From: Rubrivivax sp.
Lineage (GTDB): Bacteria; Pseudomonadota; Gammaproteobacteria; Burkholderiales; Burkholderiaceae_C
DNA length: 40,842 nucleotides
Assembly (NCBI GenBank): GCA_040007675.1
Contig: JBDTUO010000001.1
Span: 1 to 40,842 of the forward strand
Reading direction: 5' to 3'
The position numbers and the translations under genes were made by a program. Every line of letters begins with the position of its first letter. Position 1 is the first letter of the stretch. This document shows, one piece after another, positions 1 through 40,842 of this stretch. The notes beneath the pieces were generated by a model. It searched no databases. It was given only the letters and a program-made list of their open reading frames with translations, and had not been told where the DNA came from.

Positions 1-1
1 G

Positions 2-106
2 CGCATCACCAGCCTGCCCTTCACGCCCGAGCGCGTCTACCGCGCGCTGCACGGGGCCTTGCCGGCTGTGCCGCCGCTGCCGCCGATCACGGAGATGCCG
101 GCGTGA
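2..106 (+). CDS. 3' end (partial) of xanthine dehydrogenase-family molybdopterin-binding subunit
   Basis: Frame 2 reads [18 protein letters not shown]...*, matching the 'ri.lP.TPe.v..al' C-terminus of XdhA/CoxL/HcrA-type large subunits; stop overlaps the next start (GTGA at 103-106). Confidence 0.65.
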
Positions 107-1305
107 AAGCGCGCACCGTGCTGTCGCTCGAGCAGGCGCTGTCACTGCCGTATGCGACGCTGCGGTTCGCGCAGCTCGGCTGGCGCGTGATCCGCATCGA
201 GGCGACGGCGGGAAAAGGCCTGCCGGGCGATCCGAACCGCTACATCGGATCGCGCGTGTGCAGCGAGCCAGGAGACGCAGATGACCGGCGCAGCTATTTC
301 GTTGCGCCCAACGTCGGCAAGGAGGCGATCGCGCTCAATTTGAAGGACGCGCGTGGTCAGGAACTGCTGGCCCGACTGATCGACAAGCTCGACGTCGATG
401 TCTTCTGCTGCAACACCGTGCCGTCGCGCTATGCGTCGCTCGGCATCGCACCGGAGCAGTTGCGCGCCGGGCGGCCGGAACTCATCTGGGCCGGCATCTC
501 GGCGATGGGCCCAGCCTTCCCCGATGCGCCCGGCTACGACCCGGTGCTGCAGGCGATGGCCGGCTACATGGAAGTCACCGGCGAGCGCCAGGGTCCCCCG
601 ATGCTGACCGGCATCCCGGTCATCGACCTCAAGTCGGGCGACGAGCTCTACGCCAACGTCATGCGCGCGCTGCTCGAGCGCCATGAGACCGGGCAGGGGC
701 AGACGATCCACGTTTCGATGCTGCAGGCCGCAGCGTCATGGCTCATCACCGTGCTGCCGCTGTTGGACTTCGGCTGCCGCGAGGAAGAGATCACGCGCGC
801 CGGCAACGAGCACCGCAAGTTCATCCCGACGAATGTCTACCCGGCGAGCGACGGCTTTGTCTATCTCGCCATTGGCAGCGATGTGCAGTGGCGTCGCCTG
901 TGCACGACCCCGAAGTTCGCCGCGATTGCCAGCGAGGCGCGCGCGACGAACGAAGGCCGTCACGCCGAGCGCGAGGCGATCCACCGCGACATGGTCGCCG
1001 TCACCGCGCAGCACCCGGCCGCGGTCCTGCTCGCCGACCTCGCGGCGGCGACGATCCCGGCGACGCGCATCCACGACATCCGCCAGGTGCGCGAGCTGCC
1101 CGCACTGGCGGACAAGCTGACGCGCACGACGCTGCCCGACGGCCGGGTCATTCACATGCCGCCGATGGCCGTCGATCAGCCGGGCGCGAAGACCGATCTC
1201 GCCTTCGCGCCCGGCTACGGCGAGCACACGCGGCGCGTGCTCGCCGAAGCCGGCCTGGCCGAAAGCGAGATCGCTCAATTGCACGACGCAGGTGTCGTCG
1301 CGTGA
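103..1305 (+). CDS. Family III (CaiB/BaiF) CoA-transferase
   Basis: 400 aa; [29 protein letters not shown] (catalytic Asp), C-terminal [12 protein letters not shown]. Confidence 0.9.
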
Positions 1306-1307
1306 CG

Positions 1308-2867
1308 ATGATGTCCGGCAACTTCCCGTCGCAGCGACCTGTGCTGCCAGGGGCGCACGACAGCGTGGTCGCGATGCTCGCCGCGGCGGCCGCCGAAGCG
1401 CCGAAGGCCGAAGCACTGGTCTTCGGCGAACGCAGACTGACCTACGCCGGCTACATCGCCTGCGTCGCCGCCTTCGCGCACGAACTCGAATCGCTGGGCG
1501 GACGCGGCGAACGCGTCGCCACGCTGATCGGCAATTCGATCGACGCCTGCATCGCGATGTTCGGTGCACTCGCAGCCGGCGCGCAACTCGTCCCGCTGAA
1601 CCCGCTGCTCACCGCGCATGAGCTGGCCCCGATCCTGCTCGATGCGGCACCGCGCGTCCTGGTCGTGGATGCGGCGCTGCGCGGCCTGATCGACGCCGCC
1701 GCGCGCGACGCGGGCATCGTGCACATCGTCGAAGTCGGCCACGGTGGCCGTCATCTCGACGTCTCGCGCGACGGCGAGGCGGCACTTCCGGGTTTGCCGC
1801 AGCCCGATGCGCTCGCTCTGCTGCAGTACACCGGCGGCACGACCGGGCGCGCGAAGGGCGTGGAACTGACACACCGCGCGATCGCGATCAACGTCGAACA
1901 GCGAGAGGCCCTGCTGCCGACCCGGCGCGGCGACCGCATCGTCTGCATGATGCCCTTGTCACACGCGTACGGCATGGCGATGGGCCTGTTTCTCGCCGTG
2001 CATTGCGCTGGGGCGCTGGTGATCCTCGCGCGCTACCAACCCGACGAGGTGCTCGCGGTGATAGCGCGCGAGTGCATCGGCATCTTCCCGGGCAGCCCGA
2101 CGGTGTTCGTCGGGTTGATGTCGCATCCGGCGTTTGCCGCGACCGACTGGCGCAGCGTGCACACCTGCTACTCGGGCGCGTCGGCGCTCGCCGCGGCAAC
2201 GCTCGCGCGCTGGCAGGCCGCAGTCGGCGCGCCGGTCTTCGAAGGCTACGGCCTGACCGAAGCCGGCCCGGTGCTGAGCTTCAACCCGGCCCGCGGGCCG
2301 GCGAAGGCCGGATCAGTCGGCGTCGCAGTGCCGACCACCGAGATGCAGATCGTCGATGTCGACACCGGCACGCGCGTGCTCGCCACCGGCGAGCTCGGTG
2401 AGATCCGCGCCCGCGGACCGCAACTCATGCAGGGCTATCGGGGGCGTCCGGACGAGACCGCGCAGGCGCTTCGTGACGGCTGGCTCTACACCGGCGACAT
2501 CGGTGAACTCGACGCCGACGGTTATCTCTTCATCCGCGACCGCAAGAAAGACATGCTGATCGTCGGCGGCTACAACGTCTATCCGCGCGAGGTCGAAGAA
2601 GTGTTGTTCGCACATCCTGGCGTCGTCGATGCGGCGGTCGTGGGTGAGCCCGATGCCTACCGTGGCGAGCGAGTCGTCGCGCATGTCGTGTTGCGCCCCG
2701 GCGCGACATGCAATGCCGACCTGTTGCTCGCTCATTGCCGCGAGCGGCTTGCGAAATACAAGGTTCCAGAGCGCTTTCGCTTCGCCGACGCGCTGCCCAA
2801 GACGCCCGCCAGCAAGACCGACAAACGTGCGCTGCGGAGCCTCTCGTCGGCCGTCGCGCCGACCTGA
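1308..2867 (+). CDS. AMP-forming acyl/aryl-CoA ligase
   Basis: QYTGGTTGRAKG, EGYGLTE, TGDIG, KDMLIVGGYNVYPREVE motifs; start could be GTG 1302 or ATG 1308/1311. Confidence 0.9.
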   Translation: MMSGNFPSQRPVLPGAHDSVVAMLAAAAAEAPKAEALVFGERRLTYAGYIACVAAFAHELESLGGRGERVATLIGNSIDACIAMFGALAAGAQLVPLNPLLTAHELAPILLDAAPRVLVVDAALRGLIDAAARDAGIVHIVEVGHGGRHLDVSRDGEAALPGLPQPDALALLQYTGGTTGRAKGVELTHRAIAINVEQREALLPTRRGDRIVCMMPLSHAYGMAMGLFLAVHCAGALVILARYQPDEVLAVIARECIGIFPGSPTVFVGLMSHPAFAATDWRSVHTCYSGASALAAATLARWQAAVGAPVFEGYGLTEAGPVLSFNPARGPAKAGSVGVAVPTTEMQIVDVDTGTRVLATGELGEIRARGPQLMQGYRGRPDETAQALRDGWLYTGDIGELDADGYLFIRDRKKDMLIVGGYNVYPREVEEVLFAHPGVVDAAVVGEPDAYRGERVVAHVVLRPGATCNADLLLAHCRERLAKYKVPERFRFADALPKTPASKTDKRALRSLSSAVAPT

Positions 2868-2892
2868 CCTGCTGAAAGTGATTGCCCCGACC

Positions 2893-4902
2893 ATGCCTTA
2901 CGCGAACCCGCTTCTGGAGCGGCCGACACGCCCCGCGCCGCGCCATGTTGCCGTGATCGGCGCCGGATCGATCGGTCCCGACATCGCCTACTACCTGAAG
3001 AGCGCGCTGCCGGGCCTGAAGCTCACGCTGCTCGATGTCCGCCGGGATGCGATCGATGCCGCACTCGCGCGCCTCGCAGGTTATGCGGACAAGGCCGTCG
3101 CGCGCGGCAAGATGAGTGCCGACGACGCCCGCGCCACACTGGACGGCCTCGCCGGCAGCACCGACTACGACACGCTGACGGATTGCGACTGGGTGCTCGA
3201 GGCGGCGAGCGAAGACCTCGCACTCAAGCGCCGCATCTTCGCCGCTGTCGAGGCGCGGATCGCGACCGACGCGGTGATGACGTCGAACACGAGTTCACTG
3301 CCCGCGGCGCGCATCTTTGCCGAGCTGAAGCATCCCGAGCGGGCGACGGTGACGCACTTTTTCGCTCCCGCCTGGCGCAATCCGGCGGTCGAGGTGATCG
3401 ACTGGCCGGGGGTCGATCCGGCGCTGCTCGTCTGGCTTCGACACGGCTTCGCGGCCACCGGAAAATTGCCGCTCACGACGAGTGACGCACCTTGTTTCAT
3501 GCTCGACCGCATCTTCGACAACTGGTGCAACGACGCGGCGCTGCTGCTGGACGACGCGAGCGCGACACAGATCGACAGCGTGGCGGCCGAGTTCGTGCAC
3601 GCCGGCCCGTTCTTCGTGCTCAACCTCGCGCAGGGCAACCCGATCATCATCGAGACCAATACGCTGCAGGCCGCGGAAGAAGGCGCGCATTACCGGCCGG
3701 CGGCCATTTTTCGTTCGGTCGCGCGCTGGGACACCGTGGCGCCGGGCCAGGCCGTCGCGGTGGGCGACGAACTTCGCGCGCGCATCCGTGATCGGCTGCT
3801 CGGCGTGCTGCTGTCGCAGACGGTCGACATCCTGGATCGCAAGGTCGGCACCGGCGCAGACCTCGACCTGGGTTGCCGTGTCGCGCTCGGTTTCAAGCGC
3901 GGGCCGCTGGAGATCATGCACGCAGCGGGCGACGCCGAATGCCAACGCATCCTGCACCGATTCGTTGCGGACCGTCCGGGCATGCCCGCTGCCGCACGCG
4001 CACTGTCCAGCTACCAGCCGCGCGAGCGCCACGTCCTCGTCGACGATATCGACGACGTCAAAGTGATCACGCTGCGCCGCCCCGAGGCGCTCAATGCACT
4101 GCACGACCAGATGACCGACGAGGTACTCGCCGTGGTCCAGCGCCATGCAAGCGACCCCATGGTCGCGGGCTTCGTGATCGTCGGTTACGGCACGAAGGCG
4201 TTCAGTGCCGGCGCCGATCTCGGCCGCTTCCCGTCGTTGCTCGGCGATGCAGGCGCCGCGGCGCAATATGCGCGCGACTGTTCACGCCTGCTCGTGCACC
4301 TGGACCACTGCCCCAAGCCGGTGGTCGCCGCGCTCAACGGAATGGCACTCGGCGGTGGCTTCGAGCTCGCGATGCGCTGCCATGCCCTCGTCGCCATGCG
4401 CAGCGCCTGGATGCAGTTGCCCGAAGTGACGCTCGGTATCCTGCCTGCCATCGGCGCCATGGTCGTGCCCTACCGGCGCTGGCCGGCAGCGGGTGCGGTG
4501 TTCCACCGCATGCTGTGCCGCGGCGAACGCCTGCGCGCCGTGCAGGCGCATGAACTGGGCATCGTCGACTCCCTGGCCGACGATTTCGACGAGCTGATGG
4601 CCCGGGCCGTGGCGCACGTGCATGCGCTGGCCGGTCGCGTGTCGCGCATCGGCGAGAGCGCCGTCGCGGTGCCCGCTTTCAGCGTCGAGGCGGCGCGCTC
4701 GGTCGATGGGCGCGTGCTCAGCGCCGGCGTGGTCGCGCTGATCGAGGCGGCGGTGCGCGACGCCGCGGCCGCCCCGCGCCTGGACGAAGCGCTCGAGATC
4801 GGCTACCGCGCATTCGGTGCGGCGGCCTGCACTGCGGCAGCACGCGAAGGCATTGCCGCTTTCCTGGACCGGCGCTTGCCCGACTTCGGCGCGACCGGTT
4901 GA
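2893..4902 (+). CDS. Fused 3-hydroxyacyl-CoA dehydrogenase (N-terminal) / enoyl-CoA hydratase (C-terminal)
   Basis: VAVIGAGSIG, SNTSSL and THFF in the N-terminal half; AFSAGADL, GGGFELA and PEVTLG crotonase motifs in the C-terminal half. Confidence 0.88.
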   Translation: MPYANPLLERPTRPAPRHVAVIGAGSIGPDIAYYLKSALPGLKLTLLDVRRDAIDAALARLAGYADKAVARGKMSADDARATLDGLAGSTDYDTLTDCDWVLEAASEDLALKRRIFAAVEARIATDAVMTSNTSSLPAARIFAELKHPERATVTHFFAPAWRNPAVEVIDWPGVDPALLVWLRHGFAATGKLPLTTSDAPCFMLDRIFDNWCNDAALLLDDASATQIDSVAAEFVHAGPFFVLNLAQGNPIIIETNTLQAAEEGAHYRPAAIFRSVARWDTVAPGQAVAVGDELRARIRDRLLGVLLSQTVDILDRKVGTGADLDLGCRVALGFKRGPLEIMHAAGDAECQRILHRFVADRPGMPAAARALSSYQPRERHVLVDDIDDVKVITLRRPEALNALHDQMTDEVLAVVQRHASDPMVAGFVIVGYGTKAFSAGADLGRFPSLLGDAGAAAQYARDCSRLLVHLDHCPKPVVAALNGMALGGGFELAMRCHALVAMRSAWMQLPEVTLGILPAIGAMVVPYRRWPAAGAVFHRMLCRGERLRAVQAHELGIVDSLADDFDELMARAVAHVHALAGRVSRIGESAVAVPAFSVEAARSVDGRVLSAGVVALIEAAVRDAAAAPRLDEALEIGYRAFGAAACTAAAREGIAAFLDRRLPDFGATG

Positions 4903-4938
4903 CGGTTCACCTTGTCCAACTGCAGAAGGAGACACCCC

Positions 4939-5964
4939 ATGAAAACGCTTCACCTCGCCTCGGCCGTCGCACTGGCCTCGATGCTGACATTGGCGCCGGC
5001 CCAGGCGCAGACGACGATGACCGCATCGTCATGGGTGCCACCCGGTCATCCGTTGACGGCCAATGTCTTCGTGCCCTGGCTGAAGGAGGTCGAGACAGCG
5101 ACGCAGGGGCGCGTCAAGTTCAACATCCTGCCGAAGGCGCCGGTAGCGCCGCCGCAGACCTTCGATGCCGTGAAGGACGGCGTGGTCGACGTCTCGTTCA
5201 CCGTGCAGGGCTACACGCCGGGTCGGTTCGTGCTGACCAAGATGGCCGAGTTCGGTTTTCTCGGCGACTCGGCAGAGGCGACCTCGGTCGCCTACGAGCG
5301 CATGTACCGCAAGCATCTGGCCAAGCTCGAAGAACACAAGGGCGTGCGGGTGATCTCGGTCTTCACGCACGGGCCGGGGGAGATCTTCACCGTCAGCAAG
5401 CCGGTCGCAAGCCTGGCCGATCTGCAGGGCATGAAGATCCGCGTCGGCGGCGGCATCGTCAACGAATACACCCGCGCACTGGGCGCGAGCCCGCTGCTCA
5501 AGCCATCCAGCGAATCGTTCCAGATGCTGCAAAGCGGCGTCGCCGACGGCATCTTTTTTCCGCCCGAATCGATCCCCGGATTCAAGCTCACCAGCCTGAT
5601 CAAGCATGGCACGCTGATCCCAGGTGGCCTGTACAACACCAGCTTCGTGATGATGATGAACGAAGCCAGGTATAACGCCCTGCCCCAGGCCGACCGCGAT
5701 GCGATCGACAAGCTCTCGGGCGAGCACTTCGCGCGCCTGGCCGGCAAGGCCTGGGACGCGGCCGACGCAGCGGGCATGGCGACGATGAAGGCGGCCGGCG
5801 TCAACCTGCAGACCGCGAGCCCGGCCTTCATCGCCGAGATCAAGTCGAAGGTCGATCCGGTCGAACAGGCCTGGTACGCCGAAGTCAAACCCAAGGACGT
5901 GGACGGGGCGGCGCTGATGAAGGAGTTCCGCGCCGAGATCGCCAACGTCGCGGCAGGCAAGTGA
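4939..5964 (+). CDS. dctP: TRAP transporter substrate-binding protein (DctP family)
   Basis: AAGGAG RBS, signal peptide ending AQA, DLQGMKIRV motif; followed by small and large TRAP permeases. Confidence 0.9.
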   Translation: MKTLHLASAVALASMLTLAPAQAQTTMTASSWVPPGHPLTANVFVPWLKEVETATQGRVKFNILPKAPVAPPQTFDAVKDGVVDVSFTVQGYTPGRFVLTKMAEFGFLGDSAEATSVAYERMYRKHLAKLEEHKGVRVISVFTHGPGEIFTVSKPVASLADLQGMKIRVGGGIVNEYTRALGASPLLKPSSESFQMLQSGVADGIFFPPESIPGFKLTSLIKHGTLIPGGLYNTSFVMMMNEARYNALPQADRDAIDKLSGEHFARLAGKAWDAADAAGMATMKAAGVNLQTASPAFIAEIKSKVDPVEQAWYAEVKPKDVDGAALMKEFRAEIANVAAGK

Positions 5965-5974
5965 GGGTGCGGCC

Positions 5975-6472
5975 ATGAGTGCCGGCGCGGCCACGCCACC
6001 GCGCTGGAAGGCCATCGAGTGGCTGCTCGGCGGCGTCGCCGCGCTGCTGCTCGTGGGTTTGGCGTTGTTGACCTGCGTCGACGTCGTCGGCCGCTATTTC
6101 CTCAACCGGCCGCTCACCGGCGCCTTCGAGCTGACCGAACTGGCGATGGGTGCGCTGGTCTTCTCGAGCCTGCCGTTGGTCACGCTGCACCGCCAGCAGG
6201 TCACGGTCGATCTGTTCGCGTCATTGGTGCCGCGGGCCTGGCGGCGGGCGCAGAACGCGCTCATCGACGTGAGTGCCGCGGCCTGCATCGGCGTCATCGC
6301 ATGGCAGCTCGGGCGCCGGGCGGTCAACATGGCGGCCGCCGGCGAAACCACGGCCACGCTGCAGATCCCGGTCTACCCGCTGGTCGGCTACATGGCACTT
6401 CTGGCGGGCGCCACCGTCGTGCTGATGCTGGCGATGGCCTGGACCGACGCCACCGACGCCCCACCGCGATGA
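5975..6472 (+). CDS. dctQ: TRAP transporter small permease
   Basis: 165 aa, about 4 hydrophobic segments, DVVGRY...ELTE motif. Confidence 0.88.
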   Translation: MSAGAATPPRWKAIEWLLGGVAALLLVGLALLTCVDVVGRYFLNRPLTGAFELTELAMGALVFSSLPLVTLHRQQVTVDLFASLVPRAWRRAQNALIDVSAAACIGVIAWQLGRRAVNMAAAGETTATLQIPVYPLVGYMALLAGATVVLMLAMAWTDATDAPPR

Positions 6473-7761
6473 ACGAAGCCCTGCTCGCGTTCGCCGCGAT
6501 GCTGTTGCTGGCGTTTGCGCGCATGCCGATCGCATTTGCGATGGGCCTGGTCGGCTTCGCCGGTTTTGCACTCAAGGCCAGTGCACCGGCCGCGCTGGCG
6601 ATGGTTGGCGCGGTCGCCTACGAGACCGGGCTGTCGTATGCGCTGTCGGTCGTGCCGCTGTTCGTGCTGATGGGCAACCTGGTCACCCGCGCGGGCCTGT
6701 CGGAGGAACTGTACGAGGCCTCGCATGCCTTCCTCGGCCACCGCAAGGGGGGGCTGGCGATGGCCACCATCGTCGCCTGCGGCGGCTTTTCGGCGATCTG
6801 CGGCTCCAGCGTGGCGACCGCGGCGACGATGGCCAAGGTGGCGGTGCAGCCGATGCGTCAACATGGCTACTCCGACGCGCTCGCCACTGGTTCGGTGGCC
6901 GCCGGCGGCACGCTGGGCATTCTGATCCCGCCCTCGGTGGTGCTGGTGATCTACGGCATCCTCACGCAGCAGAATATCGGCAAGCTGTTCATCGCCGGCA
7001 TACTGCCCGGCCTGGTCGCGGTTGTGTGCTACATGGGTGCTATCGCGGTCACCGTGCGCCTGGACCCGACGGCCGGCCCGCCCGGCGACTTCGTGCCCTG
7101 GCCCGCACGGCTGCGCGCGCTGCGACGCGTGTGGGGTGTGCTGGCGCTGTTCGTGCTGGTGCTGGGCGGCATCTACGGTGGCGTGTTCACGCCCACCGAA
7201 GCAGCGGCGGTCGGCGCAGCCGGCGCGTTCGTCTTCGCGATCTTCCGCCGCGGCTGGTCGACCGCTTTCCTGCGGGAGGTGCTGGTCGAAAGCGCGGTGA
7301 CGACGGGCATGCTCTTCGCGATCCTGATCGGTGCGCTGGTGTTTGCAAACTTCGTCAACATGACGACCATGCCCGCGGAGCTGATCGCATTCACCGAGCG
7401 CTTCGCGTCGACGCCGATGCTGGTGATCGTCGCGATCTGCGTCATCTACGTGCTGCTGGGCTGCGTGCTCGAGAGCATGTCGATGATCCTGCTCACCGTG
7501 CCGATGTTCTACCCGGTGGTGCAACACCTGGGCTTCGACCTCATCTGGTTCGGCATCATCGTCGTCGTCGTGACCGAGATCAGCCTGATCACGCCTCCGG
7601 TCGGGCTCAATGTCTTCGTGCTGCGCAGCGTGCTGCCCGACATCCCCACCCTCGAGGTCTTCCGCGGCGTCGTCCCCTTCGTAATTTCCGATCTGGTCAG
7701 GCTGGCGATCCTGATCGGATTCCCGGGCATCACGCTGTACCTGACGCGTTTCGTCGCCTGA
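6469..7761 (+). CDS. dctM: TRAP transporter large permease
   Basis: ATGA overlap with dctQ; CGSSVATAA, GTLGILIPPS, FTPTEAAA, ITPPVG motifs. Confidence 0.92.
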   Translation: MNEALLAFAAMLLLAFARMPIAFAMGLVGFAGFALKASAPAALAMVGAVAYETGLSYALSVVPLFVLMGNLVTRAGLSEELYEASHAFLGHRKGGLAMATIVACGGFSAICGSSVATAATMAKVAVQPMRQHGYSDALATGSVAAGGTLGILIPPSVVLVIYGILTQQNIGKLFIAGILPGLVAVVCYMGAIAVTVRLDPTAGPPGDFVPWPARLRALRRVWGVLALFVLVLGGIYGGVFTPTEAAAVGAAGAFVFAIFRRGWSTAFLREVLVESAVTTGMLFAILIGALVFANFVNMTTMPAELIAFTERFASTPMLVIVAICVIYVLLGCVLESMSMILLTVPMFYPVVQHLGFDLIWFGIIVVVVTEISLITPPVGLNVFVLRSVLPDIPTLEVFRGVVPFVISDLVRLAILIGFPGITLYLTRFVA

Positions 7762-7767
7762 GCCGTC

Positions 7768-10700
7768 ATGGAGTCCGCGGTGCTGCCCGACATCTCGCTG
7801 GCCGACAAATACCGGCTCGAGCGCGGCCGCGTCTACCTCACCGGCGTGCAGGCCCTGGCAAGGCTGCCCATGTTGCAGCACGCACGCGACCGCGCCGCCG
7901 GGCTGAATACCGCGGGCTACGTCACCGGCTACCGCGGCTCGCCGCTGGCCGGGCTGGACAGCGCGCTGCACCAGGCCGCGGCGCATCTCGCCGAGCACCA
8001 CATCCGCTTCCAGCCCGGCGTCAACGAGGACCTGGCGGCCACCGCCTGCTGGGGCACGCAGCAGCTGCACCTGCTGCCTGATCCGCAGCGCGACGGCGTG
8101 TTCGCGATGTGGTACGGCAAGGGCCCGGGGGTGGACCGCTGCGTCGACGTCTTCAAGCATGCCAACCATGCCGGCACCGCGCCCCATGGCGGCGTACTGG
8201 TGGTGGCGGGCGACGATCACGGCGCACGCTCGTCGGCGGTGGCGCACCAGAGCGAACATGTCTTCTCCGCCTGTGCGATGCCGGTGCTCGCGCCCGCGGA
8301 CGTGCAGGACCTGCTCGACTTCGGCCTGCACGGCTGGGCGATGTCGCGCTACGCCGGCTGCTGGGTGGCGATGAAGACCAGCGCCGATACGGTCGAGAGC
8401 TCGACCGTGGTCGAGCTCGATCCGCAGCGCGTGCGGCTGGTGCTGCCGACGGACTTCGTGCTGCCTGCCGGCGGCGTGCACCTGCGTCTGCCCGACCCGC
8501 AGGCCGCGCAGGAGAGGCGCATGCAGGCCTACAAGATCTATGCGGCCGCGGCCTACGCGCGCGCCAACGGCATCGATCGGCTGGTGGTCGACCCGCCCGA
8601 TGCGCGGCTGGGCATCGTCGCCTGCGGCAAGGCTTGGGGCGACCTGCGCCAGGCGCTGGTTCGGCTGGGCATCGGTGACGCCGAAGCCGCCGCGCTGGGT
8701 CTGCGCCTGTACAAGGTGGGCATGCCCTGGCCGCTCGAGGCCGCGGGCGCGCGGCGCTTTGCGCGCGGGCTGCAGGAAATCCTGGTCGTCGAGGAGAAGC
8801 GCCAGATCATCGAGTACCAGATCAAGGAGATGCTCTTCGAGTGGCGCGACGGCGAACGCCCGCGCGTGGTCGGCAAATTCGACGAAGGCGGCGAATGGCC
8901 TGCGCCGCCCGGTCAATGGCTGCTGCCGCCCACGGGCGAGCTCGACGCGGCGATCGTCGCGCGCGCCATCGCGCTGCGCCTGGCGCGGCTGGACGGCAGT
9001 GCACGCTGGCGCGATGCCGTCGCCGCGCTCGATGCACGCGAAGCCGCATTCGCCGCCCTGCCCCCGCCCCTGCTGCAGCGCACGCCCTACTTCTGTTCGG
9101 GTTGCCCGCACAACCGCTCCACGCGCGTGCCCGAAGGGTCGTGCGCGCTGGCCGGTGTCGGCTGCCACCTGATGGCCGCCTGGATGGATCGCGGCACACT
9201 GACGATCAGCCAGATGGGCGGCGAAGGCGTCGCCTGGCTGGGCCTGTCCGGGCACGCGGGCACGCGGCATGTCTTCGCCAACATGGGCGACGGCACCTAC
9301 TTCCACTCCGGGCTGCTGGCGATCCGCGCGGCGGTCGCGGCCGATGTGGCGATCACCTACAAGATCCTCTACAACGACGCGGTCGCCATGACCGGGGGCC
9401 AGCCGCTGGACGGGCAGCTCTCGGTGCCACAGCTGACGCGCCAGCTCGCCGCCGAAGGGGTGCGACGCATCGTCGTGCTCGCCGACGACCTGGGCAAGTA
9501 TCCACGCAACGCCGACTTTGCCGCCGGCGTCGAGTTGCGTCCGCGCACGGCACTCGACGCGGTGCAGCGCGAACTGCGCGAATTTCCGGGCGTGACCGCG
9601 CTGGTCTACGACCAGACCTGCGCGACCGAGCAGCGCCGCCGCCGCAAGCGAGGCGCATTGCCCGAGTCGACGACGCACGTCTTCATCAACGAAGCGCTGT
9701 GCGAAGGCTGCGGCGACTGCGCGGCCAAGTCGAACTGCCTGTCGGTGGTGCCGGTGGCCACCGAGTTCGGCACCAAGCGGGCGATTGACGGGTTCAGCTG
9801 CAACCAGGACCTGAGCTGCCTGGAAGGCTGCTGCCCGGCGCTGGTCAGCGTCGAAGGCAAGCGGCAGCACCGTTCGGCGCCGGCAGGCACGGCCGACGAA
9901 TCGGCCTTGCCGGACCCGCTGCTGCCCTCGCTGGATGCACCGTGGTCGCTGCTGGTGGCCGGCGTGGGCGGCACCGGCGTGGTCACCATCGGCGCGCTGC
10001 TGGGCATGGCTGCACACCTCGACGGGCTGGGCGTGACCGTACTCGACGTCACCGGTCTGGCGCAGAAAGGCGGAGCCGTGCTGTCGCACATACGCATCGC
10101 GCGCGACCCGGCGGCGCTGCACGCCGTTCGCATCGCGCCCGGTGACGCTGATGCCTTGCTCGGCGCGGACCTGCTGGTCGCCGCCGCACCCGACACCATG
10201 CGCCGGCTGCGCCGCGATCATGCGCGCGCCATCGTCAACACGGCGCAGACGATCACCGGGGACTTCCTGCGCGATCCCGATCTCGAGATGCCGCGCGAGG
10301 CGACGCTCGCGCGACTGCGCGCCGCGCTCGGCGATGCGGCGGTCGAGGCGCTGGACGCGACCCGGCTCGCCTCGCTGCTGCTCGGCCATCCGATCGCCAC
10401 CAACATGTTCATGCTCGGCCTGGCCTGGCAGCGCGGGCTGGTGCCGGTGTCGCGCAAGGCCTTGCTGCGTGCGGTCGAGCTCAACAACGGGGCGGTCGAC
10501 GACAACCGACGCGCTTTCGCCTGGGGCCGGCAGGCCGCCTGCGATCGCACCGCCACCGAGGCGGCCGCCGCCGCACAGGAGCAGTTGCCGGCGTCGCGCC
10601 GGCTGTCCGCCAGCCTGGACGAACGCATCGCGCGTCGCCGGGAGGCGCTTGTCGCCTATCACGGCCAGACCTGCGCGCGCGACTACGCCGCGCTGCTCGA

Positions 10701-11271
10701 GCGCGTGCGTTCCGCGGAGCAGCGAGCACGCGCGGGCAGTGAACGCCTGGCCGATACCGTGGCGCGGCAAGCCTACCGCCTGATCGCGCACAAGGATGTC
10801 TACGAGGCCGCACGGCTGCACACCGACCCGTCCTTCCGCGCCATGCTCGACCAGGCGTTCGACGGCGCGTACCAGATACGCTGGCACCTCGCACCACCGG
10901 GTCTGGCGCGCACCGACCCCACAACAGGCGAACCGCGGAAACGCCGCTACGGCGAGTGGATCCGACCCCTCCTGGCCGGACTCGCGCGCCTGCGCTTCCT
11001 GCGCGGCACAGCGCTCGATCCGTTTGGCTACAGCGAGGAGGCCCGGCTCGCGCGCGGCTTGCGCGACGAGTACCTGGCCACCATCGACGCGATGTTGCCG
11101 ACGCTGGATACCTACGGAATCGACACCGCGATCGCCATTGCCGAGGCCCCCGCGCGCGTGCGCGGTTTCGGGCCGATCTGGCTGCGCGAGGCACACGCTG
11201 CGCGCGAGCGACTGGCCAGGCTTCGGGCCGGGCGCGCCGGCACTGCCGCAACGGCCGCTGCGTCAGTCTGA
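7768..11271 (+). CDS. Single-chain indolepyruvate:ferredoxin oxidoreductase family protein
   Basis: GYRGSPL, NEDLAAT, FCSGCPHN, GDGTYFHSG...YNDAVAMTGGQ (TPP), CEGCGDC Fe-S motif, GVGGTGVVT and GLAQKGG in the fused beta domain. Confidence 0.92.
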   Translation: MESAVLPDISLADKYRLERGRVYLTGVQALARLPMLQHARDRAAGLNTAGYVTGYRGSPLAGLDSALHQAAAHLAEHHIRFQPGVNEDLAATACWGTQQLHLLPDPQRDGVFAMWYGKGPGVDRCVDVFKHANHAGTAPHGGVLVVAGDDHGARSSAVAHQSEHVFSACAMPVLAPADVQDLLDFGLHGWAMSRYAGCWVAMKTSADTVESSTVVELDPQRVRLVLPTDFVLPAGGVHLRLPDPQAAQERRMQAYKIYAAAAYARANGIDRLVVDPPDARLGIVACGKAWGDLRQALVRLGIGDAEAAALGLRLYKVGMPWPLEAAGARRFARGLQEILVVEEKRQIIEYQIKEMLFEWRDGERPRVVGKFDEGGEWPAPPGQWLLPPTGELDAAIVARAIALRLARLDGSARWRDAVAALDAREAAFAALPPPLLQRTPYFCSGCPHNRSTRVPEGSCALAGVGCHLMAAWMDRGTLTISQMGGEGVAWLGLSGHAGTRHVFANMGDGTYFHSGLLAIRAAVAADVAITYKILYNDAVAMTGGQPLDGQLSVPQLTRQLAAEGVRRIVVLADDLGKYPRNADFAAGVELRPRTALDAVQRELREFPGVTALVYDQTCATEQRRRRKRGALPESTTHVFINEALCEGCGDCAAKSNCLSVVPVATEFGTKRAIDGFSCNQDLSCLEGCCPALVSVEGKRQHRSAPAGTADESALPDPLLPSLDAPWSLLVAGVGGTGVVTIGALLGMAAHLDGLGVTVLDVTGLAQKGGAVLSHIRIARDPAALHAVRIAPGDADALLGADLLVAAAPDTMRRLRRDHARAIVNTAQTITGDFLRDPDLEMPREATLARLRAALGDAAVEALDATRLASLLLGHPIATNMFMLGLAWQRGLVPVSRKALLRAVELNNGAVDDNRRAFAWGRQAACDRTATEAAAAAQEQLPASRRLSASLDERIARRREALVAYHGQTCARDYAALLERVRSAEQRARAGSERLADTVARQAYRLIAHKDVYEAARLHTDPSFRAMLDQAFDGAYQIRWHLAPPGLARTDPTTGEPRKRRYGEWIRPLLAGLARLRFLRGTALDPFGYSEEARLARGLRDEYLATIDAMLPTLDTYGIDTAIAIAEAPARVRGFGPIWLREAHAARERLARLRAGRAGTAATAAASV

Positions 11272-12477
11272 ATGAACGCAGCCATGCGCCTGGTGCGGCG
11301 CTGCGGCGACGCACCCTTGTGGGCCAGCGGGTTCCGCCCCTTCTACCTGCTCGGCGCGCTGTACGCGCCGCTGCTCGCCCTGGGCAGCGTCGGCGTCGCG
11401 CTGGGCTGGGTCGACCTCGCGGGTTCCGGCATCGTGTTGCCGCTGTGGCATGGCCACGAGATGGTGTTCGGCTTCGCCACTGCCATCGTTGTCGGGACTG
11501 TACTGACCGCACTGCCCAGTTGGGCCGGTACTCCCGAATTGCGCAGCGCGCCACTGGTGCTGCTGGCCGGGCTGTGGCTGGTCGGCCGCACCGCCTTCTG
11601 GGCTGCGCCCTGGCTGCCGCGTGGCGTGCCCGCACTGGCCGACCTGCTGCTGCTGCCGACGCTGGTGGCCCTGCTGGCCGCGCCGCTGTGGCGCGGCCAC
11701 AAGCGGGGCTACCGCTGGCTGCTGCCGATCCTGGGCGCGCTGGCGTTCGCCAATGCGCTCTACCACGCGGCCGTGATCCAAGGCGACGATGCCGGTGCCG
11801 CGCTGGCGCTGCGCGCTGCGGTGCTGGCACTGGCCGTGCTGTACACGCTGGTCGGCGGCCTGCTCACGCAGGTCTTCACCACCAACGCCTTGCGCGCGGT
11901 CGGTGAACGCGAACCAGCCGCGCCGCACCGCGCGCTCGAGGCCGTTGCCTTGACCTCATTGCTGCTGCTGACCGCGTGCGAGCTGGCCGATGCACCACGA
12001 CGCTGGACCGCCGCGGTGGCCCTGGCCTGCGCGCTGCTGCACGGCGCGCGCGTGCTGCGCTGGCGCGGCTGGCGCGTCGCGCACGCGCCGCTCTTGGCGG
12101 GCATGCACCTGGGTTTTGCATGGCTGGTGCTGGCCTTCGTGCTCCAGGCGCTGGCCGCAGCCGGTGCTGGTGTAGCCCCGACGGCCTGGCTGCACGCCTT
12201 CACCGTCGGTGCGCTGGGGCTCATGATGCTGGCGCTGATGACGCGCGTGGCCTTGCGCCACACCGGGCGCGCGCTGGAGCCGCCACGCTGGCTGGCGCCC
12301 GCCTGCGCCGCGATGTTCGCGGCCGCCGCACTGCGCCTGGCCGCCGGCGTGCCCGGCTGGAGCACCGTCTCGACGCCGCTCGCAGCCTTGTCGGTGCTGC
12401 TGTGGGCGGCGTGCTTCGGGGGCTTCGCGCTGGCCTTCGCCCCCGCGCTGCTCGCACCGAGCCTGCCGCGCGGCTGA
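11272..12477 (+). CDS. nnrS: NnrS family membrane protein (NO response)
   Basis: GFRPFYL, WHGHEMVFGF, LTALPSW, HAFTVG, MTRVALRHTGR motifs; abuts the upstream stop (TGA-ATG). Confidence 0.88.
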   Translation: MNAAMRLVRRCGDAPLWASGFRPFYLLGALYAPLLALGSVGVALGWVDLAGSGIVLPLWHGHEMVFGFATAIVVGTVLTALPSWAGTPELRSAPLVLLAGLWLVGRTAFWAAPWLPRGVPALADLLLLPTLVALLAAPLWRGHKRGYRWLLPILGALAFANALYHAAVIQGDDAGAALALRAAVLALAVLYTLVGGLLTQVFTTNALRAVGEREPAAPHRALEAVALTSLLLLTACELADAPRRWTAAVALACALLHGARVLRWRGWRVAHAPLLAGMHLGFAWLVLAFVLQALAAAGAGVAPTAWLHAFTVGALGLMMLALMTRVALRHTGRALEPPRWLAPACAAMFAAAALRLAAGVPGWSTVSTPLAALSVLLWAACFGGFALAFAPALLAPSLPRG

Positions 12478-12517
12478 CGGCACTGCGGGCACGAGAAAGG
12501 ACTCCCCGAATTCGTCG

Positions 12518-13993
12518 CTATTCGGATTGCGTCTTTGTTGCCAGCAATTCGTTGAATTTCTCCAGATCGTTGCGAAGCCCGGCATAGATCTGCGGCTTGT
12601 GCTTGCGCAGGTAGATGGCATAGACGATGCCGCCCACCAGCGCTGCCAGCAACAGCAGCGGCAGCAGATTCACCAGCAGCGCCTCCGAGCCCGCAATGAC
12701 GGAGAAGTTCAGGATCGCCATGACCGCGATGCCGAGCAGTCCCAGCGCACCGATGCCGGGGGCGACGAAGGTGCGCCACCACCGAGGGTCGCGGGTGCGG
12801 CGGAAGTGCACGACGATCGACAGCGCGGTCAGCAATTGCAGGACCAGGATGCACAGCGTGCCAAAGCCCAGCATGCCGGGCACGAGCGATGCGATCGGGT
12901 CCAGCCCCAGCACGGCGAAGACCCCTGCCACGCTCGCCGCGAACAGCGCCTGCACGATGGCCGCGGTTTGTGGAACCCCGTTCCCGGTCGTGCGCGCCAG
13001 GGCGAACGGCAGGATGCGCGCGCGGCCGAGCGAAAACAGGTAGCGGGTGGCCGAGTTGTGGAACGCGAGCATCGCGGCAAACAGGCTGACGAGCAGCAGG
13101 ATCATCATGAGGTCGGTCAGTGCGCTGCCCAGATAGGTGTTCGAGAGGCTGAAGATCAGGTCGCCGCTTTCCAGGTGCTCGAGGCCCACGTTCTGGGCCT
13201 GGGCGACGCCGGTGGCGCTGACGACGGCCCAGGTGGTCAGGCCGAGGATGAGTCCGATCACGCAGATGGACGCATAGGTGGCGCGCGGAATGGTCCGCAG
13301 CGGGTTCTTGGCCTCTTCACTGAAGAGCGACGTGGCCTCGAAGCCGAGGAAGCCGGTGGCGGCCAGCAGGAGTCCGATCCCGATCGAGCCCGAGAAGATG
13401 AACTCCGGTGCGAAGGCGTCGAGACTGAAGCCGTGCTTGGTGAAGACAGCGGCATCGAAGAGCAGCAGGATCAGGGTCTCGAGGATCAGCGAAGCGCCGA
13501 GCACCTTGGCGCTGAATCCGATGCCCTGCCTGGCCAGCACGAAGGAGGCGACGATCGAGATCAGGCCCCAAGCGTACCAGTGCAGATCGAATCCGGTGAG
13601 CTGCGCGACGACGGTCTGCGTGAAGAAGCCACTCGTGCCGATGGTGCCGGCGACGAAGAAGTTATAGCCCATGGTGGCGATGAAGCCGGCAACCAGCCCT
13701 CCGCTGCGGCCCAGGCCCTTGACTACGAAGGCGTAGAACCCGCCCGCATTCACCAACTGCCGTGACATCTGTGCGTAGCCGACGGCGAAGAACAGCAAGA
13801 TGATGGCAACGATGATGAACGACGCCGCCGCGCCTCCCCCGTTGCCCAGGGCGATAGCGAGTGACGCGACGACGACGATGCCCGTCAACGGGGCGACGGC
13901 GGCAAGAACGAGAAAGACGACGCCGGGCACACCGAGGGCATTCCTTTCCAGTTGACCGGCGGTGAAGTATCCGGGTCGATCCTCTGTGCTCAC
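12518..13993 (-). CDS. APC-family amino acid/amine permease
   Basis: 491 aa, about 12 hydrophobic segments; NAGGFYAFV, FLGFEATSLFSEEAKNP; AAAGGA RBS before the GTG start. Confidence 0.88.
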   Translation of the reverse strand: MSTEDRPGYFTAGQLERNALGVPGVVFLVLAAVAPLTGIVVVASLAIALGNGGGAAASFIIVAIILLFFAVGYAQMSRQLVNAGGFYAFVVKGLGRSGGLVAGFIATMGYNFFVAGTIGTSGFFTQTVVAQLTGFDLHWYAWGLISIVASFVLARQGIGFSAKVLGASLILETLILLLFDAAVFTKHGFSLDAFAPEFIFSGSIGIGLLLAATGFLGFEATSLFSEEAKNPLRTIPRATYASICVIGLILGLTTWAVVSATGVAQAQNVGLEHLESGDLIFSLSNTYLGSALTDLMMILLLVSLFAAMLAFHNSATRYLFSLGRARILPFALARTTGNGVPQTAAIVQALFAASVAGVFAVLGLDPIASLVPGMLGFGTLCILVLQLLTALSIVVHFRRTRDPRWWRTFVAPGIGALGLLGIAVMAILNFSVIAGSEALLVNLLPLLLLAALVGGIVYAIYLRKHKPQIYAGLRNDLEKFNELLATKTQSE

Positions 13994-14053
13994 GATGTTC
14001 CTTTCGTCTCGGAGAGTCCGCGGTCTTCGCCGCGTGATGGATTCTTTGTCGAA

Positions 14054-14743
14054 TCAGCCGGTCCGCGGTGGGCCGGCCATGGATGCCTCGGCGGGGGGCA
14101 GACCGAGCAGTTGCAGCGCGTGGTGATACGAGGCCTGCGGCTGCACGACGTCGAAGTGCACGACCTGCATGCCGAAGCTTCGCGCGCCGTCGACGTTGCG
14201 CCGCTGGTCGTCGACGAAGACACAGTCGGCCGCAGCGATGCCGAGACCCTCGGTGATTGCCGCGTAGGCGCGCGGATCGGGTTTGAGAATGCCGGTGTAG
14301 GTGGCGTCGACGATCAGCTCGAACAGCGCCAGCAAGGGCAGTTCTTCGCGCATCGCGGCGCCGTAGAACATGTCGAGCTCGTTGGACAACAGGGCCACGC
14401 GCTTGCCGGCGGCCCGAGCGGCGTGGACCGCGTGCTCTGCCTGCGGGCGGATCATCGCCTGCACGTCGGCGCCGCGTGCGCGTCTGACGAAGGTCTCCAT
14501 CCGGTCCCAATCTTCGCCGAGCAGACAGCCGACTTCGTGGGTGCGTGCCATCCAGTAGTCGCGCTCGCTGATGCGGTCGGCCTGCATCTCGCGCCACAGC
14601 GGGTCGTGCGCAGGGTCGAACGGGCCCCGCCACGTCAGGGTGCCGGGCGCCAATCCGAGCGCACGCTCGGTCTGGGCATGCGTCTCGAACAGGGTGCGGG
14701 TGACGACACCGCCGAAGTCGAGCACCAGGGCCTGGGCGCTCAT
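14054..14743 (-). CDS. HAD-superfamily hydrolase (subfamily IA-like)
   Basis: LVLDFGGV (motif I), LLSN, KPDPRAY, CVFVDD. Confidence 0.85.
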   Translation of the reverse strand: MSAQALVLDFGGVVTRTLFETHAQTERALGLAPGTLTWRGPFDPAHDPLWREMQADRISERDYWMARTHEVGCLLGEDWDRMETFVRRARGADVQAMIRPQAEHAVHAARAAGKRVALLSNELDMFYGAAMREELPLLALFELIVDATYTGILKPDPRAYAAITEGLGIAAADCVFVDDQRRNVDGARSFGMQVVHFDVVQPQASYHHALQLLGLPPAEASMAGPPRTG

Positions 14744-14753
14744 CTCGGTGGAC

Positions 14754-16007
14754 TCACTGGAGCTCGGCCGCTTCGGGCGCGGCGATCAGACCCTCGGCCA
14801 CCCAGCGGTCGAACACCTGCAGCACCGCCGCGGCGAATGCCGCATCGTTGATGTGCGCGTCCAGCTCGATCAGTTGCGTGCCGGTGCCCACCGCAGTGCG
14901 CAGTTCGTCGACCAGCGCACCCAGGCCTTCGGGATCGTGCAGCGGCTGGCCAGCACGATCCCAGCCTTCGACGCCCTGCGTGGGCACCAGGAGCACGGTC
15001 GGTCCGGTCGCCTGGCTCAGACGCGCACCGATGGCACGGGCGACGCTGCGGCGCATCGGCGGGTCGATGCAGACCGAGGCGATGAGCCGGTTGTGGGTGT
15101 GCGCGGCGCGGCCCTGGAAGCGCTCCGGCAGCCCGGACCAGGCCGCGTAGTCGATCATGTCGGTGGCTCCCGGGGCCACGATTTGCGGCACGCCGGCGCG
15201 TCCGGCACCCAGAAGGCGGTCGGCGCCGGCGGTGACACAGGAGCCTCCGAGGTGGTTGACGAGTTCCTGCAGACACAGGTCCATCACGGCGACGAAGCGG
15301 CCTTGTGCCGCCAGCGTTTCGAAGGCGCGGCCGCCCATGCCGGTGGTGTGGAACACAGCGACCTCGAAACCGCGCCGCTCGAGTTCGGGCTTGAGCAGCT
15401 TCATGTAGCCGAGCACGCTCGATCCGAGCGAGGTCATGCCCACCATCGGACGCCCCGGGAGGGGCGCGATCACGCTGCGGCACGCACCGAGCACAGCACC
15501 GGCGGCCTGCGACAGCGCCGAGCGGCACAGGCTGTTCAAGCCATACAGGCCGCCGACCCACAGCACCATGATCAGATCGGGCGCGATGCGTTCGGAGGGC
15601 AGCAGATGCGAATATGCGATTGTCGACAGCACCACCTTCGGAAACCCCAGCGGCAGCGCGCTGGTGACATCGAGCGCGAGGTCGGTGCCCATCGTTCCGC
15701 CGAGCGCCAGCACGCCGGCGATGCGCCCCTGGCCCTGCAGCTTCGCGGCCAGCAGCGCGGCGCCGCAAGCCATCGTGCGCATCGCGCTGTTCTCGTCGCC
15801 AGACGCCGCGGCCTGCTCCAGCGTCATCCCGGCGGCGGCGGCAACCTCGGTGTTCGTGATGTCGGCGCGGCAGCCGCCGCGCCCGAGCACACCGACATCC
15901 ATCACCAGCGCATGCCCGCCGGCCTGCCCGATGCACCGGCTCAGGAAGGCGATCTCGTCACTCTTGGTGTCGACGGTGCCGATAAGCAGGATCGTCGGAT
16001 TTTCCAT
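14754..16007 (-). CDS. Tm-1-like ATP-binding domain protein (UPF0261 family)
   Basis: ILLIGTVDTKSDE, GGTMGT, LPLGFPKVVLST, GLNS, FHTTGMGGRAFE, PQIVAPGATDM, HIND. Confidence 0.85.
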   Translation of the reverse strand: MENPTILLIGTVDTKSDEIAFLSRCIGQAGGHALVMDVGVLGRGGCRADITNTEVAAAAGMTLEQAAASGDENSAMRTMACGAALLAAKLQGQGRIAGVLALGGTMGTDLALDVTSALPLGFPKVVLSTIAYSHLLPSERIAPDLIMVLWVGGLYGLNSLCRSALSQAAGAVLGACRSVIAPLPGRPMVGMTSLGSSVLGYMKLLKPELERRGFEVAVFHTTGMGGRAFETLAAQGRFVAVMDLCLQELVNHLGGSCVTAGADRLLGAGRAGVPQIVAPGATDMIDYAAWSGLPERFQGRAAHTHNRLIASVCIDPPMRRSVARAIGARLSQATGPTVLLVPTQGVEGWDRAGQPLHDPEGLGALVDELRTAVGTGTQLIELDAHINDAAFAAAVLQVFDRWVAEGLIAAPEAAELQ

Positions 16008-16029
16008 TGCAGATGACCTGGCGCCGGTT

Positions 16030-17394
16030 TCAGAGCGTGGTCTCGACCGCGGCGAACGACGCATCGAGGATGTCGACGAGGTGGTCGATCTCTTCGCGCG
16101 TGATGATCAGCGGTGGCGACAGGATCATGTTGGGCCCCGAGATGCGAACCATCGCCCCGCGCTGGTAGGCCTCGCGCGCGACGCGTTGCGGGATGTCGCT
16201 GCTGCGCGTCAGCGACGCGCGCGAGGCCTTGTCCGACACCATCTCGATGCCGCTCATCAGCCCCTGGCCGCGGACGTCGCCGACGAAGCTGAACCGGTCC
16301 GCAAAGTCGGCCAGCCGGGCCTGCAGGTGCGCGCCGACACGCGCCGCGTTGCCCGCGATGTCCTGCGACTCGAGCACGTCGAGCGTGGCCAGAGCCGCCG
16401 CCGCGGCCACCGGGTGGCCGCTGTAGGTGTAGCCGTGGGCGATGGTGCCGGCGTTGCCGCTGTCGGCGAGAAAGGCGTCGGCAACCTTGTGGCTCAGGGC
16501 GGTCGCACCGAGCGGCACGTACCCCGACGAGATGCCCTTTGCCAGGCACCAGATGTCGGCCTTCACGCCCCACAGCCGGGTGCCGAAAAGGGCGCCGCTG
16601 CGGCCGAAACCGGTCACGACCTCGTCGGCGATCAACAGCACGTCGTTGCGGTCGCAGACCTCGCGCACCAGCGGCCAGTAGGCGGCCGGCGGCACGATCA
16701 CGCCGGCCGAACCCTGGATTGGTTCGGCGATGAACGCGGCCACGGTGTCGGCGCCCTGGAACTGGATCTCGCGCTCGAGCAAGTTGGCGCAGATGCGGGC
16801 CAGTTCCTCGGGGTCCTGGCTGAACGGGTTGTGGTACAGCCACGGGGTGTCGACGTGGAAACAACCCGGCATCAGCGGCTCGTAGGCACGCCGGATGTTG
16901 CCCAGACCGTTGACCGACATGCCGCCGAAATGCACCCCGTGGTAGCCCTGCTTCAGGCTGATGTACTTGCTGCGCTCGGCCTGCCCCCGGAGCTTCCAGT
17001 ACTGGCGCGCAATCTTCAGCGCCCCTTCGACCGCATCGCTGCCGCCGTTGCCGAACATCACCGAGGCGACGCCGTCCTCGGTCATCATGCCGACCAGGCG
17101 GGCCGACAGTTCGATCGCACGCGGGTGGCTGGTGCCGCGGAAGGTGTTGTAGAAGGGAAGCTCGTCGAGCTGGGCGACGATGGCGTCGCGCACCGCCCGG
17201 TTGCTGTGGCCGAGGTTGCTGCTCCACAGGCCGGCGACACCGTCGAGCATCTTGTGGCCGTCGATGTCCCACACCCAGCAACCTTCGCCGCGGACGATGA
17301 TGTCCGGACGGTTCTGCTGCATCGCCCGCGGATGCGCCATCGGGTGGAACAGGAAACGTGCGTTGTCCTGCTTGAGCTGTTCGACATTCGACAT
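16030..17394 (-). CDS. Class III PLP-dependent (omega) aminotransferase
   Basis: GSDAVE, YHG, AEPIQGSAG, DEVVTGFGR, AKG (PLP lysine), HGYTYSGHP. Confidence 0.92.
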   Translation of the reverse strand: MSNVEQLKQDNARFLFHPMAHPRAMQQNRPDIIVRGEGCWVWDIDGHKMLDGVAGLWSSNLGHSNRAVRDAIVAQLDELPFYNTFRGTSHPRAIELSARLVGMMTEDGVASVMFGNGGSDAVEGALKIARQYWKLRGQAERSKYISLKQGYHGVHFGGMSVNGLGNIRRAYEPLMPGCFHVDTPWLYHNPFSQDPEELARICANLLEREIQFQGADTVAAFIAEPIQGSAGVIVPPAAYWPLVREVCDRNDVLLIADEVVTGFGRSGALFGTRLWGVKADIWCLAKGISSGYVPLGATALSHKVADAFLADSGNAGTIAHGYTYSGHPVAAAAALATLDVLESQDIAGNAARVGAHLQARLADFADRFSFVGDVRGQGLMSGIEMVSDKASRASLTRSSDIPQRVAREAYQRGAMVRISGPNMILSPPLIITREEIDHLVDILDASFAAVETTL

Positions 17395-17413
17395 CGCTGT
17401 CCTTGCGCGGGTC

Positions 17414-18856
17414 TCAGGCGGGCACGCCCACCGTCACGGTTTTGACTTCGGTGTAGTGCAGCAGGCCTTCGGCACCCATCTCCTGGCCGACGCCGCTCTC
17501 CTTCCAGCCGCCGAAGGGCAATTCGGGCTGCGACACGCCGAAAGTGTTGATGCCGACCATGCCGGCCTCGAGCTCCTCGCCCAGGCGATGCGCGGTCTGC
17601 AGGTCGCGCGTGAAGGCGTAGGCGCCCAGCGCATAGGGCAGCGCGTTGGCGCGCACGATGGCCTCGTCGAGGCTGTCGAAGGGTTCGATCACGGCGATCG
17701 GCCCGAAAGGTTCGCTGCGCTGCACCAGGCTGTCGGCGGGCGCGTCGGCGAGCACGGTGGGTTCGAAGAAGTAGCCGGGCCGATCGACGCGGTGGCCGCC
17801 GCACAGCAGCCGCGCGCCGCGGTCGACGGCGTCGTCGACAAAACGCTCCATCTCTTCAATGCGACGGCTGTGGATCAGCGGGCCCATCTCGGTCTGGGGA
17901 TCGAGCCCCGGCCCCAGGCGCAGCGCCTGCGCGCTGGCGCTGAACTGCGCCGCCCATGCCGCATACAGGCTGCGGTGCACGTAGAAGCGGATCGGCGAGG
18001 CACAGACCTGACCCGCGTTGCGGAACTTGGCTGCCAGCGCGTTCTTCAGCGCGAAGCCCGCGTCGGCATCGGCGCAGACGATCACCGGCGCGTGGCCGCC
18101 GAGCTCGCCGGTGAAGCGCTTGATCCGCTCCGCGCACATCTGACCGAGCTGCTTGCCGACTGCCACCGAGCCTGTGAATGAGGCCTTGCGGATCGCAGCG
18201 TGATCGATCAACGTCGCCGAGACCTGTTCAGGCACGCCGCAGACCATGTTCAGCGCCTCGGGCGTCACGCCGGCATCGAGAAAGGCGCGCACCACCAGCA
18301 TGCAGCTCGCCGGCGTTTCTTCGGCCGGTTTGATGACGACGCTGCAGCCCGCTGCCAGGGCACTGCCGAGCTTGCGTGACGGCAGGTTGACCGGGAAGTT
18401 CCAGGGCGTGAACGCGGCCACCGGGCCGATCGGCTGGCGAATCACGGCCTGCGACAGGATTCCCGGCACCCGCGGCGGCACCAGCCGGCCGTAGAGGCGT
18501 TTCGCCTCCTCGGCCTGGAAATCGATGATGTCGGCCGACAGCGTCACCTCGCGCAACGCCTCGGCCAGCGGCTTGCCCTGCTCGAGGGTCAGGACCTGCG
18601 CGATGGCCGGCGCACGCTCGCGCAGCAGCGCGGCGGCCTGGCGCACGATCAGATAACGCTCGTGCGCCGACTTCCGGCGCCAGATCACGAAGCCGCGCGC
18701 GGCAGCCTCGGCAGCCTCGTTCAGCTCCCGGGCGCCAGCCAGCGGAAGGGTTCCCAGCGGCGATGCGTCCGCCGGATTGACCACGCTGCATTCGCCCCCC
18801 GACGCGCGGCGCAGCCATTGGCCAGCGACATGAAGTGCGAGTTCGGGGTAGCCCAT
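17414..18856 (-). CDS. NAD(P)-dependent aldehyde dehydrogenase (SSADH/KGSADH-like)
   Basis: TPWNFP, KPAEETP, FTGS, ELGGHAP, NAGQVC, EPFGP, PFGGWKESG. Confidence 0.92.
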   Translation of the reverse strand: MGYPELALHVAGQWLRRASGGECSVVNPADASPLGTLPLAGARELNEAAEAAARGFVIWRRKSAHERYLIVRQAAALLRERAPAIAQVLTLEQGKPLAEALREVTLSADIIDFQAEEAKRLYGRLVPPRVPGILSQAVIRQPIGPVAAFTPWNFPVNLPSRKLGSALAAGCSVVIKPAEETPASCMLVVRAFLDAGVTPEALNMVCGVPEQVSATLIDHAAIRKASFTGSVAVGKQLGQMCAERIKRFTGELGGHAPVIVCADADAGFALKNALAAKFRNAGQVCASPIRFYVHRSLYAAWAAQFSASAQALRLGPGLDPQTEMGPLIHSRRIEEMERFVDDAVDRGARLLCGGHRVDRPGYFFEPTVLADAPADSLVQRSEPFGPIAVIEPFDSLDEAIVRANALPYALGAYAFTRDLQTAHRLGEELEAGMVGINTFGVSQPELPFGGWKESGVGQEMGAEGLLHYTEVKTVTVGVPA

Positions 18857-18875
18857 GCGTGCCCAGCAATCCAGT

Positions 18876-19886
18876 TCAGGGCTTGCTGTCGACCACGACG
18901 CCCTGGCGCGAGAACAGGACTTCGCTCCCGTCGGCGGCGCCGATGACCGCGGTCAGCGACAGGCGGTCGGCACGTGGTGAGGTCACGAAGTTCTTGCCGC
19001 CGTCACTGCTGCGCAACAGCAGGCCGTCGGCGCCCACCGCGATCAGATCCCGATCAACCTGGGCCATCGCGCTGATCGACGAGGTGCTTCCGGTGGCCAC
19101 GGCGCTCCAGCTGCGGCCGTCGTCGACGCTGCGAAACAGAGAGCCGCGCATCCCGGCTGCGAACAGGCTGCCGTCGGCGGTGGCGAGACCGGTCCACAAG
19201 GAGCCCTTGTAGCCGGTGGACAGGTAGACCCAGTTCTGGCCGAAATCGTCCGAGCGCAGCAGCTTGCCGCGTTCGGCGGCGGCATACAGGCGCCCCTTGC
19301 TGTCGGTGAACAGACCGTAGAGGTTCAGGTCGGCCTTGCGCGCGCCGTCCGGCGGCGGTGGCGAGACGGTCTGCCATTGGCGCCCGCCGTCCTCGGTGCG
19401 CAGCACCAGCGACCACAGGCCGACCGCCACCCCGCGCTGCGCGTCGAAGAAGTGCACCGCGAACAGCGGCCGGTCGGTCTCCACGTCGCTGCGCTGCACG
19501 GTCCAGGTCTCGCCGCCGTCTTCGCTGTGCAGGATCACGCCCCAATGGCCCACGGCCCAGCCTTGCCGGGCATCGACGAAGCTGACACCGGTGAGCGCAG
19601 CATCGACCGGCACCGTGCGCGCTTGACGAAAGGTCCTGCCGTTGTCGTCGGACAGCAGGACCACGCCGTGGTCGCCCACCGCGACGATGCGTGCGCCGGC
19701 ACGCGCAGACGCCAGCAGCATCGCGTGGCTGGCGTGGACGGTGCGCTGCGCGCCGACGAGGGTCAACGGCGCCGCGGCCGTGGCCTGGGCGAATGTCGGC
19801 TGCCCGCACAGCAGCGGCACCGCCAGCAGCGACCAAAGCCAGCGCGACGACCCGCAGCTCCTGGGTGAGGTGTGCCCCATCGTCAT
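18876..19886 (-). CDS. Secreted BNR/Asp-box beta-propeller protein (Ycf48-like)
   Basis: Signal peptide; repeated S/T-x-D-x-G-x-x-W/F Asp boxes (SDDNGRTF, SEDGGETW, TEDGGRQW, SDDFGQNW, SVDDGRSW). Confidence 0.85.
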   Translation of the reverse strand: MTMGHTSPRSCGSSRWLWSLLAVPLLCGQPTFAQATAAAPLTLVGAQRTVHASHAMLLASARAGARIVAVGDHGVVLLSDDNGRTFRQARTVPVDAALTGVSFVDARQGWAVGHWGVILHSEDGGETWTVQRSDVETDRPLFAVHFFDAQRGVAVGLWSLVLRTEDGGRQWQTVSPPPPDGARKADLNLYGLFTDSKGRLYAAAERGKLLRSDDFGQNWVYLSTGYKGSLWTGLATADGSLFAAGMRGSLFRSVDDGRSWSAVATGSTSSISAMAQVDRDLIAVGADGLLLRSSDGGKNFVTSPRADRLSLTAVIGAADGSEVLFSRQGVVVDSKP

Positions 19887-19889
19887 ACC

Positions 19890-22295
19890 TCAGTGCTGCA
19901 GCAGGCCAGGCGCACGCGCCGGTCGTCGGCGCGGGAACAGCCGCTCGAGCCAGACCGCAAACGCCGGCAGCACCGTCATCGCCATCACCATGTTGACCAT
20001 GAACATGAAGGCGAGCAGCTTGCCCATGTCGGCCTGGAACTTCAGCGCCGAGAAGGACCAGGTCGCGACGCCGATCGCGAGCGTGATGGCGGTGAAGATC
20101 GTCGCCGTGCCGACCTCGAGGATCGAGTGTTCGAGCGCCTTGACGATGTGCTGGCCATTGGCCAGGTGCAGCTGCAGGCGGTTGTAGATGTAGAAGGCGT
20201 AGTCGACGCCGATGCCCACCGACAGCACCATCACCGGCAGCGTCGCGACGGTCAGGCCGATCTGCAGCTCCTTCATGAACCAGTAGCCGACGAAGGTGCC
20301 GATGGTCAACGGCAGACAGCAGGCCAGCACCGCGCGCAGATCGCGGTAGACCAGCAGCACCAGCGCGGCAATCGCGGCGTAGACGTAGAGCAGCATCGGC
20401 AGCTCGCTGTGTTCGACCTCTTCGTCGATCGCCGCCAGCACGCCGGCATTGCCGGCCGCCAGGCGGATCTGAACGCCGGGGATCGGATGGGCTTCGCGAT
20501 AGGCCTTGACGGCGTCGATGACACCCTGGATCGTGGTCGCCTTGTGGTCGGTCAGGTACAGGTGCACGGCAGTCATGCTGCAGTCCTTGCGCATCGTGCC
20601 GGGCACGCGGCTGGTCTCGGTGGCCAGGCCGGCGTAGTTGGCGGGGTCGATCGGCACCACCGCCATCTTCGGGTTGCCTTCGTTGTAGCCCTCGTTGTAC
20701 TGGCGCAGCTGGCCGCTGAACGATGCGATCGACATCACGCCGGCCACCGGCTGCATGGCCCAGACGAAGCGGTCCTGCGCGATGCCGAGGGCGACGTTCT
20801 CGCAACTTTCGGGCGCAGTCTCGAAGACCACGCTCAACCAGTCCAGGCCGGTGTCGTAGTGGCTCGAGATCGACACCGCATCAAGATTGAAGCGGGCGTC
20901 GGCGCGCAGTTCCGGCGCACCGGGCTGCAGGGTGCCGATCACGCGGTCTCGGCTCTGCCACACGGCGGTGGCGAAGATCGCCGCGGTGATGCCGAGCACG
21001 AGCAGCGCCCTGCGCGGTTCGGCCAGGCGCGCCAGCGCACGCAACCAGCGGGCGCGCTGGTCGCGCATGAGCACGGCACGTTCGGCATAAGCCGCGCCGA
21101 AGCTGAAGTACGACGCCGCCAGCGGCAGCATCACGAGGTTGGTGACGATCTTGTAGGCCACCCCCAGCGAGGCCGTGATCGCCAGCTCACGCACCATCGG
21201 AATCGGGATCAGCAGCAGCGTGATGAAGGAGACGAAGGCCGTCACGAGGGCCAGGGCACCGGGGATCAGCAGGCCGCTGAAGCTGTCGCGGCAGGCGTCG
21301 AAGGTCGAGCGGCCCTGCGAGATCCGGCGCACGATGAAGTTGATCTGCTGCACGCCGTGCGAGACGCCGATCGCGAACACCAGGAAGGGCACCAGAACGG
21401 CCAGCGGGTCGAGGCCGAAGCCCATCACCCTGAGCGTGCCGAACTGCCAGATCAGGGAGGTCAGCGAGCAGCCGATCGTCAGCAGCGTGAAACGCAGCGA
21501 GTGGCAGTACCAGTACACCGCCGCGGCGGTCAACAGCAGCGCGAGGAGGCAGAACTCGAGCACCGCCGAAGCACCGTCGGCGATGTCGCCGATCTGCTTG
21601 GCAAAACCGATGATCTGGATCTCGTAGCTCGCATCCTCGAAGCGTTCGCGCAGCTGCTGCTCGAGCACGTGGTTGTACTCGACATAGTCGATGCGCACGC
21701 CGCCCGCATCGAACTCATTGAGCTCGGCCGTGATCATCGCGCTGCCCTGGTCGCGGGCCACCAGGGTGCCGACATAACCACCGAGCTTGGTCGTGCGGGC
21801 GATGCCCTCGATCGCCCGCGCATCAAGCTTGTCGGGCGTGATCGTGCCCGGGATGATCGGATCGGCGCGAAACCCCTCCTCGGTTATCTCGTTGACAAAC
21901 GCGTTGGGCGTCCACAGCGACTGCACGCTGCCGCGCGAGACATAGGGCAGGAACATCACCGCCTGCGTCACTTCGTACAGCCGCGTCAGGCCGGCCTGGC
22001 TCCAGATCGTGCCCTGGCGCGCGCGCACGACGACGGTCAGACGGTTGGCTCCGAGCAGGTCGTCGCGGTACTGCTTGAAGGTGCCGATGTACTCGTGGCC
22101 GATCGGCATCTGCTTTTCGAAGCCGGCCTCCATGCGCAACTGCAGTGCGAACCAGCCCATCACGGCGGTCAGCGCCGCGAGCATTACCAGGATCTGGGCG
22201 CGGTGGCCGAAGAGCAGATCCTCCAGGCGCTGCAGACCACGCAGCAGCGCGGAAGCGCTGGCCGGCACCGGCGCTGAATCACGCGCTTCGTTCAT
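19890..22295 (-). CDS. RND/MMPL-family inner-membrane transporter
   Basis: Two membrane halves with AIGVSHGVQ and GIGVDYAFY motifs and large periplasmic loops; start uncertain (ATG 22295 or 22370). Confidence 0.85.
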   Translation of the reverse strand: MNEARDSAPVPASASALLRGLQRLEDLLFGHRAQILVMLAALTAVMGWFALQLRMEAGFEKQMPIGHEYIGTFKQYRDDLLGANRLTVVVRARQGTIWSQAGLTRLYEVTQAVMFLPYVSRGSVQSLWTPNAFVNEITEEGFRADPIIPGTITPDKLDARAIEGIARTTKLGGYVGTLVARDQGSAMITAELNEFDAGGVRIDYVEYNHVLEQQLRERFEDASYEIQIIGFAKQIGDIADGASAVLEFCLLALLLTAAAVYWYCHSLRFTLLTIGCSLTSLIWQFGTLRVMGFGLDPLAVLVPFLVFAIGVSHGVQQINFIVRRISQGRSTFDACRDSFSGLLIPGALALVTAFVSFITLLLIPIPMVRELAITASLGVAYKIVTNLVMLPLAASYFSFGAAYAERAVLMRDQRARWLRALARLAEPRRALLVLGITAAIFATAVWQSRDRVIGTLQPGAPELRADARFNLDAVSISSHYDTGLDWLSVVFETAPESCENVALGIAQDRFVWAMQPVAGVMSIASFSGQLRQYNEGYNEGNPKMAVVPIDPANYAGLATETSRVPGTMRKDCSMTAVHLYLTDHKATTIQGVIDAVKAYREAHPIPGVQIRLAAGNAGVLAAIDEEVEHSELPMLLYVYAAIAALVLLVYRDLRAVLACCLPLTIGTFVGYWFMKELQIGLTVATLPVMVLSVGIGVDYAFYIYNRLQLHLANGQHIVKALEHSILEVGTATIFTAITLAIGVATWSFSALKFQADMGKLLAFMFMVNMVMAMTVLPAFAVWLERLFPRRRPARAPGLLQH

Positions 22296-22392
22296 CGATG
22301 TCGGCCGCGGCGCGGCGGCGTCAGGTTGCGGCTGCGCGGGTGGGGGCGGCATGCGCTGGCCGGACCGCATGCAGGCCCCACGGGCGCGGGCG

Positions 22393-24045
22393 TCAGAAGT
22401 TGCGCGACAGCACGGCGCCGAAGAAGGCACGGTCGCCGAGGGGCTGGTCGAGTGCCGAGCCGCCACCCCAGAACTTGGCGTAGTTGAGCGCGAACTGCCA
22501 AGTCGCCGGGTTGCGGATGAAGCTGACGGTCAGGTTGACTGACTTGGCGCCCTTCATGAACAGCCCCGACAGGTTGGGCGTGTAGCCCGAGAGGGCCTGG
22601 AAGTAGTAGATCTCGGGAATGACCTGCCAGCCCGGGATGACCGTGCCGTCGTAGACCCAGCTGACATCGAAGTTGATCCCCGCCGAGGTCTTGCTGCCCT
22701 TGGCCACCGGTGCGGCGGTCGGATCGGTCGCCTGGCCCCAGCCCCAGCCACCGGCGGTGATCAGATCGCCGCCGTAGTTCTTCTTGAGGTCCGGATAGCT
22801 GATCACCACGAGTTCGGACAGCACCGTCGCGGTGTCGGCGCCGAGCATCTTCAGGATGCCGCCGCCCGTGCTCGGGGTCAGGCTGAGCAGGCCGGTAAGG
22901 GCCCATTGCAGCCGCTTTTCGTCGACCCAGCAGTCACCGTTCTGCGAGCTGCAGCCGGTGGTCGCGGCATTCAGCGCGACGGCATCCTTCGGCCGGTACG
23001 ACAGCTCGGTGCCGATCGCCCAGTCGCCGAGCGGGAAATTGGCGCTGACGCCGAGCATCGTCCGATCCTCGGCGTAGGTCCAGCCGACCGCCCCGGTATT
23101 GTTGATATTGACGCTGAAGTTCGGCGTCTTGTCGTGGAAACTCATTGCGTACAGGCCGAGGTTGAGCTGGGTGCCCTGGGGCTGGTAGCGCAGGGCGACA
23201 CCCCACTGGCCGCCGTTGCGCGGCTCGACTTCGACGAGCCCGTAGGCGGCATGACCCTTGCCCAGCCCGTTGACCACCGACCAGTAGCTGCCGGTCGGCG
23301 GGAAGTAGCTGGCGTTCCAGTTCGTCTGCACATAGGCCTCGACGTTCAGGCCATGCCCGAGACCGCTTGCGATGCTGATCATCGGCGCCGGCAGGAACAC
23401 CTCCTTCAACTGCGTGCCCGGTTGCGACAGACGCATGATGTCCATCGCATTGGTGCTGTTGATACCGCCCGGCAGGAACAGGCTCTCGCCCCAGCTGATG
23501 ACCTGGTTGCCCACCCGCACGCGGGCCTGCTGGCCGCCGAGCGCGAAGCTCTTGCTGACCCAGAAGTCGAGCAGCCTGCCCTTGAAGCGCAGGGCTTCGC
23601 GCGCGTCGTCGGACAGGCCGTCGGCGGCCGGCGGCGGCGGCGCTGCGCTGGCGAACCCGGTGGTGCTCGTGGCGGCGAAATCGCGCACCCAGTTGACGCG
23701 GCCGAAGAAGGTGAAGTCGCTCGGCATCTTCAGCAGCAGCTCGTGGCTGCCCTTCAGATAACCCGTGAACAAATCGCCGCGGCCGTAGTTCAGGTTGCCC
23801 TGGTCGCCGAGCAGCGAGGTCGGCGCAAGGCAGCCGGCAACCGCGCCGCCCTTGTCGTCGACGGCGCCGTCGGTGATCAAGCTGCAGCTAGGCGAGTCGG
23901 CGCGCACCCCCAAACCCAGCGAGAGCGTCGAGTCGAAGTTGCCGCGCACGCTCTCGGTCTGGAACGTGAAGGCCTGCGCGCTGCCGAAGCAGGCCATGAG
24001 GGCGGCCGCCGCGGCCGGCTTGAGCAGGGCTCGTGCTGGGTTCAT
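22393..24045 (-). CDS. DUF1302-family outer-membrane protein (probable beta-barrel channel)
   Basis: GGAGA RBS, signal peptide AQA, DQGNLNY, RVGNQVISWGESLF, C-terminal DRAFFGAVLSRNF ending in Phe. Confidence 0.83.
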   Translation of the reverse strand: MNPARALLKPAAAAALMACFGSAQAFTFQTESVRGNFDSTLSLGLGVRADSPSCSLITDGAVDDKGGAVAGCLAPTSLLGDQGNLNYGRGDLFTGYLKGSHELLLKMPSDFTFFGRVNWVRDFAATSTTGFASAAPPPPAADGLSDDAREALRFKGRLLDFWVSKSFALGGQQARVRVGNQVISWGESLFLPGGINSTNAMDIMRLSQPGTQLKEVFLPAPMISIASGLGHGLNVEAYVQTNWNASYFPPTGSYWSVVNGLGKGHAAYGLVEVEPRNGGQWGVALRYQPQGTQLNLGLYAMSFHDKTPNFSVNINNTGAVGWTYAEDRTMLGVSANFPLGDWAIGTELSYRPKDAVALNAATTGCSSQNGDCWVDEKRLQWALTGLLSLTPSTGGGILKMLGADTATVLSELVVISYPDLKKNYGGDLITAGGWGWGQATDPTAAPVAKGSKTSAGINFDVSWVYDGTVIPGWQVIPEIYYFQALSGYTPNLSGLFMKGAKSVNLTVSFIRNPATWQFALNYAKFWGGGSALDQPLGDRAFFGAVLSRNF

Positions 24046-24085
24046 GGGACTGTCTCCGCTTGGGTTCTTGTGATCGACGGTTGAA

Positions 24086-25477
24086 TCAGCGGTCGCTGAT
24101 CGCACGCAGGTTGTCGGACGTGTAGAAGCTGGGCTTCATGCGCGGGTTGTCACCGGGTTCGGTGAGCCAGCGCACGTCGCTGCCGGTGCCGGCGGCGTGC
24201 ATGTCGAAGACGTAGCGGCCTTCGTTGAGGTTGTATTGCACGAAGGCCGAGACGTCGCAGGTGCCGGTCTCGTAGACCGGGATCAGGAAGCCCTCGCGCA
24301 CCTTGGCCAGCTTGCCCTGGGCGTCGTAGTCCTCGGCCAGCACCATGTTCCAGCTGTCCTCGTCGAGGTAGTAGGTGCGCTTGGGCGTGGTGTGGCGCAT
24401 GCCCGCCTTGACCGACGCCTCGATCACCCACACGCGGTGCAGTTCGTAGCGGCGCTGGCCCGGGTCGATGAAGTCGGGCTTGGCGATGTCCTCGAACTTG
24501 GCCTTGAAGTTGTAGGCGCCGAAGGCGTTGTAGGGCACGTACAGCTCCGTCTTGCCGACGAGCTTCCAGTCGAAGCGGTCGAGCGTGCCGTTGAAGACGA
24601 AGGGCTCGTCGAGCGTGTACTGGTTCTCCATGCCGATCTGCGGCGAGTCGTACGAGTACGTCGGCATGCGGCGCACGCGCCGCTGGCCCGGGAAGTAATA
24701 GAAGGTCTCGCTGCCGTCCTGGTCGAGGAAGTACGTGATCGAGAGCGCCTGACCGGCCAGCGCGGTGGGCGAGCTGTAGGCGAAGTAGGCGTAGTACTCG
24801 ACCTGCGGCAACTTGGACAGCAAGGTCGAACCCTTGGCGCCCCAGGGCATGTAGGCGGTGAATTCCTGGCCGGCACGAATCCACTCGGTGCTGCCCTTGC
24901 GTGGCGAGACCGAGGTCACGACGTTCTTGTAGTCGATGCCGACGCCGCGGTAGCGCATCTTCGCGTTCCACATCGCCTCGATACCGGCGGCGGGCATCGC
25001 AAACGGGATGCCGGGCACCGTCGCTTCCTTCAAGCCCCAGCCGTCGGCGGCCAGCTTCGCGGTGCTGACGCTCGCCTTGGTGTTGGCGGCGACGAAGTCG
25101 GGTGCGCCGCAGCTGCGCCGCGTCGGGTACACCTGCATGCTGTAGCCCTTGATCTGCTTGAGCATCGCGAGCTGGCCGGGCGACAGGCGCTCGGCGTACT
25201 TGTCCCCGTTAGCCGCATCGATGGTCAGTGTCGGCTTGTCGTCCTTGTGCTTGAAGTGCTCACCACGCAGCTTGCCGTACGACCAGCCCGTCTGCTGCAC
25301 CTCGTTGCCCGACCAGGCTGGAATGCTGCCGTCCTTGTTGCCGGCTTTCTCGGCGCCCAGCGGCGTCAGCTCCGCGCCGAGTCTGGAAGCATCGGCAGCG
25401 TGTGTGGCGGGGCTCGCGGCGACCATCGCCAGGATCAAGGTTGAACAGGCCAGGGCCAGGGGCTTGTGGTGGGTCAC
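24086..25477 (-). CDS. DUF1329-family periplasmic protein
   Basis: Signal peptide; LTPLGAEKAGNKDGSIPAW, YFPGQRRVRR, FNGTLDRFDWKLVGK, RYELHRVWV, YLDEDSW; GGAGA RBS. Confidence 0.87.
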   Translation of the reverse strand: MTHHKPLALACSTLILAMVAASPATHAADASRLGAELTPLGAEKAGNKDGSIPAWSGNEVQQTGWSYGKLRGEHFKHKDDKPTLTIDAANGDKYAERLSPGQLAMLKQIKGYSMQVYPTRRSCGAPDFVAANTKASVSTAKLAADGWGLKEATVPGIPFAMPAAGIEAMWNAKMRYRGVGIDYKNVVTSVSPRKGSTEWIRAGQEFTAYMPWGAKGSTLLSKLPQVEYYAYFAYSSPTALAGQALSITYFLDQDGSETFYYFPGQRRVRRMPTYSYDSPQIGMENQYTLDEPFVFNGTLDRFDWKLVGKTELYVPYNAFGAYNFKAKFEDIAKPDFIDPGQRRYELHRVWVIEASVKAGMRHTTPKRTYYLDEDSWNMVLAEDYDAQGKLAKVREGFLIPVYETGTCDVSAFVQYNLNEGRYVFDMHAAGTGSDVRWLTEPGDNPRMKPSFYTSDNLRAISDR

Positions 25478-25553
25478 GTCGTCTCCTTCAAAGGGCGATG
25501 CCGATCGGCCGGATCTGTCGATGGCGTTGCCGGCGGCGCGGCCGGTCTGTCAC

Positions 25554-25595
25554 ATCCTAGGTGGCCGGGCGCAGAGCAGTTATCCCGATCCGGCA
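25554..25595 (-). promoter_or_regulatory. Putative AraC/XylS-activated promoter of the leftward operon
   Basis: Minus strand reads TGCCGGATCGGGATA (25595-25581), 21 nt, then TAGGAT (25559-25554), the same geometry as the XylS proximal site and -10 of the TOL Pm promoter. Confidence 0.55.
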
Positions 25596-25649
25596 GCATC
25601 GAAAGGCAATTCGAGGAGGCTGTCGGGCTGGCCCGCATGCGCTGCGGAT

Positions 25650-25691
25650 TGCCGGATCCGGATAGCCGGCTGCCGTGCTGCGACCTATGAT
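25650..25691 (+). promoter_or_regulatory. Putative AraC/XylS-activated promoter of the amine dehydrogenase operon
   Basis: TGCCGGATCCGGATA (25650-25664), 21 nt, then TATGAT (25686-25691). Confidence 0.55.
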
Positions 25692-25735
25692 GATTGCGCC
25701 AGCGGCCCCGGGGGGCCGCGCATGGGAGCCATCGC

Positions 25736-26914
25736 ATGGGTGCTCGCTTGTTCCACGGCGCGGCACATCAGGTCGCGCGCAGTCTGCTGGTCATCGGGGC
25801 CGTTGCGCTGACCTCGACAGCCCACGCCGTGTTGCCGCTCGACCAGTTGACGATGACCAAGCTGGCGCCGGTCGACTCGTACCGGCTGTACATCGGCGAC
25901 CCGGCGATGGGCCATCTTGTCGATGGCCGCACTCATGTGCTCGACGGTTCCCAGATGCGCTATCTCGGCCTGCTCGGCACCGGCTTTGCCGCGGCGACGG
26001 CGCTGTCGCCGGACCGGCACACGATCTACGTCGCCACCACCTACTACAGCCGGCTGCAGCGCGGCGTGCGCACCGACGTCGTCGAGGTCTACAGCGCCGA
26101 CGACCTGAGCTTCCAGTACGAAATCGAGATCCCCGCCAAGCGGGTGACCAGCTTGCCGATGCGCGCGCTGTCGGCCACCACGGCCGACGGCCGCTTCCTG
26201 CTGGTGCAGAACGCGACACCGGCGACCTCGGTCAGCGTCGTCGACCTGCAGACCCGGCGGGCCGTGGCCGAGGTGCCGGCGCCGGGCTGCTACGCCGTGA
26301 TCCCGTGGCCGAGCCAGCCGCGGCGCTTCTCATCGGTGTGCGGCGACGGCACCTTCGCGACCTTCGACCTCGACGACAAGGGCGCGCTCGCATCGAGCAG
26401 CGTCAGCAAGCCGTTCTTCGACCCCGACACGGATCCTGTCTTCATGCACTACGAGCTCGTCGGCGACGCACTGAGCTTCGTCTCCTACCACGGCAATGTC
26501 TACAGCCTCGAGCTGACGGGCGCGGCGCCGACGGCGAACCCGCCCTGGTCCATGCTCGATGGGGCTGCTCGCAAGCAGGGCTGGCGGCCGGGCGGTTATC
26601 AGCTGTTTGCCATCGAGCCGCGCAGTGGTCGACTCTATGTCGGCATGCACGACAAGGGCGCCGAGGGCACACACAAGAACCCAGCCAAGGAGATCTGGGT
26701 CGTCGACCTGAAGCGCCGCACCCGCATCGCGCGCCTGCCCGGCCAGATGGCGGTGTCGATGAACATCGCGCGCACCGCCAAGCCACGGCTGTTCGTGCTC
26801 AGCGGTGCGGACAACACCATCGTCTCCTTCGATCTGAGCGGACCGAAACCGCCGACCAAGCCGCTGGCGCGCTCCGAGCCGGTCGGCGATACGCCGGCCT
26901 TCGTGGGGATGTGA
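25736..26914 (+). CDS. mauB: TTQ amine dehydrogenase large subunit (AauB/MauB-like)
   Basis: GGGAG RBS, signal peptide; TTYYSRLQRGVRTDVVEVY, VQNATPATSVSVVD, WRPGGYQ, GTHKNPAKEIWV. Confidence 0.9.
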   Translation: MGARLFHGAAHQVARSLLVIGAVALTSTAHAVLPLDQLTMTKLAPVDSYRLYIGDPAMGHLVDGRTHVLDGSQMRYLGLLGTGFAAATALSPDRHTIYVATTYYSRLQRGVRTDVVEVYSADDLSFQYEIEIPAKRVTSLPMRALSATTADGRFLLVQNATPATSVSVVDLQTRRAVAEVPAPGCYAVIPWPSQPRRFSSVCGDGTFATFDLDDKGALASSSVSKPFFDPDTDPVFMHYELVGDALSFVSYHGNVYSLELTGAAPTANPPWSMLDGAARKQGWRPGGYQLFAIEPRSGRLYVGMHDKGAEGTHKNPAKEIWVVDLKRRTRIARLPGQMAVSMNIARTAKPRLFVLSGADNTIVSFDLSGPKPPTKPLARSEPVGDTPAFVGM

Positions 26915-27465
26915 TGAGCCTGCTGCCCGTCATCGATCCGGTCCTTGCCCACGCCGCGGCCGCGGGGCTCGGCGCCGTCCTGCTGCTCGGCGCGCTCGAG
27001 AAGCTGCGCGAACCCGAGGTGTTCCGCGACGCCGTCGACAACTATCGCCTGTTGCCTGCGCCATTGGTGCCCGTGCTCGCGCGCAGCCTGCCGTTGTTCG
27101 AGGGCCTGGCCGGCGCCTTGCTGCTGCCCGGCGCCACGCGTCCGCTCGGTGGGCTGCTGGCGCTGGCGCTGCTGCTGCTGGTCACCGCGGCGATCGGCAT
27201 CAACCTGCTGCGCGGCCGTGACCGCATCGATTGCGGCTGCGGCGGGGGTCTTCATACACCGCTGGGGGTCGGCCTGGTCGTGCGCAACGGCGTGCTGATG
27301 CTGCTCGCCCTGACCTCGTTCGCACCGCTGTCGGGGCGGCCGGTGGTCTGGCTCGATTTCGCCGCTGCGGGCTTCGCCACGCTGTTCGGCCTCGGCCTGT
27401 ACTACCTGGTGAATGCCATGTTGAGCCACCACGCGCACCTGCTCGAACTGAGGAACTCGCCATGA
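26914..27465 (+). CDS. mauE: Amine dehydrogenase maturation membrane protein MauE/AauE
   Basis: TGATG overlap; hydrophobic; NYRLLP, IDCGCGG, VVRN. Confidence 0.9.
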   Translation: MSLLPVIDPVLAHAAAAGLGAVLLLGALEKLREPEVFRDAVDNYRLLPAPLVPVLARSLPLFEGLAGALLLPGATRPLGGLLALALLLLVTAAIGINLLRGRDRIDCGCGGGLHTPLGVGLVVRNGVLMLLALTSFAPLSGRPVVWLDFAAAGFATLFGLGLYYLVNAMLSHHAHLLELRNSP

Positions 27466-28070
27466 ACGAAGCCCTGATCATTTCCAACGTGCTGCTGTGG
27501 GTGGCGGTGCTGGCTTTGCTGGTGGTGGTGATCGCCCTGTCGCGCCAGATCGGCATCCTCTACGAGCGCATTGCGCCGATGGGCGCGCTGATGATGGACA
27601 GCGGCCCCAAGGTCGGCGACGCGGCGCCGGTCTTTGTGCTCCCCACGCTCGACGGCAGCGAACTGCAGATCGGTGCGCCGTCAGCGCACAGCACGCTGCT
27701 GTTCTTCCTCTCGCCGACGTGCCCGGTGTGCAAGAAGCTGCTGCCGATCCTGAAGTCGGTGAAGAAGGCTGAGGGCGAGCGGCTTCAGCTCGTGCTCGCC
27801 TCTGACGGCGACGCCTCGGAGCACCGGGAATTCCGCCGCCGCGCCGAGCTCGGCGCTTTCCCGTACGTGCTGTCGACCGAACTGGGCATGCGGTTCCATG
27901 TCGGCAAGCTGCCCCATGCGGTGCTGATCGACGAGGCCGGGCGCGTGCGCGCCAAGGGCCTGGTCAATTCGCGTGAACAACTCGACAGCCTGTTCGCGGC
28001 GCGCGAACTCGGCGTCGCCTCTGTGCAGGACTACCTCGATTCCTCGCGTCTGGCCAAGGATCAGGCATGA
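27462..28070 (+). CDS. mauD: Thioredoxin-like maturation protein MauD/AauD
   Basis: RQIGILYERIAPMGAL, SPTCPVCKKL, KGLVNSREQLDSL. Confidence 0.92.
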   Translation: MNEALIISNVLLWVAVLALLVVVIALSRQIGILYERIAPMGALMMDSGPKVGDAAPVFVLPTLDGSELQIGAPSAHSTLLFFLSPTCPVCKKLLPILKSVKKAEGERLQLVLASDGDASEHREFRRRAELGAFPYVLSTELGMRFHVGKLPHAVLIDEAGRVRAKGLVNSREQLDSLFAARELGVASVQDYLDSSRLAKDQA

Positions 28071-28618
28071 AGCAGCTGTTCGACTTCCTCGACCGACTGA
28101 CCGAGCGTCGCGTGCGCGCGCTCGCCAGCAGCACCTCGCGCCGCAGTGCACTGGTCAAGGTCGGCAAGGTGATGGTGGCCTCGGCCTTCACGCTGCCGGT
28201 CCTGCCCTTCGACCGCAGCTCGCGGGCCCACGCGGCAGGTGCCCACGGCGGAGGCAAGAGCGGCAAGGCCGCACCCAAGGCCACCGATTGCGACTACTGG
28301 CGCTATTGCGCGGTCGATGGCTTCCTGTGCTCGTGCTGCGGCGGCAGCGAGACATCCTGCCCGCCCGGAACCAGCATTTCCAAGGTGTCCTGGATCGGCA
28401 CCTGTCACAACCCGGCCGATGGCAAGGACTACCTGGTGAGCTACAACGACTGTTGCGGCAAGACCAGTTGCGGCCGCTGCTTCTGCAACACCAACGACGG
28501 TGACCGTCCGGGTTATCGCTTCGGCGTGCACAACGACGTCAACTGGTGCATGGCCAACGACAGCGCGGTGTATCACTGCACGGTCTCGGTAATCATCGGT
28601 TACCCGGAAAAGTCATGA
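28067..28618 (+). CDS. mauA: TTQ amine dehydrogenase small subunit (AauA/MauA-like)
   Basis: Tat motif SRRSAL; Cys-rich CDYWRYCAVDGFLCSCCGG, SWIGTC and DVNWC (the two TTQ tryptophans), SYNDCC (catalytic Asp); closely resembles the Alcaligenes AADH small subunit as I recall it. Confidence 0.93.
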   Translation: MKQLFDFLDRLTERRVRALASSTSRRSALVKVGKVMVASAFTLPVLPFDRSSRAHAAGAHGGGKSGKAAPKATDCDYWRYCAVDGFLCSCCGGSETSCPPGTSISKVSWIGTCHNPADGKDYLVSYNDCCGKTSCGRCFCNTNDGDRPGYRFGVHNDVNWCMANDSAVYHCTVSVIIGYPEKS

Positions 28619-29058
28619 CGGTCCGAGCCGGGCTGTTGTCACTGGCAGCGCTGCTGCTGGCTCTGCCGGCCGCTGCGGCGCAGGACGCGGTGCGGGCACG
28701 CACGCACTACATCCACCACTGCACCGGCTGCCACCTGATGGACGGGCGGGGGGTGCCCAGCAAGGGCATCCCGTCGATGCGCAATACGCTGGACCGGTTT
28801 CTGAAGGTGCAGGGTGGCCGCGAATACATCGTGCAGGTGCCGGGGGTGATGAATTCGCCGCTCAACGACGGCGACATAGCCAACCTGATGAACTGGCTAT
28901 TGCCCTACGTCACAGCCGATGGTCAGCTGCAGGGGATGCAGCCTTACAGCGCCGAGGAGATCGCGAGCCTGCGCAAGACCCGCCCGGTCGACGTCGACGG
29001 CACGCGTCGGCATCTGGTGAGCGGCTTGCGCGCGGCGGGCATTCAGATCGACGAGTAA
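28615..29058 (+). CDS. Periplasmic monoheme cytochrome c
   Basis: ATGA overlap with mauA; signal peptide; single CTGCH motif; GREYIVQVPGV. Confidence 0.85.
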   Translation: MTVRAGLLSLAALLLALPAAAAQDAVRARTHYIHHCTGCHLMDGRGVPSKGIPSMRNTLDRFLKVQGGREYIVQVPGVMNSPLNDGDIANLMNWLLPYVTADGQLQGMQPYSAEEIASLRKTRPVDVDGTRRHLVSGLRAAGIQIDE

Positions 29059-29150
29059 GCTCAGGCGACCGGCCCCGGCAGGCGGTGCCGGGCCAAGTGC
29101 AGTCGTTGCGGTTGTCATGGTCGAGCGACGCTCAACAGGACTCAGGGCTG

Positions 29151-29774
29151 ATGGCAAAGGGGGTCTCGCGCCGCAATGCACTCTCGAGCGTGCTGGCGTT
29201 TGGCGGCATCACCGGGCTGTTGGGTGTACAGGCCCGCGGTGAGGTCCGACGGCTCCTGCCCGCGGACCGCATCCGTCCTCCGGGGGCGCTGCGCGAATCC
29301 GGTTTTCTCGAGGCCTGCGTGCGCTGCGGCCTGTGCGTCCAGGCCTGCCCATATGACACCCTGAATTTGGCCGATCTCGGGGCATCGGTGCCCGCCGGCA
29401 CGCCTTACTTCGTCGCTCGGCAGACAGCCTGCGAGATGTGCATAACCATCCCCTGCGTGGCGGCTTGCCCGACCGGGGCGCTGCGATCATCGCTAACCGA
29501 TATCACCGATGCCGCGATGGGTCTGGCCGAACTCAGCGCGCCTGGGCGCTGCCTGAGCACCACCGGGGCTGCGTACTGCGACAGTTGTTTCCAGGCCTGC
29601 CCGGTCAAGGGCCTAGCCCTGCGTATGCAGCCCGGTCACACCGCGCGTGGCGGCAACTTCACGCCGTTCGTCGATGCCGGGTACTGCACCGGCTGCGGCT
29701 GCTGCGAGGCCGCCTGCGTTCTCCAGGGCAACGCCGCGATCACCGTGCGCGCCAACCATGTCGCGCAGCGTTGA
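29151..29774 (+). CDS. mauM: MauM/NapG-type periplasmic polyferredoxin
   Basis: Tat-like SRRNAL; RPPGA, CVRCGLCVQACP, CEMC...CVAACP, CDSCFQACP, CTGCGCCEAAC. Confidence 0.85.
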   Translation: MAKGVSRRNALSSVLAFGGITGLLGVQARGEVRRLLPADRIRPPGALRESGFLEACVRCGLCVQACPYDTLNLADLGASVPAGTPYFVARQTACEMCITIPCVAACPTGALRSSLTDITDAAMGLAELSAPGRCLSTTGAAYCDSCFQACPVKGLALRMQPGHTARGGNFTPFVDAGYCTGCGCCEAACVLQGNAAITVRANHVAQR

Positions 29775-30660
29775 GGCCGGCCCTGGCGCCGGTGCGCCGG
29801 CATCGGCGCCTGCGCATGCGTGGTGGTGGCGCAGCCGTTGGCTGCTGGCGCGACGCGCGAGCCAGTTGCTGGTGCTCGGCCTGTTCCTGCTCGGACCCTG
29901 GTTCGGGCTGTGGCTGGCGCGGGGCACCCTGGCCTCGAGCGAACTTTTCGGCATGCTGAGGCTGACCGATCCGTTCGTTGCGCTGCAGAGCCTGCTCGCC
30001 CGCCACACGCTGGAGGCGGGCATGCTGGCCGGCGCGGTGATCGTCGCGTCGATCTACGTCGTCGCCGGCGGGCGCGCCTATTGCGCCTGGGTCTGCCCGA
30101 TCAACCCGGTCACCGATCTGGCTGCCTGGCTGCGAACGAAGCTTGGCCTGCGCAGCCGGTCCGGTGGTCTCGGCCTCGACCGCCGGCTGCGCTACGTCGT
30201 GCTCGGGATCGCGCTTGCGCTTTCAGCGCTGCTGGGCAGCGTGGTCTGGGAGACGCTGAACCCGATCACGCTGCTGCAGCGGGCGATGGTGTTCGGGCTG
30301 GCCGGCGGCTATGGCGCCGCACTCGCGGTCTTCGGTTTCGACCTGCTGGTGCTGCCGCGCGGCTGGTGCGGCCATCTGTGCCCGGTGGGGGCCTTCTACG
30401 GCGTACTCGGCCGGGTGGCGCTGTTGCACGTCAGTGCGGCACACCGTGATCGCTGCACAACTTGCGGCGACTGTTTTCGGGTGTGCCCCGAGCCGCACGT
30501 AATAGCACCGGCGTTGTACGGCGCAGCGCAGGGCCGTTCACCCGTGATCCGCAGTGCAGACTGCATCCGCTGCGCGCGCTGTCTCGACGTCTGCGCCGAG
30601 GCGGTGTTTCGTTTCGAGCTGCGACCAGCGGGGCGATCGATCACCCAAAAGGACAAGTGA
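29758..30660 (+). CDS. mauN: MauN/NapH-type membrane ferredoxin (quinol dehydrogenase subunit)
   Basis: GRAYCAWVCP, GWCGHLCPVG, CTTCGDCFRVCP, CIRCARCLDVC; membrane segments. Confidence 0.87.
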   Translation: MSRSVEAGPGAGAPASAPAHAWWWRSRWLLARRASQLLVLGLFLLGPWFGLWLARGTLASSELFGMLRLTDPFVALQSLLARHTLEAGMLAGAVIVASIYVVAGGRAYCAWVCPINPVTDLAAWLRTKLGLRSRSGGLGLDRRLRYVVLGIALALSALLGSVVWETLNPITLLQRAMVFGLAGGYGAALAVFGFDLLVLPRGWCGHLCPVGAFYGVLGRVALLHVSAAHRDRCTTCGDCFRVCPEPHVIAPALYGAAQGRSPVIRSADCIRCARCLDVCAEAVFRFELRPAGRSITQKDK

Positions 30661-30863
30661 ATCGCCCCGGTTTTCGTGCAAGGCTGAACCGCCGAACGGC
30701 TCTCCTCATCGCCGTTACTGACGCGGCTGGATGGCGATTGGCTTCGCTACTGGCGTCGGTGGGGTCTGCGTTCATCGAGTGAGGTTTCAGGGGGTCTCGC
30801 GACACCCCTGGCGGCCGGAAAGTCCAGCGTTGTGCCGGTTTGGCGTTGCACGACGCAAACCGG

Positions 30864-30977
30864 TTACCGATCAGTAACTTCTTGCTTGACACCCTGGATA
30901 CCGAGGAAAAAACTTACCGATAGGTAACTTGAAGAGCCTGCCATGGCGTCCACGGCGCAAGACTTACCGATCGGTCA
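30864..30977. promoter_or_regulatory. Three palindromic operator-like boxes (consensus TTACCGATCGGTAA) and a sigma70 -35 for hipBA
   Basis: TTACCGATCAGTAA at 30864, TTACCGATAGGTAA at 30914, TTACCGATCGGTCA at 30964; TTGACA at 30886-30891. Confidence 0.75.
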
Positions 30978-31227
30978 CTCGAATGCGGCAGAAACCCCGA
31001 TCCGCTCCTCTGTGGAAATGGGAGCCGTCATCCGCGAGCAGCGCAAGCGGCTGGCTTTGAGGCAGCTCGACCTGGCGGGCCTGGGCAACACCGGCAACCG
31101 CTTCATCGTCGACCTGGAAAACGGCAAGCCGACGGTGCAGCTGCAGAAGGTGCTGGACCTCATGGACCTGCTGGGCCTGGAGGTAGTGGTGCGCACCAAG
31201 GCCTCGCGGTCGACGCCATCGCTGTGA
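30943..31227 (+). CDS. hipB: HipB-like XRE/HTH antitoxin
   Basis: IREQRKRLALRQLDLA...FIVDLENGKPTVQLQKVL helix-turn-helix; immediately upstream of a HipA homologue. Confidence 0.82.
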   Translation: MASTAQDLPIGHSNAAETPIRSSVEMGAVIREQRKRLALRQLDLAGLGNTGNRFIVDLENGKPTVQLQKVLDLMDLLGLEVVVRTKASRSTPSL

Positions 31228-31234
31228 GAGCCGC

Positions 31235-32494
31235 GTGATGCAGCCCAGGCCCGACCGGCTGAACGTCTACTACGCCAGCGCCCGCGTCGGTGCCGTGTAC
31301 GACAGCGCGCCGCTGGCCTTCGAGTACGCACCCGACTGGCTGGGCGGTCCCCAGCGCATGTCACTCGCCGCCATCCCGTTGCAGCCCGGGCGGCAGGCCA
31401 CGCCCGCAGTGCAAGCATTCTTCGAGAACCTGCTGCCCGAGGGCGAGCTGCGCGACTACCTGGCCGCGCAGCGCAAGGCGTCCACCCTCTTCTCGCTGCT
31501 GCTGGAGGTGGCTGGCGACACCGCTGGTGCCTTCGTGCTGGTGGCGCCCGGCCAGACGCCCGAAGCGCCGACCTACCGGGCCACGACCTGGGTAGCCATC
31601 GCCGCCATCCTGGCCAAGCAGTCGGCCGCAGCCATCGATATCCACGAGCGAGGCGCACGCATTTCGCTGGCCGGCGCGCAGGACAAGACCAGCCTGGCGA
31701 TCTTCGACGACGGCGTGCCCCGGCTGCCCAAGGGCACGTCGCCGTCCACGCACATCCTCAAGCCCAACATCCGGCGCCTGGCCAAGGTCTGGCACTCGGC
31801 CGCGAACGAATCCATCGTGATGCGCGCTGCGGCCCGGGCCGGCCTGCCGACCGCAGAGGTCTTCTACGAGCCGCACACCGAAGCCTGCGTCGTGCGCCGC
31901 TTCGACCGCCGACTGCGTCCTGATGGAACGCTGGCGCGGCTGGTGCAGTACGACCTGTGCCAACTGGCCCGCATCGTGTCGAATCGCAAGTACGAGAAGG
32001 AAGGCGGCCCGGGCCTCGCCGCCTGCGCCGAGATGATCCGCCGCTACAGCACGCAGCCTGCCGTCGACCTGCGCCACCTGGTGCGCTGGGTGTTCTTCAA
32101 CCTCTACGTCGGCAACAACGACAGCCATGCCAAGAACCTGTCGATCTACAGCGTGCCCGGTCAGGGAGCGACGCTGACGCCGTTCTACGACCTGATGTGC
32201 ACGCGGCTGCACCCCGGGCTGTCGCCGGAGTTCGCCTTTGCGATCGGTGGCGAGGTCAGGCCGGGCGAGATGAGCGGGAAGCAACTGGCGCTGATGGCCA
32301 GGCAGCTGGGCATGCAGCCGCGCTTTCTGGCTCAGCAGGCGCGGGACATGGCCGACCGCGTGCCGAAGGCCTTTGGCCAGGCTGCACACGAGATCGCGCC
32401 CGCGCTGACGCCCTCGGCTCGCACCCTCGCCGAGCGGCTCGAGCGCTTCGTGTCGGCGACCACCAAGAGGCTGGCAGCGCGCTTGACCGCCTGA
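31235..32494 (+). CDS. hipA: HipA-family Ser/Thr kinase toxin
   Basis: FFENLLPEG (N-terminal domain), SLAGAQDK P-loop, HILKP, RFDR, GNNDSHAKNLS, LTPFYDL. Confidence 0.92.
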   Translation: MMQPRPDRLNVYYASARVGAVYDSAPLAFEYAPDWLGGPQRMSLAAIPLQPGRQATPAVQAFFENLLPEGELRDYLAAQRKASTLFSLLLEVAGDTAGAFVLVAPGQTPEAPTYRATTWVAIAAILAKQSAAAIDIHERGARISLAGAQDKTSLAIFDDGVPRLPKGTSPSTHILKPNIRRLAKVWHSAANESIVMRAAARAGLPTAEVFYEPHTEACVVRRFDRRLRPDGTLARLVQYDLCQLARIVSNRKYEKEGGPGLAACAEMIRRYSTQPAVDLRHLVRWVFFNLYVGNNDSHAKNLSIYSVPGQGATLTPFYDLMCTRLHPGLSPEFAFAIGGEVRPGEMSGKQLALMARQLGMQPRFLAQQARDMADRVPKAFGQAAHEIAPALTPSARTLAERLERFVSATTKRLAARLTA

Positions 32495-32686
32495 AGGCCG
32501 CCGCCGTAGACAGACCCATCCATCGGAGAACTGACCCACCAGATCGCCATCGTCATCGGCGTCCTCGCCCCGCTGCTATCGGCCCGACCCGCTCATTCAC
32601 ATCAATCCGGACGGTTCCGGCGCCCGTTGCCGAATGCACACCGGCGGAGGCGATGAGCCCGTCCGGAGCACGGAAGCACAAGCCTC

Positions 32687-32797
32687 ATGCAGGCTGCCGA
32701 TACCATGCCCGAGCTGTCGCGCGTGTTCGAGCACGTCCGCCTGACCCAGGGCATCACGAACACTGAAACCAGCATCCTGCCCGCCAGCTTTCGCTGA
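32687..32797 (+). pseudogene. C-terminal remnant of an Lrp/AsnC-family regulator
   Basis: AADTMPELSRVFEHVRLTQGITNTETSILPASFR* resembles the end of the Lrp/AsnC ligand-binding domain; in-frame stop upstream at 32654 and no HTH. Confidence 0.5.
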
Positions 32798-32806
32798 CCA
32801 CACGCC

Positions 32807-33763
32807 ATGCGCGACCACGACGCCACTGCCACACGCGAGGCCCTGTCCTTCGAGCGACTGATTCCGGCGCTGCGCGACATGTTCAGCCAGGGCTGCGTGG
32901 TCCCCCAACGCCATAGCCATCGGATCACTGACGGCGGCGGCAACGAGATCACCTCGCTGATCATGCCGGCCTGGCTGCCCGGGCGCTACTACGGCATCAA
33001 GACGGTCAACATCGCGCCCGCGAACACCCGCGTCGGGCTGCCCGGCCTGCACTCGACCTACCTGCTCTACGACGCCGTCACGGGCGCGCCTCTCGCCCGG
33101 ATAGACGGTGACCAGATCACCGCGCGTCGCACCGCAGCCGCGTCGGCGTTGGCCGGGTCATGGCTGGCGCGGCCCGATGCCCGGCACCTGCTGGTGGTCG
33201 GTGCCGGGCAGGTGGCCCGTCTGCTGCCGGAGGCCTACCTAACGGTGCGGCCCATCGAGCGGGTGACGGTATGGGCGCGCGACAGCGCGAAAGCCGATGC
33301 CTTCGCCGGCGAGTTGCGCAAGCGCGGCTGGGACGCACACAGCACCACCCACCTGGACGCGGCGGTCGGCACAGCCGACATCGTCAGCTGTGCCACCTTG
33401 GCCACCGCTCCGGTCGTGGCCGGGCACTGGTTGGGGCCCGGCAGCCACCTCGACCTGATAGGCAGTTTCACCCCGGCGATGCGCGAGGCCGACGACGCCT
33501 GCTTTGCCGGCGCGGCGCTCTATGTCGATACCGACGAAGCGCTGGCCAAGTGCGGCGACTTGCTGGGCCCGATGTCGCGTGGCGTGTTCGGTCCCGGTGA
33601 TGTCAAGGGGACACTCGCCCAATTGGCGCGAGGGCAAGTGAGCGGCCGCGCCACGGCCGAACAGCGAACCGTGTTCAAGTCGGTCGGCACGGCGCTGGAG
33701 GACCTGGCGGCGGCGATCCTGGTCCACGAGACCACGCTCGGGGCGGAGCCGACGCAGGCTTGA
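32807..33763 (+). CDS. Ornithine cyclodeaminase/mu-crystallin family protein (cyclic imine reductase-like)
   Basis: MPAW, GIKTVN, TARRTAAASA, VVGAGQVA, FKSVGTALEDLAAA. Confidence 0.9.
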   Translation: MRDHDATATREALSFERLIPALRDMFSQGCVVPQRHSHRITDGGGNEITSLIMPAWLPGRYYGIKTVNIAPANTRVGLPGLHSTYLLYDAVTGAPLARIDGDQITARRTAAASALAGSWLARPDARHLLVVGAGQVARLLPEAYLTVRPIERVTVWARDSAKADAFAGELRKRGWDAHSTTHLDAAVGTADIVSCATLATAPVVAGHWLGPGSHLDLIGSFTPAMREADDACFAGAALYVDTDEALAKCGDLLGPMSRGVFGPGDVKGTLAQLARGQVSGRATAEQRTVFKSVGTALEDLAAAILVHETTLGAEPTQA

Positions 33764-33998
33764 GGCACGCGGCCGGCGATCCGCCGAAGTAGCCCTTCAG
33801 TACACCGAAACCGTCGAGCGGCAGCACCAGTGCGACGTACTGGTCGGGCCTGACGACGCCGTAGATCCCCTTGTGCGGCTTCAGGGCGCGTGTCGTTGAG
33901 CCAGCGAGGGCGCGGCGAATCCGACCCCGCGCGGCGCAGCGGCTTCGGCGATCGCCGGGCACCGTCATGCCCGCACGCGCCGGCCGGCCTGGTCTGGT

Positions 33999-34571
33999 TC
34001 AGCTGCTGCGCGGCATCACGGTCAGCACGCGCACGATGAAGGCGTGCAGTTCCGTCATGTAGTTCTGCAGGAACTGCTTCGTGCTCTCGTCAGTGACCTC
34101 GCCATCGGCGGAGATGAGGCCAGGCTTGAACTGGATGTAAGCCTCGACCGTATTCATCAGCGGCGAGTTGCAGAAGCACAGCACCCCGCGCAGGCTTTGC
34201 TGCGCTACTGCGGTACCGATGGCCCCGGGCGAGGTGCCGATCACGCCCGAGGGCTTGCGTGCGAAGGAGTTCTTGCCCCAGGGCCTGCTGGCCCAGTCGA
34301 TCGCGTTCTTCAGCCCGCCGGGGATGGAGCGGTTGTACTCGGGCGTCACGAAGAGCACGGCATCGACATCGGCGATCGCCTGCTTCAAGTCGCGCGCCAC
34401 AGGCGGGTAGTCGGCGTCGTAGTCCGAGCTGTACAAGGGCAGATCCTTGATGGCGATCTCGCTCAGCACCAGCTCGGAAGGCGCAAGCCGAACCAGCGCC
34501 TTGGCGAGCAGGCGGTTGATCGACGTCGAGGCGAGGCTGCCGACGAAGTAACCGACCTTGTACGTGGCCAT
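33999..34571 (-). CDS. NADPH-dependent FMN reductase (ChrR/SsuE-like flavoprotein)
   Basis: AGGAGA RBS; [33 protein letters not shown]. Confidence 0.92.
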
Positions 34572-34762
34572 GCGAGTCTCCTGGGAAGGTGGCGGTGGCG
34601 AGGCTTGTACGCCTACCCCTGGCGTTCCACAAGGCGGGGTCGCGGCAGGCAGCTGGGAGGCGCGCGTCGCAACTACGCGAAGGCAAAGGCGGCCGCGTGC
34701 GGCGCGCGCAACAAGATACAGTTGCGCTGCTGTTTCGTCGTCCTGGCGCCGAACTCGATGTT

Positions 34763-34783
34763 CAGGTGCAGACCATCGAATGA
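34763..34783 (+). mobile_element. Possible attachment-site scar: orphan copy of the yicC 3' end
   Basis: CAGGTGCAGACCATCGAATGA = QVQTIE*, similar to the YicC C-terminus QVQNIE*, at the usual yicC position just before gmk, with no yicC body upstream. Confidence 0.45.
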
Positions 34784-34796
34784 CCGGGGTCCCCGA

Positions 34797-35435
34797 ATGA
34801 CGCTGACTGTCGCGCCCGACATGCCGGGCAACCTGTTCGTCGTCGCCGCACCGAGCGGCGCCGGCAAGTCGAGCCTGGTCAAGGCGCTGCTCGAACTGGA
34901 TTCGCGGCTGGCGGTGTCGCTGTCGCACACGACCCGCGCGCCGCGCGGCCAGGAGCAGCCAGGGCGCGAGTACTGGTTCGTCGACGACGCCACGTTTCAC
35001 GCGATGGTCGAGCGCGAGGAGTTCTTCGAGTGGGCGAACGTGCACGGGCACCTCTACGGCACTTCGCGCACCGCGATCGAGGCGCGCCTTCAGCGCGGCG
35101 AGGACGTCGTGCTGGAGATCGACTGGCAGGGGGCGCTGCAGATCAAGCGGCTGTTCGCGCACGCCGTGCTGATCTTCATCCTGCCGCCGAGCTGGGACGA
35201 ACTGCGGCAGCGCCTGCAACGCCGCGGCGAGGACCGGCCGGACGTGATCGAGACCCGGATGCGCAATGCGCGCGCAGAGGTGCCCCATGCGCGGGATTTC
35301 GACTTCGTTATAATCAACAGCTTGTTCGAGACGGCGCTGTTCGACCTGAAGACGGTCGTGCACTCCCAGCGCCTGAAGTACGCGGCCCAGTTCCGCAACC
35401 GCTCCCAGGTGTTTGCTGCGCTCGGACTGCGCTGA
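34797..35435 (+). CDS. gmk: Guanylate kinase
   Basis: APSGAGKS P-loop, [26 protein letters not shown]; start ATG 34797 or 34821. Confidence 0.96.
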
Positions 35436-35511
35436 GCAGTCTACCGACCCTCCGTTCGACCCCGGCCGAACGACCACCGATCTCCCGACGACCCACCGAG
35501 GCACAAACCCC

Positions 35512-35715
35512 ATGGCGCGCATCACCGTCGAAGACTGCCTGCAACGGATCCCGAACCGCTTCCAGCTCGTGCTCGCGGCCACCTACCGCGCTCGCATGCT
35601 GAGCCAGGGCCACGCGCCCAAGGTCGAGACGAAGAACAAGCCCGGCGTGACCGCGCTGCGCGAGATCGCCGCCGGCGAAATCGGGATCGAGATGCTCAAG
35701 AAGGTGCCGCTCTGA
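35512..35715 (+). CDS. rpoZ: RNA polymerase omega subunit
   Basis: [32 protein letters not shown], 67 aa, downstream of gmk. Confidence 0.97.
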
Positions 35716-35752
35716 CCCTCTGACCGCTAGTCACGGCTGACGCCAGGCACAC

Positions 35753-35782
35753 ACGGGCGCCCATCGGGCGCCCGTTCTCATT
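35753..35782 (+). terminator. Putative intrinsic terminator between convergent rpoZ and sensor kinase
   Basis: Perfect 10-bp stem ACGGGCGCCC-ATC-GGGCGCCCGT followed by TCTCATT. Confidence 0.6.
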
Positions 35783-35808
35783 GCATGGCCCGCGCGCGAG
35801 CTGCTGCC

Positions 35809-37152
35809 TCAGTGGGTGGCGAGCGTGAACCCCACGCGCGTCGTGCCGGCGGCCGATTCGGCGAGCGTGCGACCGGCGTGCATGCGCGCGATCGCCGCGA
35901 CGATCGCCAGGCCGAGGCCGTGGTGCTGCTCCTCGCCGTCGCAGCAGCGCGACGAGTCGGCGCGGAAGAAGCGGTCGAACAGCTGCGGCAGGTGCTCGCT
36001 CGCGATCGCGCAGCCGGCGTTCTCCACCGTCACGCGCACCTGCTCCGGCGCGTCCGGGACGATAGAGACGACCACCGTCGAGCCGCGCTCGGCGAACCGC
36101 GTGGCGTTGCCGATCAGGTTCGACAGCGCGCGTTTGAACAGTGCCTCGTCGACCGCGACCGCCGCGTCGCCGTCGACGCGCAGCGTGAGCCCGGCCTCCT
36201 CCAGCGTGCCCTCGTGGAACTCGGCCACGCCGGCCGCCAGCGCCGCCAGGCTCACCGGCGCGCCACGGCGCGCAGTCGCGCCCCGGTCGGCCTGCGACAG
36301 GAAAAGCATGTCGTTCACGAGCGCGGACAGCCGCTGCATCTCCTCGAGGTTAGACACCATCGTCTCGCGCAGCGACTCGGCCGGCCGCTCGCGCGACAGC
36401 GCCAGTTCGGTCTGCCCCATCAGCGTCGCCAGCGGCGTGCGCAGCTCGTGGGCGACGTCGGCGTTGAACGCCTCGAGGTGGCGGTAGGCCTGCTCCAGCC
36501 GGTCCATCAGCGCGTTGAACTGCACGATCCAGGGCAACAACTCTTCCGCCGGATCGACCAGCGACAGGCGCTGGTCGAGCTGGCGTGGCGAAATCGCGCG
36601 CGTCTGCGTTGCCAGCTCGCGCAGCGGCGCCAGCTGACGGCGCACATGCCAGCCGGCACCGGCCCAGGCCAGCGCGCCGGCCGCCAGCGTCACCGCCACC
36701 AGCAGCCAGGCCCAGCGGCTGCCGAGCTGCGCGATCTCGGTGTAGTCGACGCTGTAACGCCCTTGCAGCACGCCGCCGGGCAGGCCCGGCGCGGCGATCG
36801 TGAAGTCGTGTGACTTGACGTGGCCGGACGCCTGCAGCATCGGCGTCAGGGCGTCGGCATACAGCGCACGCCCGTCGCTGCGCCAGACCTCGAGCCGCGT
36901 GTCGCGCCGCATCCCGGCGTCGGCCTGCAGGCGGGCCAGCACCGCGGGCTCGCCGCCGCGGCTCGCCTCGAGCGAAACGATGTCGGAGATCAGGTCGCAG
37001 CGTGCCTTCAGGTCGCGCCCGCTGCGCTCCTTCAGCAGCATCTCCACCGACAGCCAGCTCGTCGCGAACAGCGCGCCGAGCATCAGCATCGTGAACACGG
37101 CCAGCTTGCGCGAAAGCCGGCGCCCGATCGAATGGGTGCAGGGCGCGATCAC
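35809..37152 (-). CDS. Heavy-metal-type (CusS/CzcS-like) sensor histidine kinase
   Basis: Two membrane segments, HAMP region, [14 protein letters not shown]-box, [22 protein letters not shown]. Confidence 0.9.
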
Positions 37153-37832
37153 GCGCGTTCCTCCAGCACGTAGCCCATGCCGCGCACGGTGTGCAGCAGC
37201 TTGGCGGGAAAGGGATCGTCGAGTTTGGCGCGCAGCCGACGCACCGCGACCTCGACGACGTTGGTGTCTGAATCGAAGTGCATGTCCCAGACTTGCTCGG
37301 CCAGCGTCGTGCGCGAGAGGATCTGCCCGCGCCGACGCAGCAGCAGCGTCAGCAGGTTGAACTCCTTGGCCGTCAGCTCCAGCCGCTGCTCGCCACGCTG
37401 CGCGCGCCGGCTCAGCAGGTCGATTTCCAGGTCGGCCAGACGCAGCGCCGTGACCGGCTGGCCCGGCCCGGTCGCCCCGCGCCTGCCGAGCGCCCCGACC
37501 CGCGCCAGCAGTTCGGAGAACGCGAACGGCTTGACGAGGTAGTCGTCGGCGCCCTGCTCGAGGCCGCGCACGCGGTCCTCGACCTTGTCACGCGCGGTCA
37601 GCATCAACACCGGCAGCTGGCGCTTCTCGGCCCGGATCGCGGCCAGCACGCCGAAGCCGTCGACGCCCGGCAGCATCAGGTCGAGCAAGACGAGGTCGTA
37701 CTCACCGCCAGTCGCCAGGCGGCGGCCTTCGATGCCGTCGTGCGCAAGGTCGACGACATGCCCGTTCTCGCTCAGTCCCTTGTGCAGGTACTGCGCGAGT
37801 TTGATTTCGTCCTCGATGACCAGGAGTCGCAT
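37149..37832 (-). CDS. Heavy-metal-type (CusR/CopR-like) OmpR-family response regulator
   Basis: [62 protein letters not shown]. Confidence 0.92.
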
Positions 37833-37868
37833 GGTGCACGAATGGTGCCACTTCCGCGCCCGCGCCGC

Positions 37869-37886
37869 GATTACAAACTTGTCATC
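37869..37886. promoter_or_regulatory. CusR/CopR box
   Basis: GATTACAAACTTGTCATC (reverse complement GATGACAAGTTTGTAATC), an imperfect palindrome matching the ATGACA-N4-TGT(A/C)AT cop/cus box, between the regulator and the divergent DUF4148 gene. Confidence 0.72.
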
Positions 37887-38025
37887 CTGATGTTCGGTGC
37901 CGGTCACTCTGGGCAGCGAAAGTGGAGTTGTGGACGGCGTCAGACCGGCCACCGAGATCACCGAACCACCGAACCACCCAGAAGACACCTGCCTCCGTTT
38001 TCACCCCCAACCCCAAGGAACCACC

Positions 38026-38376
38026 ATGACCACCACCCGCACGCTGATCGCCCTCGCCACGTTCACCTTCGCCGCCGGCTCGGCCTTCGCCCAGGAGGCG
38101 ACTTCCGACGCCTGGATGCACGCCAGCGCCACCAAGACGCGCGCCCAGGTGCAAGCCGAACTGGTCCAGGCCCGTGCCGACGGCAGCATCAAGGCCGTCA
38201 GTGCCGGCTACACCGAAAAGCTGGTCAGCAGCCACCCGCGCGCCGATGTCGCGGCCGCCGCCGCACAGGCCCTGCGCAGCGGTGAAATCGACCGCCTGAA
38301 CGCGGAAGCGTATTCCTTCCAACGCCCCGCTGGCGAGCCTGCGGCTGGGCTGCGCGTGGCCCAGTCCAAGAACTGA
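38026..38376 (+). CDS. DUF4148-like small periplasmic protein
   Basis: AAGGA RBS; signal peptide AFA; KTRAQVQAELVQARADG motif and a degenerate second copy (PRADVAAAAAQALRSG). Confidence 0.8.
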   Translation: MTTTRTLIALATFTFAAGSAFAQEATSDAWMHASATKTRAQVQAELVQARADGSIKAVSAGYTEKLVSSHPRADVAAAAAQALRSGEIDRLNAEAYSFQRPAGEPAAGLRVAQSKN

Positions 38377-38418
38377 CGCTTCGCGCCGACCGGGCCGGCC
38401 TATCGCCGGCGGTTGATC

Positions 38419-38442
38419 GGGGTCGCGCCAGCGCGCGACCCC
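38419..38442. terminator. GC-rich hairpin downstream of the DUF4148 gene
   Basis: GGGGTCGCGC-CAGC-GCGCGACCCC, a perfect 10-bp stem without a U-tract. Confidence 0.3.
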
Positions 38443-38480
38443 ATCGCGCTGTCCCCGGGCGTTCCGGGCTAAATTCGGGC

Positions 38481-40769
38481 ATGGGCATCCGCTCACTGGC
38501 CGCCGACCTCCTGCCGAATGCGCTGCAGGGATTGCAGCGCGTCGGATTCGCGTCCACGACGACCGCGGATCCGGCCGCCGCCGGGTCGTTCGACGACCTC
38601 ACGTCTCGCCTGTCCTACCTGTCCAAGCCCGATCTCAGGCTGGTCCGAGAAGCCTACAAGTTCGCCGACGAGGCGCACCTCGGTCAATACCGCGCCGGCG
38701 GGCAGCCGTACATCACGCATCCGGTCGCGGTGGCCAGCCTGTGCGCCGAATGGCGGCTGGACGTGCAGGCCATCATGGCCGCGCTGATGCACGACACGAT
38801 CGAGGATCAGGGGGTCACGAAGACCGAGCTGATCGCGCGCTTCGGCGCGCCGACGGCCGACCTCGTCGATGGACTGACCAAGCTCGACAGGCTGAGCTTC
38901 AACACGCGCGAGGAAGGCCAGGCCGAATCGTTCCGCAAGATGCTGCTGGCGATGGCGCGCGATGTGCGCGTGATCCTCGTCAAGCTGGCTGACCGGCTTC
39001 ACAACATGCGCACGATGGGCCCGATGGCGGCCGACAAGGCGCAGCGCACCGCACGCGAGACGCTCGACATCTACGCGCCGATCGCGCACCGGCTGGGCCT
39101 CAACGAGGTCTACCGCGAGCTGCAGGACCTGTGCTTCGAGTACCTGCACCCCTGGCGGCGCACGGCGCTGGCCAAGGCGGTGCAGCGCTCGCGCGGCTAC
39201 CGGCGCGACATCGTCGAGCGCGTGCAGAACGAGGTGATCAAGGCGTTCGTCAAGCGCAAGCTTAAGGTGCAGGTCTCTGGCCGCGAGAAGACGATCTACT
39301 CGATCTACCGCAAGATGCGCGAGAAGCACGATGGCTTCGCGCAGGTCAACGACATCTTCGGCTTTCGCATCGTGCTCGGCACGCTCGACGAGTGTTATCG
39401 CGCGCTCGGCGTGCTGCACCAGCTCTACAAGCCGGTGCCGGGCCGCTTCAAGGACTACATCGCGATCCCCAAGACGAACGGCTACCAGTCGCTGCACACG
39501 ACACTCGTGAGTCCACTCGGCACGCCGGTGGAATTCCAGATCCGCACCGAAGCGATGCATGCGGTGGCCGAAAAGGGCATCGCAGCGCACTGGCTCTACA
39601 AATCGGGCGACAAGAACGGCACTGCCGCCGCCGACGCCCAGCGCCTGGGCACGATGTGGCTGCAATCGCTGCTCGACATCCAGGACGAGACGCACGACTC
39701 GACCGAGTTCCTCGAGCACGTCAAGATCGACCTGTTCCCCGACGCGGTCTACGTCTTCACACCGAAGAGCCGGATCCTGGCGTTGCCACGCGGTGCGACA
39801 CCGGTGGATTTCGCCTACGCGATCCATTCCGACGTCGGCAACCACACCGTCGCGGCCAAGGTCAACGGCGAACCGGTGGCGTTGCGCACCGAACTGCGCA
39901 GCGGCGATGTGGTCGAGGTCATCACCGCGCCCGGTGCGCGTCCGAATCCGAACTGGCTGAACATCGTGCACACCGGTCGTGCACGATCGAAGATTCGTCA
40001 CTTCCTGAAGAACCTGGAGCAGGACGAGTCGCTCGCCCTGGGCGAGAAGATGCTGTCGCAGGCGCTGCGCGCGGAAGGCCTGCGCATGCCCTCGTCCGAC
40101 CCGGGCGACGCTGACGAGGTGGCGCTGTGGCAGCAGCTCACCCGCTGGAGCGGCAACCGCACCCGGTCCGAGCTGATGGTCGACATCGGCCTCGGCCGAA
40201 AGATCGCGATCATCGTCGCCAAGCGACTGGCGGCGCTGATGGTCGAACGCGGTTCGCGCCCCGATGCCGTGACGCTGACCCTCGGGCGCTATGCGGTGGA
40301 CGACGCTGCCCCGTCGCAGAGTCTCGTGTTCGTGGACGGCAGCGAGGGCGCCTCGGTGCGTCTGGCGCCGTGCTGCCGGCCGATCCCGGGCGACACGATC
40401 GCGGGCTACCTCGGCCGCGGCGAAGGCCTGACCGTGCACACCTCCGAATGCCACGTCGGCCGGCGCCTGTTCGAGCGCGACAGCGAGCGCTGGATCCATG
40501 TGGCGTGGGCGGACGAACTGACACGTCCGTTCGAAACCGGCATCGCTGCACTGGTACGCAACGGCAAAGGGGTGCTGGCGCAGGTCGCCTCGGCAGTCAG
40601 CAGCGCCGAGGCCGACATCATCCACCTCGACATGGGACAGGAGCCGGCCGAAGACAGCACCGAGCTGCGGCTGCTGGTCAGCGTGCGCGACCGCCAGCAT
40701 CTGGCCGACGTGCTGCGCGTGCTGCGTCGCGTGCCGACGGTGCTGCGCGTCACGCGCGTGAAACCCTAG
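38481..40769 (+). CDS. spoT: Bifunctional (p)ppGpp synthetase/hydrolase
   Basis: PYITHP, ALMHDTIED (intact HD), KLADRLHNMRT, RFKDYIAIPKTNGYQSLHT, TGS domain (DFAYAIHSDVG), CCRPIPGD, C-terminal ACT domain. Confidence 0.96.
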   Translation: MGIRSLAADLLPNALQGLQRVGFASTTTADPAAAGSFDDLTSRLSYLSKPDLRLVREAYKFADEAHLGQYRAGGQPYITHPVAVASLCAEWRLDVQAIMAALMHDTIEDQGVTKTELIARFGAPTADLVDGLTKLDRLSFNTREEGQAESFRKMLLAMARDVRVILVKLADRLHNMRTMGPMAADKAQRTARETLDIYAPIAHRLGLNEVYRELQDLCFEYLHPWRRTALAKAVQRSRGYRRDIVERVQNEVIKAFVKRKLKVQVSGREKTIYSIYRKMREKHDGFAQVNDIFGFRIVLGTLDECYRALGVLHQLYKPVPGRFKDYIAIPKTNGYQSLHTTLVSPLGTPVEFQIRTEAMHAVAEKGIAAHWLYKSGDKNGTAAADAQRLGTMWLQSLLDIQDETHDSTEFLEHVKIDLFPDAVYVFTPKSRILALPRGATPVDFAYAIHSDVGNHTVAAKVNGEPVALRTELRSGDVVEVITAPGARPNPNWLNIVHTGRARSKIRHFLKNLEQDESLALGEKMLSQALRAEGLRMPSSDPGDADEVALWQQLTRWSGNRTRSELMVDIGLGRKIAIIVAKRLAALMVERGSRPDAVTLTLGRYAVDDAAPSQSLVFVDGSEGASVRLAPCCRPIPGDTIAGYLGRGEGLTVHTSECHVGRRLFERDSERWIHVAWADELTRPFETGIAALVRNGKGVLAQVASAVSSAEADIIHLDMGQEPAEDSTELRLLVSVRDRQHLADVLRVLRRVPTVLRVTRVKP

Positions 40770-40842
40770 TGCGGTGCGCTCGAGGTAATTTGACTGATGT
40801 GCCTGGCCGCTCAGGACTGCCGCTTTAGCAGCCAGTCGCCGC

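Follow-up and report, generated by a model that had tools for sequence, protein, structure and literature searches.

We lean towards the view that the 16-gene divergent cluster described here handles hydroxylated arylethylamines by O-phosphorylation, transamination, oxidation and dephosphorylation, with oxidation by a TTQ dehydrogenase as a parallel route. Phenolic arylethylamines, such as dopamine, m-tyramine and tyramine, are quite likely to be its substrates, judging from the gene content and residues set out below. The cluster lies in the window, a 40,842-nt stretch of a Rubrivivax sp. contig (JBDTUO010000001.1) from a genome of 3.61 Mb that is 84% complete. Nine genes on the minus strand (12518-25477) and seven on the plus strand (25736-30660) make up the cluster, and they include all families that an earlier note had named when it described two divergent, packed operons:

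12518..13993, minus: amino acid/amine permease of the APC family, probably importing the amine (PF00324/PF13520)
14054..14743, minus: HAD-IA hydrolase, likely aryl-phosphate phosphatase (TIGR01509 over cut-off)
14754..16007, minus: UPF0261 protein; MarK-related kinase from a distinct clade, with a phenolic amine as the predicted target of O-phosphorylation (PF06792+PF23189)
16030..17394, minus: class III omega-transaminase (PRK07481) with kinase-associated Arg86 (NF005683 over cut-off)
17414..18856, minus: NAD(P)-dependent aldehyde dehydrogenase, SSADH/KGSADH-like branch (PF00171)
18876..19886, minus: BNR/YCF48-like propeller of the envelope module, AmeC-like (PF14870)
19890..22295, minus: HAE3/MMPL-type RND transporter, AmeD-like (PF03176; TIGR00921 below cut-off)
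22393..24045, minus: DUF1302 outer-membrane barrel, AmeA-like (PF06980)
24086..25477, minus: DUF1329 periplasmic LolA-like protein, AmeB-like (PF07044)
25554..25595, minus: left-arm promoter; TGCC-N6-GGATA (25595-25581), 21-nt spacer, -10-like hexamer
25650..25691, plus: right-arm promoter; mirror copy of TGCC-N6-GGATA (25650-25664), 21-nt spacer, -10-like hexamer
25736..26914, plus: aauB, TTQ amine dehydrogenase heavy chain (PF06433)
26914..27465, plus: aauE/mauE membrane maturation protein (PF07291)
27462..28070, plus: aauD/mauD thioredoxin-like maturation protein (TIGR02661 over cut-off)
28067..28618, plus: aauA, TTQ light chain with twin-arginine signal (PF02975)
28615..29058, plus: mono-haem cytochrome c; this type is conserved among aau loci
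29151..29774, plus: MauM/NapG-like ferredoxin with twin-arginine signal, optional (TIGR00397, 178 bits against a cut-off of 178.85)
29761..30660, plus: MauN/NapH-like membrane ferredoxin, optional (TIGR02163 and NF007013 over cut-off)

The locus is made up of three modules: the TTQ dehydrogenase (A), an envelope module (B) and a core of kinase, transaminase, HAD, ALDH and permease (C). Genes are spaced by 3-97 bp in the left arm and by -14 to 92 bp in the right arm, figures that depend on our choice of start codons for the RND and mauN genes. In soil metagenome contigs, all 30 bins of 11500-31499 are represented, evenly in depth and with few differences, although these contigs probably derive from the source sample and are thus not independent. 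No RNA record was listed for 14054-18856.

The intergenic region between the arms (25478-25735) measures 258 bp, with the aauB ATG at 25736, and the mirror-image motifs reported there earlier are two copies of TGCC-N6-GGATA, which has only five sites in the whole 3.61-Mb genome. Both copies were obtained in 0 of 20000 base shuffles of the region; since the motif was read from this same region, independent support comes from its recurrence in other loci, where, among 45 matches, it lies upstream of aauB 18 times, of DUF1329 seven times and of separately transcribed transaminase operons five times. A single BenR/XylS-type motif is thereby common to the upstream regions of all three modules. The motif, which may be compared with the BenR consensus TGCA-N6-GGNTA (PMC6449761), is likely an AraC/XylS-type activator site, and the 16 genes likely form one regulon. 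No sigma-70 consensus promoter was found, sigma-70 and terminator scans did not exceed shuffles, and the regulator lies outside the window; contig C77 of the host carries an EutR-like AraC activator together with a phenylacetaldehyde-dehydrogenase-like ALDH.

The UPF0261 protein has its best PDB match, by sequence (E 1e-53) and by fold, in MarK (Saro_1862, PDB 9MPY), a phenol kinase of the acetovanillone pathway of Novosphingobium aromaticivorans, which gives this family a known function and works with AcvF in a phosphorylate-transform-dephosphorylate scheme (PMC12624787). The two-domain fold is shared, and the predicted model aligns to MarK with TM 0.5 and an rmsd of 15 A, the domains matching and their arrangement differing, which informs on the fold only. 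The ATP motif D13-T14-K15 (D14-T15-K16 in MarK) is kept in 110/112 clade proteins and the phenol site G195/H220/H305 (G195/H219/H304 in MarK) in all 112, and the MarK system (AcvCDEF) also has a HAD phosphatase in its operon (PMC12624787). The common fold, D-T-K motif, phenol site and operon HAD suggest the same phosphorylate-transform-dephosphorylate logic, and the window protein is predicted to O-phosphorylate a phenolic amine.

In contrast to these likenesses, the window kinase is only 31% identical to MarK and belongs to a separate clade (support 100), in which D286, R307 and W349 replace MarK I285, P306 and H348 in 112/112 proteins and in none of 12 outgroup proteins. Neither the ketone-binding H348 nor the hydrophobic T196/F283/I285 of MarK is kept (W349, S196, M284 and D286 in the window); a marK-type plasmid gene retains the MarK pocket residues. 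The partners of the window kinase are a PLP transaminase and an ALDH, that of MarK is a biotin carboxylase, and the window HAD, of subfamily IA, does not align with the HAD of a marK-type operon. The window operon lacks acvCDE carboxylase and AcvF-type phosphatase genes, and a MarK orthologue acting on acetovanillone was rejected. The PEP-hydrolase-like TIM barrel of the Tm-1-type UPF0261 pair occurs beside outgroup proteins and is absent from the window. NF002676 alone was discarded as a marker, since its hits include a clade that is 27% identical and lies next to UbiD genes. A point against the proposed amine substrate is that R307 could bind a carboxylate and hence an acid substrate.

The transaminase scores 708 bits against NF005683 (cut-off 575) and has the PLP lysine K286 and a C-terminal R417. 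Its closest solved relatives, PsTA (5LH9, E 3e-154) and PfTA (6S54, E 9e-151), carry Asp and Pro at the place of its Arg86, and the available passages of the papers on them give no physiological substrate. Arg86 was found in 19/19 transaminases of kinase modules and in 0/6 intact unlinked copies; two unlinked transaminases without it are 60% identical to the window protein. Arg86 presumably lies in the pocket, and it, too, could bind a carboxylate, a further point against the proposed reading. A phospho-lyase role for the window transaminase was rejected, given 28% identity to a Rhizobium phospho-lyase and no APH match in the genome. The HAD residues D9, S120, K154, D178 and D179 are invariant in 68/68 proteins. 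The ALDH stays below all NCBIfam cut-offs shown (closest solved relatives 9ZH8 and 5X5T) and is 35% identical to the ALDH of the alphaproteobacterial core; the APC permease is 39% identical to that of the Rhizobium module.

The two arms also occur together in other genomes, as the earlier note would lead one to expect: modules A and C are joined in several gene orders, with one upstream motif in common, and all three modules are found together in at least five, on separate branches of a quick AauB tree in which the kinase-positive locus L114 is unlabelled. The modules are nevertheless separable, which speaks against the complete linear pathway for one amine proposed previously: only 13 of the 41 genomes that have a close AauB also carry the kinase, aau lies within the available stretch in 9 of 46 dereplicated kinase loci (the other 37 having the core without it), and modules A, B and C each also occur alone. 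In a draw of 401 Pseudomonadota genomes, the kinase was found in 20 (~5%); each of these 20 is among the 25 genomes with the transaminase family, and the 12 genomes with the HAD all have the kinase. Eight of the 20 kinase genomes, all of one family, have no match to the window-type HAD, which counts against the proposed reading.

Neighbouring genes point to aromatic substrates. In rhizobia and roseobacters the core lies inside hydroxyphenylacetate ring-cleavage clusters, and 13/46 dereplicated loci have an orthologous core inside or next to a homoprotocatechuate cluster, all 13 of them from the alphaproteobacterial branch. Links are looser in the branch of the window, with hpa ~14 kb from the kinase in genome G835 and mha/hmg 22-27 kb from it in genome G005. 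The core is also found beside hmgA and a MhaAB-like pair, beside a PLP-dependent decarboxylase gene (3/46 loci) and with a cassette of a kinase and a true phospho-lyase (5G4I, E 4e-124; 10/46 loci), which would fit beta-hydroxylated amines. HpaB adjoins it in 7/46 loci, which suggests tyramine as well, a substrate that does not require protection from the Pictet-Spengler reaction. The host genome has HpaD over cut-off, a cut hpaE, HmgA, FahA and a MhaA-like enzyme. At the genome level, HpaE moderately separates kinase-positive (19/28) from kinase-negative (6/18) genomes, related genomes not being independent, and MhaA-like genes do not discriminate (22/28 versus 11/18). Protocatechuate or hydroxyindole genes did not recur among the neighbours scanned.

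We consider the kinase rather likely to act before the transaminase, because it co-occurs with the transaminase family, because Arg86 tracks it and because of its pocket residues; the earlier note had placed the ATP-dependent step late. The proposed sequence is import of the amine by the APC permease, phosphorylation of its ring hydroxyl by the kinase, conversion of the phosphorylated amine to a phosphorylated arylacetic acid by transaminase and ALDH, and removal of the phosphate by the HAD, which would leave hydroxyphenylacetate ready for ring cleavage. For the same amine class, the TTQ enzyme would provide an optional periplasmic path to aldehydes that needs no PLP, its electrons passing to cytochrome c and MauMN-like proteins; it and the transaminase read better as parallel routes than as the two successive deaminations suggested before. 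The phosphate could be a temporary protecting group on the ring hydroxyl, which we propose because catechols undergo autoxidation and a meta-hydroxyl lets an amine enter Pictet-Spengler cyclisation, both with PLP and with the aldehyde formed from that amine. L-Dopa adducts with PLP inactivate a PLP enzyme (PMC9121088). That such protection is the reason for the kinase is a tentative suggestion. Somewhat more speculative is the fuller picture, in which the clade would be a bacterial dopamine/m-tyramine kinase whose removable phosphate spares an Arg86-adapted PLP transaminase from Pictet-Spengler suicide, the core having spread through rhizobia, roseobacters and Burkholderiales, accepting additional cassettes for amines that are beta-hydroxylated, N-methylated or N-acylated, and in this locus forming a regulon with a MauG-less TTQ enzyme.

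In Pseudomonas putida U (tyn plus hpa) and enteric bacteria (TynA/FeaB), the catabolism of tyramine and dopamine leads from the amine through the arylacetaldehyde to hydroxyphenylacetate and then to homoprotocatechuate cleavage; it uses oxidases or dehydrogenases without PLP and is not known to involve phosphorylated intermediates. The proposed route would take the same course from amine to hydroxyphenylacetate, with PLP and phosphorylated intermediates only here. No description of the cluster or of a dopamine/tyramine kinase was found in the literature searched, which included few subscription journals, although Datasets S2 and S3 of the MarK study may list members of this clade among the MarK homologues; within that scope no described pathway matches, in line with the candidate undescribed system of the earlier note. 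If our reading is correct, ~5% of the drawn Pseudomonadota genomes (20/401), root-nodule and marine model strains among them, would have a way of degrading dopamine-, noradrenaline- and tyramine-type amines that differs from the known oxidase routes; the UPF0261 family would gain a second physiological role, and a natural catecholamine O-kinase could be of use in biocatalysis.

The right arm, ordered aauB-E-D-A-mono-haem cytochrome c followed by mauMN-like genes, encodes an AADH-type dehydrogenase, predicted to oxidise aromatic amines. The heavy chain matches AADH at E 7e-86 (MADH 1e-37) and the light chain at E 7e-57 (P. denitrificans-type MADH 1e-37); AauA has both cofactor Trp, both active-site Asp, 14 Cys and a twin-arginine signal. 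Methylamine dehydrogenase was rejected, as the cut-offs of TIGR02658 and TIGR02659 were missed (167 versus 454 and 180 versus 197 bits). Both chains have their best solved match in the aromatic amine dehydrogenase of A. faecalis (aauBEDA; PDB 2AGL, 2H3X), with alike TTQ residues; the window differs in its mauMN-like genes and in the link to the envelope module and kinase core. The A. faecalis order is also B-E-D-A-cytochrome c, in a cluster not known to include mauG. Since the pocket differs from the A. faecalis enzyme at four positions (presumably numbered alpha F97 to M, N124 to A and Q177 to T, and beta F169 to Y), we call the window enzyme no more than 'AADH-like'. The arm may also serve tryptamine or phenylethylamine, because close aau loci adjoin anthraniloyl-CoA-type genes. 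Genes for MauG, MauF and amicyanin/blue copper protein are absent from the 16 cluster genes, and the sole PF03150 match in the 84%-complete host genome is unlinked and nearer to other di-haem enzymes than to MauG. The cluster cytochrome c lacks the 20-residue c552 Met loop, and a MauM/NapG-like gene occurs in 2/45 aau loci. With a single cytochrome left beside aauA, the locus is a compact test of the old question of AADH-type TTQ formation without MauG.

The order of steps could also be the reverse, the same amines being deaminated first by the TTQ enzyme or transaminase and the kinase trapping or detoxifying the hydroxy-arylacetaldehyde or acid until the HAD releases it. Phenols that bear an aldehyde or ketone side chain are the preferred substrates of MarK (PMC12624787), the invariant R307 could bind an oxyanion, and linkage to the TTQ arm would supply aldehydes from two sources; we still think this order unlikely, given that the kinase tracks the transaminase (20/20 genomes) and not the TTQ enzyme (13/41), that Arg86 tracks the kinase and that the invariant D286 suits an ammonium group. 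The same residues bear on whether the betaproteobacterial branch applies this logic to other phenolic amines, namely serotonin (5-hydroxytryptamine) or hydroxybenzylamines such as vanillylamine. The four TTQ pocket differences, the distinct ALDH and the confinement of direct hpa adjacency to the alphaproteobacterial branch would agree with it, yet kinase pocket residues and Arg86 are identical in both branches, the second ALDH linked to the cluster most resembles phenylacetaldehyde dehydrogenase, and the scanned neighbours hold no recurring protocatechuate or hydroxyindole genes, which makes such substrates rather improbable.

We give little credence to one aliphatic di- or polyamine undergoing periplasmic deamination, import, a second deamination, oxidation and then phosphorylation and hydrolysis: APC permease, class III transaminase and SSADH-like ALDH are typical of diamine routes and the activator is EutR-like, but the core mostly stands without aau, neighbours ring-cleavage genes and has a kinase that retains a phenol-binding site. 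Least probable of all is the chance adjacency, in the lineage of the window, of three unrelated cassettes. Each module does occur alone, and module B accompanies other loci in the literature; against this stand the recurrence of all three together on separate AauB branches and their common motif.

The closely packed DUF1302, DUF1329, BNR and HAE3 RND genes of the left arm constitute an AmeABCD-type envelope module, with the same four families as AmeABCD of Castellaniella defragrans (PMC6394551) and PP_0765/0766/2018/2019 of Pseudomonas putida (10.1101/2020.07.04.188060; PMC10866462), and differ from both in being coupled to amine oxidation. Published interpretations of this mobile module, which is known from terpene, Tween and phenol loci, diverge between monoterpene export, ester use and substrate transport (PMC6394551; 10.1101/2020.07.04.188060; PMC10866462). 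Export is the role that was assigned to the only member tested (PMC6394551), so that the outer-membrane entry assumed earlier is just one of two possible directions. Nor does the locus lend the expected new functional context to DUF1302 and DUF1329, a known set to which it adds little; UPF0261 already had a function in MarK (PMC12624787). Here, the module may carry a hydrophobic compound, either substrate or product, through the envelope, inwards or outwards.

The 16 tightly packed genes claimed by the earlier note are real, and Pfam and NCBIfam assign their families as follows:

Left arm, minus strand, from the gap outward: DUF1329, DUF1302, HAE3/MMPL RND, BNR propeller, ALDH
Left arm continued, minus strand: PRK07481 class III transaminase, UPF0261 protein, HAD-IA hydrolase, APC permease
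Right arm, plus strand: aauB, aauE, aauD, aauA, mono-haem cytochrome c, MauM/NapG-like and MauN/NapH-like ferredoxins

The transaminase scores 708 bits against an NCBIfam cut-off of 575. The GC content of the cluster equals that of its flanks, its nearest relatives carry the Rubrivivax label, and contigs from one soil metagenome run, probably the source sample, cover it evenly. We found no description in the open-access literature of the core (transaminase, UPF0261 kinase, HAD, ALDH and permease), nor of this core joined to aau genes. Overall, the observation is confirmed and its interpretation is supported in part. UPF0261 is no longer a family without function, given MarK (PMC12624787, excerpts), and the cluster probably combines a TTQ enzyme of known type with a new variation on the MarK/AcvF logic.

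The three modules (aau genes, envelope genes and core) co-occur, yet are separable. Among 45 loci with a close AauB, the envelope module is present in 27 and the transaminase or kinase in 10; in the 29 of these with at least 8 kb of sequence upstream and 6 kb downstream, the numbers are 20 for the envelope module, eight for transaminase/kinase and six for both. At the genome level, which leaves out four short-contig loci, the kinase clade occurs in 13 of 41 close-AauB genomes, one of which (G840) was assigned via its linked transaminase and HAD rather than via identity. Conversely, the 112 sequences of the kinase clade, reduced to 83 at 90% identity, gave 46 loci flanked on both sides by 3 kb or more, and within the available sequence, up to 20 kb, these contain the transaminase (41), ALDH (39), permease (34), HAD (32), envelope module (10) and aau genes (9). 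At least five different gene orders combine all three modules, on separate branches of a quick AauB tree. The recurrence of both arms in several gene orders supports the co-occurrence envisaged earlier, but the kinase in only 13/41 AauB genomes and aau in only 9/46 kinase loci speak against a single linear pathway.

MarK, an ATP-dependent phenol kinase of the UPF0261 family that is partnered with a phosphatase and binds phenol via G195, H219 and H304 (PMC12624787, excerpts), is the best PDB match of the window protein in both sequence and fold. Orthologues of this protein occur in Variovorax paradoxus VAI-C and Ruegeria pomeroyi DSS-3. It falls into a long-stemmed clade, supported at 100, in which D-T-K is kept in 110 of 112 members and the three phenol residues in all of them; a P. 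putida plasmid marK-type gene, used to check the residue mapping, retains the MarK residues. D286, R307 and W349 (window numbering) are present in 112/112 clade members, as opposed to 0/12 outgroup proteins. Where MarK holds the ketone end of its substrate, the window kinase has an acid and an aromatic residue, which could suit an ammonium side chain; R307 would point away from such a substrate. In the structural model both domains match MarK and Tm-1, and because the whole-chain rmsd nevertheless amounts to 15-17 Å, the predicted domain arrangement differs from either. This is of interest for the 25 Å reported to separate the ATP site of MarK from its phenol site (PMC12624787, excerpts). A second UPF0261 clade (27% identical) lies beside UbiD and PPDK/PEP-utiliser genes (L022:15262-21146; also G355, G623, G073 and G564), a context resembling phenylphosphate synthase/carboxylase; in L022, these genes directly follow the aau operon.

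Phosphorylation ahead of transamination is suggested by the transaminase itself. A single draw of 401 Pseudomonadota genomes gave 21 kinase matches; one of these, only 27% identical, belongs to another clade, which leaves 20 genomes with the kinase clade. All 20 also have the transaminase family, present in 25 genomes altogether, and HAD occurs in 12, every one kinase-positive; no kinase match was obtained in the five transaminase-only genomes. All 19 module transaminases have Arg86; 18 of them lie no more than 20 kb from the kinase, and the remaining one is on a different contig. None of six intact unlinked copies has it, and two of these six share 60% identity with the window protein, more than the alphaproteobacterial module copies do. 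A wider set retains Arg86 in 81 of 82 sequences, whereas solved relatives have Asp and Pro at this position. In the alignment, Arg86 is also at most one or two residues away from a phospho-lyase Arg, which we take to be phosphate-binding, and, given that it tracks the kinase, this suggests an anionic, phosphorylated amine as substrate. Counting against the proposed order of steps, HAD has no match in eight of the 20 kinase genomes, all of one family. Broken transaminase copies occur in G282 (L264) and G190 (L182); one, in a genome without kinase, retains Arg86. This would fit a module that decays as a unit.

Why a phenolic amine should be phosphorylated could be explained by the chemistry of PLP. 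A meta-hydroxyl drives PLP cyclisation, which O-phosphorylation would block. With L-Dopa, PLP spontaneously forms a cyclic adduct, inactivating a PLP enzyme (PMC9121088, excerpts). Under this hypothesis of protection, aau genomes, whose TTQ route is free of PLP, can do without the kinase, which is indeed missing from 28 of 41.

The neighbourhoods of the core help to narrow down the substrate. In named plasmid records, the same core lies within or beside hpa clusters (Rhizobium, Agrobacterium, Ruegeria) and adjoins PLP-dependent decarboxylase genes, as well as hmgA accompanied by a flavoprotein and a small partner. By family, size and position, rather than sequence, the latter two fit MhaAB, 3-hydroxyphenylacetate 6-hydroxylase, and HpaBC accepts 3- as well as 4-hydroxyphenylacetate (PMC3053370, excerpts). 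The 46 kinase loci include 13 with hpa, three with decarboxylase, two with hmg/mha and nine with P450 genes. The 13 hpa-adjacent loci all belong to one alphaproteobacterial branch; in Betaproteobacteria, G835 has hpa at ~14 kb from the kinase and G005 has mha/hmg at 22-27 kb. The host encodes both exits: HpaD, over the cut-off, on contig C59; hpaG together with a cut hpaE on C71; and HmgA, FahA and an MhaA-like enzyme. HpaE exceeds the cut-off in 19/28 kinase-positive vs 6/18 kinase-negative genomes and the MhaA-like family occurs in 22/28 vs 11/18, with kin among these genomes not being independent. A meta-hydroxylated substrate is compatible with all core contexts; tyramine is a further possibility, and a tyn pathway is reportedly present in P. 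putida U. Ten of the 46 loci (L149:13254-15563 and nine others) carry an optional cassette of an APH kinase and a second class III enzyme, a phospho-lyase orthologue, which would fit octopamine or noradrenaline. The core can also be joined by a P450, a GcvT-type flavoprotein, an amidase, a deacetylase, or a PRK07046 transaminase together with two SDRs.

Both TTQ chains (aauA, aauB) resemble Alcaligenes AADH more closely than methylamine dehydrogenase (MADH), and neither reaches the NCBIfam MADH cut-offs. Both Trp and both Asp are retained in the light chain, as are 14 Cys, and it carries a twin-arginine signal; four pocket positions are unlike AADH, whose residue numbering, like the A. faecalis aau gene order, is assumed here. 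The cluster lacks mauG, and the sole PF03150 match of the genome (84% complete) sits on another contig and was rejected as MauG, being nearer to other di-haem enzymes. Related aau loci have two types of cytochrome (see L023:12526-13463). Only the conserved type, devoid of the c552 methionine loop and with a variable Met of its own, is left in the window (28615-29058), and the host genome has no match to the c552 type. The window cytochrome is a candidate MauG stand-in or electron acceptor. mauMN, carried by the window, occur in 2/45 aau loci. PF03150-type di-haem gene pairs follow some aau clusters (L011:5400-7644, G584, L222, L227). The aau locus L061, labelled as a Klebsiella pneumoniae MAG, clusters with uncultured Gammaproteobacteria, and its label may be wrong.

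The mirror-image promoter motifs reported for the intergenic gap, 258 bp long, are present: TGCC-N6-GGATA occurs twice, each 21 nt ahead of a -10-like hexamer, and is conserved in relatives. Across 2.96 Mb of loci (not dereplicated), 45 matches were obtained; 32 of them precede a recognised gene by no more than 350 nt (aauB 18, DUF1329 7, transaminase operon 5, AraC 1, deacetylase 1). This common motif, similar in pattern to the BenR site TGCA-N6-GGNTA (PMC6449761, excerpts), would place the modules under one regulon. An AraC gene is present in 20/45 aau loci; its host orthologue (65% identical) is located on contig C77 beside an ALDH that shares 91-94% identity with the cluster-linked copies of close relatives and scores best, below cut-off, as phenylacetaldehyde dehydrogenase. 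Both probably belong to the system and have been displaced from the cluster. This stretch (L229:1637-5279) also holds a LuxR-like gene, and orthologues of its genes flank the cluster in close relatives.

The four-gene envelope module, which tracks aau more than the kinase, is already known: AmeABCD was interpreted as exporting monoterpenes (PMC6394551), P. putida requires its genes on Tween 20 as well as on esters (10.1101/2020.07.04.188060), modelling points to a transport complex (PMC10866462, PMC13499233) and the set recurs in aromatic regulons (PMC6449761), all according to excerpts of these sources. Outer-membrane entry, as proposed previously, does not follow, since the sequence fits import or export alike.

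Directly behind the right arm (window 30943-33763) lie an HTH and HipA-like pair and a pyrroline-2-carboxylate reductase-family gene; none of these was encountered in the related loci, whether aau or kinase. On the other side, a convergent eight-gene operon (window 103-12477; CoA transferase III, acyl-CoA ligase, fused 3HCDH/ECH, TRAP, fused IOR-family oxidoreductase, NnrS) also adjoins the cluster in the two closest Rubrivivax relatives. A functional link to the cluster is possible, given that a CoA transferase (66%) and NnrS recur just upstream of aauB in the distant locus L050.

Follow-up and report, generated by a model that had tools for sequence, protein, structure and literature searches.

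The question raised by this locus is what a protein of the UPF0261 family, here called P0001, does between the genes of an aminotransferase and a HAD hydrolase (P0002) in an amine-catabolic gene cassette of a Rubrivivax sp.; the window referred to below is the whole stretch of 40,842 nucleotides that was analysed. The best explanation, to which we would give a probability of roughly 0.6, is that P0001 is a kinase for amines of the tyramine, dopamine or octopamine type, that a transaminase and an aldehyde dehydrogenase (ALDH) act next, and that P0002 dephosphorylates the product, which then enters the homoprotocatechuate route. The observed part of this explanation consists of the family, the fold, the conserved residues, the gene order and the co-occurrence of the genes.

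The gene cassette and its distribution

The initial annotation had placed the UPF0261 gene between aminotransferase and HAD genes with gaps of 10-22 bp, and indeed the two gaps are 22 and 10 bp, respectively, with 19 bp between the ALDH and aminotransferase genes and 60 bp between those of the HAD protein and the APC permease (Table 1). A scan for promoters and terminators gave no more signals than shuffled sequence yields. In the divergent TTQ cluster the large subunit scores 291.7 bits against aromatic amine dehydrogenase (AADH) and 132.6 bits against MADH, and by these scores it is aromatic-amine-dehydrogenase-like.

Table 1. Features of the window around the UPF0261 gene.
Feature	Position	Strand	Remarks
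APC-family permease	12518..13993	-	downstream of HAD gene; predicted amine uptake
HAD-IA variant-3 hydrolase P0002	14054..14743	-	229 aa; motif I LDFGGV; predicted accessory phosphatase
UPF0261 / MarK-family protein P0001	14754..16007	-	417 aa; PRK02399.1-4 branch; predicted phenol/catechol O-kinase
Class-III omega-transaminase PRK07481	16030..17394	-	upstream of UPF0261 gene; K286, R417, branch-typical R86
Aldehyde dehydrogenase, SSADH/KGSADH-like	17414..18856	-	upstream; predicted aryl-acetaldehyde oxidation
Accessory module: DUF1329, DUF1302, RND/MMPL, YCF48-like genes	18876..25477	-	upstream, same gene run
Divergent TTQ amine dehydrogenase cluster	25694..30660	+	large subunit, MauE, MauD, small subunit, cytochrome-like gene, MauM/N-like

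Conservation was followed in the 80 closest GTDB loci (mostly from Burkholderiales), in 400 other genomes sampled across the phylum and in 241 genomes of one large alphaproteobacterial family (f51), and the kinase branch was found in 19 of the 400 and in 84 of the 241. Of the 80 loci 72 have an aminotransferase gene, 75 a HAD gene and 68 both of them, and 63 show the order aminotransferase, UPF0261, HAD; when the tally is confined to the 63 loci with flanks of sufficient length, it comes to 59, 60 and 52. The arrangement is far from chance; an ALDH match, of one of two different types, is found in 49 of the 80. APC permeases of two families occur in 21 and 7 loci, the DUF1329/DUF1302/RND-MMPL/YCF48-like module in 9-13 of 80 and a MauB match in 12 of 80. 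The earlier suggestion that P0001 is a metabolic enzyme which uses ATP and belongs to a cassette for amine catabolism is supported by this conservation alongside aminotransferase, ALDH and HAD genes. The absence of a TIM-barrel partner was also rightly remarked upon, since the partner domain (PF09370) has no match in the organism's own genome (84.4% complete) and is encoded near the branch in 0 of 103 branch loci, as opposed to 14 of 14 canonical loci.

The kinase has its constant partner in the transaminase, and the HAD protein is optional. The same omega-transaminase co-occurs with the kinase in all 19 kinase genomes of the phylum sample and in all 84 of f51, where it is encoded within 13 kb of the kinase in 65, and 19 of the 103 genomes with this transaminase family have no kinase. 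The HAD gene was found in only 19 of the 84 f51 kinase genomes, there mostly adjoining the transaminase gene, and the strict kinase-HAD pair assumed in the initial annotation is not supported; that it was not found in 65 of the 84, nor in 8 of the 19 kinase genomes of the phylum sample, also weakens the notion of an obligatory on-off cycle of phosphorylation.

As to the substrate class, the neighbouring genes suggest that the conserved gene set likely breaks down amines of the tyramine or dopamine type. The AADH-like amine dehydrogenase of the window points the same way. Tests for the homoprotocatechuate gene hpaE found it in 34 of 38 genomes with the kinase, in 5 of 19 with the transaminase only and in 1 of 20 with neither, and it is tracked more tightly by the kinase than by the transaminase. 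Furthermore, the annotated records of Rhizobium and Ruegeria have hpaB or hpaD/E/F beside the cassette, and the 103 branch loci hold HpaB in 5, HpaF in 8 and two HpaD types in 9 and 3, the HpaB loci pointing to tyramine where tyramine and dopamine are otherwise indistinguishable. In the Burkholderiales-dominated set of 80 a single locus (L007) has hpa ring genes next to the cassette, and in the organism's own genome (~84% complete) homologues of hpaD, hpaF and hpaH lie on contig C59 and no orthologues of hpaE and hpaB were found, the best matches being at 41% and 24%. It should also be mentioned that no ring-specific gene for indole or imidazole compounds (tryptamine, histamine) recurs in the 43 recurrent families or the 92 of 141 rarer neighbours that were scanned. 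To our knowledge the known bacterial routes for tyramine and dopamine do not need a kinase, and no phosphorylation step in the bacterial catabolism of these amines was found in the literature searched.

Family, fold and substrate pocket of P0001

P0001 matches PF06792 (149.7 bits) and PF23189 (218.3 bits) above the Pfam cut-offs and PRK02399.1-4 of NCBIfam with 579 bits (cut-off 556), and its best solved relative by sequence is MarK (185.8 bits), at an identity of just 31-34%. For the structure model (pLDDT 93.6) Foldseek returned MarK at rank 1 and nothing other than MarK or Tm-1 at ranks 1-10; as modelled, P0001 has the two-domain UPF0261/Tm-1/MarK fold (cf. 9MPY, 3WRW), and the comparison with Tm-1 suggested earlier confirms a common fold (TM about 0.7). 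In a quick tree of 70 of 139 UPF0261 sequences the P0001 branch is distinct and a MarK-type protein is found on a separate long branch, and no assigned function for the PRK02399.1-4 branch was found in the searchable literature.

The view that UPF0261 proteins have no assigned reaction is out of date, since MarK, a member of the family with a solved structure (PDB 9MPY), is a published ATP-to-ADP phenol kinase, and as such the family's one enzyme on record, with the one catalytic activity that has been recorded for it (PMC12624787). Its ATP- and phenol-binding residues, D14/T15/K16, G195, H219 and H304 (PMC12624787), have their counterparts in D13/T14/K15, G195, H220 and H305 of P0001, the first three being kept in 97 of 99 branch sequences (2 gaps) and the others in 99 of 99. 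By analogy with MarK, P0001 is likely an ATP-dependent phenol kinase, and of the activation, ring-opening or kinase activities initially offered it is the kinase that is predicted, the other two not being favoured.

A different chemistry might nonetheless be imagined, in which P0001 uses ATP to activate a cyclic by-product, such as an amine-aldehyde or amine-PLP condensate, or to open its ring, with the HAD protein clearing a phosphorylated intermediate. Amine condensation products do form, and the branch has many residues of its own, including Gly153 in 99 of 99 members where 39 of 39 other UPF0261 sequences have an Asp, a loss that could bear on catalysis; moreover, the ATP and phenol sites of MarK are some 25 Å apart (PMC12624787), so that the chemistry of the family is incompletely understood. 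We find this quite improbable, however, as six of six of the ATP/phenol residues named in MarK are kept, as phenol phosphorylation is the sole activity recorded for the family and as the loci share no recurring gene of the hydantoinase or lactamase type.

In MarK, I285 and H348 face the ring and the ketone of the substrate, and the enzyme favours phenols whose side chain is an aldehyde or a ketone (PMC12624787). These two residues are D286 and W349 in 99 of 99 branch sequences and map to the side-chain end of the pocket, where an acid and a Trp would suit an ammonium group; the pocket residues thus lean towards the amine itself, and not its transamination product, as the substrate of the kinase, and it is from them that we infer the order of the steps. 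The initial annotation had the order the other way, and the same class of enzyme with another substrate, trapping or detoxifying by phosphorylation a phenolic aldehyde or aryl-acetate that the transaminase, AADH or ALDH has made, would accord with the carbonyl preference of MarK, with the f51-type loci, in which the kinase gene shares one run with transporter and ALDH genes and the transaminase gene is divergent, and with the tighter link of the kinase to hpaE. Such a later step is nevertheless unlikely, since Trp in place of the carbonyl-binding H348 and the invariant Asp286 make the pocket a poor fit for a carboxylate, and since an ALDH is matched in fewer of the 80 loci, and in two types, than is the transaminase.

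The HAD protein, the transaminase and the proposed pathway

Motif I of P0002 has D9 as nucleophile and G11 at the position of the second Asp, and while the DFGGV motif pointed out initially is real, it is a trait of the subfamily, since Gly is found here in 81 of 81 orthologues. Nor does it appear to signal odd chemistry, because motifs II-IV are of the Mg-dependent phosphatase type: the motif I Asp (D9, 81/81), the motif II Ser (S120, 80/81), the motif III Lys (K154, 81/81) and the motif IV pair (D178-D179, 81/81) are all present, along with E122. P0002 scores 57.4 bits against TIGR01509 (above the cut-off of 29.4) and 71.8 bits against TIGR02247 (below the cut-off of 125.4), and its closest solved relatives are YihX and sEH by sequence and sEH by fold. 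We predict an accessory phosphatase. An L-2-haloacid dehalogenase was rejected on account of motif IV, which reads DDQ where 1QQ5 aligns SSN, the dehalogenase type that lacks the Mg-binding DD, and orthology to the NagD-type AcvF/HpeD was rejected on account of there being no blastp match to the AcvF-type protein (motif DMDGT) of locus L132.

The HAD domain of ACAD10, which also carries the first Asp alone in motif I, was described as having negligible phosphatase activity and as restraining its kinase (PMC11342911), whereas a later preprint reports it to be a Mg-dependent phosphatase that reverses the kinase reaction (bioRxiv 10.1101/2025.09.10.675409). On the former model the kinase could act as proposed with the HAD protein as a regulator restraining it, or the latter could be an independent enzyme that dephosphorylates imported O-phosphorylated amines before transamination; the HAD gene is indeed found directly beside the transaminase gene in 18 of 21 genomes of f51, in one case with clearly no kinase present, and genome G550 has the transaminase and a divergent HAD but no kinase. 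Both roles are very improbable in view of the conserved catalytic residues, the preprint on ACAD10 and the restriction of the HAD protein in the phylum sample to kinase genomes (11 of 11).

The window aminotransferase scores 708 bits against PRK07481 (cut-off 575), and its closest solved structures are 5LH9, 6S54 and 4A6R. K286, the PLP lysine, and R417, which we take to be the C-terminal Arg with which class-III omega-transaminases hold the carboxylate of the keto acid, are kept in 82 of 82 transaminases. R86, presumably at the active site, is found in 52 of 54 kinase-linked transaminases, and among 19 in genomes without a kinase there are 4 R and 2 K (113 of 125 copies were retrieved), but the Fisher P for this link is overstated, because loss of R86 maps mostly to one nested paralogue clade. 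Four kinase-linked transaminases lack R86 (L018, L025, L041 and L079), and related transaminases without a kinase adjoin phenylacetaldehyde-dehydrogenase-like genes (L185, L190). R86 was consequently not accepted as proof of a phosphate-binding transaminase and is retained as weak support.

An amino-alcohol-phosphate phospho-lyase paired with the kinase was also rejected, as the gene is PRK07481 and not of the PRK06148/06149 type; a PLP enzyme of that type together with an APH-family kinase does occur in 10-13 of the 103 loci, as an optional module of its own. An RNase Z-like hydrolase was considered as a stand-in for the HAD protein, since its gene lies close to that of the transaminase in 8 of the 80 kinase genomes searched (of 103), all eight without the HAD gene, but chance gives as much with P about 0.10.

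The strict link to a PLP enzyme might alternatively mean that kinase and HAD protein serve the upkeep of the cofactor, salvaging or clearing vitamin B6 forms for the transaminase, with the amine not a substrate at all. Omega-transaminases do lose PMP during turnover (PMC6813460), and Asp and Trp could also hold a pyridinium ring, but such a role predicts neither the association of the kinase with hpaE nor the genomes in which the same transaminase family occurs alone, and we regard it as hardly credible.

According to the preferred explanation P0001 would use ATP to phosphorylate the ring hydroxyl of the tyramine-, dopamine- or octopamine-type amine, the omega-transaminase and the aldehyde dehydrogenase would convert the phosphorylated amine to an aryl-acetate, and P0002 would then remove the phosphate and let the product pass into homoprotocatechuate ring cleavage. 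The phosphate would likely trap the amine inside the cell and, in catechols, likely protect the electron-rich ring against condensation with PLP or the aldehyde product; norlaudanosoline arises from dopamine and a transaminase with no synthase present (PMC12993796), and PLP and L-DOPA undergo cyclisation (PMC8003434). Temporary phosphorylation by a kinase and a HAD phosphatase has its precedent in the Hpe and Acv pathways, where AcvF was complemented by host phosphatases in one test (PMC9618137, bioRxiv 10.1101/2022.04.28.489975), and in genomes without this HAD protein another phosphatase may take over. More tentatively, and as a possibility about which we are doubtful, the phosphate may be a protecting group in a widespread undescribed route for catecholamines and phenolic amines, keeping the ring from cyclising onto PLP or the aldehyde during deamination by a co-adapted Arg86 transaminase, with the phosphatase freeing the catechol only after the acid stage.

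The P0001 branch is common in both genome samples despite the single enzyme on record for UPF0261. If the explanation is right, there is an unexpected phosphorylation step in the bacterial breakdown of tyramine, dopamine and octopamine and the Tm-1 fold gains its second class of substrates, which is relevant to what plant Tm-1-like proteins do in metabolism. A phenol- or catechol-protecting enzyme would also be available for transaminase cascades, in which self-condensation of dopamine is a known side reaction (PMC12993796). The protecting-group idea, if true, would furthermore make this the first member of the Tm-1/MarK family to act as an amine kinase, present in about a third of the sampled f51 genomes.

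Comparison with known systems

The nearest known system is MarK (Saro_1862 of Novosphingobium aromaticivorans, PDB 9MPY; PMC12624787) with AcvCDEF, which shares with P0001 the two-domain fold, the D-T-K motif and the G195/H219/H304 equivalents, as well as a stand-alone gene in an operon with a HAD-superfamily phosphatase and a setting in aromatic catabolism. The partners of P0001 are however an omega-transaminase and an ALDH, a biotin carboxylase being encoded in 0 of 103 branch loci, P0002 is of type IA variant 3 where AcvF is NagD-type, and the branch has Asp and Trp in place of I285 and H348 and lacks the Asp at 153. P0001 was rejected as the MarK orthologue of an acetovanillone pathway on the grounds of these two replacements and of acvCDEF being found in 0 of 103 branch loci; AcvE and AcvF had no match in the organism's own genome (84.4% complete), and a true acv arrangement is seen at locus L132. 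With Tm-1 (PDB 3WRW-3WRY; PMC5028733) P0001 has the fold and an ATP-contacting Lys in common, and canonical UPF0261 copies pair with the TIM-barrel protein, whose gene adjoins 33 of 35 of them as against 0 of 19 copies of the P0001 branch.

HpeHI/HpeD and AcvAB/AcvF follow the same logic of kinase, middle step and HAD phosphatase, but their kinase is PEP-synthase-like with two subunits, their phosphatase has NagD homology (~30-32 kDa), their substrates are ketones and the middle step is a carboxylation (PMC9618137, bioRxiv 10.1101/2022.04.28.489975). The HAD domain of ACAD10 resembles P0002 in its single motif I Asp and its coupling to a kinase, although ACAD10, the sEH phosphatase domain and E. 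coli YihX are only ~20% identical to P0002 and have different substrates, and P0002 is set apart from them by a cap with invariant residues of its own and by the invariant E122 after motif II. Bacterial tyramine and dopamine catabolism proceeds by way of an amine oxidase, AADH or transaminase, followed by an ALDH and the Hpa pathway. The window shares with it the AADH-like cluster, the transaminase, the ALDH, the permease and the link to hpa genes, and differs from it in the predicted phosphorylation step.

The locus and its UPF0261 protein

The initial annotation described the locus correctly, since the order aminotransferase, UPF0261, HAD and the intervening gaps of 22 and 10 bp are confirmed; the ALDH and aminotransferase genes are separated by 19 bp and the HAD and permease genes by 60 bp.

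Features of the window around the cassette
Feature	Position	Strand	Remark
CoA-transferase, acyl-CoA ligase, 3HCDH/ECH fusion, TRAP transporter, fused indolepyruvate ferredoxin oxidoreductase, NnrS	103-12477	+	
APC permease	12518-13993	-	
HAD gene, P0002	14054-14743	-	229 aa
UPF0261 gene, P0001	14754-16007	-	417 aa
Class-III aminotransferase	16030-17394	-	
ALDH	17414-18856	-	
DUF1329, DUF1302, RND/MMPL, YCF48-like genes (four-gene module)	18876-25477	-	same strand run as cassette
TTQ amine dehydrogenase cluster	25694-30660	+	divergent from cassette
HipA-type toxin gene	31235-32494	+	just past the amine dehydrogenase cluster (region 30943-32494)

By score, the TTQ large subunit is closer to aromatic amine dehydrogenase (AADH; 291.7 bits) than to methylamine dehydrogenase (132.6 bits). 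Its cluster also holds a cytochrome-like gene and MauM/MauN (NapG/NapH-like) genes, and among the ORFs scanned there is no MauG-type gene. The four-gene module recurs with the cassette in 9-13 of the 80 closest loci, often adjoining AADH genes, and a short ORF upstream of the HipA-type gene resembles its antitoxin. The plus-strand genes before the permease are retained next to the cassette in L002 and L003 alone, its two closest loci, and therefore probably belong to a separate pathway.

UPF0261 had been regarded as lacking an assigned reaction, a view that no longer holds, as MarK of this family is a published ADP-forming kinase that phosphorylates acetovanillone and similar phenols at their phenolic oxygen, the MarK gene being the first of an operon with biotin carboxylase and phosphatase genes (PMC12624787, accessible text). 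MarK of Novosphingobium aromaticivorans (PDB 9MPY) is also the best solved relative of P0001 (E 1.3e-53), and the proposed fold comparison with Tm-1, carried out with an AlphaFold model (pLDDT 93.6), ranks MarK first and Tm-1 next. The same text gives D14/T15/K16 as the presumed ATP site of MarK, G195, H219 and H304 as phenol contacts, H348 as ketone contact and F283/I285 as hydrophobic face, for which alignment gives D13/T14/K15, G195, H220, H305, W349 and M284/D286 in P0001. When 99 sequences of its branch (PRK02399.1-4, at least 45% identical to P0001) are compared with 39 other UPF0261 sequences, D13/T14/K15, G195, H220 and H305 are conserved in 97-99 of the 99, D286 and W349 are branch-specific and present in all 99, and position 153 is Gly in 99/99 versus Asp in 39/39. 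The branch forms a single group (SH-aLRT 100, quick tree of 70 sequences), and the MarK-type protein of locus L132 sits on a separate long branch with 34% identity. Since the MarK residues are kept but the branch is separate, P0001 likely works like MarK while not being its orthologue; ATP-dependent activation or ring opening, which had also been considered, appears improbable next to these retained residues. L132 (G352:C1:883000-896000) is a full MarK-type locus with UPF0261, a small carrier-like gene, biotin carboxylase, carboxyltransferase and a NagD-type HAD.

The absence of a TIM-barrel partner, already pointed out for this locus and in line with PF09370 not being found in its own genome (84.4% complete), is a trait of the whole branch. 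The usual pairing is described in the accessible part of PMC5028733. In a phylum sample of 401 genomes, 48 of them with detected PF06792, PF09370 lies within 3 kb of 33/35 top-scoring canonical copies versus 0/19 branch copies, a count leaving out the MarK-type copy and low-scoring divergent copies, and a real TIM-barrel protein as query matched 14/14 canonical versus 0/103 branch loci. Many canonical copies (L087, L093, L108 and others) are part of open frames some 740-820 aa long, and as their UPF0261 part begins about 350-400 residues into the frame, an N-terminal fusion may be present. A further, divergent UPF0261 branch (L135-L137, 26-29% identity) is found at the end of ABC-transporter operons, in genomes where no TIM-barrel gene was found.

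Transaminase and HAD as partners

Among the 80 closest GTDB loci, mostly from Burkholderiales, 72 have the transaminase, 75 the HAD and 63 the order AT>UPF>HAD (rearranged in L062, L063, L068, L070 and L075). Of the other genomes in the phylum sample, 24 contain the PRK07481 transaminase, covering 19/19 with the kinase branch, and 11 the HAD, all 11 with the kinase; at E 1e-30 the HAD was not found in 8 kinase genomes. In f51, a sampled alphaproteobacterial family (241 genomes; its resemblance to named loci of Ruegeria and Pseudosulfitobacter marks it as Roseobacter-like), the kinase occurs in 84 genomes and the transaminase in 103, including 84/84 kinase genomes and within 13 kb of the kinase in 65, whereas the HAD is found in 19/84 kinase genomes and 2/19 transaminase-only genomes, directly adjoining the transaminase in 18 of these 21. 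Kinase and transaminase are therefore the fixed pair and the HAD is accessory, although the sampled genomes are kin and the counts thus not independent. Of the neighbourhood link proposed initially, the aminotransferase part is steady and the HAD part is not constant.

In G550 (L228, G550:C11:470001-479344; 99% complete) a transaminase with R86 is accompanied by a divergent HAD, and neither UPF0261 nor hpaE was matched, which may be read as a decayed cassette or as a HAD role without the kinase. An RNase Z-like metallo-hydrolase, possibly a substitute phosphatase or an aryl-sulfatase, lies near the transaminase in eight HAD-less kinase genomes (G454, G170, G584, G552, G452, G437, G510, G491; P about 0.10, not significant), and in G454 (G454:C20:4880-8301) between kinase and transaminase.

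The transaminase is closest to 5LH9 (517 bits) and 6S54 (506 bits) among solved structures, and K286 and R417 are present in 82/82 copies. R86 is found in 77/82 copies from kinase genomes and 0/4 unlinked copies, the position being Asp in 5LH9 and Pro in 6S54; the accessible texts of PMC6813460 and PMC12226076 do not place it. Among 113 of the 125 transaminase copies in f51, R86 occurs in 52/54 kinase-linked copies, 16/40 unlinked copies in kinase genomes and 4/19 copies in genomes without the kinase (plus two with K). Because most of the loss falls in a single nested clade, and Arg is also missing from four copies linked to the kinase, R86 is only weakly suggested as a phosphate-binding site. 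Members of this R86-less paralogue clade (L180, L182, L230-L238, L240 and others) are nearly always distant from the kinase, in unrelated surroundings.

In P0002, a HAD-IA variant-3 hydrolase, D9, G11, E122, K154 and D178-D179 are invariant in 81/81 orthologues and S120 is found in 80, and E122 is a candidate substitute acid/base. Its closest solved relatives are YihX, which presumably likewise lacks the second Asp, and the sEH phosphatase domain. A haloacid dehalogenase was rejected, 1QQ5 having SSN at the DDQ of P0002. The accessible text on YihX in PMC4251788 does not give the motif. The ACAD10 HAD domain has, as P0002, the first Asp alone; one paper measured negligible phosphatase activity on one substrate and put forward a regulatory role (PMC11342911, in part), and a later preprint describes a Mg-dependent phosphatase reversing the linked kinase (10.1101/2025.09.10.675409, in part). 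That P0002 is a regulator, or an enzyme independent of the kinase, is quite improbable.

Substrate class and proposed route

In annotated Rhizobium and Ruegeria records, hpaB/C, hpaF, hpaE, hpaD and hpaR of the homoprotocatechuate (Hpa) route adjoin the cassette, and of the 103 branch loci, 5 carry HpaB, 8 carry HpaF, 9 carry one HpaD type and 3 carry another. In f51, HpaE (TIGR02299) is found in 34/38 kinase genomes (38 of the 84 being tested) versus 5/19 transaminase-only genomes and 1/20 with neither. On C59 of the own genome there are homologues of hpaD, hpaF and hpaH, and on C197 there is PobA; a close HpaE or HpaB was not found in this 84.4% complete assembly. Against the Hpa link, however, hpa genes adjoin the cassette in just 1/80 close loci (L007).

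Other neighbours in the 80 loci are an AADH cluster (12), an EutR-like regulator (34), amidases and a deacetylase-like gene (5-7), and P450, glutamine-synthetase-like and amidotransferase genes (9-13), the last set lying upstream, sometimes with ferredoxin (L016, L019, L022, L045, L053, L055, L073, L116, L129), and presumably resembling gamma-glutamylation routes for amines. Sixteen loci (L004-L014, L027, L031, L056, L071, L152) have, after the HAD, another class-III transaminase (PRK07046) accompanied by one or two SDR genes, a set that could handle beta-hydroxy amines. An APH kinase paired with a PLP enzyme of the PRK06148 type, which we take to be a phospho-lyase pair, occurs in 10-13/103 loci, and a group II decarboxylase, presumably an aromatic amino acid decarboxylase, in 2. 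These optional feeder genes fit modified aryl-ethylamines as substrates. Kinase-less relatives of the transaminase adjoin phenylacetaldehyde-dehydrogenase-like genes (L185, L190), which fits a non-hydroxylated amine for which a phenol kinase is unneeded. In L241 (G464:C7:95000-105000), the transaminase, with no kinase, lies beside what we take from sequence to be sulfatase-, RNase Z-, decarboxylase- and phenylalanine-hydroxylase-like genes.

We consider it reasonably probable (about 60%), by analogy with MarK, that P0001 is a kinase for phenolic amines of the tyramine/dopamine type, tyramine and dopamine not being separable here. The permease would import the amine, P0001 would O-phosphorylate it, the transaminase would then deaminate the phospho-amine, the ALDH would oxidise the product, and the HAD or a host phosphatase would remove the phosphate before entry into the Hpa route. 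A kinase acting on a later substrate than the amine is unlikely. A chemical motive for a protecting phosphate is documented, since dopamine with a transaminase gives norlaudanosoline without a synthase (PMC12993796, in part) and PLP cyclises with L-DOPA (PMC8003434, in part); a strict protecting-group role is nevertheless only about half as probable as the kinase assignment, and for tyramine, trapping or detoxification as offered for the Hpe pathway would serve. That kinase and HAD instead serve B6 upkeep is very improbable.

Novelty and comparison with known systems

In titles and abstract openings, mostly outside subscription journals, catalysis by UPF0261 is reported for MarK only, and in similar coverage nothing was found on "Tm-1-like ATP-binding" proteins. 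Searches on tyramine, aminotransferase and homoprotocatechuate in Ruegeria pomeroyi gave no relevant literature, and those on a kinase with a transaminase in dopamine or tyramine breakdown nothing on topic among the matches listed. The branch of P0001 is real, conserved and uncharacterised; what is new is the hpaE contrast, the optional HAD that goes with the transaminase, the signatures D286/W349/G153 and R86, and the case for a protecting group, while the enzyme class and the temporary-phosphate logic already have precedent. HpeD and AcvF are NagD-type HADs stripping a phenol phosphate (PMC9618137, 10.1101/2022.04.28.489975, both in part), and P0002, having no BLAST match to the AcvF-type HAD of L132, is not their orthologue. 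The simplest reading is that the kinase-phosphatase logic of Hpe/Acv would here be carried by another HAD subfamily, with P0002 as the predicted phosphatase.
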